Source: a virus
Taxonomy: Duplodnaviria > Caudoviricetes
Reading direction: 5' to 3' (one strand)
Length of the DNA: 61,976 bases
IMG/VR virus record: IMGVR_UViG_3300043788_000036
Span: 1 to 61,976 of that record
This document shows, piece after piece, positions 1-61,976 of the stretch. Position 1 is the first letter of the stretch, and each line of letters opens with the position of its first letter. Made by a program: the position numbers and the translations under genes. The notes under the pieces are model-generated. The model worked only from the letters and a program-made list of their open reading frames with translations, was not told where the DNA came from and did not search any database.

Positions 1-16
1 GACTTCAAGCTTCCGG
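1..16. repeat. Terminal direct repeat (assembly overlap) identical to 61961-61976
   Basis: gacttcaagcttccgg occurs at both ends, and the reading frame from 61357 continues across the junction. Confidence 0.95.
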
Positions 17-488
17 GGGGACTACGCTCAACGTCACGGAATTCGTGACGGGGGCTGCGCCGCAGGAGATCCCTATTGCGAAGATCAACCGAGACGACTA
101 CTCGAATCTACCTAACAAGTGGTTTCAGGGACGTCCGCTACAGTTTTGGTACAATAAAACTCAGCCGCAGCCCACATTAACGCTTTGGCCCTCTCCCTCG
201 TTGCAATTCACGTTCAACCAGATCGTGCTTTACACGCAGCGCTACGTGCAGGATGTGGGTACGCTAACTCAGACGGTAGAAGTACCGCAGCGGTGGTTCC
301 TCGCCGTGCTTACGCGCTTGGCTAAGGACCTGTTGATGATGATCCCCGAGATCGCCAAAGGCATGAGCGACTTGGACAAGACGACCCTGCTCCAAGAAGA
401 CAAGGACCGTTGGAACGAGGGTTGGGCCTCAGAAACGGATAGCTCCCCAATCATGATGCGCCCTTACATACGGCCGTACACAAGGTAA
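1..488 (+). CDS. C-terminal part of head-tail adaptor-like virion protein (starts at 61357; about 363 aa in total)
   Basis: Frame from TTG 61357 runs through the overlap into ORF 45..488 (INRDDYSNLPNK..GRPLQFW..LTLWPSP). Confidence 0.75.
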   Translation, partial: LQASGGTTLNVTEFVTGAAPQEIPIAKINRDDYSNLPNKWFQGRPLQFWYNKTQPQPTLTLWPSPSLQFTFNQIVLYTQRYVQDVGTLTQTVEVPQRWFLAVLTRLAKDLLMMIPEIAKGMSDLDKTTLLQEDKDRWNEGWASETDSSPIMMRPYIRPYTR

Positions 489-492
489 CGCT

Positions 493-780
493 ATGGAGTC
501 ACCTGCTTATTTCCTCGATACGACTGGGGAGCCTACTCTGGGGGTGGGCTTGTGCGGGCGGTGCTCTGCGAAGCTACCCTTAGCGGAATTATCCTCGGAC
601 CCTAATTCTCCGGGGCTCATGGTCTGCAAGGACGACCTTGACGTGCTGGACCCGTGGCGACTACCCGCGCGTGAGACCGAAGACATTAACCTACCGTTCG
701 TGCGCCCGGATACGGACATTGGAGTACCCGCGGCCTTAGCTGCACAAGACCGTAATTTGATTGCGAATAGTAGCGGCTAG
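493..780 (+). CDS. Small Cys-containing phage protein (CGRC...VC..D.D)
   Basis: Follows the adaptor gene; CxxC motif. Confidence 0.6.
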   Translation: MESPAYFLDTTGEPTLGVGLCGRCSAKLPLAELSSDPNSPGLMVCKDDLDVLDPWRLPARETEDINLPFVRPDTDIGVPAALAAQDRNLIANSSG

Positions 781-802
781 TGCGTCGTTGGAGAACGGCA
801 AA

Positions 803-1108
803 ATGAACGTCAAGGGAGGGTCTAGTGTTCTGGTCGGTCTTATTGTGGTTCTCGGGGACAATGCGATCCATTACTTCTTTGATAGCAGTAAGGACAAGGA
901 TGCTTTACTCGCTCATACGTCGACTACGCTGGTGGAGGTTAACACCCGAGTTATTGACCTTACCGAGCAAGTTAAACGGTTATTGGAGCAGCCCTATGTC
1001 GGACGAAGCGAATTTGAGGGGAGATTGTCAGGACTCGAGGAACGAGTCTCCCATCTCGAGCGGACCCAACAGCCCGATTTTGGTATCCAAAACCATCGTA
1101 AGCGATAG
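803..1108 (+). CDS. Membrane-anchored coiled-coil protein of the lysis region
   Basis: ATG 803 with GGAG upstream; N-terminal hydrophobic segment then heptads. Confidence 0.55.
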   Translation: MNVKGGSSVLVGLIVVLGDNAIHYFFDSSKDKDALLAHTSTTLVEVNTRVIDLTEQVKRLLEQPYVGRSEFEGRLSGLEERVSHLERTQQPDFGIQNHRKR

Positions 1109-1505
1109 AGGCGCATTGATTATTGGGTGCATGATCGCGGTAGGCTTGGCTACGTGGTCTACCGCGCGCGTGGGGTATTTGCATGACGAATTCATGCGGC
1201 AAGGTGCGGAGTATTCGCACCGCGCAGACCAGCAGGCAGCGGCGTTCTCGTATCATGCTATGGAGTTACAGACTAACTACTTGCTCCACGTAGCGCAGCA
1301 GCACAGCGAAGTAGAGATTGAGATGGCCCGCTATCGGGAGCAGTTTCAAAGTTTGGAGAGACAGTTTCGTATGACGGAACTGAAATACGACAACGTCAAT
1401 ATCAGTATGCGTAGGGCGGGTATATATCTCCCCAACGACTACTGGACTGGCCCGAATGGTAATTTAGACGCAGAATCTTTTCACATCAACAGCAAAGGGA
1501 AGTAA
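996..1505 (+). CDS. Single-TM coiled-coil protein of the lysis region (start uncertain)
   Basis: GGAG-N7-ATG at 996; TM segment ALIIGCMIAVGLATW; helical C-terminus. Confidence 0.5.
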   Translation: MSDEANLRGDCQDSRNESPISSGPNSPILVSKTIVSDRGALIIGCMIAVGLATWSTARVGYLHDEFMRQGAEYSHRADQQAAAFSYHAMELQTNYLLHVAQQHSEVEIEMARYREQFQSLERQFRMTELKYDNVNISMRRAGIYLPNDYWTGPNGNLDAESFHINSKGK

Positions 1506-1508
1506 GTC

Positions 1509-1700
1509 ATGGGAGCAGGTGGAGTCATTCAGCAGTACGCGGCGTTGTTGTTGCCGGTAGTACTGTACCCAGTAGTGTATGCGACGTTGTCGGCGGCAGA
1601 TAGAGACAAAGTGGAAGTCATCAAAGTCAAACCGTTTCTTGACCGGACTGAGGATGACGTTAATTTTCTGTTGAGCAAGATTCCTCGTAGGTACAAGTAA
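1509..1700 (+). CDS. Small hypothetical protein
   Basis: Coupled to the endolysin start (TAATG). Confidence 0.5.
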   Translation: MGAGGVIQQYAALLLPVVLYPVVYATLSAADRDKVEVIKVKPFLDRTEDDVNFLLSKIPRRYK

Positions 1701-2146
1701 TGAACCTAAGCCCGCTAGGGATAGCCCTCATCAAGCACTTCGAGCGCTACGCAGACAAAGCGTACCGGCGCTTTCCCAAAGAGCCCTGGACGTGCGGGTG
1801 GGGCCACACGAAAGGCGTCACTGAGACGACGACGTGCACGCCAGAAATCGCTGGGCAGTGGATTCTGGAGGACGTGGCTATTGCGTCGAGTGTCGCTAAT
1901 TTCACCCTAGCGGGCTTAGGGGCTACTCAGCATCAGTTCGATGCGCTAGTGATTCTTGTTTATAACATAGGAGTTGGCAACTTTAGCCGTGCGGATGAGC
2001 TGCACGCCGCCATAGCTACTAAGCAGTGGAGCACTGTTGCCGCGCACTTCCTCAGTTTCGATCACATAGACGGCGTTGAAAACGAAGGGCTAAAGCAACG
2101 TCGAGAACTTGAAAAAGCCCTGTTCTTGGACGGAGTAACTACGTGA
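1700..2146 (+). CDS. Endolysin, GH24 phage lysozyme
   Basis: IKHFE..AY..WTCGWGHT, QHQFDALV..YNIG, GLKQRRELEKALF. Confidence 0.9.
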   Translation: MNLSPLGIALIKHFERYADKAYRRFPKEPWTCGWGHTKGVTETTTCTPEIAGQWILEDVAIASSVANFTLAGLGATQHQFDALVILVYNIGVGNFSRADELHAAIATKQWSTVAAHFLSFDHIDGVENEGLKQRRELEKALFLDGVTT

Positions 2147-2703
2147 GCCTATTATCGACCATCGCGTCGGGGGCACTGCAGGTTTTGAAGACGGTAGCGC
2201 CCACTATTGCAGACACGCTAGCGGGACCTTTCGCCCCGCTCGTGGACCCGATCATGAGATCAGTATTCGGTACCACGGATCCAAAGACCGTGGAGACCGG
2301 ACTACTGAATGCGACCCCGGAACAGCTAGTGGCGTTGAAACAAGCCGATAATGCCCATGCTGAGGCGCTTGCGCAGTTGGGTATAGCGCGCGATAAGTTA
2401 GCTTTCGACGACACCGCCAGCGCCCGCGCAATGCAGGTTGCTACTAAGGACCCCACCGCGGGGCGTCTCGCGTGGCTCCTCATTGTGGGCTTCCTCGTTA
2501 TCACCTTGGGGATGATCGTAGGGCTTTTCGGGTGGCCAGATCGCGCCAAGACCCTCTTGAGCGGGGAGGCGGGATTGTTCTTCGGTACCATCTTTGGGTA
2601 CCTTTCTTCCGAAGCTAAACAGGCTTCGGCGTTTTACTTCGGCGGCAGCGAGAGCGGCCAGGCGAAGGACGTCACGATTGCAACTATCGCTAAGCAACCA
2701 TAG
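2143..2703 (+). CDS. Holin-like membrane protein
   Basis: Overlaps the endolysin stop; amphipathic N-terminus, two C-terminal TM segments, FYFG motif. Confidence 0.65.
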   Translation: MSLLSTIASGALQVLKTVAPTIADTLAGPFAPLVDPIMRSVFGTTDPKTVETGLLNATPEQLVALKQADNAHAEALAQLGIARDKLAFDDTASARAMQVATKDPTAGRLAWLLIVGFLVITLGMIVGLFGWPDRAKTLLSGEAGLFFGTIFGYLSSEAKQASAFYFGGSESGQAKDVTIATIAKQP

Positions 2704-2712
2704 GACGAAAAC

Positions 2713-2913
2713 ATGCTTTCTTTAGAGACATTGACCACGATCGAAACTTTGCTCATGTCCAAGAGCGCCCCACAGTGGGGGGAGTTCTTGGTACTCGCTA
2801 GGGCTATCAGCGACGTGCAGCAGGCTAAGGCGCTGCTGATGCAGTCTCGGCTACAGCCGGCGCCCGCGGCAGCCCCTGATATGAACGGGGCCGCTATTGA
2901 GGAGAGTCACTAG
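2713..2913 (+). CDS. Hypothetical protein
   Basis: AGGA RBS; fills the gap in the operon. Confidence 0.5.
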   Translation: MLSLETLTTIETLLMSKSAPQWGEFLVLARAISDVQQAKALLMQSRLQPAPAAAPDMNGAAIEESH

Positions 2914-3575
2914 TGCCTGTCGCTCTCACCTTCAATTCCCTGATTACGACTCTACAGGCGTACTTGGAGCGTGGGAGCGGCACGACTGACCCAACCGTAT
3001 TCAATGAGTTCCCTCTATTAATCAACAATGCGGAGCGCGCTATTGCACGGCGGTTGAAGATACTGGGAATGAACATCCCCGGGGTCAGTACGCTGAATGC
3101 GGGTAATGCGGTATACACCAAGCCCAATGGTTGGCGTCGCACGATCTCGATGAACTTCGGGGTAGCTACCGTCGCAGACCCTGCGCAGAACGCGGCGACC
3201 CCCTTGTTCGCACGGCAATACGAGTATTGCTTGAGCTACTGGCCTGACCTTACGCAAACAGCCCCGCCGCAGTTCTACGCCGACTACGACTACGCGCATT
3301 GGTTGGTGGTGCCTACACCCCCGGTTAGTTACCCGTGGCAGATTCTCTACTACGGGCTACCGCAGTTACTCGATAACTCAACCCAGACTAACTTCTGGAC
3401 GGACTTCGCCCCAGAGACTTTGCTGTATCGCGCGCTGCTGGAATGCACTCCGTTCTTGAAGAACGATGAACGTGTGGCCGTATGGCAAACCTTGTACGAG
3501 GAGGCTGTAACGACGCTGGAGAAAGAAGACCTCATGCGCTCTGTGGACCGTGCGGCTGTACGAAACGAGGATTGA
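2913..3575 (+). CDS. Tail adaptor / tubular protein A-like
   Basis: INNAERAIARRL, PPQFYA, VPTP..Y..QILYY, LLYRALLE pattern; position. Confidence 0.65.
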   Translation: MPVALTFNSLITTLQAYLERGSGTTDPTVFNEFPLLINNAERAIARRLKILGMNIPGVSTLNAGNAVYTKPNGWRRTISMNFGVATVADPAQNAATPLFARQYEYCLSYWPDLTQTAPPQFYADYDYAHWLVVPTPPVSYPWQILYYGLPQLLDNSTQTNFWTDFAPETLLYRALLECTPFLKNDERVAVWQTLYEEAVTTLEKEDLMRSVDRAAVRNED

Positions 3576-3578
3576 TCA

Positions 3579-5867
3579 GTGCCCAGTGTTTACAACACGG
3601 TCTTTGGCGGTAACCCAGTAGCCCCGGCGTACCCCACGTACTTGGCGCTGTCGTTCTCGACGAACCAAATACTCGGGTGGCCCTTAGAGTCGAATATTAC
3701 CTCCCCAGCCGTGGCGGAGTGGATCGATTGCACAGCTACTGCACCCTCGTTGACGCTACAGCTATCAGACGCGCGGCAGGTATCGACAGGCTATACCGCG
3801 ATATTCAACAACGTAGGCGCTAATACGTTTTCTGTTTTGGATGCGCAAGGTAATACGCTCCTATCGGTAGCCTCAGGGCAAGCTTGGATATTGGTACTGT
3901 CAGATAATACGACTCTGCAGGGTACATGGCGCGTCGTGCAGCTTGGGGCTGGGGTGTCCAGCGCCAATGCGGCAGCGCTTGCCGGCAATGGCCTTAAGGC
4001 TATCTCTACGCTCCTCAACGAACGCATCTTCATTAATGCGCAGGGGGCTAGCTACGTAATCCAAGCTACCGATAGAGCCGCGTGCATCGAGTGGACTGGC
4101 GGCTCTGGGGGCGTGTTCACGGGGCCTACGCCGTCTGTCGTCGGGTCTGATTGGTTTTGCTACATCAAGAACTCCGGTACTGGCGTACTCACCTTATCTG
4201 CTGCTACAGGCACCATTGACGGTACGGCGAGTAAGTCGTTCAACCCGAACGATTCATGCATCGTAGTCAGTGATGGCATTAACCTGTTTACGATGGGGTT
4301 CGGACAATCGGTCGCCTCCTCGTTCAACTTCGTTACGATTTCTCTAGCGGGGGCTTCTGGTACGGTGGTGCTCACGGGGGCGCAGCTCAATCGCATATCG
4401 TATAAGTTCACCGGGGCACTGGCGGGTGCTACGGTCGTACAAGTACCTGCGTCTATTCAGCAGTACTGGGTAGATAACGAGACGACAGGGGCTTTCACTC
4501 TTACGATATCCGCGGGCGGCGGCTCTACGGTTGTAGTGCAGCAGGGGACCCGCAACATCCTGTACTGCGATGGCTTGAACATCGTCAATGCGGTGTCTAC
4601 AGGGACAGGTAGTACTGTACTCATTGCAGACGGTACAGCAACTTCCCCCGGACTCGCGTTCGCGTCTGATACCCAGTTGGGGCTCTACAAAGTAGGAACC
4701 GATATCCTCGGTATTGCTACTGCAGGCGTAGCCCGGGTAAGTATTAACGCTAGTGGGGATGTTGTCGTTAATGCTCCTTCAACTGGTATTGCGCTTTCGG
4801 TCACTGGCGCGTCTGCAACCGCTATCGCGTCGTTCATTGGTACTGACGTTGCCACTGTGCAAGTCAACTCTAGTGCAAGTACCAATAGGGCAATTATTGT
4901 ATTTGAGCAAGCTAGTACCGCGATTGGCCGCGTAGGTATCGATGGTAGCAATACTCTGTTGAGCGATTCTGCCAACGGAGATGTGTGCATTACGAGTACG
5001 GGAGACTCGATTCGCTTTGGTCAACAAGCCGGGGCTACTCAAGTCTCCATAAGCTCTGCAGGCGTAGTGACCTTGGCGGCGGCTACGGGCATGACGCTAG
5101 TTGTCAATGCGGGTAGCACCGGGGTAGTTCAGCTCAACAGCAACCATACTTCTGGCCTAGGCGTTCGCTTCAACGACACCAATGGTGCCCCACAGAGTTT
5201 TGATATTGGTTTGGGGGTGGGCTCTGGAGCAGCTACCTTAGTTATCTACGACCGCACTAATACGACGGCTAGGTTGGTACTTAACAACTCAGGTAACTTT
5301 GTAATCAACGCCCCCGCCAGTGGTTCGGCGTTCACGGTTACCGGAGTTGCAGGGTCGGCTGCGCTCACTGTGGTAGGCTCGGCCACGTCAGGGCAGTCCT
5401 TGGGTATGACAGTCGCATCAGGGACTACTTCCGCCGATTCTGCTTTGCTGATCCTCAACCAAGCGCAGACCCAAACGTATTTACAGGTACGCGGTGACGG
5501 GCTTGTGCGCGCCGTTGATGATGGAAGCACGCTCCAAATAGTGGGGTGGCGCGGTACCCCCATAAATACCCAGTCGACTAACTACGTACTTGCGCTATCC
5601 GATCGGGGTAAAGCAGTCGTTCTCAACGGGTCTACTGGGCAAACTGCAACTGTCAACAACGGGGTATTTTCTGCAGGAGATGTGGTCACCATTATTGCAT
5701 CCAACAGCACGAATACTTACACCATTGTGCAAGGTACGGGCATGTCGCTGTTCTGGGCCGGTAATGGGGTGACCTCAGGTAACCGGACCTTATCGAGTAT
5801 TGGGGTCGCTACGATCGTGTTCCAACTGGGCAACGTGGGCATTATTACCGGATCGGGGCTCTCGTGA
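3579..5867 (+). CDS. Tail fiber protein
   Basis: 762 aa, G/S/T/A-rich; DGTATSPGLAFASD motif; internal repeats (VVVNAPSTG/FVINAPASG; INAQGASY/INTQSTNY). Confidence 0.75.
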   Translation: MPSVYNTVFGGNPVAPAYPTYLALSFSTNQILGWPLESNITSPAVAEWIDCTATAPSLTLQLSDARQVSTGYTAIFNNVGANTFSVLDAQGNTLLSVASGQAWILVLSDNTTLQGTWRVVQLGAGVSSANAAALAGNGLKAISTLLNERIFINAQGASYVIQATDRAACIEWTGGSGGVFTGPTPSVVGSDWFCYIKNSGTGVLTLSAATGTIDGTASKSFNPNDSCIVVSDGINLFTMGFGQSVASSFNFVTISLAGASGTVVLTGAQLNRISYKFTGALAGATVVQVPASIQQYWVDNETTGAFTLTISAGGGSTVVVQQGTRNILYCDGLNIVNAVSTGTGSTVLIADGTATSPGLAFASDTQLGLYKVGTDILGIATAGVARVSINASGDVVVNAPSTGIALSVTGASATAIASFIGTDVATVQVNSSASTNRAIIVFEQASTAIGRVGIDGSNTLLSDSANGDVCITSTGDSIRFGQQAGATQVSISSAGVVTLAAATGMTLVVNAGSTGVVQLNSNHTSGLGVRFNDTNGAPQSFDIGLGVGSGAATLVIYDRTNTTARLVLNNSGNFVINAPASGSAFTVTGVAGSAALTVVGSATSGQSLGMTVASGTTSADSALLILNQAQTQTYLQVRGDGLVRAVDDGSTLQIVGWRGTPINTQSTNYVLALSDRGKAVVLNGSTGQTATVNNGVFSAGDVVTIIASNSTNTYTIVQGTGMSLFWAGNGVTSGNRTLSSIGVATIVFQLGNVGIITGSGLS

Positions 5868-6514
5868 CGGGCATCCTCAACGTCTTACTGGGCTCCGTGC
5901 GACAGTTTACCCCTGTCACGCATACGTTCACGACGGGGACGGGGGCTACAGAGACTATCCCCGCGGGGGCACAGACGCTCGTTATAGAGAGCTGGGGCGG
6001 CTCTGGGGGCGGGGGCGGTGCATGGACCTCTGGCTCAGGAAACGGTTCTGGGGGCGGCTCAGGAGGTTACAGCCGTTCTTCGTACAGCGTAGTCGGGCAA
6101 GGCGGCAAGACCTTGACTTACACCGTGGGTACGGCAGGCGGTGCAGGTGTTGCGGGCACCCCCGGTACTCCTGGGGTGAGTAGTACAGCGTCTTCCGTCA
6201 GCTCGGGGACGTTTGCGATTACTACAATGACTTCGAACGGCGGTACTGGAGGCGCGGCTGCTCCCGCAGTCACTACTAATGGAGCTAACAACGGCACATC
6301 CACGGGGGGAGGGGGAACCTCTTCTGGCGGTAACGTCGCTAATACGTCGGGGACTAATGGGGCCAACTCAGTAGGTGGAGCAGGGGGTATTGGGGGAGCG
6401 GGAATAGCGGGTACTTTGGGCTCCGTGGGCAGCGCTGGGGGTAACGGGGGTACCGCTCTTGGTACCGCAGCAACGGCAGGCGGTACGGGCCAAGTTATTT
6501 TCAGGTACACGTAA
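5864..6514 (+). CDS. Glycine-rich fiber-associated protein
   Basis: WGGSGGGGG..GGGSGGY..GGTGQVIFRY. Confidence 0.6.
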   Translation: MTGILNVLLGSVRQFTPVTHTFTTGTGATETIPAGAQTLVIESWGGSGGGGGAWTSGSGNGSGGGSGGYSRSSYSVVGQGGKTLTYTVGTAGGAGVAGTPGTPGVSSTASSVSSGTFAITTMTSNGGTGGAAAPAVTTNGANNGTSTGGGGTSSGGNVANTSGTNGANSVGGAGGIGGAGIAGTLGSVGSAGGNGGTALGTAATAGGTGQVIFRYT

Positions 6515-8077
6515 ATGTCTACTGCCCAGCCTTTCCGCATTCAATCTAGCCCGGGCATCAAGCGGGACGGAACGCTATTTGAGGGTCAGGAGTACAAAGA
6601 TGGCCTTTGGTGCAGGTTCAACCGCCGAGGGCTGCCGCGAAAAATTGCGGGGTACAAGTCAATTACCTCGCAGTTGCCTGAAGTGGTTCGGGGCATGGAT
6701 GCGTATTTCTTCGGGGGTACCAACTACCTGCATTTAGGCTCTCAGAGCTTTGTGACGCAAGTACAGTCTGACCAGTTAGGTAATCTTGGAGCGCAAGGGG
6801 ACCGCACACCGTCGGGGTTCGCTGTCAGCGCCAATAACCTTTGGTCTTTCGAGCAGTTTTATAATACCGCTACTGCACAAACTACGATCGTAGGTAATGC
6901 CGGACAAAATCTAACCGATATTACCAACGCGGTAGAAACGCCGATTTATTTCGGCCCTGCTGCAACGGTATCCCCGCTCGTCGCGAGCGGTATGCCTAAT
7001 GTGAGCGGCGGCATTGTTGCGATTTCCCCTTACCTCATTGGGTACAGCAACTTTGGGCGTATCGATATTTCGCAGATCAACAACATTGCTTCTGGAGTGA
7101 CTTTCAATAGTGCCTTTATCTCGGATCAAAAAGTAGTCAAGGGGCTTCCGCTCCGCAACGGTTCTGGAGGCCCGGCAGCTATTTTCTGGACCTTGGGCGA
7201 CTTGGTTGTCGCAACGTACAACCCTGGACTGTTGGCAGGTATCCCATTCAATTTCAACACGATTTCTGCTGAGATATCTGTCCTATCGTCTCAAGCCATC
7301 ATAGAGTTTGACGGTATCTATTACTGGCCAGAAGTGGACCACTTTTCGTTGTTTAACGGTATCGTCCGCGAGTTACCTAATAACTTTAACGTGGAGTGGT
7401 TCTTCAAGAATTTGAACTATGCGCAGCGACAGAAGGTGTACGCCGTCAAGTTCCAGTCGTTCGGGGAGATCTGGTGGTGCGCTCCTATGTTTGGGGCCAC
7501 CGAATGCAATTGGGCGTTGATTTATAACACGTATCTGAACGTCTGGTACGACACCCCGTTGCCGGATGCCATTGCAGGCACAGGCGGGGGTAGTCGATCT
7601 TCCGGAACCGCGCCGCGAGTATTCAATCGTCCGTACTTCACTGACTTGGTGCAGACCACTACGGGCTATACTCTGTGGCAGCACGAGACGGGGTTGGACA
7701 AAGTAACCGCGGGTAGCGTGTTCCCTATTCGTTCTTACTTCAAGACTGCGGAGTTCTCCCCGATCACGAGTAACCCCCCGCAAGACAAGAATTATAGGGT
7801 ATCCGTAGTAGAACCTGACTTTACGCCTATCGGTAGTGCGGCCACAGATATTATCGCCTCAACGTTCACGCGGGCCAATGCTCGTGAGCCGCAAGACCAG
7901 TCCCCGTTGATTACAATTCCCGGGACTATTACGACCCCCAGCCAGGAACTCGCGCTGCTCAAGCAGAATGCGCGCCTCTTAGCGTTCCAGTTTGAAAGCA
8001 ACACGGTAGGGGGGGACTTGACGTTAGGTAATGTCATTGCCCACCTGGAGCCCACGGATGCGAGGTACACGAAGTGA
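6515..8077 (+). CDS. Tail nozzle / tubular protein B-like protein
   Basis: PGIKRDGT..DGLWCRF, FGEIWW, LIYN..NVWY, LWQHETG; position before the ejection genes. Confidence 0.7.
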   Translation: MSTAQPFRIQSSPGIKRDGTLFEGQEYKDGLWCRFNRRGLPRKIAGYKSITSQLPEVVRGMDAYFFGGTNYLHLGSQSFVTQVQSDQLGNLGAQGDRTPSGFAVSANNLWSFEQFYNTATAQTTIVGNAGQNLTDITNAVETPIYFGPAATVSPLVASGMPNVSGGIVAISPYLIGYSNFGRIDISQINNIASGVTFNSAFISDQKVVKGLPLRNGSGGPAAIFWTLGDLVVATYNPGLLAGIPFNFNTISAEISVLSSQAIIEFDGIYYWPEVDHFSLFNGIVRELPNNFNVEWFFKNLNYAQRQKVYAVKFQSFGEIWWCAPMFGATECNWALIYNTYLNVWYDTPLPDAIAGTGGGSRSSGTAPRVFNRPYFTDLVQTTTGYTLWQHETGLDKVTAGSVFPIRSYFKTAEFSPITSNPPQDKNYRVSVVEPDFTPIGSAATDIIASTFTRANAREPQDQSPLITIPGTITTPSQELALLKQNARLLAFQFESNTVGGDLTLGNVIAHLEPTDARYTK

Positions 8078-8298
8078 TTGACCCGCGCCACGTGTCGCTT
8101 ATCCAGTGGACCGATGCGGTGAACCTTGCGTTGTCTACGAAGGGGCCCGTGACCAAGTTGTCTGGAGACGATTGGTCTTTGTGGGCGTATAACATGATAT
8201 CTATACCGTCTATTGCATCGTTTTCACCTCCTGACCCGCGTCACTACACCGATTGGCGCACGTGGGCGGAGCGCTTTGTTGAGTGCGTACTGCTATGA
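8074..8298 (+). CDS. Small Trp-rich phage protein
   Basis: Overlapping start and stop codons on both sides. Confidence 0.6.
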   Translation: MIDPRHVSLIQWTDAVNLALSTKGPVTKLSGDDWSLWAYNMISIPSIASFSPPDPRHYTDWRTWAERFVECVLL

Positions 8299-9914
8299 CT
8301 TACCAAGTGCCTTACTCGCTATTGACCAAGGCGGCTAACAACTATGCGGGTAGTGCCGCCCCCGGGGATATTTACGGTATCTACTCGGGGCTGTCTTCAG
8401 GTACCCCACAGGGGTACCTGGGGGCCGGGGCAAACGCCGCAAAACTGTATGGTACTTGGGCGGACGACTCCGCAATAGGGCAAGGGGCAGGGACCGCATT
8501 AGGCGCCCTAGGGGTTGCAGGGGGTATAGAGAAGGGCGGCGTTGCGGGGGATACGCAAGCCGCTGTTGGAGCGGCTCAATTAGCGGATCAGGCAGGAACC
8601 GCAGCAGGGGCTACCGGCGCAGAGATGACTGCGTTGGACACCATTGGAGAGTACGCCCCGATAATTGGCACCGCTCTACAGATGTACGAGGCGGTTAATA
8701 GCCCTGCGGTTAAGATGACCCCCGGGTACTACCAGCGCATGGCACAGGACATTGGCGACCCCAACAGTCCTAACCATCTCGGCTCCATGATGGAAGCCAA
8801 TGCGTCCAGCGACCCTGCAGAACATGCGTTGTTGCAAGCGTATGGCATTACCCCGGATCTTCACCCGCCTACTACCGATTATCAACCCTGGCAGTGGTAT
8901 CAATCCCCTGACAATTCAACCTTGCAAAACGGCGCTCGGCCATCGATCCGTGCTGCCGCTGGTGGAAGTATGACCGATAAAAATATTCATAGCCGACTGA
9001 AAGAGTTGTACGAAGGCTCCTTTGCCAAGCGCCACTATGACGATGGCGGAGGGGTTAGTTACGCTAATACCGGGCCGACGTGGTTACCGAGCATAGATCC
9101 TACATTCTCCAGCGACGCGACGCCTGGAGTATCTCAACCTACCCCTAGTGTCTATGACTACGGCGGGAGCAATTATTCGAATAGCGGAAGTGGGGGAAGC
9201 GGCGGTTCCAGTAGCGGCAATAGCAGTAGCGTACTCGGGCCGGGGGGTTCCCTGAGCGGGCTTGGTAGCCTCCTTGGAGTCTCTTCCATGGGGCAACTCG
9301 TGCAGCAGTACGGAGCCCTTGCCCCGCTCATTGCAGCCGCTCTCGGCGGCAATAAGCCTGCATCGGCGCCGGGCACTCCTGCCGGATACGGCGCTATCCC
9401 CAGCGTCTCGGCATCTAATTACTCGCGCCCGTACACGCAGCCGCAAGTGGCTAACTGGTACACGTACGGGGAAGGACCCGAGCAAAGCTTTTTCGGTAAC
9501 AATCAGACCCCCTATGTACCCGGAGTGTCCCCGGCCAGCGCAGCGCCTGGAGCATCCTCGCAGGGTTCTTCTCCTGCTTCTGCCCCGTACATGGGGGGTC
9601 CTTCCCCAGGGGTTCAAATGCGTGCGCAGGGCGGTAGCACTTTTGATTCAACACAAGGCGATAGTTATGTACAAGACCCAGGCGCCGGCAATGGTACCTC
9701 TGATGATATCGACGCCAAGCTTTCTGGGGGCGAGTACGTCATGGACGCCGGGACCGTTTCTATGTTGGGTAACGGATCAAACGAGGCAGGCGCCCGAGCT
9801 TTGGACCAACTTCGGCAGAGGGTGCGGCAGCACGCTGGCAAGCACCTCGTCAAAGGCAAGCAATTTATGAAAGCCAAAGCCCCAGAAGCGTACTTGAAGG
9901 GGGGTAAGACGTGA
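8295..9914 (+). CDS. Internal virion protein with AxGG motifs and a C-terminal GxGTSD..LSxGEYV module
   Basis: ATGA overlap at 8295; low-complexity modules separated by AAAGG, YDDGG, RAQGG. Confidence 0.65.
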   Translation: MTYQVPYSLLTKAANNYAGSAAPGDIYGIYSGLSSGTPQGYLGAGANAAKLYGTWADDSAIGQGAGTALGALGVAGGIEKGGVAGDTQAAVGAAQLADQAGTAAGATGAEMTALDTIGEYAPIIGTALQMYEAVNSPAVKMTPGYYQRMAQDIGDPNSPNHLGSMMEANASSDPAEHALLQAYGITPDLHPPTTDYQPWQWYQSPDNSTLQNGARPSIRAAAGGSMTDKNIHSRLKELYEGSFAKRHYDDGGGVSYANTGPTWLPSIDPTFSSDATPGVSQPTPSVYDYGGSNYSNSGSGGSGGSSSGNSSSVLGPGGSLSGLGSLLGVSSMGQLVQQYGALAPLIAAALGGNKPASAPGTPAGYGAIPSVSASNYSRPYTQPQVANWYTYGEGPEQSFFGNNQTPYVPGVSPASAAPGASSQGSSPASAPYMGGPSPGVQMRAQGGSTFDSTQGDSYVQDPGAGNGTSDDIDAKLSGGEYVMDAGTVSMLGNGSNEAGARALDQLRQRVRQHAGKHLVKGKQFMKAKAPEAYLKGGKT

Positions 9915-11152
9915 GCACTCCAGGTAGCGCACTGAGCTTCTTGTTCCAAGGGCAAACCCCCGCGCAGGGTACTAACTACTCGCAGAATCAGAGTAACGTA
10001 CCCACATGGCTGCAGGAGTACACGCAGGGCGTACTGGCGCAGTCCAACGCTCTTGCATCTCAACCGTACCAAACATACGGTGGGCCGCGCATTGCGGGGT
10101 TCACTGGGCAGCAGACCCAAGCACAGAACGAGGTGCAGGGACTTCAGGGGCAATACCAACAGCCCCTGAATCAGGCGCAGAGTCTCGCACAATCATCCGC
10201 GCAGCCCGGAGCTATTCAAAGTGCTCTGGGGTATCTCCCTCAAGCACAGCAGGGCATTCAAGGCGCCTTGGGTACCGCTAACACCGGGTACGGGGCGGCA
10301 CAGTCGTATTTGCCCCAAGCTAGCAACATGATTCAACAGGCGATTGCCCCCACCGCGGCGCAAATGAACCCGTACGCTCAGAACGTCATCGGACAGGCAG
10401 AGACCCAAGCGCAGCAGTTTTGGCAGAACCAGTTGCAGCCCTCGATCGACCAGCAATACGCGGCCGCGGGGCAATCGGGCTCCAGTGCAGACCTCCGCGC
10501 GCAGGAGGAGCAGGCGAATCAGCTGACGGAGAACATCCAGGCGACGGGCAACGCAGCCTTGGGGCAAGCGTATACCGCCGCCCAGAATGCGGGCCTGGCT
10601 GGCGCGCAGCAGGAGGCAGGTCTTGGATCGCTACAAGCGGGGATCGCCGGTCAGCAGGGCTCTCTGGGGCTTCAGGGGGCCAGTTCTTTGGGTAACCTCG
10701 CACAAGTGGGTGGGGGGCTTGGGTATGAGCAAGGGGCGTTGGGACTGCAGGGGGCCAGTACCCTCGGTAACCTTGCGTCTACCGGGCAGTCCTTAGGGTT
10801 GCAGGGGGCGGGGGCGCTCGACACGACTGGCGCCGAGCAGCAGAACCTGAACCAGCAGAATTTGAGCTTGGGATACCAGGATTTCTTGAATCAGCAGCAG
10901 TACCCCTATCAGCAGGCCTCTTGGGAGTCTCAGATGCTAGCGGGTACGGCCAACCCAACCAATACTCCCGGCATGACGCAAGGCGCACAAACATCGTATG
11001 CGCCCTCCGTGGGGCCATCGCCCCTCAGTCAGTCGCTAGGGCTTTATGCGGGGCTGAACTCGGGGCAGGTCGGCAGTGCGCTAGGCGGGTACGCTCGCGG
11101 GGGGCATGCTCGGCGCCGTCCCGGTGTCCTAGAGGCTATGCGGAGGGGGTAA
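9911..11152 (+). CDS. DNA-ejection / pilot protein (Q/G/A-rich)
   Basis: YQTYGGPRIAGFT, MNPYAQNV, YQDFLNQQQYPYQQ; YARGG near the C-terminus. Confidence 0.7.
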   Translation: MSTPGSALSFLFQGQTPAQGTNYSQNQSNVPTWLQEYTQGVLAQSNALASQPYQTYGGPRIAGFTGQQTQAQNEVQGLQGQYQQPLNQAQSLAQSSAQPGAIQSALGYLPQAQQGIQGALGTANTGYGAAQSYLPQASNMIQQAIAPTAAQMNPYAQNVIGQAETQAQQFWQNQLQPSIDQQYAAAGQSGSSADLRAQEEQANQLTENIQATGNAALGQAYTAAQNAGLAGAQQEAGLGSLQAGIAGQQGSLGLQGASSLGNLAQVGGGLGYEQGALGLQGASTLGNLASTGQSLGLQGAGALDTTGAEQQNLNQQNLSLGYQDFLNQQQYPYQQASWESQMLAGTANPTNTPGMTQGAQTSYAPSVGPSPLSQSLGLYAGLNSGQVGSALGGYARGGHARRRPGVLEAMRRG

Positions 11153-12481
11153 ATGTCTACACCAGAAGATCAACTAGACCCAGACAACGCGCCGACACAA
11201 GGTGTACTGTCTGCGTTGCAGCAGCCGACGCAATCGCCGGAGGGGCGCGCGTGGGGGGATGCATACCTCAAAGCTCACCCACAAGGAATCGACACGAGCG
11301 GGGAAGACTCGCTCCTTAACGACTTTGCCGCAAGCGCGGAAGATGCACGCACGACTCTGCGGCAGGCACGAGAGAAGTTGGCGGCGCAGCGCATGGACCC
11401 CAGTGTATTGGGGCTGCGGGTTGCTCAGTCGCTCCTATCTCCTTCCAAAGGGGGCGTACCTGACCAATTCAGCAAGGCGTTTGGAGACGTAGCCGACTGG
11501 CGCCAACAGAATCAGGCATTCCAGCAACAGCAAGGCGCGGGGGATTTAAACCTCGCGCAGCAGCTCAATGATACAGATAAGCAGCAATTACAAGCGCGCT
11601 TAGCACTACAAAAGCTTCGTGAACAGACCGGCTCTCAGTTGTTGGGCACAGCACTGAAAGCGACTGCTGCCCCTCAAGGACATTTTTCTCTTGTAGAAAA
11701 AGCCACTGCGTTACCTGATGGGTCTCCAGGCAAACAGTCCTATGTCGTAGACTCATCTACCGGAAATATAACTCCCTACGGTAAACCTGCACCGGTACCT
11801 AAAACAAGTGCTACTGCTATAGGACCGATACCCCCCGAACTACAAAAAGCGGTAGACGAAGGTAGACTTGACCCTACGCGCATCAATAGCCGTACTGCAC
11901 CTATCCTCTCACAACTTGCCGTAGGTAACCCTACGTTAGATTTCAACCGCATGCACTCTGACGCAGCGCTGCAGGCTAACTCAGCATTCCAGCAGAAAGC
12001 ATTAACGTTAGAAACTATCCCAGACATTTTGAAGCAAGTTACCGACGCGGGTAAAAAAGTTGGGTACTCCGATGAGCGTACAGTAGGTAAAATGCAGGCA
12101 TGGGCTAAAGGGGAATTTAACGACCCTGACTACACCGCGTACATGACGAAGCGTAACGATGCTCTAATGAATATTGCGAGCGTCATGCGTGGACAAGGTA
12201 TGTCGGACCAAGCACACAAAGCAGAGGTAGAAGCGGCCGCCCCAACCCTGTCACCAAAGGCGCTGGATGCGTGGTTTAACGCCCAGTACGAATTGTTGCA
12301 GCCTAGGCTAGCCCGTACTCAACAAATTACCCACCACACTACACCGACTACCCCCAGTAGTGGGGAACCTCCTGTATCGGCTGCGGCTCCTGTACAGATA
12401 AGTACTGACGATGAGTACAATAAATTACCGTCAGGCGCTTTGTTTATAAGCCCTGACGGGCACACACGGAAGAAACCGTAA
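11153..12481 (+). CDS. DNA-ejection protein
   Basis: Helical, Q-rich; ends STDDEYNKLPSGALFISPDG..RKKP. Confidence 0.6.
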   Translation: MSTPEDQLDPDNAPTQGVLSALQQPTQSPEGRAWGDAYLKAHPQGIDTSGEDSLLNDFAASAEDARTTLRQAREKLAAQRMDPSVLGLRVAQSLLSPSKGGVPDQFSKAFGDVADWRQQNQAFQQQQGAGDLNLAQQLNDTDKQQLQARLALQKLREQTGSQLLGTALKATAAPQGHFSLVEKATALPDGSPGKQSYVVDSSTGNITPYGKPAPVPKTSATAIGPIPPELQKAVDEGRLDPTRINSRTAPILSQLAVGNPTLDFNRMHSDAALQANSAFQQKALTLETIPDILKQVTDAGKKVGYSDERTVGKMQAWAKGEFNDPDYTAYMTKRNDALMNIASVMRGQGMSDQAHKAEVEAAAPTLSPKALDAWFNAQYELLQPRLARTQQITHHTTPTTPSSGEPPVSAAAPVQISTDDEYNKLPSGALFISPDGHTRKKP

Positions 12482-15159
12482 TGCCTGCGTGGGAAAATGC
12501 GCCAATTGTGAAAGCGGCAGATTCAGGCCCTGCGTGGGCTAATGCGCCAGTAATTACCCCCTCTACTCCTCCAGCGGAGCCCAAAGAATACGACCCTGTA
12601 CCTCAGGGGGGAAAAGCGCCTGAGGGCTTCTATGCAGTAACGGGAGACGACGGTAAACAAACACTGCGAAAGAACCAGAGCTTCGGCGACATTATCGCAT
12701 CTTTGAATAACCTTCCAGGTATGGGACTCGCGGAGCATGCGGGGGCCGGACTCGTCAACTTGGGCGGGAAAGCGGTCAGCGGGCTTGCAGGGATTTTATC
12801 TGGGGGTAATCCCGACACAGTGCGACAAGTACAGGACACACTACACGTAACGCCCCCACAGTCTAACGACCCGATTTTACAGGGGATGGGCGCGCTGAAC
12901 CGCGGAGCTGAAGCTGTTGCAGCTCCCGTAGATAAAGCGGTGGGTAACTTATCACCCGGAGCGCGTACCGCGATTGAAGCGACCGAGGAAGCGATACCGG
13001 ATGTTGCAAGTGTCTTGGGCATGCGAGGCGCAATACCTGAGTCGACGGCTACTCAAGCTATTGCACGCTCTGCACAAGATGTTGCAAAGGAAGTTGGGTA
13101 TACCGGACTAAGTACTAAAGCTGACTTAATGGCGCCGGGTAATCAAGCGATTACCGATACGATGATCGCGAAAGATTCAGGGATGCTATCGGGGCAGACT
13201 CCAAGCATCACAGCTTTAGATAATGCAATGAAGATTGGTCCGGCTAAGGTTTATCGCCAAGCTGAGAAGGACATTCCTCAGCAACTCACTATGCGGGGGG
13301 ACCCCCTGCAAGATGCGCTTAAGAACCTCCCCAATCAAACGAGTACTCTTCCACGCTCACCTGACGTGGAAGCGCTCCAAGAGACCATGTTGGCTAAACC
13401 CGATTTCACTCGGGACGAGCTATTTGCCAATATACGAGAAGCGCGAGATAGAGCTAAAGCTAATTGGAAATCAGACCACCCCGACCACGGCGCGCTGGGG
13501 GATGCCTACTACGCACTGGCTAATGCGTATGAAGACTTTGCAGGCAGGCAACTTGAGTCTGTAGGTAGTGATGTGTCCCTCGCAGATTGGCAGGCTGCGC
13601 GTACGCAAATGGCGAAGAACTATCAGGCACGTGCGGCACTGTCCGGGCCACAGGGGGGAGAGCACTTCAATGCGCAAGCGTACGCTAAGATAGCAGAGCG
13701 AAATCCCGGCTTACTCACTGGGGATGCTGCATTAGTTGGTCACGTGGCTAAGAGCCTACCCACTACAGTAGCTCCTGGCGTAGTACCTGACTTAACGGGA
13801 GCTGCAGCGCAAACTGCTGGATATATACCTTTCGTTGGTCCTATGCTCAAAGCAAAGTTGGAGCAGCTGCGCACGCGCGGTAACTCCGCACTACCTCCAG
13901 GTACTCAGAGTAATCCTGCTCTGAGTTACTTCTTCCCGCAGGGCAAGAATCCCCCGCCTGGCTGGGGCCGCGCACCGTCAGCGCCTCCACAATTCGGTGG
14001 GTATCTGCCTTCTCCTGCCATGGTGAATGCAGGAGGCGGTATGTCGACGCAGAATGCTCTGGAAGCCCTGGGGCTTACTCCAGACGTGCGTGCCGCCGGG
14101 GCACTTCACCCAGGCGCGGAGCGACTCCAGGCGCTTCGGGAACAGGTTTCGCAGCCCCCTATGGAAAATATTGAACCGCCACGTACCCAAAAGTGGGGGG
14201 AGTTTTCTCTTTCTCCACAAGGGGCTCCTCAAGAGGGTATCCCCTTTGCAAATGTCCTTGAGCACAAGCCGCCGCCCGGGGGAACTCCGATCCTCGCGCA
14301 AGGCCCTCCTCCGGGCGCTTCCGACGCCCAGATCAATTTTAGGAACAAGCTAGCGGCTGACCGCCTACGCAAGCTCGCAGGGGATCTCCGCATGGAGGGG
14401 CCAGGGGGCGCAATAGGAAGCCCACTGGACCGCGCACGAGCCGCTCTGCAACGTAGGCAGGCCCCACCACCACAAGCCGGTCAGGAGTCCTTTGACGACC
14501 TTATGCGCTCACTGCATGGGGTGACGGGGGAACCGCCGCAAGGATTCGCGAAGGGGGGCAGGGTACGCGCCTTCAAAGGCATCCCGATCGTGCGCGAGAT
14601 TAAGGCATGGCCGCGGGACAAAGACGGCGGCTATATCCAGCCGGACAAAATCACCCCTGAGCTTGCGGTGATCATGGCGCACAACTCAGAACGCGCAGTC
14701 AATCAAGCACAGTTTGCTACAAGCAAGTGCGGTAACCAACACACGTATGACCCTACGGGGGATACTATTTGTTGGCACTGCAATCAGTACGATAAGGAAA
14801 ATAACGACTGCGAAGTGATTATTGATATTGTCGCCGGCCTGGATGGAGATATCCAAGAAGCCAGTAGTTGCAGACATTTCGAAACCATTCGCGCAGGCGA
14901 TTGGGAAGTCAAACTTAAGCGTATGACCAAAGCTGCGGCAATGTTTGGTACCGCAAAGAATGGAAAGGGTTTTGGGTGCGGCAGTAAACAAAACCAACGC
15001 TGCGGCTGGCGACGTACCAGTAAATGGGGTACAGATCTTTACGGCGATGACACTGAATGGTGCAGTGCGTACTTTATGCCTACAGAACCTACGGGTTGCT
15101 GCGCGATCAATAGCACCCCTACCTTACCGGACGGAACTCCACTCAAGAGGAAACACTAA
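12481..15159 (+). CDS. Large ejection protein with C-terminal Cys-rich (HiPIP-like) extension
   Basis: Repeated PAWxNAP N-terminus; FAKGG at aa 689; 10 Cys in the last ~145 aa. Confidence 0.6.
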   Translation: MPAWENAPIVKAADSGPAWANAPVITPSTPPAEPKEYDPVPQGGKAPEGFYAVTGDDGKQTLRKNQSFGDIIASLNNLPGMGLAEHAGAGLVNLGGKAVSGLAGILSGGNPDTVRQVQDTLHVTPPQSNDPILQGMGALNRGAEAVAAPVDKAVGNLSPGARTAIEATEEAIPDVASVLGMRGAIPESTATQAIARSAQDVAKEVGYTGLSTKADLMAPGNQAITDTMIAKDSGMLSGQTPSITALDNAMKIGPAKVYRQAEKDIPQQLTMRGDPLQDALKNLPNQTSTLPRSPDVEALQETMLAKPDFTRDELFANIREARDRAKANWKSDHPDHGALGDAYYALANAYEDFAGRQLESVGSDVSLADWQAARTQMAKNYQARAALSGPQGGEHFNAQAYAKIAERNPGLLTGDAALVGHVAKSLPTTVAPGVVPDLTGAAAQTAGYIPFVGPMLKAKLEQLRTRGNSALPPGTQSNPALSYFFPQGKNPPPGWGRAPSAPPQFGGYLPSPAMVNAGGGMSTQNALEALGLTPDVRAAGALHPGAERLQALREQVSQPPMENIEPPRTQKWGEFSLSPQGAPQEGIPFANVLEHKPPPGGTPILAQGPPPGASDAQINFRNKLAADRLRKLAGDLRMEGPGGAIGSPLDRARAALQRRQAPPPQAGQESFDDLMRSLHGVTGEPPQGFAKGGRVRAFKGIPIVREIKAWPRDKDGGYIQPDKITPELAVIMAHNSERAVNQAQFATSKCGNQHTYDPTGDTICWHCNQYDKENNDCEVIIDIVAGLDGDIQEASSCRHFETIRAGDWEVKLKRMTKAAAMFGTAKNGKGFGCGSKQNQRCGWRRTSKWGTDLYGDDTEWCSAYFMPTEPTGCCAINSTPTLPDGTPLKRKH

Positions 15160-15971
15160 TGCCTTGGACACCCAAAGACGCTTTGCGCCATACGAAGAAG
15201 GCTACCTCGGCAAAAGCACAACGCCAGTGGAGCGACGTATCCAATAGTGCTTTATCGAGGGGCGCTTCTGAAGGATCCGCGATACGCCAAGCCAATGCCG
15301 TTGTAGGTCGTCGCAAATACGCAGACGGAGGCGAAGTGCCCCGGGGGTCTTCCTCACCAGGCACCCCTGGGGTATCGGGGGCGGTACGAGACGCCCTTGC
15401 CGCGTTGCGCGACTATGCTATAGATCGTCCGCGGCGGGAAATTCAAGCCGCTAAGGAACAGCGGGAAAACTCTATTATTGACGACACGGCCCCCACTACC
15501 CCTGCGCAAACGAACTACGCCGCGGGAGGAGCTATATCTCCTCTTGCGGCGCAGGTGGGTAACCCAATGCAAATGCGCTCTACCTTGCCCAAGTTAGGCA
15601 ACACTAACCCAATGGGTATGGGGCACATGCGCATGCCCCATGTCCCCCTTGGCGGCACGCTACACAATATAGACCAACACATGGCCGGGGCTAGAATGAA
15701 GCTACCCTCACTAAAGGCTGCGATAGGAGGGGCCATACCCCCTCAACAATTACCGCCGCAGGCCATTGCAGTCGTAAAGCAAGCCATTTCACACCTTGCG
15801 AACAAAGACGCCTCTTCCGCGGCCGCTACTTTGCGTTCGTCACCAGAAGCTATGCGCTATCCTACCGTACGACATGCGGAGCACGCCCTACGGACGTCTC
15901 AGAGGCTTGCGCCAGCTAATCATGGGCTAGCACAGGTAGCTTCCACAGAGCAGCCGCTTACGGGGCAATAG
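15159..15971 (+). CDS. Probable virion cargo protein with ChaB-like N-terminus and AxGG motifs
   Basis: MPWT..AQRQW..VSNSAL..AIRQANAVV; YADGG, YAAGG, AAIGG. Confidence 0.5.
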   Translation: MPWTPKDALRHTKKATSAKAQRQWSDVSNSALSRGASEGSAIRQANAVVGRRKYADGGEVPRGSSSPGTPGVSGAVRDALAALRDYAIDRPRREIQAAKEQRENSIIDDTAPTTPAQTNYAAGGAISPLAAQVGNPMQMRSTLPKLGNTNPMGMGHMRMPHVPLGGTLHNIDQHMAGARMKLPSLKAAIGGAIPPQQLPPQAIAVVKQAISHLANKDASSAAATLRSSPEAMRYPTVRHAEHALRTSQRLAPANHGLAQVASTEQPLTGQ

Positions 15972-16023
15972 TTACTGACTCACTCTCCGGTTAATCTAAC
16001 GTCTCGAACGGTCGTATTTCAAA

Positions 16024-16260
16024 CTAACAATCCGGCTCAACGCAATACCACGTATCGGCGTCGCGCCTTAGTTCCAAGTGAGAACACTGCTGATTTGAGG
16101 ACAGCGCTGCTTTCGGGCGAATGCCATAGACCTCAATATTTTGTCGCGCCAATTCAATGTTGATCTGTTTGGCGCAATCCTCGCAGTAGGGCGGCGGTGT
16201 GGGGGTTCCACCAAAGCGCGGGCGCTGTGCCGCAAGCTGTCCGGTTGCACATGCCATCAA
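16024..16260 (-). CDS. Cys-rich hypothetical protein
   Basis: ORF in the minus-strand operon; CxxC. Confidence 0.4.
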   Translation of the reverse strand: MMACATGQLAAQRPRFGGTPTPPPYCEDCAKQINIELARQNIEVYGIRPKAALSSNQQCSHLELRRDADTWYCVEPDC

Positions 16261-16300
16261 AGTGGCCTTTATGTTCTGATGTCCGCGTTTCGCTCACGTT

Positions 16301-16555
16301 TCATCTCCTTTGTATAGTAAGCCATTCTGGAGTACCTACTCCGCGTAGGTATTCGTTAATGAGTTCCCACTCATGACGCTCCTGCCACTGTAGAAAGACC
16401 GGCTTACCGTCTCGGTAGCTTATAGCGTTATTGTCTAATAGATACTGAGCAGCTTGCTCTGGCTCTAAGAAGCGCGGTAAGTCGTCTCTCTTGACCCACT
16501 TACCGTTGACGTGCTCCAACGGCACAAAGACGGTTTTAGGAATTCGGAGGGTCAT
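16301..16555 (-). CDS. Hypothetical protein
   Basis: ATGA-coupled ORF. Confidence 0.5.
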   Translation of the reverse strand: MTLRIPKTVFVPLEHVNGKWVKRDDLPRFLEPEQAAQYLLDNNAISYRDGKPVFLQWQERHEWELINEYLRGVGTPEWLTIQRR

Positions 16556-16983
16556 GGGGGCTCTTCCAGTAAAGAGCGTATTGCAACTAGGGGCAAGCCA
16601 CGCTCTCCATTCTTAACCCACTCTACGGCCGAAACGCGCAGCACGTCCTCCTCCGTCATACGGTGTAACTCGTCGAAGTACAAGTCTGCTTTCAACAAGT
16701 ACACTCGGTCGCCGCACTGTAGCGCTAGGAGAACCTTGCCGCCTTTGTCACACTCCTCGGTCATCCAGGTAATCTGGCTCTTACGTAGCCCACTTTCGCC
16801 TTTGAACGGGTACTTAGCGCCGGGGCGCTTAGCATCTTTCAACTCAATCGTGCCGGAGACCCCTCCCAATGTGTAGTGCACATCTGGAAAACCTGCCGCG
16901 GTGTCGGGACTCTCGATGCGCGAGTAGTGCCCTTCCTTGGGCAACAGCTTCACAAGGTACTTCCAGAAGCTCGCCTCGCTCAC
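16552..16983 (-). CDS. PD-(D/E)XK nuclease (VRR-NUC / resolvase-like)
   Basis: SE..FW, GFPD, IELK, LRKSQITW. Confidence 0.8.
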   Translation of the reverse strand: MSEASFWKYLVKLLPKEGHYSRIESPDTAAGFPDVHYTLGGVSGTIELKDAKRPGAKYPFKGESGLRKSQITWMTEECDKGGKVLLALQCGDRVYLLKADLYFDELHRMTEEDVLRVSAVEWVKNGERGLPLVAIRSLLEEPP

Positions 16984-17357
16984 TTGGGTATCTCGGGTAA
17001 CCCTAGCAGCTTACGAACCTTCTTCAGATCACGCGATCCGGCTTTCCAGCGCCACCCCGCCGCTGAACGTTCCATGCCTGCCTTCTTGACCCAGATACGC
17101 GCAAGCTGTGGCTGCATACCGCGCTCCGCGGCGAGCTGGGACAGGGTCGCGAATCCTTCGACTTCGCGCGGTTTCACGATAGCGTACGCAAGCGTCTTGC
17201 CGCGTTTACCCGTGGAAGAAGGTGCAGTGGTTTCATGGGTACTTACCATCGGGGATTCGACAATTTCGTCGATTTCTTTGCGCGTCAATCGACGAGTACT
17301 GGGGTCCGGGGGTTTGCGCACGATTTTCTTTATTTTCCTAACTTCAACTTCACTCAC
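16980..17357 (-). CDS. Basic, possibly DNA-binding protein
   Basis: K/R-rich; TLSQLAAERGM..QLARIW helix-turn-helix-like segment. Confidence 0.5.
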   Translation of the reverse strand: MSEVEVRKIKKIVRKPPDPSTRRLTRKEIDEIVESPMVSTHETTAPSSTGKRGKTLAYAIVKPREVEGFATLSQLAAERGMQPQLARIWVKKAGMERSAAGWRWKAGSRDLKKVRKLLGLPEIPK

Positions 17358-17830
17358 GGTAGTTGTACCTCAATCTCTAAGCTGCCGTTTAGGTGCCTGT
17401 AGATGCGCATCAGGGATAAAGCGTAGCGTATCCCTACTTTGTCGTTTACCTTGTACCCGTATATTGCATTAACTCCTCCTGGGGTAGGTTCACGTTTACG
17501 GCGTAACTCTTCCTGTGTACGACGTAGCTCTTCGCGCAACTTATCGGCTACTTCGCGATCTTGTTGCATATCAATGATTGTGTCGTGTAGCTCAGACAAG
17601 TCTACGGTCACATTGACGCCTTCCTGCACTAACAACCACACCGCGGCAAGGGCTTTAGCCGTTACATCTTGAAGTTGGTATCGCAGCTTATCGTTAATTT
17701 TACCTAAGTCGTCATTCAAAGTACGTACGCCCCGCAGTTCTTCCTGAAGTGCTTCAACGTCTGACCAGTTTACCCAAGCACCTAAAGCAGCCTGTTGCGG
17801 GACCTCGCCATCTATATCGTAACGGGTCAT
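17354..17830 (-). CDS. Coiled-coil hypothetical protein
   Basis: Coupled ORF with heptads. Confidence 0.55.
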   Translation of the reverse strand: MTRYDIDGEVPQQAALGAWVNWSDVEALQEELRGVRTLNDDLGKINDKLRYQLQDVTAKALAAVWLLVQEGVNVTVDLSELHDTIIDMQQDREVADKLREELRRTQEELRRKREPTPGGVNAIYGYKVNDKVGIRYALSLMRIYRHLNGSLEIEVQLP

Positions 17831-19185
17831 TTCGTCCTCGTTCGGTAGTGATCACATACTAATTCAGCGACACGTTTCTTTCTAGTTATCGCTAAGTAAA
17901 TGTCTTCATCGATTGTATCAGTAGCGGTAAGAAAATAATAGTGTCCGACTGGTTTATTAAAGTCCAAGATGCGAAAACGGGCCTGCTCAAAGTTGAGCAT
18001 GCTGAAATCTATGGAATAGCAAATGATGCAGTCGGCTGCGGACATGTCGACTGCAATACCTGCCTGTATCTGCATCACTAGGCAGTCTTGCTTGAACTTA
18101 CCATCGTAGGGCTCCCCGCCGCGGACTATTCCGGTGTGGTACCCAAGTCGCGCCAGCTCCTGCGCAATGCGGTCTATTTCGTGGCGGAAGCGTGCGATGA
18201 CGATAAATTTGCCCGCGTGCTTCTTCTGCGCCTCTCTAATCATCTGTGTCATCGCAAACAACTTTTCCCGGCTGATATCGAGGAGGGTAGCCTTTTTCCC
18301 CTCGACTTCTGGGGCTACGAGCACGCTGCCGCCTGTTACTTGCTGCAGCTTGATGAGGCTAGCCAGGACGTTCTTGACCTTGATCTGTCGCTTGTTCACC
18401 TCAGTGACTAGATCGGCTTTCAGCTCCTCATACGCAGTCCGGGTGCGCTTATTGAGCGCCACCGGTACCTTGGTGTATTTGAGCATTAGTGGCTTATCCC
18501 GAGCTTCCCTGAGCGTCTTGCGATAGCTGTGGGCGTGGAACTTTTGGTGGAACTCCTTCTCGTTCTTGATGCCGACTACGTCATGCTGCTTGTACCCCCC
18601 GCGGATCAGGTAGCGCCCTTCGAAGCCCTCTTCGAGCACTTCCTTGCGAGTCGCAGGGTCTTTGTAAGTATTATCGAATTTACCGAATACCCCCGGATCG
18701 ATAAAATCAAATTGAGCCCAGGCATCCTGTATGCCTTGCGCAATAGGCGTCCCAGTCAGCGCCAACCGCCAGCGAGCGAACCTCGCCAGCTTGCGCACTA
18801 CTCGCGACCGAGTAGCGCCCCGCGACTTGATGTAATGGGACTCGTCGCATATTAGTAGCAGGTCGTTGAGGTATTTGGCTTCTTTGTACAGCGCTTTGCG
18901 CTTGCTGACCCACTGCTCGTAATTCTCGATGCGTATTTGGGTGTCGTTAAGCCCGCTGTGCAACTTCATCCATTTCCCTATCTCACGCCACCACACCTCA
19001 GGCGCGGCTCCTCCAGCTTTGGGGCATATTACCCATAAGTGCTTGGGGCGCAGAGTATCGGCAATCTTCAGTGCAGTAGCAGTCTTACCCGTACGCTGTT
19101 CCAACCAAATTCCAAAGCCCCCCTCGGCCTGCATGAGTGCAAGGGCTTTGTTAGCGCATTCAAGTTGGTACGGTCTTAATTGCAT
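17827..19185 (-). CDS. SF2 (SNF2-like) DNA helicase
   Basis: LRPYQ, RTGKT, DESH, LTGTP, EQARFRI. Confidence 0.9.
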   Translation of the reverse strand: MQLRPYQLECANKALALMQAEGGFGIWLEQRTGKTATALKIADTLRPKHLWVICPKAGGAAPEVWWREIGKWMKLHSGLNDTQIRIENYEQWVSKRKALYKEAKYLNDLLLICDESHYIKSRGATRSRVVRKLARFARWRLALTGTPIAQGIQDAWAQFDFIDPGVFGKFDNTYKDPATRKEVLEEGFEGRYLIRGGYKQHDVVGIKNEKEFHQKFHAHSYRKTLREARDKPLMLKYTKVPVALNKRTRTAYEELKADLVTEVNKRQIKVKNVLASLIKLQQVTGGSVLVAPEVEGKKATLLDISREKLFAMTQMIREAQKKHAGKFIVIARFRHEIDRIAQELARLGYHTGIVRGGEPYDGKFKQDCLVMQIQAGIAVDMSAADCIICYSIDFSMLNFEQARFRILDFNKPVGHYYFLTATDTIDEDIYLAITRKKRVAELVCDHYRTRTK

Positions 19186-19268
19186 GTTCTACTCTGCCCA
19201 GACCCCGCACGTTACCCACTTAAGGTAGCCCAGTGATCTCGCACCAGTGCAACGTGCGGGGAGGGACT

Positions 19269-20036
19269 TCAAATGACGGTCAACTCATCGGTGTCAATTT
19301 CGTACGTGTCTTCGTCGTCCGAAACTACAATCGCTTGGTCGCCGTCGATGCTCTCGATTGTACCTTTGACGAGCTTATTTTTCTCGTCCTTGAATTTCAC
19401 CTTGGCGCCTTTCTTGAGCTTCTTACTCGAGGGCTTTTTGGGCTCGTCTTCCTCTTCGTCGTCTTGTTCTTCCTCCTCGTCGCCCTCTTCTTCGTCCTTC
19501 TTGGTGCGCTTTTTGGGCGGCTCTTCCTCCTCGTCTTCGTCCTCCTCAACGGGTTTAGACTTACCCTTCTTGACGGGCTTTTCCTCTTCCTCATCGCCGT
19601 TATCGTCAACGGTATTACCGTCTGACAGCGGTGCGACACCGGTCACGCGAGCGAAGGTACCGTTTTCGCGCTTGTCGTGAGTCAACTCGATAATGCACTC
19701 AGTCTCACCGTCGATCATCTCGTCCCAATCAACTTCGTGCTCACCGTCAGGCACCTCGACTCCCATTGCTTCCAGCAGGCCCTTGAGTTTCCACAAGGCT
19801 TGCGGTTGGAGCGAGTAGTTGTCGAAACGCACCTCGCGTCCGTTGCACTTATCGGAGGTAATTTCCCACGTTACATCTCGGTAGGGCTCGCCACTCTCCT
19901 TACCCTCCTTGGTCTCGGCACTGATGATCTTCGCCTTGTAGCGCCCCTCAGGTGGAGCTGCGCCCCCTCCCGACTTGACTCCTGCGAAGTCGACGGTATC
20001 GACATTGCCTTTACGTTTTTTTACTGGTTTTGCCAT
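19269..20036 (-). CDS. ssDNA-binding protein (DUF669-like) with acidic linker and C-terminal beta-barrel
   Basis: PEGRYKAKI..ALWKLKGLLEAMG; long D/E tract; lies beside the Sak4-like ATPase. Confidence 0.7.
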   Translation of the reverse strand: MAKPVKKRKGNVDTVDFAGVKSGGGAAPPEGRYKAKIISAETKEGKESGEPYRDVTWEITSDKCNGREVRFDNYSLQPQALWKLKGLLEAMGVEVPDGEHEVDWDEMIDGETECIIELTHDKRENGTFARVTGVAPLSDGNTVDDNGDEEEEKPVKKGKSKPVEEDEDEEEEPPKKRTKKDEEEGDEEEEQDDEEEDEPKKPSSKKLKKGAKVKFKDEKNKLVKGTIESIDGDQAIVVSDDEDTYEIDTDELTVI

Positions 20037-20066
20037 GTTGGCTACTTCACCTTGTTGGTGTGTTGG

Positions 20067-20330
20067 TTAAACTATTTGATTGGGGTACTGTAGGTTGTTC
20101 TGCTGCCCCCACCCCCCATCTATTCTTTGCCCACTAATACACGCTTGCCCAGCTTGCGCTTGCTGCATGTATTGTAGACTCTCGTCTTTCATTTTACTGT
20201 GGTGCTTCCGGCAGGCTTCAATTGCCGCTGTGACCTTCTCTCTGTCAGCCCAGGACAATTCCGTCTCAGTTAACAGGTTGACTAAGGGCATTACTACTGC
20301 GCTAAGCGGCTGTTGTTTAATGATGCTCAC
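20067..20330 (-). CDS. Hypothetical protein
   Basis: Coupled ORF. Confidence 0.5.
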   Translation of the reverse strand: MSIIKQQPLSAVVMPLVNLLTETELSWADREKVTAAIEACRKHHSKMKDESLQYMQQAQAGQACISGQRIDGGWGQQNNLQYPNQIV

Positions 20331-21112
20331 AGTTTTTTCACCTTTCTAGCCAATGACTCGCCCTTGGAAAGCTTCATGATTTTATCAAACGTCGGATTAA
20401 CGATATACTCCGGTACAGGTCCCGCACTAACCGGGCGGCGAATACCGCAGCGGTAATATCCTGAGACTAAGCGCATGCAGTATTGCATCTCAGTCTCCTT
20501 AGTCTTCTTGTCGTATGACTCCCGGACGAATTGGTTACCGATGACGCTCACTGCACCAAGTAAGAAGTTAGTAATGGAGCCAGTGAGTGCGGTCGTGATC
20601 TCAGGCGTCAAGCGGTCATCGTCCTCCTCTGCGGCGCCTATACGCTTCTGGTGCGACAGGAAGCACACGTTATAGCCCTTATCGATCAGGTCTCTGTAGT
20701 GGAGCACCCACTCCATCATCCAGCCGCCGAGCTGCCCATAGGAGCGCTGCGAGAACACGTCTTCCGACCGCTGGTTCTTCTTGGCCTTCATCTCGCGGAT
20801 GACCATCCCCTGCAAGCCAGTCATTTGGTCCAGTACTATCGACTTGTATTTAGTACCACCCTCCAAGTGCCAATACAGGTCTTCCATGTCTGAAGTGCTC
20901 GTGACCTTGATCACGTCGACGCCAGCTACATCGATAACGGAGTCTGTGCCGCGCTCCATGATATCCACCAGTAGCAGAGGCTTTGGAAAGGTGCACGCGA
21001 AGACGGTCTTCCCGGTCTTCTGGTCTCCGTAGCAGAGCACTGCTATGTTACTTTCTACGTCGCGCAGTGGCTTGATGCGCGACTCTATCGACTTGTTAGT
21101 TAGCTTTTTCAC
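20327..21112 (-). CDS. AAA_24 / Sak4-like recombination ATPase
   Basis: YGDQKTGKT, PKPLLLVD.ERG, SIVLD. Confidence 0.85.
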   Translation of the reverse strand: MKKLTNKSIESRIKPLRDVESNIAVLCYGDQKTGKTVFACTFPKPLLLVDIMERGTDSVIDVAGVDVIKVTSTSDMEDLYWHLEGGTKYKSIVLDQMTGLQGMVIREMKAKKNQRSEDVFSQRSYGQLGGWMMEWVLHYRDLIDKGYNVCFLSHQKRIGAAEEDDDRLTPEITTALTGSITNFLLGAVSVIGNQFVRESYDKKTKETEMQYCMRLVSGYYRCGIRRPVSAGPVPEYIVNPTFDKIMKLSKGESLARKVKKL

Positions 21113-22090
21113 TCACGCCTCTCCAGTTTCGCGTGTGTCTTCTTCGCGTTCTTCGTAGTTTGATTTTTCCACGAACTTAGCGTTAACGCCAGCTAATTCT
21201 GCTTGGCATAACGAAAAGAATTCACAGCCTTTACAGGTGTACGTCGCATTGCGAGGGAATGATTTCGCGGTACGCATCATCTCAGCGGTAGTGATGAATT
21301 CTTGCACCACTGTCTTGGTCATCTGCACCGAGGGTATTGGTAGCGGTATTCGCTGATAGAAACGGTCAGACGCTTTTTTCTCCAACTCCTTGATGTAGTA
21401 CGCATAGGCTTCTTCGTCCAAGTCGTTATCGCGTATCGCCTTGCGATAGGTGAACACGTCGGTGTCGAGATCCTTGCGGCGGGTGAGCTGCCCGCTCTTC
21501 AGTTTCGGCGGTATCGTGGGGGCTTTGGTGCGCAAGTAATCCCAAATGATACCGTCAACTTTTTCTCTGTGCTCGCGGTTCCAGGCTTCCACGTACAACA
21601 GGAGCTGCGTATTACTGAAGCGCTCCTCAGCGGTCGGTATTACCCGGTGCGTCTTGCGATCGACCAACCAATGCCGCCCTTGGTGTTTAACGCGTAAATC
21701 ATAGTGACCCTCAAATTCAATTTTTGGCGTCAGCTGTGTGCGTACTAGCCCCTCGGTCGCAAGCACTTTCCAATCGTCATCCTTGTAGGTGCGCACGTAG
21801 CCACGGTATATGCGCCATATATCGCTAAGGAAGTTTTCTCCATAGAACTCGCGCTCTTCTTCGAATAAGACGCCGTACTGGTCTTGGTACTTAGCCCAAA
21901 TGTCCCGAGGTAGGTTGTGGTCTCTACCGATAATGTGCAGGTCGCGGGCTTCTAGCATCTCGTGCAGTATGGTCCCGCGAAACAGTGCGGCAGGCTTACG
22001 CTTGGCTTGTAGGTTTCGCACGTAGGCGTATTCGTATTTCTTGTTACAACTACGCCAAGCCTTAACCTTACTGAAGCCCGTCTTAAACAT
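21113..22090 (-). CDS. PD-(D/E)XK RecB/Cas4-like exonuclease
   Basis: FSKV..W..C, GTILHEMLE, GHYD..LVDRKT, QLLLY, C..CEF..LC. Confidence 0.85.
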   Translation of the reverse strand: MFKTGFSKVKAWRSCNKKYEYAYVRNLQAKRKPAALFRGTILHEMLEARDLHIIGRDHNLPRDIWAKYQDQYGVLFEEEREFYGENFLSDIWRIYRGYVRTYKDDDWKVLATEGLVRTQLTPKIEFEGHYDLRVKHQGRHWLVDRKTHRVIPTAEERFSNTQLLLYVEAWNREHREKVDGIIWDYLRTKAPTIPPKLKSGQLTRRKDLDTDVFTYRKAIRDNDLDEEAYAYYIKELEKKASDRFYQRIPLPIPSVQMTKTVVQEFITTAEMMRTAKSFPRNATYTCKGCEFFSLCQAELAGVNAKFVEKSNYEEREEDTRETGEA

Positions 22091-22290
22091 TTTCTCTAGC
22101 TTGCCACGCGTATAACGCAGATTCCCATCGCGCGTCCCATTGTTTACGTCGTCGTAGCTCTTGTTTAGCTGTTTTAGCGCATTGTATCGATGTTATTAAA
22201 TCCTCATCTGATAAAGTTTTCAACTCAGGGGCTTTACGCATGCCGTGCTGGGCAATGAACCACGTTTCAAATTTCGATTCGGCCATCAAT
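22083..22290 (-). CDS. Hypothetical protein (start about 22288)
   Basis: MAESKFETWF ORF. Confidence 0.4.
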
Positions 22291-22482
22291 GTACTCCGGT
22301 AGAGGGGCACTAATCCAATTCAAGAATGCTTTGGGGATGTCGTACGAGGTCAAGGCAAGCCCACAGCGCTTACCGTGGGACCTCTGACACGCTATACAGC
22401 ATCCGCTCGTTATGTATCGCTCTGTAGCCTTACAGATACGGCAAGGCTTACCCTGAAACGTACCCGCGCTCTTACGAGGCAT
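22267..22482 (-). CDS. Small Zn-finger protein resembling the N-terminal module of HNH endonucleases
   Basis: FQGKPCRIC..ERYITSGCCIAC. Confidence 0.5.
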   Translation of the reverse strand: MPRKSAGTFQGKPCRICKATERYITSGCCIACQRSHGKRCGLALTSYDIPKAFLNWISAPLPEYIDGRIEI

Positions 22483-22703
22483 CGTAGTTAACGTCTCGTA
22501 TTTGGTCGAAGAGCCGTTTTAACGCTTCTCGTTGCGCATGGTCGCTAGGGGGCTTCCAGCGACGCGATAGCCCCAGGAGTGCGTGTTGTGCAGACTTCTC
22601 TCGAAGAAGCCCTTTTAGAGCGTCGAAGGAGTTACGGTCTACGACAAGAATAAGTTCAGTTACCCCTGCCATGGGGTAACGAATTATATCAGCTGAGGGT
22701 ATC

Positions 22704-25220
22704 TTAACTAGGATCACGATAAACTCTCCCACGTCCCCAAGCGCCGACATTAACGTCAACGATCATGGGTACGTTCATTTTGATTTTGAAGGTCTTCAGG
22801 AGCCTAGGGCACTCCATGATTCGTCGCACTTTCGGTAATACGTCGTCCTCGCAGCCTTTGCGCATGAGCCCTAGTAAGGCGTCGTGATGCTCTCCACAAA
22901 GCTTAAACTGGTCACGATCGATTGTCTCGTTAATTTCGACCATCGCGGCAGCTTTCCAATCGCCGATCGTACCCTGTACGGGGGCGTTAACGGCTTGCCT
23001 CTCTGCCTCCATACGGGCGTCTTTATCTGTGGATTGAATACTAGGCAACCTACGTATCCGCCCGAACATATTCGTGACGTAGCCATCAATGCGGGCGATA
23101 CGCTTACAGCGGTTGTGCCAGGGCTCTAAGCCGGGGTACACCTCAAAAAAGCCTGTCCGGAACGCATGTGCCTGGCCCCAAGTGCACTCCCAATCATAGT
23201 CAACGCGGGCTTTCTTCATGAACGTGTTTTCGTACATGCCGTAGAGGTACCCGAAGGATATTCTCTTAGCGTTAGTACGGGCGGTTTTCCACTCTTTCCA
23301 GGCCTTAGTACAGGCTTCTACCCCCATCTCCCGCATAATGGTTAAAGCATCTGACAACGATGGCTTACCGTATTTATTGCAGACGTTCCGTTTAGCTACG
23401 GTGTCTATAGCTGCTTGGGCGTATTCTGGCATGTGTCCCGCACCTACTAGAAACAGCACAGTATTCCAATGAACATCCTGCCCCTTACGGTAAATACCTA
23501 TTAGAGTCGTGTCGCCAGACATTTCTGCAGCTATGCGTAGCTCTGCCTGCGATAAGTCCGCGGCGACGAATTCCCAGTCGCTATCGTCAGGCAAAGCGAT
23601 AATGGAACGAATATCGCCGTCCGTAGGGATCTGATGCAGCCGGCTCGAAAATCTGCCCGTAACCGTCCCCGGCTGCTTGTAGCTGAAGTAAATGCGGTCG
23701 CCTACAATGTACTGCTTCCACCCTTCCAGATAGCTGCTGATGATCTTCTCTAGCTCGCGAAAATGGAGCAGCTCGTTGATGATAGGGTGTTTGCCTTTTA
23801 AGTCGACTACGGCAGCTTCCCCCGTCGATGGCGCGCCGGTGGGCGTGCGTGACTGAATAGGTAACTTTAGTTTCTCAAATAGTATGCGCGCGACTTGTTG
23901 GGGGGAGTTCCAATTAACTTCTTCTCCCGCACTTTTTATCAGCCCTGACGATGCGAAATCTCGTCTTGTGCCGAAATCGTCTTCCATTTCAGCGTACTGC
24001 TTTTTGTCGACGGGCAGCCCTTCCGCCTCGATCGCCTCCAGGGCATAGGAGGACGGCATTACCAACTCATTAAACAGCCTGCGTAGCCGCGGAGTCTTGC
24101 GAAACACTCTCGAAAATTTGCGTGCTAGGTGCAGGGTATTCCAAGCGTCGCGAGCGTTGTACTCCCAATACTTTTCCCGATTGGCGAGGTCCTGCATCTT
24201 CTCGCGCCATTCAGGCTTATCGCTAATCTTTAGGTCTTTGCCTAAGTCGTATTCCGGGCAATCCAGCTCAACCCGGGAGACGTACTTCAAATCGTGATCT
24301 TGGTTTTCGTCGATAAGATGGTGGGCCACCATAGCATCAAAGTGGTACGGTAGCGACACGTCGTATACGCGTAGGATGGCTCCAGAATCAAACTTACCGT
24401 GGAACACGGCAGCCCACTTCGTTTTCGCTTTTCGCGCCATGACGCGGAAAAATGCCTCCTGTGCATCGAAGTCACCTTCATAAAAACCCCCGGGCATTTC
24501 GAGTGGAATGACCCATGAGCAGTCGTCTAGTGCAAATGAGATGCAACGGATTACGAAGTCAGGTTTGCGTAGAAATAGCCCGTTGGTTTCTGTGTCGTAG
24601 GCGTACTCCTCTGCAGCAGCAAACGCTGCGAAGAATTCGCGCAGCAACTTGCGGTTTGTGACAACGCGATATTTGAACGCGTCTTGGGTCTCCCCTAGGG
24701 TACCGTCAATCTGGCGCTTGAGCCGGGCTAAGTCTTGTTGGATCACGAGCAGCTTAGAGGGGTCTCGGAAGGTTGCCGCCGGGTGGTACGTCGGGCAAAT
24801 AACGCGTCCGTCTTTCTCAATCATTTGCCCGTGCGCCGTAGACACCTTGGCTTTGGCGACGGCTTTCGTCGCAAGGGCGCCTAGCGGTACGATGTACTTG
24901 GGGTCTATGAGCTTGATTTCTGCATCGAGGTACGGCTTACAGGCTTTGATCTCTTTCGCAGTTGGCGGACGGTCCGCGGGAGTTAAGCAGCGCACGGCGT
25001 TCGTGTACCGTATCTTGTGTTCGCCCAGCCCTGCCTTCGCTAGTTCCCCCTTCAGGATACGCCCAGAAGGCCCTACGAACGGTTTACCGACGCGATCTTC
25101 TTGGTACCCGGGGTTCTGCCCCACCACAAGTATTTCAGCGTCCCTGGGACCGTCCCCGCCCACGCAGACCGTGCGAGCACCTGCGTGTAGAGGGCAGAGG
25201 ATGCAATTGGCGTTTCTCAT
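22704..25220 (-). CDS. polA: Family A DNA polymerase with N-terminal uracil-DNA glycosylase-like domain and 3'-5' exonuclease
   Basis: CILC..GQNPG..ED..GKPFVGPSG..TNAVRC..HPAA; DTET; ADLSQAELR; KRISFGYLYG; HHDA; ATGA start at 25220. Confidence 0.95.
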   Translation of the reverse strand: MRNANCILCPLHAGARTVCVGGDGPRDAEILVVGQNPGYQEDRVGKPFVGPSGRILKGELAKAGLGEHKIRYTNAVRCLTPADRPPTAKEIKACKPYLDAEIKLIDPKYIVPLGALATKAVAKAKVSTAHGQMIEKDGRVICPTYHPAATFRDPSKLLVIQQDLARLKRQIDGTLGETQDAFKYRVVTNRKLLREFFAAFAAAEEYAYDTETNGLFLRKPDFVIRCISFALDDCSWVIPLEMPGGFYEGDFDAQEAFFRVMARKAKTKWAAVFHGKFDSGAILRVYDVSLPYHFDAMVAHHLIDENQDHDLKYVSRVELDCPEYDLGKDLKISDKPEWREKMQDLANREKYWEYNARDAWNTLHLARKFSRVFRKTPRLRRLFNELVMPSSYALEAIEAEGLPVDKKQYAEMEDDFGTRRDFASSGLIKSAGEEVNWNSPQQVARILFEKLKLPIQSRTPTGAPSTGEAAVVDLKGKHPIINELLHFRELEKIISSYLEGWKQYIVGDRIYFSYKQPGTVTGRFSSRLHQIPTDGDIRSIIALPDDSDWEFVAADLSQAELRIAAEMSGDTTLIGIYRKGQDVHWNTVLFLVGAGHMPEYAQAAIDTVAKRNVCNKYGKPSLSDALTIMREMGVEACTKAWKEWKTARTNAKRISFGYLYGMYENTFMKKARVDYDWECTWGQAHAFRTGFFEVYPGLEPWHNRCKRIARIDGYVTNMFGRIRRLPSIQSTDKDARMEAERQAVNAPVQGTIGDWKAAAMVEINETIDRDQFKLCGEHHDALLGLMRKGCEDDVLPKVRRIMECPRLLKTFKIKMNVPMIVDVNVGAWGRGRVYRDPS

Positions 25221-25615
25221 TGCGTAGTACGGCAGAGGGGGCACATGTCAGTATTGTGCTGCTTACCTTCTTGGTGCAACTGGGCAACCCTAACCGCGAT
25301 TAATGCGTCTCTCTCTTCATCGTTGCACAACTCCCCTAGTACTTCATTGGACAACGGTAAATCGCATTCTTCCAAGTCGTCTGGGTTTATACCAAATACC
25401 CGCCTACTGAAGTCGATAAGGTTGTAGTCTCCCGTAATGTCTACGGTAACTGTACCGTCTTCGTTTATGGAGTACATCGTAACGCGTTGCCAAGTCGTCT
25501 TCAAACGGTAAAGCTTGTTAGGCGGCAACCGTTTAGCAATTTCCTTAACTACTTCTGGGCGCGATTCAACCCACGCTTGGTACGCTTCTTCGTCTAAATC
25601 GCATAATTTTGCCAT
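25217..25615 (-). CDS. Hypothetical phage protein
   Basis: Coupled to polA. Confidence 0.6.
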   Translation of the reverse strand: MAKLCDLDEEAYQAWVESRPEVVKEIAKRLPPNKLYRLKTTWQRVTMYSINEDGTVTVDITGDYNLIDFSRRVFGINPDDLEECDLPLSNEVLGELCNDEERDALIAVRVAQLHQEGKQHNTDMCPLCRTTQ

Positions 25616-25616
25616 G

Positions 25617-26540
25617 TTATAGACCTGCTAATCCCTCGTCTCGTGCGACGTTGATTTCAGACATGCGAACTGTGGCGTCTTTTTCCTTGTATCGGTCAGG
25701 GTGGTACTGCGCAGCAAGCTTGCGGTACGCCTTCTGTATGTCCTTCTTAGTTGCGCGTATCGATACCCCTAAGGTCTCGTGCCAAGGTTTCTTGCCTTGA
25801 GTATTCGGCGGAGCGGGTGGCGGTGTACGAGCGTACCCTTGGCTGAATGGCCCCCGGCCGTAAAAAGCTTCCTTGTACATCTCTTCGAACGTTTGTCGAA
25901 ACTTTTCTCTGTCGAAACCGGGATCTTTAGCGTTCGAGTAAGTGCCGCCAAAACCAAAACTACCTCCCCCAATATCGTTACTGTACGAATCTGCGTAGTC
26001 CCATTTCGAGTGCTGCCTTTCTTGGTCTCTTTCTCGTTTCGGTGCTTCGTACTCGTCATCTGCCCAAGCCTTACGGGCTTTTTCTCGCTTGCTTTCGTTT
26101 TGGGAGTACACCCCTGCCGCTTCGCGGCGCTCTTTCAGCTCCTTGAGACGCCGCGCAGTATCCGCACATGTACTAGCGTTAATGCGTGACATAGTCGTCT
26201 GTGGGGTAACCTTACGCGCTTTCTGCATCTCAGCCACGTAGTACACTATGAGCCCATCAATGGAAGTAACGTCACCTTCCCTAGAGACCCACTGTTGCTC
26301 ACGACACTTCTGTTGGTACCACTCTTTGAGTTGCCCTAGTACCTCTTCCAACAACCAGCGCGGTTTAGGTAGGCCATCGCTCCACCCCTCTACTTCTTTA
26401 ATTAACTTATCGCGATTGAACACCAAGTGAAATTCAGCCCAATTACTCCCATCCATAGGTACAACAGCTCCGGCGACTTCACACGCGGTCAATATAGCGA
26501 TAATGTCTTCTAACGTGGGGCGATGGTCTACGGAACTCAT
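25617..26540 (-). CDS. J-domain (DnaJ-like) protein
   Basis: C-terminal [30 protein letters not shown], preceded by a G/F-rich stretch. Confidence 0.85.
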
Positions 26541-26719
26541 GTTGTCGATACCTCCTTCTCGTGCTGTATGCGATTGTGCACTTCTTTGCGGTTAATTGTG
26601 ACGTTCTTAGGCGCCGCAATGCCTAAGCGTACTTGGTTTCCAACAATACCTAGTACAGTCACCGTGATGTTGTCCCCTATCATGATCGTTTCAGTTAGCC
26701 TGCGAGTCAGTATTAGCAT
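26537..26719 (-). CDS. csrA: Carbon storage regulator CsrA/RsmA
   Basis: [38 protein letters not shown]. Confidence 0.95.
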
Positions 26720-26772
26720 AACACTATCCTATGTAACGCAATTACCCTCTAGCCCTTCGATTTATCACCCCC

Positions 26773-26859
26773 TTACATATAACTTTGAAGTATCTTCAGT
26801 ACCGCGAATACTATTACCAATAATAGTATCTGTACCGTAAAATCATGCCACTTTTTCAC
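26773..26859 (-). CDS. Possible 28-aa membrane micropeptide
   Basis: MKKWHDFTVQILLLVIVFAVLKILQSYM read by hand; weak RBS. Confidence 0.35.
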   Translation of the reverse strand: MKKWHDFTVQILLLVIVFAVLKILQSYM

Positions 26860-26863
26860 GCCG

Positions 26864-28324
26864 CTACGCCTGAACTAGCTTTCGCACGTCGCTAAGAGTT
26901 GTACGACGTACGAAGTGCCCGTCTACCCAGACGGTCTTATAGAGGTTTTCTCTGCCGTAGCTGTTTTGTTGTCCTTGAGTTAACTGGTCTGTCATCTGTA
27001 AAGTACCGTCCTCTGCGCGCAACACGATGATACGCCCTCTAGCAGACTTCTTTTCCCCTGTATCGGTGACAGGGTTCTTCGAGAGGAAACGCTGTTCGCC
27101 GTTGACTTGCGCCCACGTGGCTTTGATGGCGAATCCGTGCGTGTCGCGGGTTACGTACTGGTACGTGTAGGAGCCTATACCGAACACTACGTTGGTCGAC
27201 GCGAATCCCTTGCGCTTCAATCGTTCACAGATCTCCCGGGCGCGTTGCTCATTGATGGAGTCCCCATAAATCGCTCCTATGTGAGAGTCGAGTACGCGAT
27301 ATGAGTCAGCGTTTACAGTGCCTCCAAACAAGTCCCAGAGCAGTTCAATGACTCCCTTATGCTGCGGTGTACCTTTTGCCCAACGCGGATCTCCACAGAG
27401 GATGTCTACGGGGTCACCGCTGTCTGGGCGTATGACAAGTTTTCCTTCTCGCGCCATGATCTGGTCCTTCAGTCGGGGCAGGGTCTTCGTGAGTACTTTC
27501 CATAAATCCCACGTATCACAGACCACGGATAATATTCCACTCGGGTACAAGTCAAGCAGACGAGCAATGGTGCTCTCCTCGTCCTCCTGGCCTCCCGCGC
27601 ACATCACGGAGTGCTCGGTAGCCGGGACGCTGCCCCCGATGGGTTCTGCGGCGTCGTAATAGCGCTCCAGCAGCTCTATTGCAGGTAGGCAGTCCGTACC
27701 TAGGAAGGAAAGAAGATGAGCCGCTCCAGACAGCGCCGCTGCTCCTGGGCACGCCATTCCGCGAAAGCTGAAATCATGCCCCTGCCAGTCCACAAACGAG
27801 GGGTCACCTCCTGTCTGCTGAGCGTAACTGAGCAGGTCTCGGCGGTACCGTCGGGCAGTCGATGCGGAAGTGCAGGGCATCCAGAGCACGGACGATAATA
27901 GAGTCTCGAAGTAATTGGTGACCCAGAAGAAATCAGGGTGCGTATTCTCGATCGTGAACATGGGCACTCTAAGCGGTACTGCAGTACCTTCCGGTAGGGC
28001 GCAGAAGCGCAATGGGATATAGCCCAGGTTGTGCAGCTCCGCGATGTGCTCTGTACCGATATCGTTCGGGCCGAAGTACGCATTCAGCCGACGTCGGTAC
28101 TTATCGCATACTTCTCCGACCGGGCGGGAAAAGAATGTTTCTTGCGCATGCTCCATAAGATATCGCTGCAGGAAGTACTGCAACCCAAAAAACGTGACCG
28201 GCTGGCCCTGTGCTACGCGAGTTGATCGTGCAGTAAAGTTGGAGTAAACGTACTGCGTACCCGCAGGGTACTGGCGCCGATGGTCCAGCTTATACCCGTC
28301 CGTCAACGTAATAAAATCAAACAT
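26864..28324 (-). CDS. Nampt-like phosphoribosyltransferase (probable Namat of NARP1)
   Basis: TDGYKLDH..QYP, HDFSFRG, SVPATEHSVMC, SVVCDTWD, VIRPDSGDP, IYGDSI, KKSARG. Confidence 0.9.
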   Translation of the reverse strand: MFDFITLTDGYKLDHRRQYPAGTQYVYSNFTARSTRVAQGQPVTFFGLQYFLQRYLMEHAQETFFSRPVGEVCDKYRRRLNAYFGPNDIGTEHIAELHNLGYIPLRFCALPEGTAVPLRVPMFTIENTHPDFFWVTNYFETLLSSVLWMPCTSASTARRYRRDLLSYAQQTGGDPSFVDWQGHDFSFRGMACPGAAALSGAAHLLSFLGTDCLPAIELLERYYDAAEPIGGSVPATEHSVMCAGGQEDEESTIARLLDLYPSGILSVVCDTWDLWKVLTKTLPRLKDQIMAREGKLVIRPDSGDPVDILCGDPRWAKGTPQHKGVIELLWDLFGGTVNADSYRVLDSHIGAIYGDSINEQRAREICERLKRKGFASTNVVFGIGSYTYQYVTRDTHGFAIKATWAQVNGEQRFLSKNPVTDTGEKKSARGRIIVLRAEDGTLQMTDQLTQGQQNSYGRENLYKTVWVDGHFVRRTTLSDVRKLVQA

Positions 28325-29156
28325 TATGATTTCCTCCTATTTTTGCGAACAACGCAGGTAGTAGGGGGTACACAGTAAAGCGATAATTTTGCCAATTCGG
28401 CGTCAACCTATACCAACTATCTGTAGTGATAATGCGCGAGTAGGTGTCTGATATAGCCTCAAGACCTTTCGAGAAAATACCGTGCGACACAAATAACTGC
28501 AGCTCCGACTCTTGTGCGTAGTCGTCGTTGTTCCAAGCTTCCGCGAGTAGGTTAAACGTGGCCCCCCCGTCGCAAATGTCGTCTACGACGATGTACTTAC
28601 CTCGCGCAGGCAAGTCTGGCATCTCGTACTCACTAATATAGCCCGTACGCGAATCGCGGTGCTTTAGGCAAGATATGAGATACGCATCGGGGGAGAACTT
28701 TGCTCTGAACTGCTCTGCTCGGCCTACGGCCCCCGCGTCAGGTGCGATGACACCGGCAACGTCCGCCATACCGTCTATTGGCAAGTCCGCAGGCATGAAC
28801 GTTTTGAAGTCTAAGAACGTCTCCAGCGCGCTTGAGTGCGGGTCGAATACCGATACGGGATACGGACCTCCCAGCAACTCCGCCATGATACGGATGGTCA
28901 GGGGCGCAGTACCGTCCGTGCGATCTTGGCGAGCGCCGGGAAAGTAAGGGCAGAATACCGTGAAGTCGGCGCGTTGTGCTTGTAGAGCGCTAATGACACA
29001 TGCAGCTATGCCCACATCATTCCACGTGCGGGGCTTAAGGTGGAATAGTACGCTGCCGACAAACTTAGGTAGTTTCGCGTGTGGCTCACCCCCAGGGAAG
29101 AACAACGTCTCAATGCCCGACGCGGTGTAATTATCGCTATCAATTATTGTCGTCAC
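28317..29156 (-). CDS. PRPP-synthetase-like protein (probable Adps of NARP1)
   Basis: FPGGE, PYFPGARQDR, DPHS, APDAGA, VVDDICDGGATF, VSHGIFS. Confidence 0.9.
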   Translation of the reverse strand: MTTIIDSDNYTASGIETLFFPGGEPHAKLPKFVGSVLFHLKPRTWNDVGIAACVISALQAQRADFTVFCPYFPGARQDRTDGTAPLTIRIMAELLGGPYPVSVFDPHSSALETFLDFKTFMPADLPIDGMADVAGVIAPDAGAVGRAEQFRAKFSPDAYLISCLKHRDSRTGYISEYEMPDLPARGKYIVVDDICDGGATFNLLAEAWNNDDYAQESELQLFVSHGIFSKGLEAISDTYSRIITTDSWYRLTPNWQNYRFTVYPLLPALFAKIGGNHNV

Positions 29157-29158
29157 AG

Positions 29159-29452
29159 TTACTTCCTTGCGATGATTTTGCAGACGAGAATGTCTTGGGT
29201 CTTAGTGTGCTTATCGATAATCCGCTGAGGTACTTTAGCCTCTGCAACGACTTCTTTCCAAGCTGTTGTGGAGCGGGATTGCGTAAACACATTCGCTTCG
29301 AACAGTCGACCTTGACGCTCTCCAGTCCCCATCGCTTTCAGCTCTTCAAGTGCTTCCTTCTCCTGCGCTTCGAGGTCTGCTATATCGGCTTTAATGCGGC
29401 CAAGACGGTCCACCAGCTCAGTCACGTTCAACAGTTTTTTTGGCTTTACCAT
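29159..29452 (-). CDS. Hypothetical phage protein
   Basis: LVDRLGRIKADIADL coiled coil; ACGAAC-ATG start. Confidence 0.65.
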   Translation of the reverse strand: MVKPKKLLNVTELVDRLGRIKADIADLEAQEKEALEELKAMGTGERQGRLFEANVFTQSRSTTAWKEVVAEAKVPQRIIDKHTKTQDILVCKIIARK

Positions 29453-29621
29453 GTTCGTTCTCGGTTACTATAAAAGTGAAAGGCCCCTTACCGCACCTTG
29501 GGCAGTAGTGATCTTTCACTGACCAGTTTTGTTTAGTTTCGTGCGACCAAGCGTGCCCGCATCCGTATCCTTCAATTACTCCCCATACCGTCGTGCCGCA
29601 CTGATGAGTGTGATGCGCCAA
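29418..29621 (-). CDS. Small Zn-ribbon protein
   Basis: CG..GCGHAW..CPRCG. Confidence 0.5.
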   Translation of the reverse strand: MAHHTHQCGTTVWGVIEGYGCGHAWSHETKQNWSVKDHYCPRCGKGPFTFIVTENEHGKAKKTVERD

Positions 29622-29626
29622 GGGGA

Positions 29627-29674
29627 TTACTCGTTACTAGCGATAGGCCCACACTTACATTGGAAGGGTGTCAT
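29627..29674 (-). CDS. 15-aa mini-ORF duplicating the C-terminus of 30379..30615
   Basis: MTPFQCKCGPIASNE versus LAQCKCGPIAGNE. Confidence 0.4.
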   Translation of the reverse strand: MTPFQCKCGPIASNE

Positions 29675-29832
29675 GTTCGTTCGTCTTCGTAATGCCTTCC
29701 ACACGTAACTTTTTTGCGGCCCTTTCTAACGCCGAAGTGCCGTTGGAATCCGTATACATCTCGTCCACATCTGGAGCAGGTTGTTAGGGCGTATCCCAAT
29801 AAGTAAGCGTAAAACCTGTATAGGTACTTCAT
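29671..29832 (-). CDS. 53-aa Cys-containing protein (absent from the ORF track)
   Basis: MKYLYRFYAYLLGYALTTCSRCG..TCGRHYEDERT; ATGA-coupled to the next ORF. Confidence 0.5.
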   Translation of the reverse strand: MKYLYRFYAYLLGYALTTCSRCGRDVYGFQRHFGVRKGRKKVTCGRHYEDERT

Positions 29833-29837
29833 GTCAA

Positions 29838-30365
29838 TTACTCGTTATTCGCAAGTCGACGCATGTCTTTCAGAGCCGAGTCATTGTCGTCGTAGAAACG
29901 CGCAGGATTGATGTGATAGCCGCTCTCTCGGTAGATCAACATAGCGGCGAGTTCCGTGTTGTGGAAGCGCTCCAGGGCGTAGCCCGCCTCTCCCGCGAGA
30001 TGCACGACCCATCCCGCACGGCAGTGGGTCGTATCCCACGTATGCCACAATCCCATGTTGAGTGCGTGTGGGCGATTAACAGCCTCTAAAACCCGCTGGT
30101 GGATATTGTCGATGCGAGGGATTGGCGGCGCGCCCACATCGTTTTTTATAGTCGGGTCCGCGTGAATGCCTATCTTATCGTTTAGGTAGGCAAGATGCGA
30201 GCAGTCCGAGCAGTCCGAGCAGTACGAGCAGTCCGAGCAGTTGGTACAGTTTCGACAGTCTTTCAGACTATCCAAAGCAGCCTGAGCCGCTTCTAGAGAA
30301 CCGAAGTACGAGATGCTACATCGGTTTCCGTTAGTATCTATCAGCCAATCGTTATCAGTTGACAT
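29838..30365 (-). CDS. Phage protein with Cxx tripeptide repeats
   Basis: CRNCTNCSDCSYCSDCSDCS followed by a TTHCRAGWVVHLAG domain. Confidence 0.7.
   Translation of the reverse strand: MSTDNDWLIDTNGNRCSISYFGSLEAAQAALDSLKDCRNCTNCSDCSYCSDCSDCSHLAYLNDKIGIHADPTIKNDVGAPPIPRIDNIHQRVLEAVNRPHALNMGLWHTWDTTHCRAGWVVHLAGEAGYALERFHNTELAAMLIYRESGYHINPARFYDDNDSALKDMRRLANNE
30198..30262. repeat. 9-bp tandem repeat (gagcagtcc variants)
   Basis: Directly visible; encodes the Cys-Ser-Asp repeats. Confidence 0.85.
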
Positions 30366-30378
30366 TTATTAACTCCAA

Positions 30379-30615
30379 TCACTCGTTGCCCGCGATAGGA
30401 CCACATTTACATTGCGCTAGCGTCTTGGCTCCGCACGCAGAACACCAAGGAGTAGGGTCGTAACTACCCTGCTCCTTGCGCAATTCGCGAAGCGCTTCTT
30501 CAACAGTTTCCAATCCGTAACCGTCAATAAGTGCCTCAAGCTCTTCCGCAAGTGCGGGGTTGGTAATTAATACTTCGCGAGTCACAGTAGAACCCTCTCT
30601 GTTATGATTGAACAC
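30379..30615 (-). CDS. Hypothetical protein with C-terminal Cys4
   Basis: WCSACG..CKCG. Confidence 0.55.
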   Translation of the reverse strand: MFNHNREGSTVTREVLITNPALAEELEALIDGYGLETVEEALRELRKEQGSYDPTPWCSACGAKTLAQCKCGPIAGNE

Positions 30616-30664
30616 GTTTAGTCCTTGAAGGGGCGCCTAGGGCGCGCCCCAGTTATTGTGTTTG

Positions 30665-31240
30665 TTACGCGACCATCTGCAGGACCTTGCCCGCTTCTCG
30701 CTCGAGGTATTTGGCCGCTTTGCGAAGTAGTGTAGGCGAATCCTTCATCATACCTAGGGCTTGATTACACCTAGTACATAATAAGCCACGTACTGCACCT
30801 GTCTTGTGATCATGGTCTATCGACAAGGTAGACTTACCTTTTGCGGTTTCAGTATTTTCACACACGGCACAGACACCTTTTTGCTGCTTAAGTAATGCCT
30901 CTACTTGAGTACTAGTGAGCCCAAACTTACTAGCTATGTAAGCGTGCCTCAAGGCAAGCGCATTATTCTTACGATAAGCTTTGAGGTACTGCGCAATTTT
31001 TACTCGGTTATGTTTAGCGTAGCGACGATTATAGTCTCTAAGTAAATAGTAGTTAGCTTCGCGCCACTTACGTTGCTGCTGTTGTGCCTTAGTACGATTT
31101 CTCGCGTAGCTACGTCGGTTTACCTTCAGTACTTTTTCAGGATCTTGTTTGTAACGCCAACGCTCATAACACTTATGACACCGTCCGCGCGCTCCTTTAG
31201 CGTCTAACTTACCTAGGCAATCTCTGCAGACCTTCTTCAC
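30665..31240 (-). CDS. Endonuclease VII-family nuclease (probably homing-type)
   Basis: QKGVCAVC..LSIDHDHKTGAVRGLLCTRCNQALG. Confidence 0.9.
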   Translation of the reverse strand: MKKVCRDCLGKLDAKGARGRCHKCYERWRYKQDPEKVLKVNRRSYARNRTKAQQQQRKWREANYYLLRDYNRRYAKHNRVKIAQYLKAYRKNNALALRHAYIASKFGLTSTQVEALLKQQKGVCAVCENTETAKGKSTLSIDHDHKTGAVRGLLCTRCNQALGMMKDSPTLLRKAAKYLEREAGKVLQMVA

Positions 31241-31276
31241 GCTGGCTACCGTGAGCGCGTTTGCGCTGTGGGATTA

Positions 31277-31305
31277 AGTATTAACGTTAATTGGGTAGGT
31301 GTCAA
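31277..31305 (-). promoter_or_regulatory. Sigma70-like promoter
   Basis: TTGACA-N17-AATACT. Confidence 0.65.
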
Positions 31306-31309
31306 CTAT

Positions 31310-31546
31310 TTAATCAGCTACTCCTGCTAAATCACAAAAGGCCGTTATCTTTCCATTACGGTCGATACCTAAAGCTTTCATAGCTGCAGTTACCTTGTCG
31401 TACCAGATAAGCTGCTTCTCACGGTCCAAGATGGCCCGCGTTCCAGGGAGTACTTCCGGTCTATCGTGCTTCAGTTGTAGAGCAACTTCCCGCTCTTGTG
31501 CTGTAAGGCGTAGTGCTGCTTGTGCATCTGATTCGTAAGTCTTCAT
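31310..31546 (-). CDS. Hypothetical protein
   Basis: ORF in the early operon. Confidence 0.55.
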   Translation of the reverse strand: MKTYESDAQAALRLTAQEREVALQLKHDRPEVLPGTRAILDREKQLIWYDKVTAAMKALGIDRNGKITAFCDLAGVAD

Positions 31547-31549
31547 ACC

Positions 31550-31858
31550 TTAGTTACCCTGCGTGACGACGGAATACGCTAGCTGCTGCGCGAATACGTC
31601 GTGAATGGCACGCGTGATCGCCTCTCCTTGGCAAGCGGTCGTCGAGTGGAACCGCGTGCCGTTGCGCACATCCGGATTGGGGCAGACCTTCCTGGCCGCA
31701 ACCTTGATGCGTTGGAACAGCTCGCGCGCACCTTCCGGGGTGTTCTTCTCGAGGTCACCGAAGTAGACGACGGTCTGGTGAACAGGCGGTGTCGCGTGTG
31801 CGGTCCCCAATAAGCCAAGGGTCAAAGCGATAACAGCTAATTTTGAAAAGCGTGACAT
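31550..31858 (-). CDS. UrcA-family exported protein
   Basis: Signal peptide ending AHA; V.FGDL..TPEGARELFQRIKVAARKVC..C..EAI.RA. Confidence 0.8.
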   Translation of the reverse strand: MSRFSKLAVIALTLGLLGTAHATPPVHQTVVYFGDLEKNTPEGARELFQRIKVAARKVCPNPDVRNGTRFHSTTACQGEAITRAIHDVFAQQLAYSVVTQGN

Positions 31859-31956
31859 GTTCGTGATTCCTTGAAATTTATTTTGTGACTAAGTGCTCAG
31901 TGCACCGCGTAGCAACCCTGACCGTTCAAGGTGCTACACGCGGAACTTAGTTGCGG

Positions 31957-32736
31957 TTATTCAGTCAACACTAACCATTGACAGCCCGGTGCTTTCATAT
32001 CGATAAGTATTTTCACTACCTCCTCTGCAAAAGTGCTTAGTAATTTATCTATACTAACGATAGCGGCGTAGGTGGCGGTGTAGGCGGCGTAGGCGGCGTA
32101 GGCGGCGGCGTTGGTGGCGGCGGCGGCGTAGGCGGCGGCGTAGGCGGCGTAGGCGGCGTCGGCGGCGGCGTTGGTGGCGGCGTAGGCGGCGTTGGCGGCG
32201 GCGTTGGTGGCGGTGTAGGCGGCGTAGGCGGCGTCGGCGGCGGCGTTGGTGGCGGCGTAGGCGGCGTCGCGAGCGTTCTTTTCAGTTGGATCCCGCTCGC
32301 AGAGATCGGCAAGAGTCAGAAGCTTGTCCTTGTGAAAGGTCTTGCACACGGATGCCGCCGCGCGAAGCGCCTGAGGCACGCTGGATTTGATCGCCAATAA
32401 CACGACTCGTCGCGCGAATTCTTTCTCGTCCAATGCGCCCGCGCTCCCGAGCTGCGCCAGGGCAAGCCGACGCATACCGCGCGAACGAGCGATAGCTGAC
32501 GACCAACGGGAGTCGTTGAGACGTACCTTGAGACGACGCAGAGCAGGCGCCACGCACGATGGGTTATCACCATGCGGCAATCCCATGGCGTAACACACCG
32601 CAGCCTCCACGCACATTCGACCTGGGGCAGGGTTACCCAGGCCGCTGACCAGGCCAGCATCCACTGTTTCTAAAACTTTACGTGCGATATCAATATTAAT
32701 TTCCACTTTATTCTCCTGCGGGTTGTCTAAGTACAT
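31957..32736 (-). CDS. Phage protein with Ala-rich AAY/ATN repeats
   Basis: GRMCVEAAVCYAMG.PHGD.PSCV; repeat tract. Confidence 0.7.
   Translation of the reverse strand: MYLDNPQENKVEINIDIARKVLETVDAGLVSGLGNPAPGRMCVEAAVCYAMGLPHGDNPSCVAPALRRLKVRLNDSRWSSAIARSRGMRRLALAQLGSAGALDEKEFARRVVLLAIKSSVPQALRAAASVCKTFHKDKLLTLADLCERDPTEKNARDAAYAATNAAADAAYAAYTATNAAANAAYAATNAAADAAYAAYAAAYAAAATNAAAYAAYAAYTATYAAIVSIDKLLSTFAEEVVKILIDMKAPGCQWLVLTE
32063..32270. repeat. GCC-based low-complexity tandem repeat
   Basis: ggcggcgta / ggcggcgtt / ggtggcg units. Confidence 0.9.
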
Positions 32737-32772
32737 CGTGTAGCGCCCTAGTCTGACGCTACGGCGATTAAC

Positions 32773-32979
32773 TCAGAGCGGCCCTGTTGCGAGGATTACT
32801 TGCGCCATTGGCGTCTTAGACACTTCATCAAGAATACGTGTCCAACCTGCGTTACCGTAGTACTCTGGGTCGCTCTTGAACAGGTTCCACATGGCCTGTC
32901 GCACATCGAGACGTAAGCGACGCCCTTCACACCATTTTTTGAAGTGCTGCTGGTCTTGGTAGTCAGGTCGCGCTGTCAT
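32773..32979 (-). CDS. Hypothetical early protein
   Basis: AGGAG-N6-ATG at 32979. Confidence 0.55.
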   Translation of the reverse strand: MTARPDYQDQQHFKKWCEGRRLRLDVRQAMWNLFKSDPEYYGNAGWTRILDEVSKTPMAQVILATGPL

Positions 32980-33016
32980 TTCAGTCTCCTGTTTAGTGCG
33001 TTTCTCGATGTGAAGT

Positions 33017-33046
33017 AGCTTATCGTCTGTGGTCAGTGTTGTCAAC
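33017..33046 (-). promoter_or_regulatory. Sigma70-like promoter with TGACCACA box in the spacer
   Basis: TTGACA-N17-TAAGCT; near-identical to 33513-33531. Confidence 0.7.
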
Positions 33047-33286
33047 TAATTTATCAAGTATACCCGGCCCGTGATCTTTATCCATACGCACTGTGCCAAA
33101 CAAGTACCATTCGGCGCGGCTATCCAATTCACAAGCTTGCTTACGCGCAGCGTCTACCGCAGCCAATGCTCCTACGTGATCGTTTGTGAATGGTCCTTTC
33201 AATAAACGATATTCACGACTAGCGTTCCCGTTTTCACGAACCACAGAAACGTAATAGAACCCAGGTCTAGTGTCCGGTAGTTGCAT
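33020..33286 (-). CDS. Hypothetical early protein
   Basis: GFYYVSV..LLKGPF..H..AL..V..AR. Confidence 0.6.
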   Translation of the reverse strand: MQLPDTRPGFYYVSVVRENGNASREYRLLKGPFTNDHVGALAAVDAARKQACELDSRAEWYLFGTVRMDKDHGPGILDKLVDNTDHRR

Positions 33287-33476
33287 CTTCTTCCACCCAC
33301 TTAAACCCTGGGAGGGTCTCAGCTTCGGCTATTTTCCTCGCGGCTGCCGTGTACTTGCGTTTAATGTTATTAAGGTAGCGTGCGTCATTCAAAAGTTTTA
33401 CGGCTTTTTCCGCTACGTCGCATGTAGCCGTAACGCGCTCGTCGAAAATTACTTGTTTACCGCTAGCTCTATACAC
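33267..33476 (-). CDS. Hypothetical early protein
   Basis: AAGGAG RBS before GTG. Confidence 0.55.
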   Translation of the reverse strand: MYRASGKQVIFDERVTATCDVAEKAVKLLNDARYLNNIKRKYTAAARKIAEAETLPGFKWVEEDATTGH

Positions 33477-33501
33477 GTAAGTCTCCTTAACCAGTGACGC
33501 T

Positions 33502-33572
33502 ATTCAATCACGTGTGGTCAGAGTTGTCAACGTCCTTGTGCAAATATTTTTGGTGTGGTAGCTTTTGACCAC
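33502..33572. promoter_or_regulatory. Divergent promoter / operator region
   Basis: Leftward TTGACA-N17-TTGAAT; rightward TTGTGC-N17-TAGCTT; inverted GTGGTCA/TGACCAC boxes. Confidence 0.6.
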
Positions 33573-33573
33573 T

Positions 33574-33771
33574 ATGGCACAAAAAACGCAGTTACAGAAG
33601 CACATTGACCAGCTAGTGGATAAACACAAGGGGGTACGCACAGCAGCTAGGGCGCTCGGGCTAGATCACGCTCTACTCTATAAGCTTCAGAAAGGCATAA
33701 GAAAATCAGCTAGCCCGGAGAGCTTACGGAAGCTAGGGTTACAACGAGTCGAGGAGATCAAACTGCTATGA
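33574..33771 (+). CDS. Cro/XRE-like HTH regulator
   Basis: GVRTAARALGLDHALLYKLQKG..ASPESLRKLGL. Confidence 0.75.
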   Translation: MAQKTQLQKHIDQLVDKHKGVRTAARALGLDHALLYKLQKGIRKSASPESLRKLGLQRVEEIKLL

Positions 33772-34049
33772 ACGAAGAGACATACCGAGGCACGGGCCGT
33801 ACGACGCGCGCTATGTTAGCCGCTAAACAAGGTGCAATATACATCTGGTGCAATGACCGATTGAATTACCCTAAAGACCTTACCAAGAAACATGGGAGAG
33901 GTGATCTGAAGGTTGTAGGCCCATCGTGGCTAACTGATAATGCATGGAGGGGTTTAAAGCTACCTGAGATAGTACTAGATCACGACGCTAAGTTAACTGA
34001 GCCACAATGGTGCTGTTATCACGCAGCTCTAGCCATGGTGCGTGAATGA
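33768..34049 (+). CDS. Small protein with degenerate P-loop-like motif
   Basis: RGTGRTT..IVLDHD. Confidence 0.55.
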   Translation: MNEETYRGTGRTTRAMLAAKQGAIYIWCNDRLNYPKDLTKKHGRGDLKVVGPSWLTDNAWRGLKLPEIVLDHDAKLTEPQWCCYHAALAMVRE

Positions 34050-34240
34050 CCGTCCGACGTATTCCAGGCTACTCCAAGCTCGTGCGCGAGCTACTGGATC
34101 CTGCGCGCCCCAAGTACTCGGAAGCAATCAAGTCATTCGCCGCGTTTGCGCCCGATGAGCGCATGTTCAAAGTGTTGGTGGCGCACTTGGATGATGCGTG
34201 CGAAGAAGTACTGACAACTAACAGAAGAGGACGAACATGA
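34046..34240 (+). CDS. Hypothetical protein
   Basis: ATGA-coupled on both sides. Confidence 0.55.
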   Translation: MTVRRIPGYSKLVRELLDPARPKYSEAIKSFAAFAPDERMFKVLVAHLDDACEEVLTTNRRGRT

Positions 34241-34506
34241 AAGTTTACATCACGAAGTACGCACTAACGGAAGGCATTCTCGAGGTAGACGCTGAGATAG
34301 ACGGTACTATGGCGAAATATCGTAACGGCGCTTTCCCTGTTTGTGCTCATGGGGAAGGCCGGGAGTGGCACCTGTTAGAGAAGAGCGCTTTAACCAAAAC
34401 AGAAGAACTGCGCCAACGTAAAATAGCGTCGTATACCAAAGCAATCGACAAACTCAAGAAAATGACTTTCAAAGTTAAAAAGTATGACTTCAATAAGGCT
34501 CGTTAA
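34237..34506 (+). CDS. Phage hypothetical protein
   Basis: KVYITKYALTEGI..EWH..RKIAS; GGACGAAC-ATG start. Confidence 0.7.
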   Translation: MKVYITKYALTEGILEVDAEIDGTMAKYRNGAFPVCAHGEGREWHLLEKSALTKTEELRQRKIASYTKAIDKLKKMTFKVKKYDFNKAR

Positions 34507-34653
34507 GAAAGCCTGCAAGACGTTAAAGCCGCACGTGTGGAAGCGTGCGGTGACTTGCTTTTGGTCCGAGCGGTGTTTGAAGTTAGGTTGCCAATGGGCT
34601 GCCTTCCACCAACTGCCTGAGGATTCCGCGCTGCGGCGGAAGAAGGCCTGGCT

Positions 34654-35229
34654 ATGCGTGTCTTAGTTGGGTGTGAATTTTCCGGTCTTGTTCGTGATGC
34701 TTTTCGCGCACGCGGGCATGACGCATGGAGTTGCGACCTGCTGCGCAGTGAGCGGGGTGGTCCGCACATTATAGGTAACGTTCTGGATTACTTGAATGCC
34801 AGTTGGGACATGCTTATCCAGTTTGCCCCCTGCACTTACTCAACTAACTCGGGAGTCCGTTGGTTATATAACGCTGACGGCGTAAAAGTCCTTTCCCGTT
34901 GGCGCAATATGCGCTCAGGGGCGAAGTTATTTAACCGTTTGATGAGTACAGATATACCCAGAATATGTGGTGAAAACCCGGTACCTCACAGGTACGCACG
35001 TGAAATAATGGGTTGCTACACGCAAATCATACAACCATGGCAGTTTGGCCACAACGAAACAAAAAAAACATGTCTATGGCTGAAAGGATTACCAGAACTG
35101 AAACCAACTAAAGTTGTATCGGGCAGGGAACCTCGCGTTCATTACGCTGCCCCCGGGGTAAATCGTTGGAAAGAACGCAGTAGAACACTGCAGGGGGTAG
35201 CAAACGCAATGGCAGAGCAGTGGGGTTGA
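34654..35229 (+). CDS. Short C5-cytosine methyltransferase-like protein
   Basis: VLVGCEFSG.VRDAF, SCDL, APCT, ENP, KKTCLWLKGLP, RSRT..GVA.AMAEQWG. Confidence 0.75.
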   Translation: MRVLVGCEFSGLVRDAFRARGHDAWSCDLLRSERGGPHIIGNVLDYLNASWDMLIQFAPCTYSTNSGVRWLYNADGVKVLSRWRNMRSGAKLFNRLMSTDIPRICGENPVPHRYAREIMGCYTQIIQPWQFGHNETKKTCLWLKGLPELKPTKVVSGREPRVHYAAPGVNRWKERSRTLQGVANAMAEQWG

Positions 35230-35356
35230 CTTGACGGCTAAGCTTCGCGGGGGCTAGCGTCACCAGACTTTCACAATTCGAAAAAGGACGACCCGCCCAC
35301 TCCTGGTGCTGCCTCGAAACAGGCGGGGTCCCTATCACGCACGAGAAAACTCACAC

Positions 35357-37261
35357 ATGGCCAAGTTAACCGACGAGCGCATCGGTCGTCAATCTACCCT
35401 CGTTCGAAAAGTCAAGAGGAACGGCGCCGGCAATGGGGTAGGGCATGGGGAGCCTATTGCGCTGACCTCCGAAATCCGGACCGCGCTCGCAGTGGCTCGG
35501 GACTACCCCGTGTTCCCGTGTGACGGTATCAGTAAGTCACCACTTACTAAAACGGGCTTCAAGGAGGCGACTCAGGACGCCGAGATCGTGGCCAGGTGGT
35601 GGCGTAGGTACCCCCAAGCCCTCATAGGGGTGCCCACGGGCTCCCTAAGCGGTTTGGTGGCCATCGACTGCGACCCTAAGAGCGGCGACTGGTTCCAAAG
35701 GCATCGGGCAAAGCTTGGAACGTTCCGCATGCACCGCACGCGTCGCGGCAAGCACCTGCTGTACCAATACCCCGAAGGGTCTGGAATTCGGATCAGCAAA
35801 AGCTCCGACACGATCGATGTGCGGGGAGAGGGGGGGTATGTCGTGTGGTGGCCCGCACATGGGGGTGAGGCATTCGGAGAGCTGGGTGAGTTACCGGGAT
35901 GGTTATCGGAGTTATGTAAAAAGCTGGCGGGAGGTCGGGCGCCGAACAGCCAGGAAGGAGGGGTTGCCCCGGAAGTCGAGAGTCGCGATGCGCGCAAGTT
36001 CAAAGAGGGGGGGAGAAACGATGCGTTGAGCGCGCGGGCATATCACTACCGCAAAATGGGCTTGTCCACTCGCGAGATAGGACAAGCGCTGTTGCAATAT
36101 GACTTGGAGCATTGCGAGCCCCCGTACCAACACACGGACGGTAAGGACAAGGTTCTCTACATTGCACGTAAGAAAAATAACGTATTGACGGAAGAGCAGG
36201 AGAAGCGTCGGGCGGACGAAGCTAAAGTGGAGTTGTTGAGTGCGGCGGATGTACCGGAGGAGCGCGTCGATTGGTTGTGGAAGGGGTTCCTTGCGCGCAA
36301 CAAGCTGCATTTGTTGTCGGGAGCCGGCGGCTCGCTGAAGTCGACCTTGACGCTTGAAATGGCCAAAGTGGTTTCTACGGGGGGTGAGTGGCCCGATGGT
36401 ACGCGGTGCCGGCGTGGCAACGTCATTCTCTGGACGGGTGAGGATGATCTGGGGGATACGGTAAAGCCTCGATTGAGGTTTGCAGGAGCTGATCAAACAC
36501 GGGTGTATTTTGTCGATGAAGTGGATGAGAAAGGCAAGAAGCGCGCTTTCAACCCTGCGGTCGACATGGAGAAGCTGAGCCGGGCCTGTGCGCAGCTGGG
36601 GGAGGTTTCGCTCGTCATCATCGACCCTGCGATTTCGGTTGTGCAACGGGATTCAAACTCAGCTGCAGAAGTACGCAAGGGGCTGGACTCACTCATTGCG
36701 CTCGGCAGGAAGCACAAGGCCGCTGTGTTGGGTATTCATCACGTCAACAAGGGCAGTAAGGGGAAGACTCCAGGCGAGCGCGTTACGGGAAGCGGTGCGT
36801 GGACGCAGGCTCCTCGATTGTCATTGATGGTAGGTGCTATCGATGCGGGAGACGACAAGGTGCCCAACCGCTGGGTGTTCTTTTGCGAGAAGACGCAAGG
36901 CCGAGGGCGCGGGGTCGGGTATGAATATACGTTTGAGGAGGAGCCTAAGACCGAGTTGACGCGCATCGCGTGGGGCAGAAGGTTGGAGGGCAGCCCGCAG
37001 TCTATTCTCGCGGAAGCCGAAGGCACGGAAGGCGAGGGCTCCAAGATTGCAATCGCGGTCAAATTCTTGAAAAAGCTTCTGTCCAAAGGTTCAGTTAATA
37101 ACTGGGAAATACATAAACAAGCCGAAGATGCGGGTATTCGAGGGATAACTTTGACCAGGGCGGCTGCTGAATTGAAAGTAATAAAGCTAAAAGCAGGTAA
37201 GAACTCGTTCAGGTGGGGGTTACCTGAAGAAGATGAAGACGCCTCGCGTATACCTACGTAG
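35357..37261 (+). CDS. Bifunctional primase-polymerase fused to an AAA/RepA-type helicase, with C-terminal winged-helix-like domain
   Basis: YPVFPC..K.P, IGVPTG, AIDCD, T..GKHLLY, IDVRGEGGYVV, GGRNDAL; GAGGSLKST; VIIDP; IHHVNK. Confidence 0.9.
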   Translation: MAKLTDERIGRQSTLVRKVKRNGAGNGVGHGEPIALTSEIRTALAVARDYPVFPCDGISKSPLTKTGFKEATQDAEIVARWWRRYPQALIGVPTGSLSGLVAIDCDPKSGDWFQRHRAKLGTFRMHRTRRGKHLLYQYPEGSGIRISKSSDTIDVRGEGGYVVWWPAHGGEAFGELGELPGWLSELCKKLAGGRAPNSQEGGVAPEVESRDARKFKEGGRNDALSARAYHYRKMGLSTREIGQALLQYDLEHCEPPYQHTDGKDKVLYIARKKNNVLTEEQEKRRADEAKVELLSAADVPEERVDWLWKGFLARNKLHLLSGAGGSLKSTLTLEMAKVVSTGGEWPDGTRCRRGNVILWTGEDDLGDTVKPRLRFAGADQTRVYFVDEVDEKGKKRAFNPAVDMEKLSRACAQLGEVSLVIIDPAISVVQRDSNSAAEVRKGLDSLIALGRKHKAAVLGIHHVNKGSKGKTPGERVTGSGAWTQAPRLSLMVGAIDAGDDKVPNRWVFFCEKTQGRGRGVGYEYTFEEEPKTELTRIAWGRRLEGSPQSILAEAEGTEGEGSKIAIAVKFLKKLLSKGSVNNWEIHKQAEDAGIRGITLTRAAAELKVIKLKAGKNSFRWGLPEEDEDASRIPT

Positions 37262-37262
37262 G

Positions 37263-37437
37263 TGATCGTTGGAAGGGGTTTATGCTGTATTTACCGCATT
37301 TCACCATCAATCACATATTGATCGTTGGTGTGATCGCTGGTAAAAGCATATATACTCACCAACGATCATACGAACGTTCTATATGTGATCGATGGTGGAA
37401 TACTATTTTTTATATATTAAAACCATTCAAACGATCA
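37263..37437. repeat. Iteron-like TGATCG(T/C/A)TGG repeats with AT-rich core; probable replication origin
   Basis: Copies at 37263, 37319, 37331, 37386 (+) and 37304, 37359, 37428 (-; two degenerate); AT tract about 37399-37422. Confidence 0.7.
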
Positions 37438-37470
37438 TTTAGGGTGTGTATACATGCGCGCGAGGGTAAG

Positions 37471-37863
37471 ATGATGAAAACCAAAAGAAAAATAAATGTA
37501 CTTTTCGGGGCTCCACGGGGATTAATAGCGAAGCTAGATAAGCTGGCCACTAAACGGCGTATGACGCGTTCAAAGCTCATACGAACCGCTATACGCCAAT
37601 TTTTGCTTAACCCCGAAGTACAAGAGGAAATAACTCCAAAGCCGCTACGTAGAACCGCCAGGGTTATTGAAGTAGAACAGTGGTTTCTTTCCACGATGCA
37701 GGAATACGGTAATCAGATGCGCAGCGCAGAGATGGGGCGTGAGGCGATTAAAGCAGGTATAGGGTGGGGCAGTTTAACGCCAGTAAGAACTACCCTACGC
37801 AAACAGGGTAGACTTCAACGGCCAGTCGATTGTGTGCGGGAGCCTTGGAGACTTCTCTGGTAG
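37471..37863 (+). CDS. Ribbon-helix-helix protein fused to a winged-helix-like domain
   Basis: KINVLF..GLIAKLDKLATKRRMTRSKLIRTAIRQFL; C-terminus resembles the primase C-terminus. Confidence 0.7.
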   Translation: MMKTKRKINVLFGAPRGLIAKLDKLATKRRMTRSKLIRTAIRQFLLNPEVQEEITPKPLRRTARVIEVEQWFLSTMQEYGNQMRSAEMGREAIKAGIGWGSLTPVRTTLRKQGRLQRPVDCVREPWRLLW

Positions 37864-38027
37864 ATGACTATATACATCAACCGCTATGTGTATTAACGCT
37901 AACTAACGATAGGACGAAGTCGTCGACAAGCTGCCGGAGCCTAAAACCTAACACTATGTACAAATACCTATGAATGAAGTATGGTGCAGGTGACGATTGT
38001 GCTTTAAATAACGCTAAGAGGACGAAC

Positions 38028-38387
38028 ATGAAAGCCGATAATAGATACGATGCTGACTATTCCGTGGTCTCAAGTCTGATGATGCTCCTGTCGAGGAGTG
38101 ACGCCAACCAACACGAACAATTCGCTGAAGGGTTGGAGAGCTGTTGGTCCATCGTGCGAAATAGTATGCCCAAAGAGTTACGAGATACTCCGTGTGCCTT
38201 GGTGCTGCAGGTGTACTTCCAGTATCACGGCGACTTACGCAAAGCGATTGCGGATTGTGAAGCGCTGTTGGTGAGCAAGGTCGGGTACGAAGCTCACCGA
38301 GAGCACATGGACCGCGTCAGAAACCAAGTAGGGGCTGTAGGAGGGCTTTTCGACCTGCTCCACGCCCTCAAGGAGGGCAAAGCGTGA
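38028..38387 (+). CDS. Hypothetical protein
   Basis: GAGGACGAAC-ATG at 38028. Confidence 0.6.
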   Translation: MKADNRYDADYSVVSSLMMLLSRSDANQHEQFAEGLESCWSIVRNSMPKELRDTPCALVLQVYFQYHGDLRKAIADCEALLVSKVGYEAHREHMDRVRNQVGAVGGLFDLLHALKEGKA

Positions 38388-38608
38388 ACGCCTTGCCTAA
38401 GCCTTCTGTGATGCGTCTTACGCCGCGTCGACTGGAGGTCCTGAAGCTCGTGTGCCAGGGGTACTCAACCAAGAAGATCGCAGAACTACTGGGGATCGCG
38501 CCCAATACCGTGAGCTGTCACCGGGACGCGCTGCGTGAAATATCGGGTGCCCACAATGCGGTGCAGTTGGCACAGTGGGCCAGCACGCTTCAAACGAAGA
38601 GGTATTAA
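38384..38608 (+). CDS. Stand-alone LuxR-type HTH regulator
   Basis: LTPRRLEVLKLVCQGYSTKKIAELLGIAPNTVSCH. Confidence 0.9.
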   Translation: MNALPKPSVMRLTPRRLEVLKLVCQGYSTKKIAELLGIAPNTVSCHRDALREISGAHNAVQLAQWASTLQTKRY

Positions 38609-38812
38609 CGTGAATCAACAGAAGATGTTCGTCCACGGCGCGGGGGGCGCAGTCACGATAATGGGCCATTCCGTAAGCGGCGAAGATTACTCCATTGAGA
38701 TTACGCACCCGGCGCTCGCCCGCCGCTGGGTTAAGGTGTTGGCACGGCGGAAGTGGCGCCGTAAAGGTATGGGCGTGCAGGTGTATCAACGTAAACCCAA
38801 AAAGGTAACAAT

Positions 38813-38995
38813 ATGAAAATCATCAAACCCGGTATTGAGCCCGCAGAGAGGGTGTTTCAGGTGACTTGTCGTGATTGCGAATGCGAGTTTGCATTCAAGC
38901 GCAAGGAGGCGAATATGACTACTGACCGGCGGGACGGCGACTTTTTGAGTATTAATTGTCCAACTTGCTTTAGAACAGTAACGGTTGTTTTATGA
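38813..38995 (+). CDS. Zn-ribbon protein
   Basis: MKIIKPG..TCRDCECEF..CPTC. Confidence 0.65.
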   Translation: MKIIKPGIEPAERVFQVTCRDCECEFAFKRKEANMTTDRRDGDFLSINCPTCFRTVTVVL

Positions 38996-39170
38996 AAAAA
39001 TGCGCTATACATAAACGCCCGTTAGGTCAAGGGGGGTGTAAAGCGTGTTTGAAAAGATGGTTTACACGTTATCGGGTCAAGGACAGCCCGTTGCGGGTGT
39101 CGGACGAGGAAGCCTCTCGCCAGTTATTGCTTTGGCTGCGCTCCCGTGGCTTGTTCACTAACTGGGTAGT

Positions 39171-39199
39171 TTGACACTTCAACCTCGATAGGGAATACT
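39171..39199 (+). promoter_or_regulatory. Sigma70-like promoter
   Basis: TTGACA-N17-AATACT. Confidence 0.7.
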
Positions 39200-39205
39200 C
39201 CCGTC

Positions 39206-39293
39206 ACGCCCGGTTCGACACTCCCTCGGGCGCTTCACGTTCGTCCATACGTTCTCGCCCGCACTGCCTCAACCCAGCTGCGGGCGTTTTTTT
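39206..39293 (+). ncRNA. Putative ~88-nt sRNA
   Basis: Promoter, 5' hairpin, unpaired linker, terminator; no plus-strand ORF in the track. Confidence 0.55.
39256..39293 (+). terminator. Intrinsic terminator
   Basis: cgcccgca/tgcgggcg stem followed by T7. Confidence 0.8.
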
Positions 39294-39306
39294 GTATACT
39301 GTCTTT

Positions 39307-39394
39307 GGCGGAGGTCGCCGGTTCGAATCCGGCCGCTGCGAGGGTTAGCCCATGCACAGCGTAGCTCAGCAGGGAGAGCATCGCTTCTTCGCCA
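39307..39394 (+). ncRNA. Circularly permuted tRNA-like RNA (YrlA-type topology)
   Basis: AGGTC, T arm GCCGG-TTCGAAT-CCGGC, capped acceptor stem, then D arm TA-GCTC-AGCAGGGA-GAGC. Confidence 0.75.
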
Positions 39395-39453
39395 TATTTG
39401 CAAAAGCTTGAGCTTCTGGTACCTTCCGGCACGTTTGACGTGAGACGAACGCA

Positions 39454-40059
39454 TTGCCCGCACGTAAGGTCAAGAGGCTCAAACGAGGTCCCACCAAGGT
39501 AACGCGCAAAAAACCACCCAAAAGCGACGGTAAGCCCGTACAGGACACCCCGCCGAAGCGCCCGACGCAGTACACCCCCCAATTGGGTGAACGCCTCCTG
39601 GAGCGCATGGCGAACGGCGTGACCGCTACGGAAATATGTCGCGACCCGACTATGCCCACCTGGGGTGTGCTCAAGCGGTGGGAGCGTGACTACCCGGACT
39701 TTGGACGGCGCTATGAGACTGCGCGTAGGCAATGCTGCGAGTACATGACGGATGAGATCATCACGATTGCGGACAACGCAGCGAATGATTACATCCAGCG
39801 ATCGACGGGCGGCTTAGTCTTCAACCGCGAAGGCTTTGAGCGCTCACGGCTGCGTATTGACTCGCGCAAGTGGACCGCTAGCAAAGTACTACGTCACGTG
39901 TATGGCGATAAGAGCGAGGTTGACTTGCGCACGCCTGATGGGCTCAACGTGAAGGTGGAAGAGCGCAATGCGCTCATCGATGCGCTGTGTAAGTTAGTGC
40001 AGCCTAAGGTGGACGGTAAGACGAAACCCGACGTGGAGGACGAGACGCGTGAACGTTGA
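39454..40059 (+). CDS. terS: Terminase small subunit (Sf6/P22-like)
   Basis: YTPQLG..ICRDPTMP..W..F..RY..AR..DEIITIAD..RSRLRIDSRKW..YGDK. Confidence 0.85.
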   Translation: MPARKVKRLKRGPTKVTRKKPPKSDGKPVQDTPPKRPTQYTPQLGERLLERMANGVTATEICRDPTMPTWGVLKRWERDYPDFGRRYETARRQCCEYMTDEIITIADNAANDYIQRSTGGLVFNREGFERSRLRIDSRKWTASKVLRHVYGDKSEVDLRTPDGLNVKVEERNALIDALCKLVQPKVDGKTKPDVEDETRER

Positions 40060-40245
40060 AGACGGCGCAGTGATACTTGGCATTCACGATATCGCACACT
40101 ATGGACCAGGCGCTTTACAGCGTGTCCGTGAGGACCATTGGGGGCGTACTAGTTGGTTGACTAAGGCCCTTGCCTATTGCTATGAAGATTGGTGCGCGCA
40201 GCAACGCATGGACGATGACGGCATGCGCAATTCAGGGTTGACTAC

Positions 40246-40473
40246 GTGAATAACCCAACGCTAGTTAGTTTAGTGTTGGGAGTGATCGCAGGTATATGCT
40301 TAGGTAGCGCCGGCACTATTGGCGGAGTAATGGTCCACGATGCTATCCGCGCTAAATGGTTACGCTATAGATATCGACGTGCGTATCGTCGGTTCCTTGC
40401 GCGTATCCCCACTAACGTTCGTGCCGAGCTGTCCCCAGGCGCGTTAGACGCCATACTGAGGGAAGAGTTGTGA
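40246..40473 (+). CDS. Small membrane protein
   Basis: N-terminal TM segment, basic tail. Confidence 0.5.
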   Translation: MNNPTLVSLVLGVIAGICLGSAGTIGGVMVHDAIRAKWLRYRYRRAYRRFLARIPTNVRAELSPGALDAILREEL

Positions 40474-40750
40474 GACGACCCTCCACCAGCAAACGATGTT
40501 GTAATGCGATTCAGCCCCGCCAATAAGCCGAGGCGCGCGTGACGAAGGCGAAGCAACGCGTAGTGTCCCCTGCATTTCTTGCCTTTCGCGCAGCAATGAA
40601 GAGCGCGTTCGTGGATCCAGCTATTGCGCCGAGTATTCCTCCCGGTATCCGTGCTGATATAGAACACGCACTTCTTACGGACGTTTCCGTGTGGGATCAC
40701 GTTAATGACAAGTCGATTGAGAACGCGCTCAAATGGGCTCTGAAGTACCT

Positions 40751-41005
40751 ATGACTGTCACCGAAGGGGCCTTGTTGTTGTCTGCGGGCGCTTCCATGCT
40801 GAGTGCGGTAGCCGGCTCCATCGGTATTATCATCTCCTCACGCAATGGGCGTAAGTTGGATTCAACTATCAGTAACGTCAGCAAGATCGAGATAGCCACT
40901 AACAGTATGAAGGATGCACTTGTGGCGTCGACCGCTAAAGCGTCCTACGCTGAGGGTGTTGCGGAAGGCCGCGCTCACTTACCGCCTCCACACAAAACTA
41001 CGTGA
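40751..41005 (+). CDS. Small membrane protein
   Basis: TM segment followed by ATNSMKDALV..AEG.AEG. Confidence 0.55.
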   Translation: MTVTEGALLLSAGASMLSAVAGSIGIIISSRNGRKLDSTISNVSKIEIATNSMKDALVASTAKASYAEGVAEGRAHLPPPHKTT

Positions 41006-41066
41006 CTAACACATCCTTCAGCTTACCGGGTTTCTGTGTGTTAACGCTCGTGACAAGGAGTTACTT

Positions 41067-41363
41067 ATGTCGATGAATATTGGGCAGGCAATGGAAGCGA
41101 TGAAAACGGGGTCCGTGGTAGCCCGGCAGATCTGGACTACTCAGGGGCGCAATTGGAAGCTGTACTACACGGCGGGGGTGTCGGCAGTGCCCGCGGCCAA
41201 CTTCACGAATGCGGCTCTCGCGGCTTTCGTTGCCACGTTGCCAGGAGGCGTCGCTAATGTGGAGCCTGCGGTGTATTTGCGCGATGGAGCGAATAATATC
41301 CACCTAGGGTGGGCTGCAGAGCAGGTTGATATGTTTGCGGAAGATTGGTACATCGTTACTTAA
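41067..41363 (+). CDS. Divergent DUF2829/Tad2-like protein
   Basis: MNIGQAMEAMKTG..VAR..W..GWAAEQVDMFAEDW. Confidence 0.75.
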   Translation: MSMNIGQAMEAMKTGSVVARQIWTTQGRNWKLYYTAGVSAVPAANFTNAALAAFVATLPGGVANVEPAVYLRDGANNIHLGWAAEQVDMFAEDWYIVT

Positions 41364-41932
41364 GCTGACCCTGGGCGCAGCTTTTTTTGGCTGCGCCTTT
41401 GAGACGGTTATAGGTTGTGGCTGTCGACAACTAGATAGGCACGAGGCGCGCGTGAGCGGGTTAACTTTAGTAGGTAACGGTGTTGACGATAAGATTATTG
41501 AGCACCGCGGCGACGGTACAGTGTGGGCTAAGCTGCCCGACGGGCGTTTTGTTGAGGTAATCGAGAAACCTGTACTCGGGGCGGCCGTTATAGAGCAGCT
41601 AACTTTGTTCGTTGCAGATTGCCATCGAACAAGGGATTTTTGGCTAAATGGGGAAGGGGAGTGGACTTATAAACCTCGCGGCAGGCTCGGGCATTCGGCA
41701 TTGGCACTGCGTGCTCTGGCCGATGAAGTGGATAGGCTGAATGACGAGGAACCCATAGGATGATCCCGACCTTCCTAGACCTCCGCACAGGCATGGCTTA
41801 GGGATTATTCGCTAATGTATGGGAGCATTCAATGGACGGCGTGTACCACGTGGCGGCGTGTGGTAACCCTGACTGCCAAACCCTCTCTCTACACATTCAC
41901 TCTGACTTGGACGGCGAAAAGCCGAAGACGCT

Positions 41933-42292
41933 ATGAAACACTTTACTTTCTTTCTCCTCTGCGTATTAGCGGTGGCGAGCGTGCCGGCTTACGCAGCCAA
42001 GATGCACGTCACTTGGACGCCGCCAACGCAGAATACGGATGGTACGCCGCTTACGGATCTAACGGGCTATCGCATCGAATGGGGCTCGTGTAATGCGGAT
42101 GGCTCGTTTGGCACGTACCAAGCGGGTATTAACGTTATATCGACGGCTACGGCCGCGTGGATTTACCCCACAGGGCTGAACCCTGTGTGCGTGCGTGCTT
42201 TTTCGATCAACTCGGCCAATCTTTTGTCCCCGGCAGTCTTTGCTTCGGGCACCCCAAAACCGACTATTTCCAAACCGACTCAGCTCAACTAA
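41933..42292 (+). CDS. Exported FN3-like protein
   Basis: Signal peptide; VTWTPPTQNTDGTPLTDLTGYRIEWG. Confidence 0.75.
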   Translation: MKHFTFFLLCVLAVASVPAYAAKMHVTWTPPTQNTDGTPLTDLTGYRIEWGSCNADGSFGTYQAGINVISTATAAWIYPTGLNPVCVRAFSINSANLLSPAVFASGTPKPTISKPTQLN

Positions 42293-42303
42293 AGGAGAGT
42301 CTC

Positions 42304-42672
42304 TTGTCAAAACCTGTCCCTCTGAAGGATTTCGGCGTACCCGTCCCTAGCCCCGCACCTGCGGCGACGTGTAGCTTGGTGGTCTACTACGGACCTACCC
42401 CGATGACGCCGGCCTACACGCCCGTAGCGCCGAATGGCCGCATCGTGGCGGGGCTTATCCCGTCATTGACCGTGAAGACCGTCAACGGGGTTGCGTACTA
42501 CGATGACCCGATCTCGGCCGAGCTGCCGCAGAACATTGCGAACGGCTCCTACGACTTTTCGTTCACGATCATGGATACGAACGGCGCCGAGGGGGATTTC
42601 TCCCCCATCATTACCGCCGTGGTGGATACCGTGGTCCCTCCGAAGCTCGGGCAGCCTATCGAGTTAACCTGA
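42304..42672 (+). CDS. Ig/FN3-like beta-sandwich protein
   Basis: AAGGAG before TTG; GSYDFSFTIMDTNGAEGDFS..VDTVVP. Confidence 0.55.
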   Translation: MSKPVPLKDFGVPVPSPAPAATCSLVVYYGPTPMTPAYTPVAPNGRIVAGLIPSLTVKTVNGVAYYDDPISAELPQNIANGSYDFSFTIMDTNGAEGDFSPIITAVVDTVVPPKLGQPIELT

Positions 42673-42779
42673 TCGCGAAGGCACTCGCTGCGTTGACCGA
42701 GCTAAAAACAAGCCTGGAACAAGACCTGTAGAAGACACTGGCGACGCTGTTCGTGGCGTCGCTCAGTTAAAGGACGAAC

Positions 42780-43145
42780 ATGACTGAAGAAGGTACTGCG
42801 CCAAAAGTTGAACTAGTTCATGTCGAGCAACTAATCGCGCTTGAGTGTTATACGACCGGCGATCAGATCGGCACTGATGTGATTGGCCCTGCCTACATCG
42901 AGGGCGTAGAGGCTGAGTTGGAGCGCCTCACCCTGTGCGTGTTGGTATTGAAAAACGGCTTCACGGTGACTGGCGAAGCTGTGTGCGTGAGCCGCGCTAA
43001 TTTTAACTCAGAAGTTGGACGTAAGTTCGCGAAGGAAGACGCTATTCGCAAGGCGCAAATGTTGGAAGGCTACTTGCTGAAAGAGCGCTTGCACCGAGAC
43101 GCTATTAACCGCTCCAGTGGGGGCGGTGACTTTGGAGACTCGTGA
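42780..43145 (+). CDS. Gp49-family (N4 gp49 / Sf6 gp66) protein; candidate nucleotide sponge
   Basis: LTLCVLVLKNGFTVTGEAVCVSRANFNSEVGRKFA..AI.K..LEGYLLKE. Confidence 0.85.
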   Translation: MTEEGTAPKVELVHVEQLIALECYTTGDQIGTDVIGPAYIEGVEAELERLTLCVLVLKNGFTVTGEAVCVSRANFNSEVGRKFAKEDAIRKAQMLEGYLLKERLHRDAINRSSGGGDFGDS

Positions 43146-43661
43146 TGCACCCTGTATTCAATAAAGCTCCCCGCAAAGGCCCCAAACTGGGTAAGCGCCA
43201 ACGTCGCGCAGTCATCCGCGTGCGACACGTAGTTGCGGTGGTGAAGTTTATTAGGTGGGCGTACAAAACCAATAGGTTACCTGCTCCTACATTGGGAGAT
43301 CGTCCCTGGCGTACTTTTGAGTGGCACCAATGGCACGCGTTGGGGTGTCCGTGAGACTGCGGCAAGAATACCCGGTGGTTGAGATACCGAATGACGGCGA
43401 TCCGCGTTGGCATGAGTTACTGCGTGACCGCCTTACAGATAGTTGAAAAGCTGGAGCGCATAGAGATACCGTTATGAATCGTAAGGGGCGCGCCAAGTTG
43501 AATAATAAGATTGCCCGCGTAAAACGTGAGCGCGTTTCGTGTCCACAAGAGGGTAAAGTATTCCCGGAAGGCTCTACGATGTGCGATACGTGCGGTGAGC
43601 AGTTGGTGCAAGTGGGTGTAGTAGCGCTAGTCGTTGAAGACTGCGCTAAAGAGAAGTTGCA

Positions 43662-44039
43662 TTGACACGCCGTAACGGCATATACCCTCTTGATGATCAG
43701 CTCGCGGAGCGAGCGCGTTCGAAGCGGGCGTTCGATCTATACGAAGAGCGGATCGAGTACGACGAGCTGAAAGACCTCCGCGGCCAACCTACGTATTTCA
43801 CGCTCAACAAGATGTCCCTGGAAATGGCGGCGCGAGATGTGGGGCCTTCCTTCATTTACAACTTGTACGTGCATACCATTCGACTTTTACAAGCGCGCAA
43901 CGTGGTCCACGGGATTATTGCACACGTCAAAAGCAACCCTTTCGCCCCTCACGTTAATATTGTTGAGTGCCCGTCGTTGGACGAGTCCGAATGGGTGTTG
44001 GAAGCTAACGATAAGAGAGTTGGGAGCACGATGCCGTGA
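43662..44039 (+). CDS. Hypothetical protein
   Basis: Coupled ORF. Confidence 0.5.
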   Translation: MTRRNGIYPLDDQLAERARSKRAFDLYEERIEYDELKDLRGQPTYFTLNKMSLEMAARDVGPSFIYNLYVHTIRLLQARNVVHGIIAHVKSNPFAPHVNIVECPSLDESEWVLEANDKRVGSTMP

Positions 44040-44169
44040 AGCCGCACATTTGGTTTTATAGAGGTGCGTGGCGGTGTGCAACAGTAGTTCCGTATGCCTT
44101 TCCTAGAAGGTCGTTAGGTAGGCGCGAGACGGGGTTTACGCCAAAACAGGCATACGATAACTGGTTTAT

Positions 44170-44763
44170 TTGGAGTCGTATTTTGTGACGGATAAGAGCA
44201 TTAGTCTAGGCGACCTTGCCGCGAGGCGAGGTACTGCTCCACAGACTACAGCTAGGAAGCAGTCTAGTAACTGCCGTAATCCAGAATGTCAAAGCGGCAT
44301 GACCCCCGGAGCGGTAGCATCAGGCGGGGGCAAGAATGGCGCTCCTCTGTACGGCCCTGGGGGCGTTGGCGCTTCCCGATTGATGCGCTGGGGGTGGGTG
44401 CAGTGCCTAGCCTGCAACCCGTCCGCAAAAGCCCCGTATCGCGCCTTGAACCTGTCCGAGGGGGAGATGGCTCGGCGTGCGGAGCTGGCGAGTTCCAGAG
44501 CCCCCTACGTGATCGAGGAGCGACGCCCTGCGCCTAGACCCCAAGGTACTCTCGGGTTGCCGAACGCCCCGCATGTCGATTCAGGTAAGCTCACGGAGCT
44601 AATGGAGCAGAACAAGAAGCTGGGCGAACGCTTGGACGAAGTGCTCAAGCAGAATGCTCAAATGACGGAAGCCATGTCGCGCATGACGATGCAGCTTGCA
44701 GCGCTTCTTGAAGATAACGCCAAACTACGTAAAGTAACTGAACATAACACTGAGGTGAAGTGA
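44170..44763 (+). CDS. Zn-binding plus coiled-coil protein
   Basis: CRNPEC..CLAC; C-terminal heptads. Confidence 0.55.
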   Translation: MESYFVTDKSISLGDLAARRGTAPQTTARKQSSNCRNPECQSGMTPGAVASGGGKNGAPLYGPGGVGASRLMRWGWVQCLACNPSAKAPYRALNLSEGEMARRAELASSRAPYVIEERRPAPRPQGTLGLPNAPHVDSGKLTELMEQNKKLGERLDEVLKQNAQMTEAMSRMTMQLAALLEDNAKLRKVTEHNTEVK

Positions 44764-45221
44764 TGCCTAATTTAGGGACTATTCTTCCGGATATCATCGA
44801 GTCGCTGGAGAGCAGTGTACGAAATTTGAAAAAGATCAAGGTTACATTGCCGGTGCCGTTGGGGGGAATTCGTGCTTTGGAGTTATCGGCAGCCCAGGTA
44901 GCCCAGGAAGTCGCAGCGCTTTTAGCAGGTAGCGACACTCCCCCTAAGGAAGGCGATCCGGATAGTGGTCAGTGCCGTGAAAACACCTGAAGAGTGGGTA
45001 GCATTCGCGCAACGTCACGGTATCGAGTGGGAGACTGGCCCTGTCAAGCCTTACGACCAACACGGTAACGAATACGATACCTACATTTGGCCAGAAGACA
45101 ATAACGATAAATTACTGAAGCGTCTGCAGGGGTCGAAGTACGTCATCGTGCGCATGTTTCCACACCCGACCGGAAAAGGTTTGGTACGTATGCGGTTCAC
45201 GGATTACCCGGAGAAGCCGAA

Positions 45222-45467
45222 GTGAGCTTTTCACAGACCTTCGCGTATGCAGTAGCTCGCGCGGTCGATGTTGCAACCGCGTCAGTCTTCACACACGAGA
45301 CCGATTGCACTATTTCGTCTTTGTGTGACGTAGCACTTGAGAAAAATACGGAGCCGTTTCTCCAGAAGTTGGGTCACGTGTTGAATCGTATACAGAAAGG
45401 GCACACTGCTGAAGCTCGCGCCTCGGATATCGCCAAGGCTAAAGCCATTATTGCCTTTTTGGGTTGA
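45222..45467 (+). CDS. Hypothetical protein
   Basis: Coupled ORF directly before terL. Confidence 0.55.
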   Translation: MSFSQTFAYAVARAVDVATASVFTHETDCTISSLCDVALEKNTEPFLQKLGHVLNRIQKGHTAEARASDIAKAKAIIAFLG

Positions 45468-45470
45468 TGG

Positions 45471-48194
45471 ATGGCGGCGGCTGAACCCCTCGACTTAGAG
45501 AACCCGCGGCGACTACGTGAAACCCTTGAGAGGTTCTCGGACGATGACTTAGAGCTACTGACAGCTCGACTGCGCTGGCGCGCTATTGCACGTAAAAAGC
45601 AGTTGCCGCCTGACAACAATAAATGGGATTTCTTCGGTATTAAGTCGGGCCGCGGGTTTGGGAAAACGGTCTCGGGCGCTCGATGGCTTGCAGATGCGGC
45701 CTTGGTAGACCCGGGCTCTTACAACTTCGTAATAGCCCCGACGCACGAAGACTTGGTTACCACGTGCTTTTACGGCCCGACAGGGCTTCATGGAGCGTAT
45801 GAAGACAAGGCCGGCTTGATCGGCCCCCCGGGCAGGCAGTACCCGATACTCCCAAAGAAGCTCATCAAGGATTCGACCAAATCTCCCCCGGTTATCACGT
45901 TAACCAATAGCGCTATCATTAGGGGATTCTCTGCGGATACTCCGGAGCGCCTGCGCGGGCCGCAGTGTCACCGTGGTTGGTTAGATGAAGTTGCAAGTTG
46001 GAGGTTCGCTGAGAAAGCGTTTGATAATTTCGTGTTTGGGTTACGGCTAGGTAAACACCCACAGGTGTTTTGGACAGGGACGCCTAAGCCAAAACCCTTT
46101 ATCAAAATGCTGATGAGCCTGCCGCGCTCCATCACGATATCTGGCTCCACGTACGAGAACGCGGAAAACTTGTCGGACATATTCTACGATAATATCGCTA
46201 AATACGAGGGAACACGAATTGGCCGGCAGGAGATATACGGGGAGATTATCGACCCCGAAGAAGCCGGTTTCGTTAAGCGGTCTGATATCCGCTTATGGCC
46301 AGCAGGTAAGCCGCTCCCGAAGTTTCGCTTTGTTGTAATGTCTCTCGATACCGCGTTCACGGAAGAAACGTGGAACAAAAAGGAGCAAACAGGTGATCCA
46401 ACCGCGTGCACCGTATGGGGCTTGTTCGAATACGAGCGGCGGGAGCACGTGATGTTACTCCATGCTTGGGAACAGTACTTAGGCTTCCCCGCACTTGTCC
46501 GACAAGTGAAATATGAATATACGATGCGCTATGGGGATCAAGATGAGCCCCTGCTCAGGCCAGCTTTGATCTCTAAAGACCGTCGTCCCGCGCGTACTGG
46601 GCGGGCGATAGACCATCTCCTAATTGAAGATACCGGTTCTGGGAAGTCGCTCATCCAAGTGCTTGCGGAAGAGGGGGTCTTCGCTGAGCGGTTCCCAACC
46701 GACATGGACAAGCTCTCTAAGCTCCATGCAGCGTCTCCCATGTTCGCCCATGGGCGGGTATGGACTCCTGAGAGTAAGGTCACTCCTGGGCACCCTAGGC
46801 CCTGGGCGGAGAAGGTCATTAGCCAGCTCTGCTGCTACGTCGGAGAAGGGTCCTTGGCGCATGACGACCTTTTAGATACTTGCGTGACGGCTGAGACGTG
46901 CATCTTAACGCCTACAGGGCCACGAGCTATCTCAACAATCCAGGTAGGTGACTTGGTGCTCACGCACAAAGGCAGGTGGCGTCCGGTCACTAAGACAATG
47001 CAGCGTATTTCACCTCATGTGTACCGTTTCAAAGCGAAGACCTTGGATGAAATCTCGATTACCGGAAACCACCCCGCGTGGGTAAGTAGTATACGATACC
47101 AAGACGCGGCGTACCGAGAAGCGGGTGAGCCACATTTCAAGCCGATTGCTGAAATACGCCCGCGCTCTATGTACATCTTAAACCGCAACGGTAAAGGGGT
47201 ACAGTGTCCGATGTCTTCAAAACACGATGCGATTATGCTGCCTCGCTATGTACCGGAAGCAGTGCGGGTGTCTATCGATGTGTTGCAGTTTTGTCCCCGT
47301 CCTGATCTACAGGTATCAGATAGTGTAGTTAGATTGGAGCATAGCAGGGCTAAGGAAGTCTTTCGTCACATACCGCTTACCTCGGAGACGGGGTTCGTGT
47401 TCGGATTGTTTATGGCTGAGGGTTGCGTAACTAGTCGGCGAGGCGTGAAAAACTCCATCAATTGGGCATGTGACGAGGCGGCTATAAAAACATGCGCGAG
47501 AGTACTCAAGGGGCAGTTCGGGGTACGGGATGTATTGATTAGTAATGAGGATACCCACTGGCGCGCTAACGTGGGTAGTGTGCCGCTAGCTGCGGTGTTT
47601 GAGACACTTGGATACCTGGCAGAGAACAAAGCCGTGCCGGGGTGGGTGTACGACGCGCCGGAAGATTTTGTGCGCGGATTCATTGAAGGTTATGCCCACG
47701 GTGACGGGCATGTTACGAAAAGCACTCAGACTACCTCAATTACATCTACTTCCTGGGTAGCTCTTTGGGGGGTGCGAGTGTTGCTTACTAGGTTAGGGAT
47801 TTCTGCGTACATTAACCTTTCCAAATCGGCAGGTGTGCGAACAATAAACGGTAAGACGTCTCAGTGCTTGGACGCTTGGGTACTCAGCTATCAAGCTACC
47901 CCTCGCTATGCAGGTACAGCGTGCTGGCGTCCGGAAGGTGCGGCTTATTGGGTTGAGAAGAATGAGAGGGTAGAGGGCGGGTTCAGGGGTTTTGACGTCT
48001 ATAACCTTTCGGTCGAAGAAGACGAAAGCTACGTTACGACTGGCGGAACGGTGCACAATTGCACCCAAGCTTTGCTATTTTTCATGCGAAAGTACAAAAT
48101 CAGCTTGACAGTACGACAAGACCCGGTTAAGGCGATCATAGCCGCATCGGAACGGCTGAAACAACAACGGCGGAGTAACCCTTATGACGGGTAA
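45471..48194 (+). CDS. terL: Terminase large subunit, intein-containing (514 aa after splicing)
   Basis: SGRGFGKT, PERLRGPQ, WLDE, TGTPKP, SLDTAF, IED, HDDLLD. Confidence 0.95.
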   Translation: MAAAEPLDLENPRRLRETLERFSDDDLELLTARLRWRAIARKKQLPPDNNKWDFFGIKSGRGFGKTVSGARWLADAALVDPGSYNFVIAPTHEDLVTTCFYGPTGLHGAYEDKAGLIGPPGRQYPILPKKLIKDSTKSPPVITLTNSAIIRGFSADTPERLRGPQCHRGWLDEVASWRFAEKAFDNFVFGLRLGKHPQVFWTGTPKPKPFIKMLMSLPRSITISGSTYENAENLSDIFYDNIAKYEGTRIGRQEIYGEIIDPEEAGFVKRSDIRLWPAGKPLPKFRFVVMSLDTAFTEETWNKKEQTGDPTACTVWGLFEYERREHVMLLHAWEQYLGFPALVRQVKYEYTMRYGDQDEPLLRPALISKDRRPARTGRAIDHLLIEDTGSGKSLIQVLAEEGVFAERFPTDMDKLSKLHAASPMFAHGRVWTPESKVTPGHPRPWAEKVISQLCCYVGEGSLAHDDLLDTCVTAETCILTPTGPRAISTIQVGDLVLTHKGRWRPVTKTMQRISPHVYRFKAKTLDEISITGNHPAWVSSIRYQDAAYREAGEPHFKPIAEIRPRSMYILNRNGKGVQCPMSSKHDAIMLPRYVPEAVRVSIDVLQFCPRPDLQVSDSVVRLEHSRAKEVFRHIPLTSETGFVFGLFMAEGCVTSRRGVKNSINWACDEAAIKTCARVLKGQFGVRDVLISNEDTHWRANVGSVPLAAVFETLGYLAENKAVPGWVYDAPEDFVRGFIEGYAHGDGHVTKSTQTTSITSTSWVALWGVRVLLTRLGISAYINLSKSAGVRTINGKTSQCLDAWVLSYQATPRYAGTACWRPEGAAYWVEKNERVEGGFRGFDVYNLSVEEDESYVTTGGTVHNCTQALLFFMRKYKISLTVRQDPVKAIIAASERLKQQRRSNPYDG
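46881..48059 (+). mobile_element. Intein with LAGLIDADG homing endonuclease (393 aa)
   Basis: C1 CVTAET; ITGNHP; FGLFMAEG and FIEGYAHGDG; VYNLSVEEDESY..VHN followed by Cys. Confidence 0.95.
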
Positions 48195-48444
48195 GTACCA
48201 AACTAAGATTAGAGTTATAGAGGCGTTCCGCTGGACAGGGCAACACCGTAGTGCGTGGCCAGAGTGGGCAGCTCCGGAGCTGCTGAATGAATCTGGTACG
48301 GCGCTTTATGCGTATTCGCTACATGGCCCGGTTCGAGTAGAGCGGGGTCAGTGGTTGATTAAAGGGGACGGAGAAATATACCCCTGTACAGAGGAAGAGT
48401 TCCAAAAGCGCTACGAGCCAATCACCTACGTAGACGGCGCGTAA
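48184..48444 (+). CDS. Small phage protein (KY..K..IEA..G.WLIKG.GEIYPC..F..RYE type)
   Basis: Motif pattern. Confidence 0.7.
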   Translation: MTGKYQTKIRVIEAFRWTGQHRSAWPEWAAPELLNESGTALYAYSLHGPVRVERGQWLIKGDGEIYPCTEEEFQKRYEPITYVDGA

Positions 48445-48452
48445 GGGGGCAT

Positions 48453-48665
48453 GTGAACGTAGATAGCTTTGTCAGCGTACTGCTTGCAGTCATCGGCGGA
48501 TTGCTGATGATTGTTTGGGGGATGTTGACGTATGAAATACGGCTATTACGTAAGGCTGTGCACCGTACGCGTAACGGGCTGCACGCTGTGAATATTATTG
48601 TTAGTATTTTGGCTAAAAAGCAGGGCTTGGATTGGGCCAACCCGTCTCTTGAGGATAAAGACTAA
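48453..48665 (+). CDS. Small membrane protein
   Basis: N-terminal TM segment. Confidence 0.55.
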   Translation: MNVDSFVSVLLAVIGGLLMIVWGMLTYEIRLLRKAVHRTRNGLHAVNIIVSILAKKQGLDWANPSLEDKD

Positions 48666-51235
48666 TGGCGCTCGATGACGAAAACGACGATAACGAAGCT
48701 ACAGAGTACCCTTCAGACGGGGAGCCCAACGAGTCCTCTCCCGGTGTCACCGATACGGATGACGGCGGCGCCATTATCCAGACTGGGGACGATGAAGATG
48801 AGCCTACCGCGGACGAAAGCGACCATTTCCGTAACCTAGTACCGGAGTTGGATCCGACGCAGCTTTCGACGTTCGTGACTGAGTTAATGGAGCGAATTGA
48901 GTACGATAAGAAATCCCGCTCCGAACGCGATGAGCAGTATGAGGAGGGGCTCAAGCGTATGGGGCTAGCCGGGGAAACCGTTTCTGCCCCTGCTTTCGAC
49001 GGCGCTTCTAAGGCGACGCATCCCATGTTGGGTAAGGCGACGCTGTATTACCAGTCGCACACGATCGGGGAGCTGATGCCTCCCAACGGCCCGGTGAAGG
49101 ATTGGATGCCTGGGGAGCCGACACCCGACCGAGTCGAGAAAGCGAAACGTAAAACGGCGCACATGAATTGGCAGTTCCGCAAGCAAATGCCGGAATTCCG
49201 TTCGCAGCTGGAAAAGCTGCTTTCTCAGCAGCTCCCTGCCGGTTCGCAGTACATGCGCCTCGTGTACGATGGCGATAAGCGACGCCCGGTACCGACGTTC
49301 TGGCCCATTGACCAAGTCATTATCCCTGAGGCTGCATCGGACTTTTACACCGCAGAGCGACGCACGCTTCTTGACTCCATTACCCAACACGAGTTGGAAT
49401 CACGCATACGCCAGGGTTACTATGTACGGGTGCCGCTCACAACATCGTCCCAGGTACCGGATAAGACTAAGGCGGAACAGGCGTCGGACGCGATCGAGGG
49501 CAAGAAAGGTAACGCATCGTCCAATGAGGACGGCTTGCGCCGTATCTACGTTGTGGAAGTGCTCGCGGAACTGGAAGACACGGACCGCTTGCGGGTGGCG
49601 GGCGATCAACGGGATTCGGGGGCTGCGGTAGATCGCGTAGGCCCTAAGCCGTACCTCGTAGAGATAGACCCGCTCAACCGTGAGTGCCTGCGCGCGGTGC
49701 GCAATTGGGAGCCTGAGGATAAGCAGTGCGAGAACCTATGTTGGCTAATCGACTTCGAGTGCCTACCGTGGCGCGGCGCGCAGTCGGTGGGGCTCATCCA
49801 TTACGCAGGCTCGCTTTCTGGGGCCAGTACAGGCGCACTGCGGGCTTTGCTGGATAGTGCCCTCATCAATGCACTACCCACCCTGTTGCGGCTCAAGGGG
49901 GCCGGGGCTCCGGGGCAGACGCTGAACCTTAACGTGTGTGGCGTTACTGAGATTGAGGGCGGGGCGCTTGGGGATCAGGATATCCGTAAGATCCTCATGG
50001 CGGTACCCTTCAATCCGACGCCGGCAGTGCTGTATCAGCTGCTCGGCTGGTGCACAGATCAGGGCGAGTCCCTGGTGCGTACGACTTTCGAGAACCTCTC
50101 GGAAGACGGCTCGCCCAATATGCCGGTGGGGACGACGCTCGCGCTCATTGAGCAGGGTCTCAAGGTGCTCTCCGCAATCCACATGCGGCTACATACCGCA
50201 ATGGATCGATTGATCGGCGTTCTACACCGCATCAACCGCATGTACATCACGGATGAGGAAATCCTTGATGACACGGGAGAGATGTTAGCGTACCGCGCTG
50301 ACTACGAAGGCCCCGTCGATGTGGTCCCCGTCTCTGACCCCCAAGTTTTCAGCGACATTCAAAGGTTTGCTCAGCTCCAAATTATTCAGCAACGCGCTGA
50401 CTTGCACCCGGAGCTTTACGACGCTCGTAAAGTCGAAACGCTAATACTTGAGCGGACGAAGATACCTAACGCAGTAGACTTGCTGTTACCGGTACCCGAG
50501 CCGCAAGAGCTGAATGCGATCAACGAGAACGTCGCAATGACCCTCGGGCGCCCGGTCGTGGCATTCCCTGAGCAGGACCACTTAGCGCACATCCAAGTGC
50601 ACCTCGATTACATGACGAGCCCTTTCTTTGGGTTCTTGCCGATCATTGCGCCGAAGTTTATTTCAGCTTGTTTGCAACATCTGGTGGAGCACATTGCGTA
50701 TTGGTACCTGTCGGAGACGGTGCGCATAGGGTCCGAAGCTGCTGGGGAAGACCTCGGTAAGCTTACTCAATTCCGCGACCCCGAGACTGCGAGGGAAATG
50801 GATCAGACACTAGCGGAAGCTTCGCATCATGTGATGGATAGCGCTAAGCAGGTGCTATCGAAGATACCTGGCGTTATCCAACAGGCACAGGCAATGATGC
50901 AGAAATTCATGCCCCCACAACCGCAAGATCCGGGGCAGACCGCGCTCGCCGTTGCGGATAAGAACAACCAAGGTAAGGTGCAGGCTATCCAGGCTAAAGG
51001 GCAACAAGACCAGCAGAAATCGCAATCCGATGCGCAAGCCAAGATGCAGCAGACTATTATCGAGCAGCAAGGAGAAGACCAGCGTACTCAGGCAGAACTT
51101 GCTGAGAAGACGGATACTACCAATCGCGATAATCAAACTGCGCTGGAGATTTCCGCGGCAAAGATTGAGACTGGCCACTCTACTAACCTGTCGACTGGCA
51201 CGGGTATGGAAGAGCGCGGAGGGGGTACTGAATGA
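48665..51235 (+). CDS. Portal protein
   Basis: Follows terL; acidic N-terminus, HPML, ELMPPNGPVK, LRALLDSA, PVGTTLALIEQG, Q-rich C-terminus. Confidence 0.85.
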   Translation: MALDDENDDNEATEYPSDGEPNESSPGVTDTDDGGAIIQTGDDEDEPTADESDHFRNLVPELDPTQLSTFVTELMERIEYDKKSRSERDEQYEEGLKRMGLAGETVSAPAFDGASKATHPMLGKATLYYQSHTIGELMPPNGPVKDWMPGEPTPDRVEKAKRKTAHMNWQFRKQMPEFRSQLEKLLSQQLPAGSQYMRLVYDGDKRRPVPTFWPIDQVIIPEAASDFYTAERRTLLDSITQHELESRIRQGYYVRVPLTTSSQVPDKTKAEQASDAIEGKKGNASSNEDGLRRIYVVEVLAELEDTDRLRVAGDQRDSGAAVDRVGPKPYLVEIDPLNRECLRAVRNWEPEDKQCENLCWLIDFECLPWRGAQSVGLIHYAGSLSGASTGALRALLDSALINALPTLLRLKGAGAPGQTLNLNVCGVTEIEGGALGDQDIRKILMAVPFNPTPAVLYQLLGWCTDQGESLVRTTFENLSEDGSPNMPVGTTLALIEQGLKVLSAIHMRLHTAMDRLIGVLHRINRMYITDEEILDDTGEMLAYRADYEGPVDVVPVSDPQVFSDIQRFAQLQIIQQRADLHPELYDARKVETLILERTKIPNAVDLLLPVPEPQELNAINENVAMTLGRPVVAFPEQDHLAHIQVHLDYMTSPFFGFLPIIAPKFISACLQHLVEHIAYWYLSETVRIGSEAAGEDLGKLTQFRDPETAREMDQTLAEASHHVMDSAKQVLSKIPGVIQQAQAMMQKFMPPQPQDPGQTALAVADKNNQGKVQAIQAKGQQDQQKSQSDAQAKMQQTIIEQQGEDQRTQAELAEKTDTTNRDNQTALEISAAKIETGHSTNLSTGTGMEERGGGTE

Positions 51236-51288
51236 CCCTTACCCTAGAAGAACTTGAGTTATATCTGAATACACTAGAGGAATTGAAT

Positions 51289-51645
51289 ATGACTGACGAA
51301 GTAAAGACTGTAGCTAGTGCCCAGAATACTGCGCTCCCGCACACAGACCCCGCAGGGCTGCAGAATGCTGGAGCACAAGCGGCGGGTACGCAAAACGCAG
51401 CAGCTCAGCCCGCGGAGCACCCGTCTTCCGGGTGGTGGAAGCCGGGCACCGCTCCTGTAGGGTCAACGCCCCACGCAGTGGGAGATGTAGTATCTACCTC
51501 CGTCGCTTCACTGGAAGCGCGGCTCACGGAGTTGGAAAACGTTGTGCACGCAATTGCCCCTTACAGCCGCAATGCTGCGCATAGTGGGGTGGTGAAGTGG
51601 GTTGAGAAGATCGGGGCGCGAATCAAGGCGGCGGTGAAACTGTGA
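51289..51645 (+). CDS. Hypothetical protein
   Basis: GAGG RBS before ATG 51289. Confidence 0.55.
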   Translation: MTDEVKTVASAQNTALPHTDPAGLQNAGAQAAGTQNAAAQPAEHPSSGWWKPGTAPVGSTPHAVGDVVSTSVASLEARLTELENVVHAIAPYSRNAAHSGVVKWVEKIGARIKAAVKL

Positions 51646-51911
51646 ATTTCGGGGATGCACTTGCGCTGCTGAAGGCAGGAAAACGGGTACAGCGCGCAGG
51701 CTGGAACGGCAAGGGAATGTTTATATTCCTGGTGCCTGGATCGACGTTCAAAGTGAATCGTCCGCCGTTGCTCGGAATTTATCCTGAAGGCACTGAGATT
51801 AGATACCACGGCCATGTGGACATGAAGACGGCTGACGGGATGGTGGTCCCTTGGTTATGTTCTCAGACAGACATGCTGGCTGAGGATTGGGGCCTATATG
51901 AGGGGGGATAA
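51642..51911 (+). CDS. tad2: DUF2829/Tad2-family anti-defence sponge
   Basis: MNFGDALALLKAGKRVQRAGWNGKGMFI..VPWLCSQTDMLAEDW. Confidence 0.85.
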   Translation: MNFGDALALLKAGKRVQRAGWNGKGMFIFLVPGSTFKVNRPPLLGIYPEGTEIRYHGHVDMKTADGMVVPWLCSQTDMLAEDWGLYEGG

Positions 51912-52218
51912 AGTTGGTAATATCGACGAAGCCCAGAAGGCTTTAGAACAGGCCCTTATTGACTTGCTCAACGCGCAGGATAGTCAGGGGCGTAAGGTAC
52001 GATTAGGGGGTGACTACAACGAGTTACTGAAACACTTTAATCATGTACGTAAGTGGTTTGAGCCCCCCTTTGCATTTGTTGGAGGAGACTTAGAGAAGGC
52101 AGCCGCTTTGCGTAACTTGGCGCTTTTATCTACCGCTTATGCTGCTTACTTAGAGTACTTTGCGGTAGGTGGGGTACCGCTCTCAACTATAGATGACGTA
52201 CTCAAGGGGGTACTGTGA
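51898..52218 (+). CDS. Helical hypothetical protein
   Basis: Overlaps both neighbours. Confidence 0.5.
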   Translation: MRGDKVGNIDEAQKALEQALIDLLNAQDSQGRKVRLGGDYNELLKHFNHVRKWFEPPFAFVGGDLEKAAALRNLALLSTAYAAYLEYFAVGGVPLSTIDDVLKGVL

Positions 52219-52421
52219 GGGATGAAAAAGCCTCCAACCAGGGGGCGCCGTTGTCGCAAGAGCAGCAGCTTTACCTGAAAGAGCTACAAGCGGTGGAAGC
52301 TGACTTCTGTACCTTGTGTAGCAAGATCGGCACGGGCCGCGAGTTATCGTTAGCAGCTACCAACATGCAGCAGGCGGCCATGTGGGCCGCGCGTCATGTG
52401 CTGGGGGGTAGCTTTAAATAG
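52215..52421 (+). CDS. Acb2/Tad1-like helical-hairpin protein
   Basis: LSQEQ..GRELSLAATNMQQAAMWAARHV. Confidence 0.65.
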   Translation: MRDEKASNQGAPLSQEQQLYLKELQAVEADFCTLCSKIGTGRELSLAATNMQQAAMWAARHVLGGSFK

Positions 52422-52472
52422 TCGAAACGGCTACGCTCGCGTGCGGGACATACTACGCACGCGAGGTTTGCC

Positions 52473-52847
52473 ATGGCGGATAAGTACGGTGGGCCGGTCA
52501 ATAAGCACCAAGAATTGGCGCAGACCGGGCACGTGGACGGGTACGCAAAAGGCGGCTCCGTGCATCATTCTAGCGGAGGACATACGTCGATGAAGCACGA
52601 GAACCAGCACCACGGGCACGGCAAGCATGGGCACAAGGGTCCGCATGAACATTACACTTCCCCTGGCGGGGGTGAGCACAGCGGACACAAGGGTAACAGC
52701 GTGCATACCCTTGTAAACCAAGGGAAAAATACCCCCGAAGAGCTGTACCACACGCACACGACTGACATTGAGACGGACGGCGGCGGAGACCATAGCTCGG
52801 GCAGCGACGCGCCGCGCGGTACGGGCAGCACGCGTAACCGCATCTAG
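52473..52847 (+). CDS. His/Gly-rich disordered protein with YAKGG motif
   Basis: GAGG RBS; HHGHGKHGHKGPHEH. Confidence 0.65.
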   Translation: MADKYGGPVNKHQELAQTGHVDGYAKGGSVHHSSGGHTSMKHENQHHGHGKHGHKGPHEHYTSPGGGEHSGHKGNSVHTLVNQGKNTPEELYHTHTTDIETDGGGDHSSGSDAPRGTGSTRNRI

Positions 52848-52879
52848 GACTTGACTTTTTCCGCCAAAGCCCTAGCGTT

Positions 52880-53068
52880 ATGTCTGTATTAGATCGGTTT
52901 ATTGGTGAACTCGCGACGCTCCGCAGTCAGGTTGCCGAGTCCAGCTTGACCAACCCGGAAGACAAAACAGCTTTCGGGTTTGGTCGCGCGGTAGGGCGAC
53001 TTGAAGGGTTACGGCTCGCAGAGGAAACGCTGAACCGATTGTTGAAAGACCCTGTGGAGGACGAATAG
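52880..53068 (+). CDS. Small helical head-region protein
   Basis: FGRAVGRLEGLRLAEE; precedes groES. Confidence 0.65.
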   Translation: MSVLDRFIGELATLRSQVAESSLTNPEDKTAFGFGRAVGRLEGLRLAEETLNRLLKDPVEDE

Positions 53069-53587
53069 TTGGCGTATCGAGATGAAGTTGAAGCTGCGCG
53101 AAAGCTGAAGACCACTTCGCGAGAAGTCCCGCTCGAAAAGCTGGAGCACCTCGCAGTGGCGAAGTTCGCCAAGTCATCCATCGCCTACGATTCTCTGGAG
53201 CAGGCCTTTCCGACGGCGGACCCGGGGCTTATCCCGTTCGGTACGGATGTCCTAGTGCAGATCCGGACGCCGCGCACGCGGACCAAGGGGGGTATCTACT
53301 TACCCGAGGAATCGCGCGAGACGGACCTTTGGAACATGCAGGTTGCGAAGGTGATCCGAATGGGTCCGGTCGCATTCTGCAATCGCGAGACGCTCAAGCC
53401 GTGGCCAGAGGGCCAGTGGTGCACGATTGGTGATTTCGTGCGCGTGCCCAAGTACGGCGGCGACCGCTGGTGGGTCGATGTGCCGGGCAGTGAGGACGGT
53501 AAGGCTCTGTTCGTGTTGTTTGATGACCTCGTCATGAAGGGGCGCATCCCCGACGACAAGGTGCTTGACATGGTGGCGTACATCTGA
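53069..53587 (+). CDS. groES: GroES-like co-chaperonin
   Basis: PFG.DVLV..TKGGIYLP..AKVIRMGP..GDFV..KYGG. Confidence 0.85.
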   Translation: MAYRDEVEAARKLKTTSREVPLEKLEHLAVAKFAKSSIAYDSLEQAFPTADPGLIPFGTDVLVQIRTPRTRTKGGIYLPEESRETDLWNMQVAKVIRMGPVAFCNRETLKPWPEGQWCTIGDFVRVPKYGGDRWWVDVPGSEDGKALFVLFDDLVMKGRIPDDKVLDMVAYI

Positions 53588-53642
53588 GGACGACAGAAGG
53601 TGGTCCGGCTCGTCGTGATGACGACTCGCGCCCAGCTACACG

Positions 53643-54701
53643 ATGGCAGACAAAGACACCGAAGAAAAAATCACCCCTGTAGGGCCGGGCGTTGAGGATG
53701 AAGCCTCGACGGGCGCTACGCGCGAGGAAGAAGACCTCGATCAAGGGTATTCCTACGAAGACAGGGAAGACGAGCCGCGCACTGCGGGGGATGAGCGCAC
53801 AGGGCACGCCGAGGAAGAGCTTGGAGAGGCTGATGAGCGCGGGCTGACCCGGGAGCAGAAGAAGCGCAGGAAACGGCGTGAGCGCTACGACGCGGCGGTA
53901 CGCGAGCGCGATTTCTACCGTGCACGCGCGGAGCAGCTTGAAGCGGAGCGTCGTCGAGACCTTGCGGCGCTTGAGTCTAGGCAGACCCAGACTGATGTGC
54001 TTACCATTGACGGGCGCATCCAGCAGGCCGAGAACGATATCCGCGAGGCGGAGTCGCTTTACGTCCAGGCGCGCCGCAACAACGACCCTGAAGCCGAGAT
54101 TGAGGCGACGCGCGTCCGCGAGCAGCTCCAGCGGGGTTTACAGCAGCTCCAGCACACTAAGAACCAGACCGTAAGGGGCGCGCAGGAGCGGCGCACGCAG
54201 CAGACACAGCCCTCCGGTATGGATCCTGAGATTGCTGCGCAGGCGAGCGGCTGGATGCGTCAGAACACGTGGTTTGATCCCCAGCTTCGCGATGAAGACT
54301 CGGCTATCGCACATGCGGTGGAGCAGCAGGTAGCACGCGAGCGTCGGTTTTCTCCGCGGACCCGCGAGTACTGGGACGAAGTCGATCGTCGCGTCGCCAA
54401 GCGCCTCCCTGATCGTTACGAGTCCCGTGAGCGCGGCCCGGACGATGAGGACGAGGAAGATGAGGAGGCGCGCCGCCCCGCGCGGCGAGCGAACGGCAAC
54501 GCACCTGCGCGCAAGCCATCTGGCCCCACTATCAAAGTGGCGGGCCGGGAGCGCCCTCTGCGTAAAGGCGAAGTTTTCATCGATGAGGAGCGCAAGCAGG
54601 CTCTTATCGAAGCAGGTAAGTGGGACGATGAAGTCGCGAGAAATCGCGCACTGAAGTACTACCAGAATTATGACCGGGCCGCTGGCAGGCGTCCGAGATA
54701 A
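53643..54701 (+). CDS. Capsid scaffolding protein (probable)
   Basis: Acidic N-terminus, long coiled coil, W..QNTWF; position. Confidence 0.65.
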   Translation: MADKDTEEKITPVGPGVEDEASTGATREEEDLDQGYSYEDREDEPRTAGDERTGHAEEELGEADERGLTREQKKRRKRRERYDAAVRERDFYRARAEQLEAERRRDLAALESRQTQTDVLTIDGRIQQAENDIREAESLYVQARRNNDPEAEIEATRVREQLQRGLQQLQHTKNQTVRGAQERRTQQTQPSGMDPEIAAQASGWMRQNTWFDPQLRDEDSAIAHAVEQQVARERRFSPRTREYWDEVDRRVAKRLPDRYESRERGPDDEDEEDEEARRPARRANGNAPARKPSGPTIKVAGRERPLRKGEVFIDEERKQALIEAGKWDDEVARNRALKYYQNYDRAAGRRPR

Positions 54702-54713
54702 CGAGACACCACC

Positions 54714-55289
54714 ATGGCCAACCCTAGACAGTCGATTAAGCGGATTCGGAAGGATGCTCCGGGCCGGGAAGATCGCGCGATGAAAGATCGGGCGATTACC
54801 GAGCGTAGGCAGCTGACTGATGAAGAGCGCGTTGAGTTGTTGAAACGTGCAAATTTCCAGTCTTCTTTGCCTAACATACCCCGCATACCTGGGTACCATG
54901 TATGTTGGGTTTCTACGACGCATCCAAACGATACTCCGCAAGGGCGCGAGCAGCTAGGCTACTCGTACATCAAGCGAGAGGAAGTACCCGAGTTCACGTT
55001 TACAGATCAGCGCACGGGGGATTTCCCGGGCGTGATCACGTGGCGTGAAATGGTCGGGATGAAGATTCCTCTCCACGAGTATCAGTTGTACATGGAGACG
55101 CTCCACCATCACGAACCGGCTCGTAACGAGGAGGCTATTTACAATAGCGCCTTCGAGGCGGGAGAAGTCGCGGCGCAATCCGCGAAACGTGGCGGCAAGA
55201 TGCGGGCTCCGGTAGTAGAGGCAGGCATTGAGGAGCTGGGACAGGCCCGCGAAGCCCCCAACTTCTGTGAAACAGAGATGGAGGGCTAG
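54714..55289 (+). CDS. Head-region protein
   Basis: IPGYHVCWVS..LGY..VGMKIP. Confidence 0.6.
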   Translation: MANPRQSIKRIRKDAPGREDRAMKDRAITERRQLTDEERVELLKRANFQSSLPNIPRIPGYHVCWVSTTHPNDTPQGREQLGYSYIKREEVPEFTFTDQRTGDFPGVITWREMVGMKIPLHEYQLYMETLHHHEPARNEEAIYNSAFEAGEVAAQSAKRGGKMRAPVVEAGIEELGQAREAPNFCETEMEG

Positions 55290-55321
55290 CGGATGACTTT
55301 CTCATCTGTGAGGCTCCTACC

Positions 55322-56008
55322 GTGTCACTTCTATTCGCTCCATACGGGCTTGCGCCCGTGGCTCACGAATCCGGAATAGTTCGTCCGGCGTTTGGTTCTG
55401 GCGGGGGTCAGCCTCTCGGTGGGTATACCATCGCGAGCGGCTACGCCAATAACATTTTTTTGAACTCGCCTATCGGTATCGATACGGTCACCCCTACGTC
55501 GAATATCGTGTTGATTGCGGCTCAGGGCGCGTCAGCTGTCACTCCAACACTGGCCAATAAGCTACTCGGCTCCTTCCAAGGGGTTGAATTTACGTTGGCC
55601 ACGGGGCGCCGTACGGTGTCCAATTTCTGGCCTGCCGGTACTGTGCCCTTCGCAGGCTCGCAGACAGTTGCCTGGATTACGCGCGACCCGCGTATCCGTT
55701 ACCAGATTCAAGCGAACGGCCCAGTGGCCGCAACCCCAACGGCGACGGTGCCATCGATGGGTACCCTTGCGTCGTTTACTGCGAACGGGTCGGCTAACGG
55801 TAATGCTACGACGGGGTTCTCTACGGTTGCACTGGATACGACCACTGCAAACATGAGTAACACTCTAAACCAGCCTACGACGTTAAACCAACTACGCATA
55901 GTCGGGTTCGCGCAGCAGATTGATAATAACCCTGGAGATGCATTTACTCAGGTAATTGTCGAGATTGCGCTTCACCAAGATCTGCCTCTGCCGGGCGTCG
56001 CTTACTAA
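55322..56008 (+). CDS. Capsid decoration / cement-like protein
   Basis: APYGLAPV, IASGYANNIF, GSFQGVEF, DP..YQIQA; directly upstream of the major capsid gene. Confidence 0.6.
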   Translation: MSLLFAPYGLAPVAHESGIVRPAFGSGGGQPLGGYTIASGYANNIFLNSPIGIDTVTPTSNIVLIAAQGASAVTPTLANKLLGSFQGVEFTLATGRRTVSNFWPAGTVPFAGSQTVAWITRDPRIRYQIQANGPVAATPTATVPSMGTLASFTANGSANGNATTGFSTVALDTTTANMSNTLNQPTTLNQLRIVGFAQQIDNNPGDAFTQVIVEIALHQDLPLPGVAY

Positions 56009-56041
56009 CACTCCGCAACTTAACGCCACAGGAGATTTACT

Positions 56042-56962
56042 ATGGCACTTCCAATGCGGAGTACAGACTTCCGCTCAGTCGTTGAGCCAATCCTCAACGA
56101 GACTTTCGATGGCATTTACGACCAACGTGCGGATGAGTGGAAGCTCATCTTCCGCGAGTTCCGCGGTACCCCCCGTAACTACCACGAGGAACCGGTGCTC
56201 TTCGGTATGGGTGCTGCGCCCGCGTTGCCAGATGGCACCCCGGTCACGTACCAGTCGGGCGGAGTGCTCTACATCCAGCGCTACCTGTATGCAGTCTTCG
56301 GGTTGGCTTTCGCGCTGACCAAGGTACTGGTCGAAGACGGCGATCACATCAAAATCGGCACTATTTTCGCCGAGCACTTGGCGCAGTCGTTGGTTGAGAC
56401 GAAAGAAGTTCTATGTGCGAATGTGCTCAACAACGGCTTCAACGCGGCTTTCCCGGGCGGTGACGGCGTTGCACTGATCGCGACGAACCACCCCTTGGCG
56501 CCGCCGGCAGGGTCGTTCAGCAATCAGCTCACGACGGCTGCAGCGCTTTCGCAGACCTCGCTGGAGCAAATGCTCATCCAGATCCGCAACGCCGTGGACA
56601 ATAACGGTAAGCGCATTCGGCTGACTCCGCTGCAGCTCGTTACGTCGCCTTCGAACGTGATGCAGGGCGAGGTGCTCTTGAAGAGCGTCCTACGGGCAGG
56701 TACTGCTAATAACGACGTCAACCCCATCAAGTCGTTGGGGCTGTTGCCGAAGGGTCAGGCGAATATCTCGCGCCTCACGTCGCAGACTGCTTGGTTTGTG
56801 CAGACAGACGTGCGTCAGGGGCTGAAGCTCGCCATGCGCCGCACGTTGGAAAAGAGCATGGAAGGGGACTTCGAGACCGACTCCATGCGCTATAAAGCGA
56901 CAGAACGGTACATTCCGTCGTTCACGGACCCGAGATGCCTCTACGGCACGCCGGGCCTCTGA
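56042..56962 (+). CDS. Major capsid protein
   Basis: EPILN..F, LAFALTK..EDG, ANVLNNGF, GGDGVAL..HP, EGDFETDSMRYKATERY..DPR..YGTPG. Confidence 0.9.
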   Translation: MALPMRSTDFRSVVEPILNETFDGIYDQRADEWKLIFREFRGTPRNYHEEPVLFGMGAAPALPDGTPVTYQSGGVLYIQRYLYAVFGLAFALTKVLVEDGDHIKIGTIFAEHLAQSLVETKEVLCANVLNNGFNAAFPGGDGVALIATNHPLAPPAGSFSNQLTTAAALSQTSLEQMLIQIRNAVDNNGKRIRLTPLQLVTSPSNVMQGEVLLKSVLRAGTANNDVNPIKSLGLLPKGQANISRLTSQTAWFVQTDVRQGLKLAMRRTLEKSMEGDFETDSMRYKATERYIPSFTDPRCLYGTPGL

Positions 56963-57077
56963 GCGGGGCCGGGTAAAAGTGTTGAAGCGCCCCGCATTCC
57001 GCGTACAGCCTCCGTACGGATTCGTCCCCGTACCGAGAACCTACGTCGTTTGTGGGGCGCTTCTCCTTGGGTGACCC

Positions 57078-57365
57078 ATGGCGTCTATTACCGACACGTC
57101 AACTACGATCGCGACAGGGCAGGTTCCGGTAACTTCGTCGACTGCGGTTCAGATACGTCCTACTACACCCTTAAGAACTAAGCTTACTTTATCTAGTACC
57201 GTACCCATTTACATTGCAGACTCTTCTGGAGGTGCGGCTACGGGTTATGCGCCCTTCGGGACTAACAACGGCGGTATCAATTACGATATTCCAACACAAG
57301 ACGCGGTATGGGCCATAGGCGTAGGTCCTAACGGCACGGTGTTGTTTATGGAATTCCACAATTGA
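57078..57365 (+). CDS. Small beta-rich virion protein
   Basis: T/S-rich; follows the major capsid gene. Confidence 0.55.
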   Translation: MASITDTSTTIATGQVPVTSSTAVQIRPTTPLRTKLTLSSTVPIYIADSSGGAATGYAPFGTNNGGINYDIPTQDAVWAIGVGPNGTVLFMEFHN

Positions 57366-57377
57366 AGGTGCATTAAC

Positions 57378-58148
57378 GTGTTCGACGGACAAGTAGCTAG
57401 GTTTTATCCCGGGGCGACAGACAGCTCGCCTAACACTATTTTTTCGGATATCTACGCGCTTGATCGTACGAGCAAGCTGCATGAGTATCTGAATGACTTT
57501 GATAGTTTTGGTGCCGGCGACTGGACTATTACAGGTGCGGGTTCTCAAGTGCTAACTGCAGGGGACGGTGGCCAGCTTGCGATTACTAGCCCAGTTAGTG
57601 CTTTCCAATCCTTGCAGAAGAATCCCGCTAATTTCCAACTTGTACAGGGTTATAGAAGTTGGTTTAAGACTATCGCCAAGTTAGATAGTCTGCTGGGTAA
57701 TACGCTGACGGGGTTACTCAATATCACCGCGACTCCGTTTACCGGGGCTAGTCAAACTGACGGTATTTGGTTCACGACCGACGTGACTACGGGAGAAGTG
57801 CGCGGCAACGTGGGCACGGCTGGCGTTATCCAAACCGTGGACCTGGGCGTGCAGATTATAGCCGGGCAGTTTTACCAGCTCGCCTACTACTATGAGGGTA
57901 ATGTGTACAGCCTTGCCCCCAATGGCAAGGTGATATTTGAAGTCACTACCGCGCCTACTTCCTTAGTGCCCGCTGTAACAGCCCCTGCGAGGGCGGAAAT
58001 CTCCCCGGGAGCGGGGTTCCCAGGGGCCACACTGCTGGCTCCCACCTTGGCGGTAAACGCCTCTACCGCAGTAGCCCGGGTGTATACCGTCGACTTGTTC
58101 TACGCCTCCAAAGACCGTACCAACATAAATATGACCCCTCCGTTCTAA
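57378..58148 (+). CDS. Virion beta-sandwich protein, paralog 1
   Basis: YLNDFD, NITATPFTG..DGIWF, TAPAR, KDR..TPPF. Confidence 0.65.
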   Translation: MFDGQVARFYPGATDSSPNTIFSDIYALDRTSKLHEYLNDFDSFGAGDWTITGAGSQVLTAGDGGQLAITSPVSAFQSLQKNPANFQLVQGYRSWFKTIAKLDSLLGNTLTGLLNITATPFTGASQTDGIWFTTDVTTGEVRGNVGTAGVIQTVDLGVQIIAGQFYQLAYYYEGNVYSLAPNGKVIFEVTTAPTSLVPAVTAPARAEISPGAGFPGATLLAPTLAVNASTAVARVYTVDLFYASKDRTNINMTPPF

Positions 58149-58173
58149 ACCATTATCGGGAGATTGTTACCCC

Positions 58174-58965
58174 ATGTTTGACATTCAGGTTAGCCGGTAC
58201 CCGTTCGGGGGCAACAATACCCGAGACAGTGAGCTGTTTTCGGACCAGCCGGTAGACGACTGGACCAAGAACCACAATTACTTCCAAGACTTTGACGACT
58301 ATTTTGGCCCTACTGCGGTAGGCACTGCGGGCGGCTTTACGCTTTCTAGCGGAGGGGCTGCGACGGTCACCCAACCCAACGTAGACGGGGGGGTTATCAG
58401 CTTAAATGCTGTAGCCTCTACTGCAGCCTCCTTACAGAAACAGGGTCATTTCTCGGTCAAGGTAGGGTTGCGCACATTTTTTCGCCAGCTGATCTCAGTC
58501 GATAACGTCTTGGGGCTAGTGTTGGCAGGAATGACCAATGTTACTGCTACCCCGTTCACTGGGGGGCAGCTCACAGACGGGTTTTGGTTTTCGTCTACTA
58601 ACACTGGAGCGCTCAGCTTCAACGTCGCCACAGGCGGAGTAGTCACCACACAGGCGTGCGGGGTTAGCCTAGTCGGGGGTAACTTTGCAACCTTGGGGGC
58701 TTATTGGGATGGAGGGCTATACTCTCAGCATCAGCCGGGCGGCGTAATTGTATGGGAGTGCGCTCCGCCCCCATTCGGGCTTACCTCAGGGTTAACTGCC
58801 CCCGCGCGAGGGTCTGTCCCCGCCCCCACTAACTTCCCCAGTGCAGCCCTCCTCGCGTTCCTGTCTGGCGTCAACCCGTCCACCGCAGCTGCGCGGGCGC
58901 TTCAGGTGGACTACTGGTACGGCCTGAAAGATCGAAATGACTTCGAGCAGACGCCTACTTTCTGA
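58174..58965 (+). CDS. Virion beta-sandwich protein, paralog 2
   Basis: YFQDFD, NVTATPFTG..DGFWF, TAPAR, KDR..TPTF. Confidence 0.65.
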   Translation: MFDIQVSRYPFGGNNTRDSELFSDQPVDDWTKNHNYFQDFDDYFGPTAVGTAGGFTLSSGGAATVTQPNVDGGVISLNAVASTAASLQKQGHFSVKVGLRTFFRQLISVDNVLGLVLAGMTNVTATPFTGGQLTDGFWFSSTNTGALSFNVATGGVVTTQACGVSLVGGNFATLGAYWDGGLYSQHQPGGVIVWECAPPPFGLTSGLTAPARGSVPAPTNFPSAALLAFLSGVNPSTAAARALQVDYWYGLKDRNDFEQTPTF

Positions 58966-58972
58966 GGTTTAA

Positions 58973-59605
58973 ATGCGCCCAATCACCCAAATTAGAACTC
59001 TGGCCGCAGCAGCGGTTGGGGCTATTTGCGCTGCCCAGACTACGGCCGGGGCGGGTAACCTCGTTATCAACGGTTCGCTGGCTTCCGGAGGGGTTGCTAC
59101 GCTTTCTGCGCAGCAAATTCTGGGGGTCACTTCCGCAGGTAACCTCTCGGCAGTCAACTTTACGATTACCGGTACGGACGATCAAGGCCGGGTAATTGCC
59201 CAGACGATTGCCGGCCCCAACGCTAATACGGTGCAGACCACCCTCAATTACCGCACGGTCACTAGCATTGCAGTTAGCGCTGCGGTAGGCACTAACGTTA
59301 CTGTAGACACTTTGCAGATCGGGGCTTCTATCGAAGTGCCCCTCGATCAGTACGTGACACAGTTCAATGTATCGATTGCGGTAGAAGTGACGGGTACCCT
59401 CAACTACGTCATGCAATTTACTTTCGATGATATTTTCGGGGGCGCTCCGGGACCGTTCAATTGGATTAGCAGTACGGTAGTCGTTAGTGCGACTAGTGCC
59501 AACACCAATGGCACATTGATTTCGCCCGTGCGCGCAGTTCGTTTACTGACTAACTCAGGTAGCGGCACCGGGAAGATGCTTGTTATTCAAGGTGGACTAA
59601 CGTGA
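58973..59605 (+). CDS. Virion structural protein
   Basis: FTITGTD..G..IAGPNANTV; PVRAVRL. Confidence 0.65.
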   Translation: MRPITQIRTLAAAAVGAICAAQTTAGAGNLVINGSLASGGVATLSAQQILGVTSAGNLSAVNFTITGTDDQGRVIAQTIAGPNANTVQTTLNYRTVTSIAVSAAVGTNVTVDTLQIGASIEVPLDQYVTQFNVSIAVEVTGTLNYVMQFTFDDIFGGAPGPFNWISSTVVVSATSANTNGTLISPVRAVRLLTNSGSGTGKMLVIQGGLT

Positions 59606-60552
59606 CCAACCCTGTAGAGGGAGGGGGTATCCAGGGGGGCATGAGTACCTCGCCTACAGACATTCAGGTGTTTACCTCGCCTGGGGGTACCTGGGTAAAG
59701 CCTGGGGGCACTCCTTCGTGTACTCGCGTGATCTGTCTGGGCCCCGGGGCAGGAGGGGGGTCTGGCGCATCTATTGGTCCCGGCACGGCGTGTTCAGGAG
59801 GCGCAGGGGGCGGTGGGGGCGAATGCATGGAGATCACCTTCCCGACGAGTACTCTACCTGCAACGGTGTCGGTTACAGTTCCTACTGGAGGGCAAGGAGG
59901 CGCTTCGGTGACCGGCGCGGTCGGCGCCCCGGGGGTGGTAGCGGTCAGTAATACCCTCTTCGGTGTCTATGCTACGGGTTACGCGGGGGGCGCTGGCCAA
60001 GGGGGCGCGTCAGCCGCTTCAAGTGCGGGTGGGGGCGGCGGGGGTATTGCGGGGGCGGGCGGTACTGGGGCGTCGGGCGTCGGCGGCGCTGGAGGCCCTG
60101 GGGGCGGCATAACCGGAGGCGTCGGGGCGTCCACGGTAAATGCGGCAGGGCTCATTGCAGGAGGTGGCGGTGCCGGTGGCTCATCCGGAGCAGGCGGAAA
60201 CCCCGGAGGTAACTCCGGATACGGTGGAACAGGGGGCGGTTCTGGGGGTGGATTAGCTGCAGTCCCGGTAGCGACTTCTGGAGGCAATGGAGGAACTTCC
60301 CCGGGTACCCCTTGGGATATACTTGCGGCAGGTAGTATGGGTGTGGGCAGTGGCGGTAGTAACGATGTTGGGTTTGTTGGAGGCTCTGCAGGGGCAGGTG
60401 GAGCTTCTAGCGCTGTTGGGGCGGGTTTTGCGGGCGGCGCAGGCGGTTATGGTTCTGGTGGAGGAGGCGGGGGTAGCGCTATTGCTACTCAGGCGTCGGG
60501 TCCCGGAGGTGCTGGGGGTGCGGGTCTTTGTGTTGCGATCACCATATTTTAG
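59602..60552 (+). CDS. Glycine-rich fiber/spike-like protein
   Basis: QVFT..GTWVKP..VICLGPGAGGGSG..GGAGGAGLCVAIT. Confidence 0.65.
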   Translation: MTNPVEGGGIQGGMSTSPTDIQVFTSPGGTWVKPGGTPSCTRVICLGPGAGGGSGASIGPGTACSGGAGGGGGECMEITFPTSTLPATVSVTVPTGGQGGASVTGAVGAPGVVAVSNTLFGVYATGYAGGAGQGGASAASSAGGGGGGIAGAGGTGASGVGGAGGPGGGITGGVGASTVNAAGLIAGGGGAGGSSGAGGNPGGNSGYGGTGGGSGGGLAAVPVATSGGNGGTSPGTPWDILAAGSMGVGSGGSNDVGFVGGSAGAGGASSAVGAGFAGGAGGYGSGGGGGGSAIATQASGPGGAGGAGLCVAITIF

Positions 60553-60555
60553 AGG

Positions 60556-61236
60556 TTGACCATGTCAGGTTTCAAAGACACGACCCGGACCGTCCGCGGC
60601 CACCACAATTGGGGTGGTGGGTCTGTTGGTAGCAGTACGGGTGGAACGATCAACCGCTTGGCGCGCGGGGGGTCGATCGACAAGATCGATTCTGACCCGG
60701 GACACCCGGAGATTTACCCTAAAGAGGGTAATCGCACGAAGGGCACCTCTGCGACCCTGCGTAAGGAGTCTCCCACGCAAGAGCTTGAGGAGCACGGCGG
60801 TAAGACCCCCCTCATCTCGAAGTTCAAGAAAGGGGGTGCTACCAAGCACTTCCATGTGCATAAGCACTTCCATGCGAAGGGCGGGCGTACGCGCACGGTG
60901 AGTCGGTCGTATAGCACTGCAGAAAAGCAGGCAGAGACCTACGCAGACGGGGGGCACGTCCATGACGATACGCATATTCCTGCGGGCTACCCCGACTACA
61001 AAAAGGGGGGCAAGACCCGAGCCCCGGTCAAGAAGAACGCTGGAGGGGCGATGTATGCGCCGGGCGGCGCCGTGGGCGCCCCCGTCATGGGGGGCCCGAC
61101 CCCAAGCCCCCTGAGCGCCTTAGCGGCCCGTCCGCGGGGGCTCCCCATGCGCCCGCAGCTCCCCATGCGCAGACCTGTCGCAGCTCCGGGGCCTCAACTG
61201 GCCATGCGCGCGCGCGGCGGCGCGATGAAGAAGTAA
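60556..61236 (+). CDS. Basic disordered protein with eight GG motifs (start 60556 or 60562)
   Basis: LARGG, FKKGG, HAKGG, YADGG, YKKGG, KNAGG, YAPGG, RARGG. Confidence 0.7.
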   Translation: MTMSGFKDTTRTVRGHHNWGGGSVGSSTGGTINRLARGGSIDKIDSDPGHPEIYPKEGNRTKGTSATLRKESPTQELEEHGGKTPLISKFKKGGATKHFHVHKHFHAKGGRTRTVSRSYSTAEKQAETYADGGHVHDDTHIPAGYPDYKKGGKTRAPVKKNAGGAMYAPGGAVGAPVMGGPTPSPLSALAARPRGLPMRPQLPMRRPVAAPGPQLAMRARGGAMKK

Positions 61237-61356
61237 CGGCTAGCATCGAGGCATTGCGTAAGCGTTTACGAATCGCTACGCTCGCGGTTGGCGGACCGTG
61301 TCCGCTAGTGTGCCACCGATAGGCAGGCGCGCTTTCCTCGATGAAAAGGAGAGCGC

Positions 61357-61976
61357 TTGACTACGTCCGGTACCGTAAGCACCACCGTGTTCAACACGGG
61401 AAAGCTCATTGACAGAGCTTTCGGCCGATGCCAATTACCTCCGCAGAAGATCACCTCTGAGTATCTCTCGATCGCTCAGGATCTTCTGTACTTGGCGCTC
61501 TCAACCCTTGCGAGCAAGGGCATTGCCCTTTGGGCAGTGCAGAAGGTCATCCTTCCCCTCTACGATGCGACGCAAGACGTATTGGCCCCATTGGGTACCG
61601 TGGACGTACTCAATGCCAACCTGCGCAGTGTCACGCAGTTGGAATTACCTGCATTGGGGTGCTTGTACACCAGCTCCGCGGGGGGTATCGCGGCGAACGC
61701 CTTTGACGGTAACCTAGCCACGACCTGTACCCAAACTGCTCCGAACGGGTTTATCCAAGTGCAGTACCCCGCAGTGGGGCAGCCTGTTGTCTTCGGTATT
61801 TTCCCCAATGCCACCGCTACGTGGAACGTAGCGATTCAAACGTCTACGGACGGGCTCAACTTTACTACGGTATATACCAACACTGCATTAGCCGTAGTCA
61901 ATGGACAGTGGTTTTGGGTCGACATTGAAGGGATTCCCGAGTCAGGGGTGCTCTACGTGCGACTTCAAGCTTCCGG
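61357..61976 (+). CDS. N-terminal part of the head-tail adaptor-like protein (continues at 1..488)
   Basis: AGGAG-N5-TTG; MTTSGT..LIDRAFGRC..LASKGIALW; open to the window end. Confidence 0.75.
   Translation, partial: MTTSGTVSTTVFNTGKLIDRAFGRCQLPPQKITSEYLSIAQDLLYLALSTLASKGIALWAVQKVILPLYDATQDVLAPLGTVDVLNANLRSVTQLELPALGCLYTSSAGGIAANAFDGNLATTCTQTAPNGFIQVQYPAVGQPVVFGIFPNATATWNVAIQTSTDGLNFTTVYTNTALAVVNGQWFWVDIEGIPESGVLYVRLQAS

Follow-up and report, generated by a model that had tools for sequence, protein, structure and literature searches.

The window analysed here, the whole stretch of 61,976 nucleotides of IMG/VR record IMGVR_UViG_3300043788_000036, belongs to an uncultured short-tailed phage without a recognised tail-tube gene. 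The tail adaptor gene is followed by a gene for a 762-aa product, giving the T7-like order of adaptor, nozzle-sized protein and internal proteins, and an ejection block comprises genes 8283, 9911, 12481 and 15159 (Table 1). According to its hydropathy, the 8283 product passes from a hydrophobic Gly-rich stretch (about aa 316–358) through a linker into a C-terminal module; PHROG tape-measure families match aa 464–542, and the homologue from Caulobacter phage GB2A carries a tape measure annotation. Further along, gene 52473 adjoins Tad2-like and Acb2/Tad1-like genes in the head cluster. From their gene positions, the 52473 and 60556 products are putative virion proteins. No protease was seen between the portal and capsid genes, and a Pfam comparison of the window's 100 ORFs recognised no family of peptidases, in agreement with a previous sequence-only reading, which had reported no prohead protease.

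Table 1. Features of the late gene regions and positions of the motif copies in the window
Feature	Position	Strand	Remarks
SU10-type tail adaptor	2913..3575	+	Pfam PF24175, E 1.1e-20
Ejection protein, tape-measure-type C-terminal end	8283..9914	+	543 aa from GTG 8283; ATG 8295
Degenerate copy AAAGGSM, 8283 ORF	8952..8972	+	ARGGSM or ARGGHM in orthologues
Degenerate copy YDDGGGV, 8283 ORF	9036..9056	+	FADGGSY in L008 orthologue
Tape-measure-type module, ~100 residues	9621..9911	+	RAQGGST (9621) ... TSDDIDAKLSGGEYV ... YLKGGKT (9891-9911)
Gln/Ala-rich ejection protein, 413 aa	9911..11152	+	PHROG 4287 'DNA ejection protein', E 2.5e-4
Copy YARGGHA, 20 residues before 9911 ORF end	11090..11110	+	Homologue comparison
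Large ejection-type protein, 892 aa	12481..15159	+	Body to ~aa 660-714, motif, Cys-rich C-terminal domain
Copy FAKGGRV, body/cargo junction of 12481 ORF	14545..14565	+	Orthologue comparisons
Cys-rich C-terminal domain, aa 700-892, 10 Cys	14578..15156	+	Variable 'cargo' past motif
Basic protein, 270 aa, pI 10.6, three copies	15159..15971	+	
Copy YADGGEV, left edge of movable cassette (aa 54-126)	15318..15338	+	Coil, pLDDT <50 (AlphaFold2)
Copy YAAGGAI, right cassette edge	15516..15536	+	A-x-G-G invariant in 7/7 aligned homologues
Degenerate copy AAIGGAI, 15159 ORF	15717..15737	+	Full [YF]ADGGEV copy alongside in three relatives
Small His-rich protein, 124 aa, 19 His	52473..52847	+	Portal-to-scaffold gene cluster
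Copy YAKGGSV	52542..52562	+	Identical in 3/3 homologues
Scaffold-like protein, highly charged, without motif	53643..54701	+	Sequence
Major capsid protein, Mu gpT-like, without motif	56042..56962	+	Homologue comparison
Basic His-rich protein, 226 aa, pI 10.5	60556..61236	+	Seven clear copies and one weak
60556 ORF copies, first four	LARGG 60658, FKKGG 60823, HAKGG 60871, YADGG 60940	+	
60556 ORF copies, remaining	YKKGG 60997, NAGG 61033 (weak), YAPGG 61054, RARGG 61207	+	

The sequence-only reading had described a motif, [FYLHR]-[AK]-x-G-G-x-[VITM], recurring about 16 times in six late proteins. All its coordinates were re-found, and the observation of a recurring motif on specific late proteins is confirmed. 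Only 12 copies fit this regex, the 'about 16' also taking in degenerate ones (AAAGG, YDDGG and AAIGG, for example), and the 12 matches lie in five of the six ORFs, since the 9911 copy, YARGGHA, fails at the last position. A further copy, YLKGGKT, which closes the 8283 ORF, had been overlooked. The consensus reads roughly [G/R]-[Y/F/H, sometimes L/M/R]-[A/K]-x-G-G-x-[V/I/M/T]; positions −1 and +1 are variable, and +1 and +3 are mostly polar. Nucleotide identity among the twelve 21-nt sites has a mean of 52% and a maximum of 76%, so the codons do differ between copies and conservation is at the protein level. A search of the literature found no name for the motif.

Enrichment and conservation of the motif

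Each of the 100 greedy-called ORFs of the window (19,808 aa) was shuffled separately, which gave a mean of 0.99 matches to the regex (maximum 5), and none of 1000 shuffles equalled the 12 matches observed. The pattern [FY][AK]xGG gave 11 copies, against a shuffle mean of 1.56 (0/1000 shuffles equal), and shuffling within 30-aa blocks left the enrichment unchanged. With the 60556 ORF excluded, the counts were 5 versus 0.89 for the regex (4/1000 shuffles reach 5) and 7 versus 1.42 for [FY][AK]xGG (0/1000). The 94 ORFs outside the six contained no match to the regex and two [FY][AK]xGG copies, which is the background level. These figures are optimistic, since the pattern was defined post hoc; independent support for the motif is provided by its conservation in homologues and by a GG-centred count made without any pattern. 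In this count, based on 256 unique 14-mers from 39 proteins of all six motif families, Y at −3 was found at 4.2 times and A at −2 at 2.4 times background, with V and I at +2 reaching 3.9 and 2.6 times, respectively.

Homologues of all six ORFs keep copies at the same places, with variation in copy number. The C-terminal copy of the 9911 family is in place in seven of eight homologues, two of which are only 25–27% identical to the window protein (LKKGGMV and LKDGGHV), and all the copies of the 60556 product are conserved in an alignment of five sequences (A4). Among homologues, the [FY][AK]xGG copies per 1000 aa numbered 15.9 for the family of 60556, 7.3 for that of 52473, 2.8 for 15159 and 1.75 for 12481. 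The same pattern was absent from the homologues of the portal (63), scaffold-like (70), Cpn10-like (71) and terminase (29) proteins, and occurred once among 80 capsid protein homologues; the portal and capsid proteins of the window have none, as previously stated. Positional analogues of the small 52473 and 60556 proteins have up to 9 copies, and a small motif-bearing ORF was present in 33 of the 42 capsid-anchored loci reaching 6 kb past the start of the capsid gene.

The copies could in principle be by-products of Gly-rich low-complexity sequence, as bare A-x-G-G is not enriched in the window ORFs (28 versus 22–26 expected from shuffles), several of the 16 copies first listed are degenerate and the pattern was picked after the fact. 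However, neither the whole-protein nor the local shuffles reproduced the observed number, the two most Gly-rich proteins of the window (29% and 36% Gly) contain no copy, homologues of low identity retain the motif and a separate enrichment was obtained among database proteins (see below). Tested with shuffles and homologues, an origin by chance is unsupported, and we give it almost no credence: the motif is real.

Module borders and tape-measure proteins

The motif is found at module borders. In all four orthologue comparisons of the 12481 product, similarity ends at the FAKGG copy or within 30 residues of it, and beyond this point the compared proteins have a Cys-rich domain, a multi-motif extension or no further sequence. 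The Cys-rich domain of the window (10 Cys in the 193 residues from residue 700, none in the preceding 699) is common to only L002 among the relatives compared; it had no Pfam match at E values up to 10, and its Atlas scores were all below 0.9. The claim that copies sit where composition switches thus holds at FAKGG, but the 'ChaB-like' domain named as another example is unsupported, with no Pfam match at E up to 10. The cassette of the 15159 product (aa 54–126) occurs in three contexts: N-terminal in the window, internal in L006 and, in L005, L007 and L008, as a fusion with the gene upstream. Both its edges are motif copies in the three cases checked (the window, L005a and L006b), the matches in L007a and L008a covering part of the cassette only. 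In related phages, the motif also follows a lytic-transglycosylase-like domain (labelled by eye from the sequence) and brackets the HExxH-bearing region of proteins of 1,388–1,441 aa. In the AlphaFold2 model of the 15159 product, all three copies fall in inter-helical coil with pLDDT below 50; the motif half of the 8283 module was also below 50, and both models were of low confidence overall.

The C-terminal module of the 8283 product, in which a GE[YF]V core lies between two motif copies, connects the motif with tail proteins. At E≤1e-3, a profile of this region (A3) matched 16,780 cluster representatives; [FY]AxGG was present 83 times in the best 150, whereas shuffles gave 11.5 (with 21 as the maximum of 100 shuffles). 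Among PDB entries, the profile matched the tape-measure chain 8zdo_S (gp16, 1,699 aa; two copies, E 2.4e-10) and, more weakly, the tape measure of JBD30, 8rk3_A (E 0.12, over F-A-S-G-G-H-I ... SDSIP). Both are matches at the sequence level to the core G-x-G-[TQ]-S-D-x-I-x-A-x-L-S-x-G-E-[FY]-V, and JBD30 gp46 has F-A-S-G-G-H-I directly upstream of this core. Lambda gpH has F-A-T-G-G-F-T (733–739), GEFV and then Y-A-T-G-G-Y-V (778–784), in a Gly-rich region downstream of a hydrophobic stretch, which is the layout of the end of the 8283 ORF (RAQGG, GGEYV, YLKGG). However, gpH is the 853-aa length ruler of a long tail, whereas the 8283 product has 543 aa. Tape-measure proteins of siphophages thus carry this same element on either side of the GE[F/Y]V module, close to their far end, although just one of the approximately 19 copies of the window (RAQGG, 8283 ORF) precedes such a module as in those proteins.

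These placements would suit a passive linker, a favoured turn or hinge of aromatic, small, Gly-Gly and beta-branched residues that no factor recognises, which persists where insertions and domain swaps are tolerated and which would aid threading through the tail channel and refolding. The homology breakpoints and cassette edges, the low-confidence predicted coil, the variable −1 and +1 residues and the relatives that manage without the motif are all consistent with it. However, a mere linker need not preserve particular residues (Tyr/Phe at −3, Ala at −2, Val/Ile at +2) in families ranging from that of lambda to those of this phage, nor would it need eight or nine repeats in short proteins; moreover, the upstream G-G is almost invariant in an alignment of 50 module sequences, and the T5 tape measure is cut exactly inside the element. 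A purely passive role is on the unlikely side.

Possible cutting, docking and chaperonin binding

Our preferred reading, to which we attach a probability of about 0.4, is that of a junction motif of ejected proteins, putatively cut or flexed during assembly or ejection. Such a short linear motif would mark the joints and ends of proteins expelled through the tail, lying in flexible linkers between the modules of the ejection block and being carried also by the small, basic and His-rich 52473 and 60556 products of the head cluster. As a point of both recognition and flexibility, it would allow a multi-module protein to be severed, or at least articulated, freeing a channel-forming body, an enzyme or cargo domain and small basic peptides to act independently. 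As agent we envisage a host factor or an activity that depends on assembly, which the phage does not recognisably encode. For this phage, we infer the cutting, its timing and its agent; cutting has been demonstrated for T5 only, a distant phage whose site is the one experimental anchor.

In the passages on pb2 in Linares et al. 2023 (PMC10038345), maturation of the T5 tape measure, by cutting after R1127, yields pb2* and pb2C. The surrounding sequence is ...FVPR|AEGGMMYPG, which puts residue −3 on one side of the cut and the Ala of an A-x-G-G-hydrophobic element on the other. All five Demerecviridae tape measures that could be read retain R-A-x-G-G, at identities as low as about 37%. The element parts the hydrophobic channel-forming region of pb2 from its enzyme-bearing C-terminal piece, much as FAKGG parts the 12481 body from the Cys-rich domain. 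This cut gives the protease-site option raised in the sequence-only reading its sole experimental backing. Whereas T5 has a single copy, in one tail protein, some 19 are spread over six proteins of the window, which comes from a short-tailed phage, and the P1 residue is Arg in T5 and mostly Tyr/Phe/His here; a single protease reading P1 cannot serve both. Ala at P1' rules out the usual Ser/Thr/Cys self-cleavage chemistry. Lambda gpH is converted into gpH* and gpHC with removal of a C-terminal piece of about 14 kDa, at a site and by a catalyst described as not known in the passages on maturation in PMC12617516, which say the same of the means by which the T5 and lambda cuts are made. The absence of a recognised protease does not, then, favour docking, contrary to the earlier argument that it slightly did. 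Both lambda copies lie in the Gly-rich region of removal, and we predict that the cut may fall at one of them. In JBD30, only the last 33 residues of the tape measure were built and the predicted cut, at 1066, is away from the motif, according to the part of PMC11445458 dealing with this protein.

Another reading makes the motif a chaperonin handle that mimics the K-x-G-G-hydrophobic part of the Cpn10/GroES mobile loop and recruits GroEL to metastable ejected proteins, in which case T5 cutting would depend on GroE. The head module of 71 loci has its own Cpn10-like protein, with the loop TKGGIYLP, and many copies in relatives are K-K-G-G-x-V. However, the GroES loop binds via three consecutive hydrophobic residues, whereas +1 and +3 of the motif are mostly polar, and Roseobacter phage CRP-901 has a GroES-like gene but is nearly devoid of the motif. 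A citing passage in PMC3357383, taken by itself, was counted in favour of such a handle, which we nevertheless consider very improbable.

The motif could instead be a docking or loading tag, a peptide perhaps forming a beta-hairpin at the Gly-Gly turn that binds a virion component (portal, nozzle lumen or scaffold, or the tube or hub in siphophages), thereby ensuring first the loading and then the expulsion of tagged proteins, with high avidity for multi-copy proteins. Its presence in particular late proteins but not in those of the shell is what would be expected of such a tag, and small, otherwise featureless proteins (52473, 60556 and their analogues) carry it. Copies are also biased towards the C-terminus: 27 of 70 multi-copy ORFs, which include related and thus non-independent ORFs, have one within 25 residues of the end versus 16.6 expected, N-terminal copies being rarer than expected (11 versus 17.2). 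In three of the six motif-bearing proteins of the window, a copy falls within the final 20 residues, and the last 60556 copy, RARGG, is three residues from the end. A cut at such copies would free few residues, and a docking tail or end-cap would suit them better than the cutting that we favour. In receptor-bound T5, the C-terminal stretch of pb2* ending at the cut occupies a hub crevice, from which the authors suggest it runs on along the beta-hairpin of the hub, only the last 35 residues of pb2C being modelled (passages on pb2 in PMC10038345).

Several observations argue against docking, which we regard as doubtful. Its form as a private head cargo-addressing system finds no support: the same element is present in tail-resident tape measures (lambda gpH, JBD30 gp46 and T5 pb2), so a head-specific receptor cannot be general. 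Neither the lambda nor the T5 map resolves the motif regions (in lambda gpHC, about 690–817 by cryo-EM), which fits flexibility better than stable docking, and AlphaFold2 gives them no fold. The T4 internal proteins have N-terminal capsid-targeting sequences that are taken off by the gp21 prohead protease. The idea of a short common peptide on head-packed, injected proteins is similar, but the motif differs in that its N-terminal copies are under-represented, no protease family was found and tail proteins also have it. Overall, the original observation is confirmed and its interpretation only partly supported.

Copies are few or lacking in phages that keep a homologue of each conserved protein of the head module, a further point against a tag private to the head. 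CRP-901 keeps the head module with one loose match in 28 late proteins, so the motif is inessential to this virion type. The closest cultured relative is Caulobacter phage RW (proposed Riverwalkvirus), with a capsid protein 73% identical; the parts of PMC11053796 consulted contain no mention of virion proteomics for its group. RW has the same late gene order and an 8283 homologue with the module, and its 23 late proteins contain six loose matches, few of which resemble the motif, MARGG (gp066c) and HARGG (gp080c) doing so most.

Occurrence of the motif in the phage and its relatives

The recurring motif, roughly [Y/F/H]-[A/K]-x-G-G-x-[V/I] (positions counted from the Gly-Gly), was re-found at every position given by the sequence-only reading, and one further copy, YLKGGKT (9891–9911), closes the 8283 ORF. 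We compared the counts with per-protein shuffles of the 100 ORFs (1000 rounds). The pattern of the sequence-only reading, [FYLHR]-[AK]-x-G-G-x-[VITM], occurred 12 times, versus 0.99 expected, and [FY][AK]xGG 11 times, versus 1.56, neither count being reached in any of the 1000 shuffles. Without the eight-copy 60556 ORF, these patterns gave 5 matches versus 0.89 (reached in 4 of 1000 shuffles) and 7 versus 1.42 (0/1000), and the 94 ORFs other than the six motif ORFs were at background, with 0 and 2 matches, respectively. The bare A-x-G-G was not enriched in the window; it is thus the aromatic residue at −3 and the Val or Ile at +2 that carry the signal. Since the pattern had been picked after looking at the sequences, we also counted, without it, the residues that flank each isolated Gly-Gly in 39 proteins from the six families, and Tyr at −3 (4.2-fold), Ala at −2 (2.4-fold), Val at +2 (3.9-fold) and Ile at +2 (2.6-fold) were enriched over background. 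Conservation is at the protein level, as had been claimed: there is no DNA repeat between the copies, and, with sites only 52% identical on average over 21 nt, we dropped the idea that identical DNA at the motif drives recombination. Two very Gly-rich proteins, encoded at 5864–6514 (29% Gly) and 59602–60552 (36% Gly), lack the motif; the first has a weak match to Gly_rich_2 (E 1.4e-4), under Pfam's cut-off.

The window, an entire IMG/VR virus record of 61,976 bp, was rated 100% complete by CheckV. The gene order, from the adaptor through a nozzle-sized protein to the internal proteins, is T7-like, and no tail-tube, sheath or tape-measure chaperone family was found among the 100 ORFs; we infer from this that the phage is short-tailed and treat it as such.

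Features of the late region and the motif-bearing genes
Feature	Position	Remark
Lysozyme	1700-2146	
SU10-type tail adaptor	2913-3575	
762-aa nozzle-sized protein	downstream of adaptor	
Virion structural protein	6515-8077	PHROG 3287
Ejection block	8283-15971	gene 2 matches PHROG 'DNA ejection protein'
Cys-rich C-terminal domain of 12481 product	14578-15156	193 residues, 10 Cys
Large terminase with intein	45471-48194	
Portal	48665-51235	
Cpn10-like protein	53069-53587	
Highly charged scaffold-like protein	53643-54701	
Mu gpT-like major capsid protein	56042-56962	

The intein-like insert of the terminase ORF, with a Hint domain (aa 470–512) and a LAGLIDADG domain (aa 732–791), sits between the N- and C-terminal terminase parts. 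The Cpn10/GroES-like protein has an N-terminal extension of ~50 residues and is kept in 71 related loci; a GroES-type co-chaperonin gene is annotated in the same neighbourhood, upstream of the capsid gene, in Roseobacter phage CRP-901.

Among cultured phages, the Caulobacter phages RW, GB2A, RLK and KcrB are the closest relatives (73% identity in the capsid protein); the parts of PMC11053796 available to us make no mention of virion proteomics. Neither megablast with 8283–15971 nor tblastn with the 12481 product gave a match in the phage collection. To gather related viral contigs, we used the 6515 product, which gave 10 loci, the 12481 product, which gave 2, and the capsid protein, for which 80 of at least 596 loci were taken. 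For all six ORFs, copies were found at the same places in the homologues. The copy of the 9911 product is kept in seven of eight homologues, including two only 25–27% identical, and the number of copies varies from 1 to 4 among the 12481 orthologues. The reported absence from portal and capsid proteins essentially extended to their families (0 in 63 portals, 1 in 80 capsid proteins), and the motif was likewise found in none of 70 scaffold-like proteins, 71 Cpn10-like proteins and 29 terminases. An ORF with at least two copies lies 1.5–6 kb downstream of the capsid gene in 33 of the 42 loci of the wider capsid family that reach 6 kb past the capsid gene start. These multi-copy ORFs encode basic products with a high Lys, His and Met content; one relative has nine copies within 416 residues, and the 60556 ORF has eight. 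The motif is not universal, and both near and remote relatives can be without it even though they share the head genes: in phage RW, the 23 late proteins gave 6 loose matches, of which few look motif-like, and in CRP-901 (capsid protein 40% identical), 28 late proteins gave one.

In three related viral loci, the ORFs that correspond by position to the 60556 ORF (L063:12266–13693, L019:12042–13127 and L079:11984–13234) have 8–9 copies and extreme His runs (e.g. HHEHHEHHEHH) or Met-rich runs, a composition that suggests metal binding.

A tape-measure-type module in the 8283 product

The 8283 product ends with RAQGG ... G-N-G-T-S-D-D-I-D-A-K-L-S-G-G-E-Y-V ... YLKGG, within its last ~100 residues. 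BLAST was too insensitive for this region (tblastn against phages returned only 8 records) and a profile search was needed, for which profile A3 was built from the C-terminal region of eight phages. Among PDB sequences, A3 matched two copies in 8zdo_S, 'Tape measure protein (gp16)' (E 2.4e-10), and the JBD30 tape measure 8rk3_A (E 0.12), and the PHROG tape-measure families 6090 (E 5e-4) and 5448 (E 5.7e-3) matched aa 464–542 of the 8283 product. These profile matches argue for kinship with the module of bona fide tape-measure proteins. Here, the module occupies aa 447–543 of 543, C-terminal to a hydrophobic, Gly-rich stretch with hydropathy maxima at aa 316–354. The motif-bearing module is very common: a search of 1.84 billion proteins with A3 gave 16,780 cluster representatives (50% identity clusters) at E<=1e-3. 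In the top 150 of the 16,780 matches, it nearly reaches the protein end in most cases and [FY]AxGG occurs 83 times, versus 11.5 in shuffles; some database proteins contain up to five copies of the module. The Gly-Gly upstream of the core is nearly invariant in a 50-row module alignment. The AlphaFold2 model of the module (50-row alignment) was poor, with a mean pLDDT of 57.5 and the motif half unfolded. The tape measure of phage lambda, gpH, has the same layout as the end of the 8283 product, with F-A-T-G-G-F-T at 733, then GEFV, and Y-A-T-G-G-Y-V at 778.

A role of the 8283 product as a tail length ruler was rejected, given the lack of any tail-tube, sheath or chaperone family and the presence of an SU10-type podophage adaptor; the protein carries a tape-measure module yet is no ruler. 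The capsid-addressing system proposed in the sequence-only reading was not upheld, since the same element is found in the tape measures of long-tailed phages. The motif reads instead as a junction element of expelled proteins, common to podophage internal proteins and tape measures, and what unites its carriers appears to be that they pass through the tail and act in the host envelope rather than that they reside in the head. A docking tag, by which the motif would address cargo to the virion, is a serious rival. The T4-type capsid-targeting sequence, an N-terminal tag removed by the phage prohead protease, does not fit, as the copies here are internal or C-terminal and no protease family was recognised in the 100 ORFs.

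Motif copies at module borders

Copies of the motif read as marking joints. In the 12481 product, similarity to all four orthologues stops at FAKGG or within 30 residues of it, and what follows is a Cys-rich domain in the window and in L002, nothing in L006, and an extension with further copies in L005, L007 and L008 (all related viral loci). The composition switch noticed at FAKGG was confirmed, with 10 Cys in the 193 residues after it versus none in the first 699. The Cys-rich domain is common only to L002 (93% identical), the other orthologues ending differently; it had no Pfam match at E up to 10 and matched only unnamed clusters in the ESM Atlas, with scores of at most 0.80. It is possibly an injected cargo.

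The 15159 product contains a cassette (residues 54–126) with YADGGEV and YAAGGAI at its edges. This cassette lies inside the L006 homologue, placed after the block that follows it in the window, and in L005, L007 and L008 it is joined to the end of the gene upstream. Motif copies were confirmed at either edge in the window, L005a and L006b; in L007a and L008a, only part of the cassette was matched. Two further loci (L055:8–4174 and L084:49–4374) encode large proteins (1,388–1,441 residues) ahead of their terminase and portal genes, both with motif copies at module edges. The former has an N-terminus that resembles a lytic transglycosylase (named by eye from the sequence), followed by the motif, and the latter has HExxH near its C-terminus; in such relatives, the motif brackets the HExxH-bearing region. 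The AlphaFold2 model of the 15159 product (7 rows) was poor (mean pLDDT 51) and placed all three copies in coil between helices. A passive linker between modules is a second serious rival. Copies near C-termini were over-represented in the multi-copy ORFs (27 of 70, versus 16.6 at random and a maximum of 26 in 1000 trials), an excess inflated by relatedness among the ORFs.

No credible family was found for the six motif proteins in Pfam and NCBIfam, and the 'ChaB-like' label applied earlier lacked support from Pfam. The KGG stress-protein repeat (Pfam PF10685) was rejected as the 52473 and 60556 products had no Pfam family at E up to 10. Our literature search found no phage paper naming the motif; for proteolysis of internal or ejected virion proteins, it led to work on giant phage SPN3US and on the ejection proteins of P22.

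Proposed severing or hinging at the motif

The cutting of the lambda and T5 tape measures has been known for some fifty years. According to the sections of Linares et al. 2023 (PMC10038345) available to us, T5 pb2 is cut after R1127, between the hydrophobic stretch and the peptidase part; the T5 sequence at this site is FVPR|AEGGMMYPG, so the cut falls between motif positions −3 and −2. Of six T5-family tape measures, all five readable ones keep R-A-x-G-G, and that of Aeromonas phage vB_AdhS_TS3 was left out because its reading frame is interrupted by stops. In this phage (L100; OP820700.1, 100651–101319), the tape-measure C-terminal region has no annotated CDS, and one of the stops in the frame of the match is at the T5 cut-site position.

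Sequences like that of the pb2 site, x|A-x-G-G-hydrophobic at a module border, are present in the window. However, P1 is Arg in 5/5 T5-family (Demerecviridae) sequences, whereas in the window Arg occurs only in RAQGG and RARGG, the other copies having Tyr, Phe, His or Leu. T5 supplies the one experimental indication that the element can serve for cutting. On our best reading, modules are therefore cut apart, or at least hinged, at the motif, and the system would amount to a variant form of tape-measure maturation distributed across many proteins. The cutting reading has weak points: the difference at P1, the lack of a recognisable protease family in the 100 ORFs, the C-terminal copies, which make little sense as cut sites, and the relatives that live without the motif.

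The earlier remark that no prohead protease was recognised was borne out, as no peptidase family (Pfam) was found in any of the 100 ORFs. A scan for HExxH and HxxEH gave only two matches, HLVEH in the portal and HENQH in the 52473 product, where it sits within a His-rich run; neither was convincing as a protease signature. Adenovirus and ubiquitin-like cysteine proteases cut after x-G-G; no clan CE or deubiquitinase-like Pfam family was found in the 100 ORFs, and this type of cutting also mismatches T5, in which the pb2 cut precedes the Ala rather than following the Gly-Gly. Self-cleavage was rejected because Ala at P1' offers no nucleophile.

In lambda, a piece of ~14 kDa is removed from a Gly-rich region near the gpH end, and the available parts of a November 2025 paper (PMC12617516) describe residues ~690–817 of gpH as unresolved and state that the exact site and the catalyst are unknown. 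From the T5 analogy, we predict a cut at F733|A734, which would free 120 residues. The shared motif also leads to a specific and cheap prediction, namely that mature fragments begin with A-x-G-G.

On a broader reading, to which we give a probability of about 15%, the motif would act as a general 'cut here' code in the proteins expelled by tailed phages before their DNA, and the activity that reads it would depend on assembly or on the host and might be the GroE-dependent step reported for T5 tails. Proteins of the 60556 type would then be polyproteins, each yielding about eight small peptides, basic and His/Met-rich, that accompany the DNA; exchangeable enzyme or cargo domains would be released in the host from the large ejection proteins; and the same code would place the lambda gpH cut at F733|A734. 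That the motif is itself a handle for the chaperonin, akin to the GroES loop, is very improbable: the GroES loop carries a hydrophobic triplet, which the motif lacks. The phage group does have its own Cpn10-like gene, and PMC3357383 cites, as early evidence of chaperonin help in T5 tail assembly, a 1973 T5 paper on the role of the host in tail-protein cleavage.

The motif provides a handle for finding ejected proteins of uncultured phages from sequence. If it marks exchangeable cargo, it would map the items other than DNA that phages deliver into cells; in the window, the cargo would be the Cys-rich domain and the small His-rich proteins beside anti-defence genes.

Two anti-defence sponge genes (51642–51911 and 52215–52421), with a Tad2-like match (E 2.5e-26) and an Acb2/Tad1 hairpin domain (E 7.8e-11), lie between the portal and head genes and adjoin the His-rich 52473 motif ORF. 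A second Tad2-like match (E 1.2e-14) lies within the early/middle region (16024–44188), in which Pfam also identified, placed at the level of the region, NAPRTase/NAMPT and a ribose-phosphate pyrophosphokinase N-domain (NAD salvage), CsrA, a DnaJ domain, uracil-DNA glycosylase and prim-pol.
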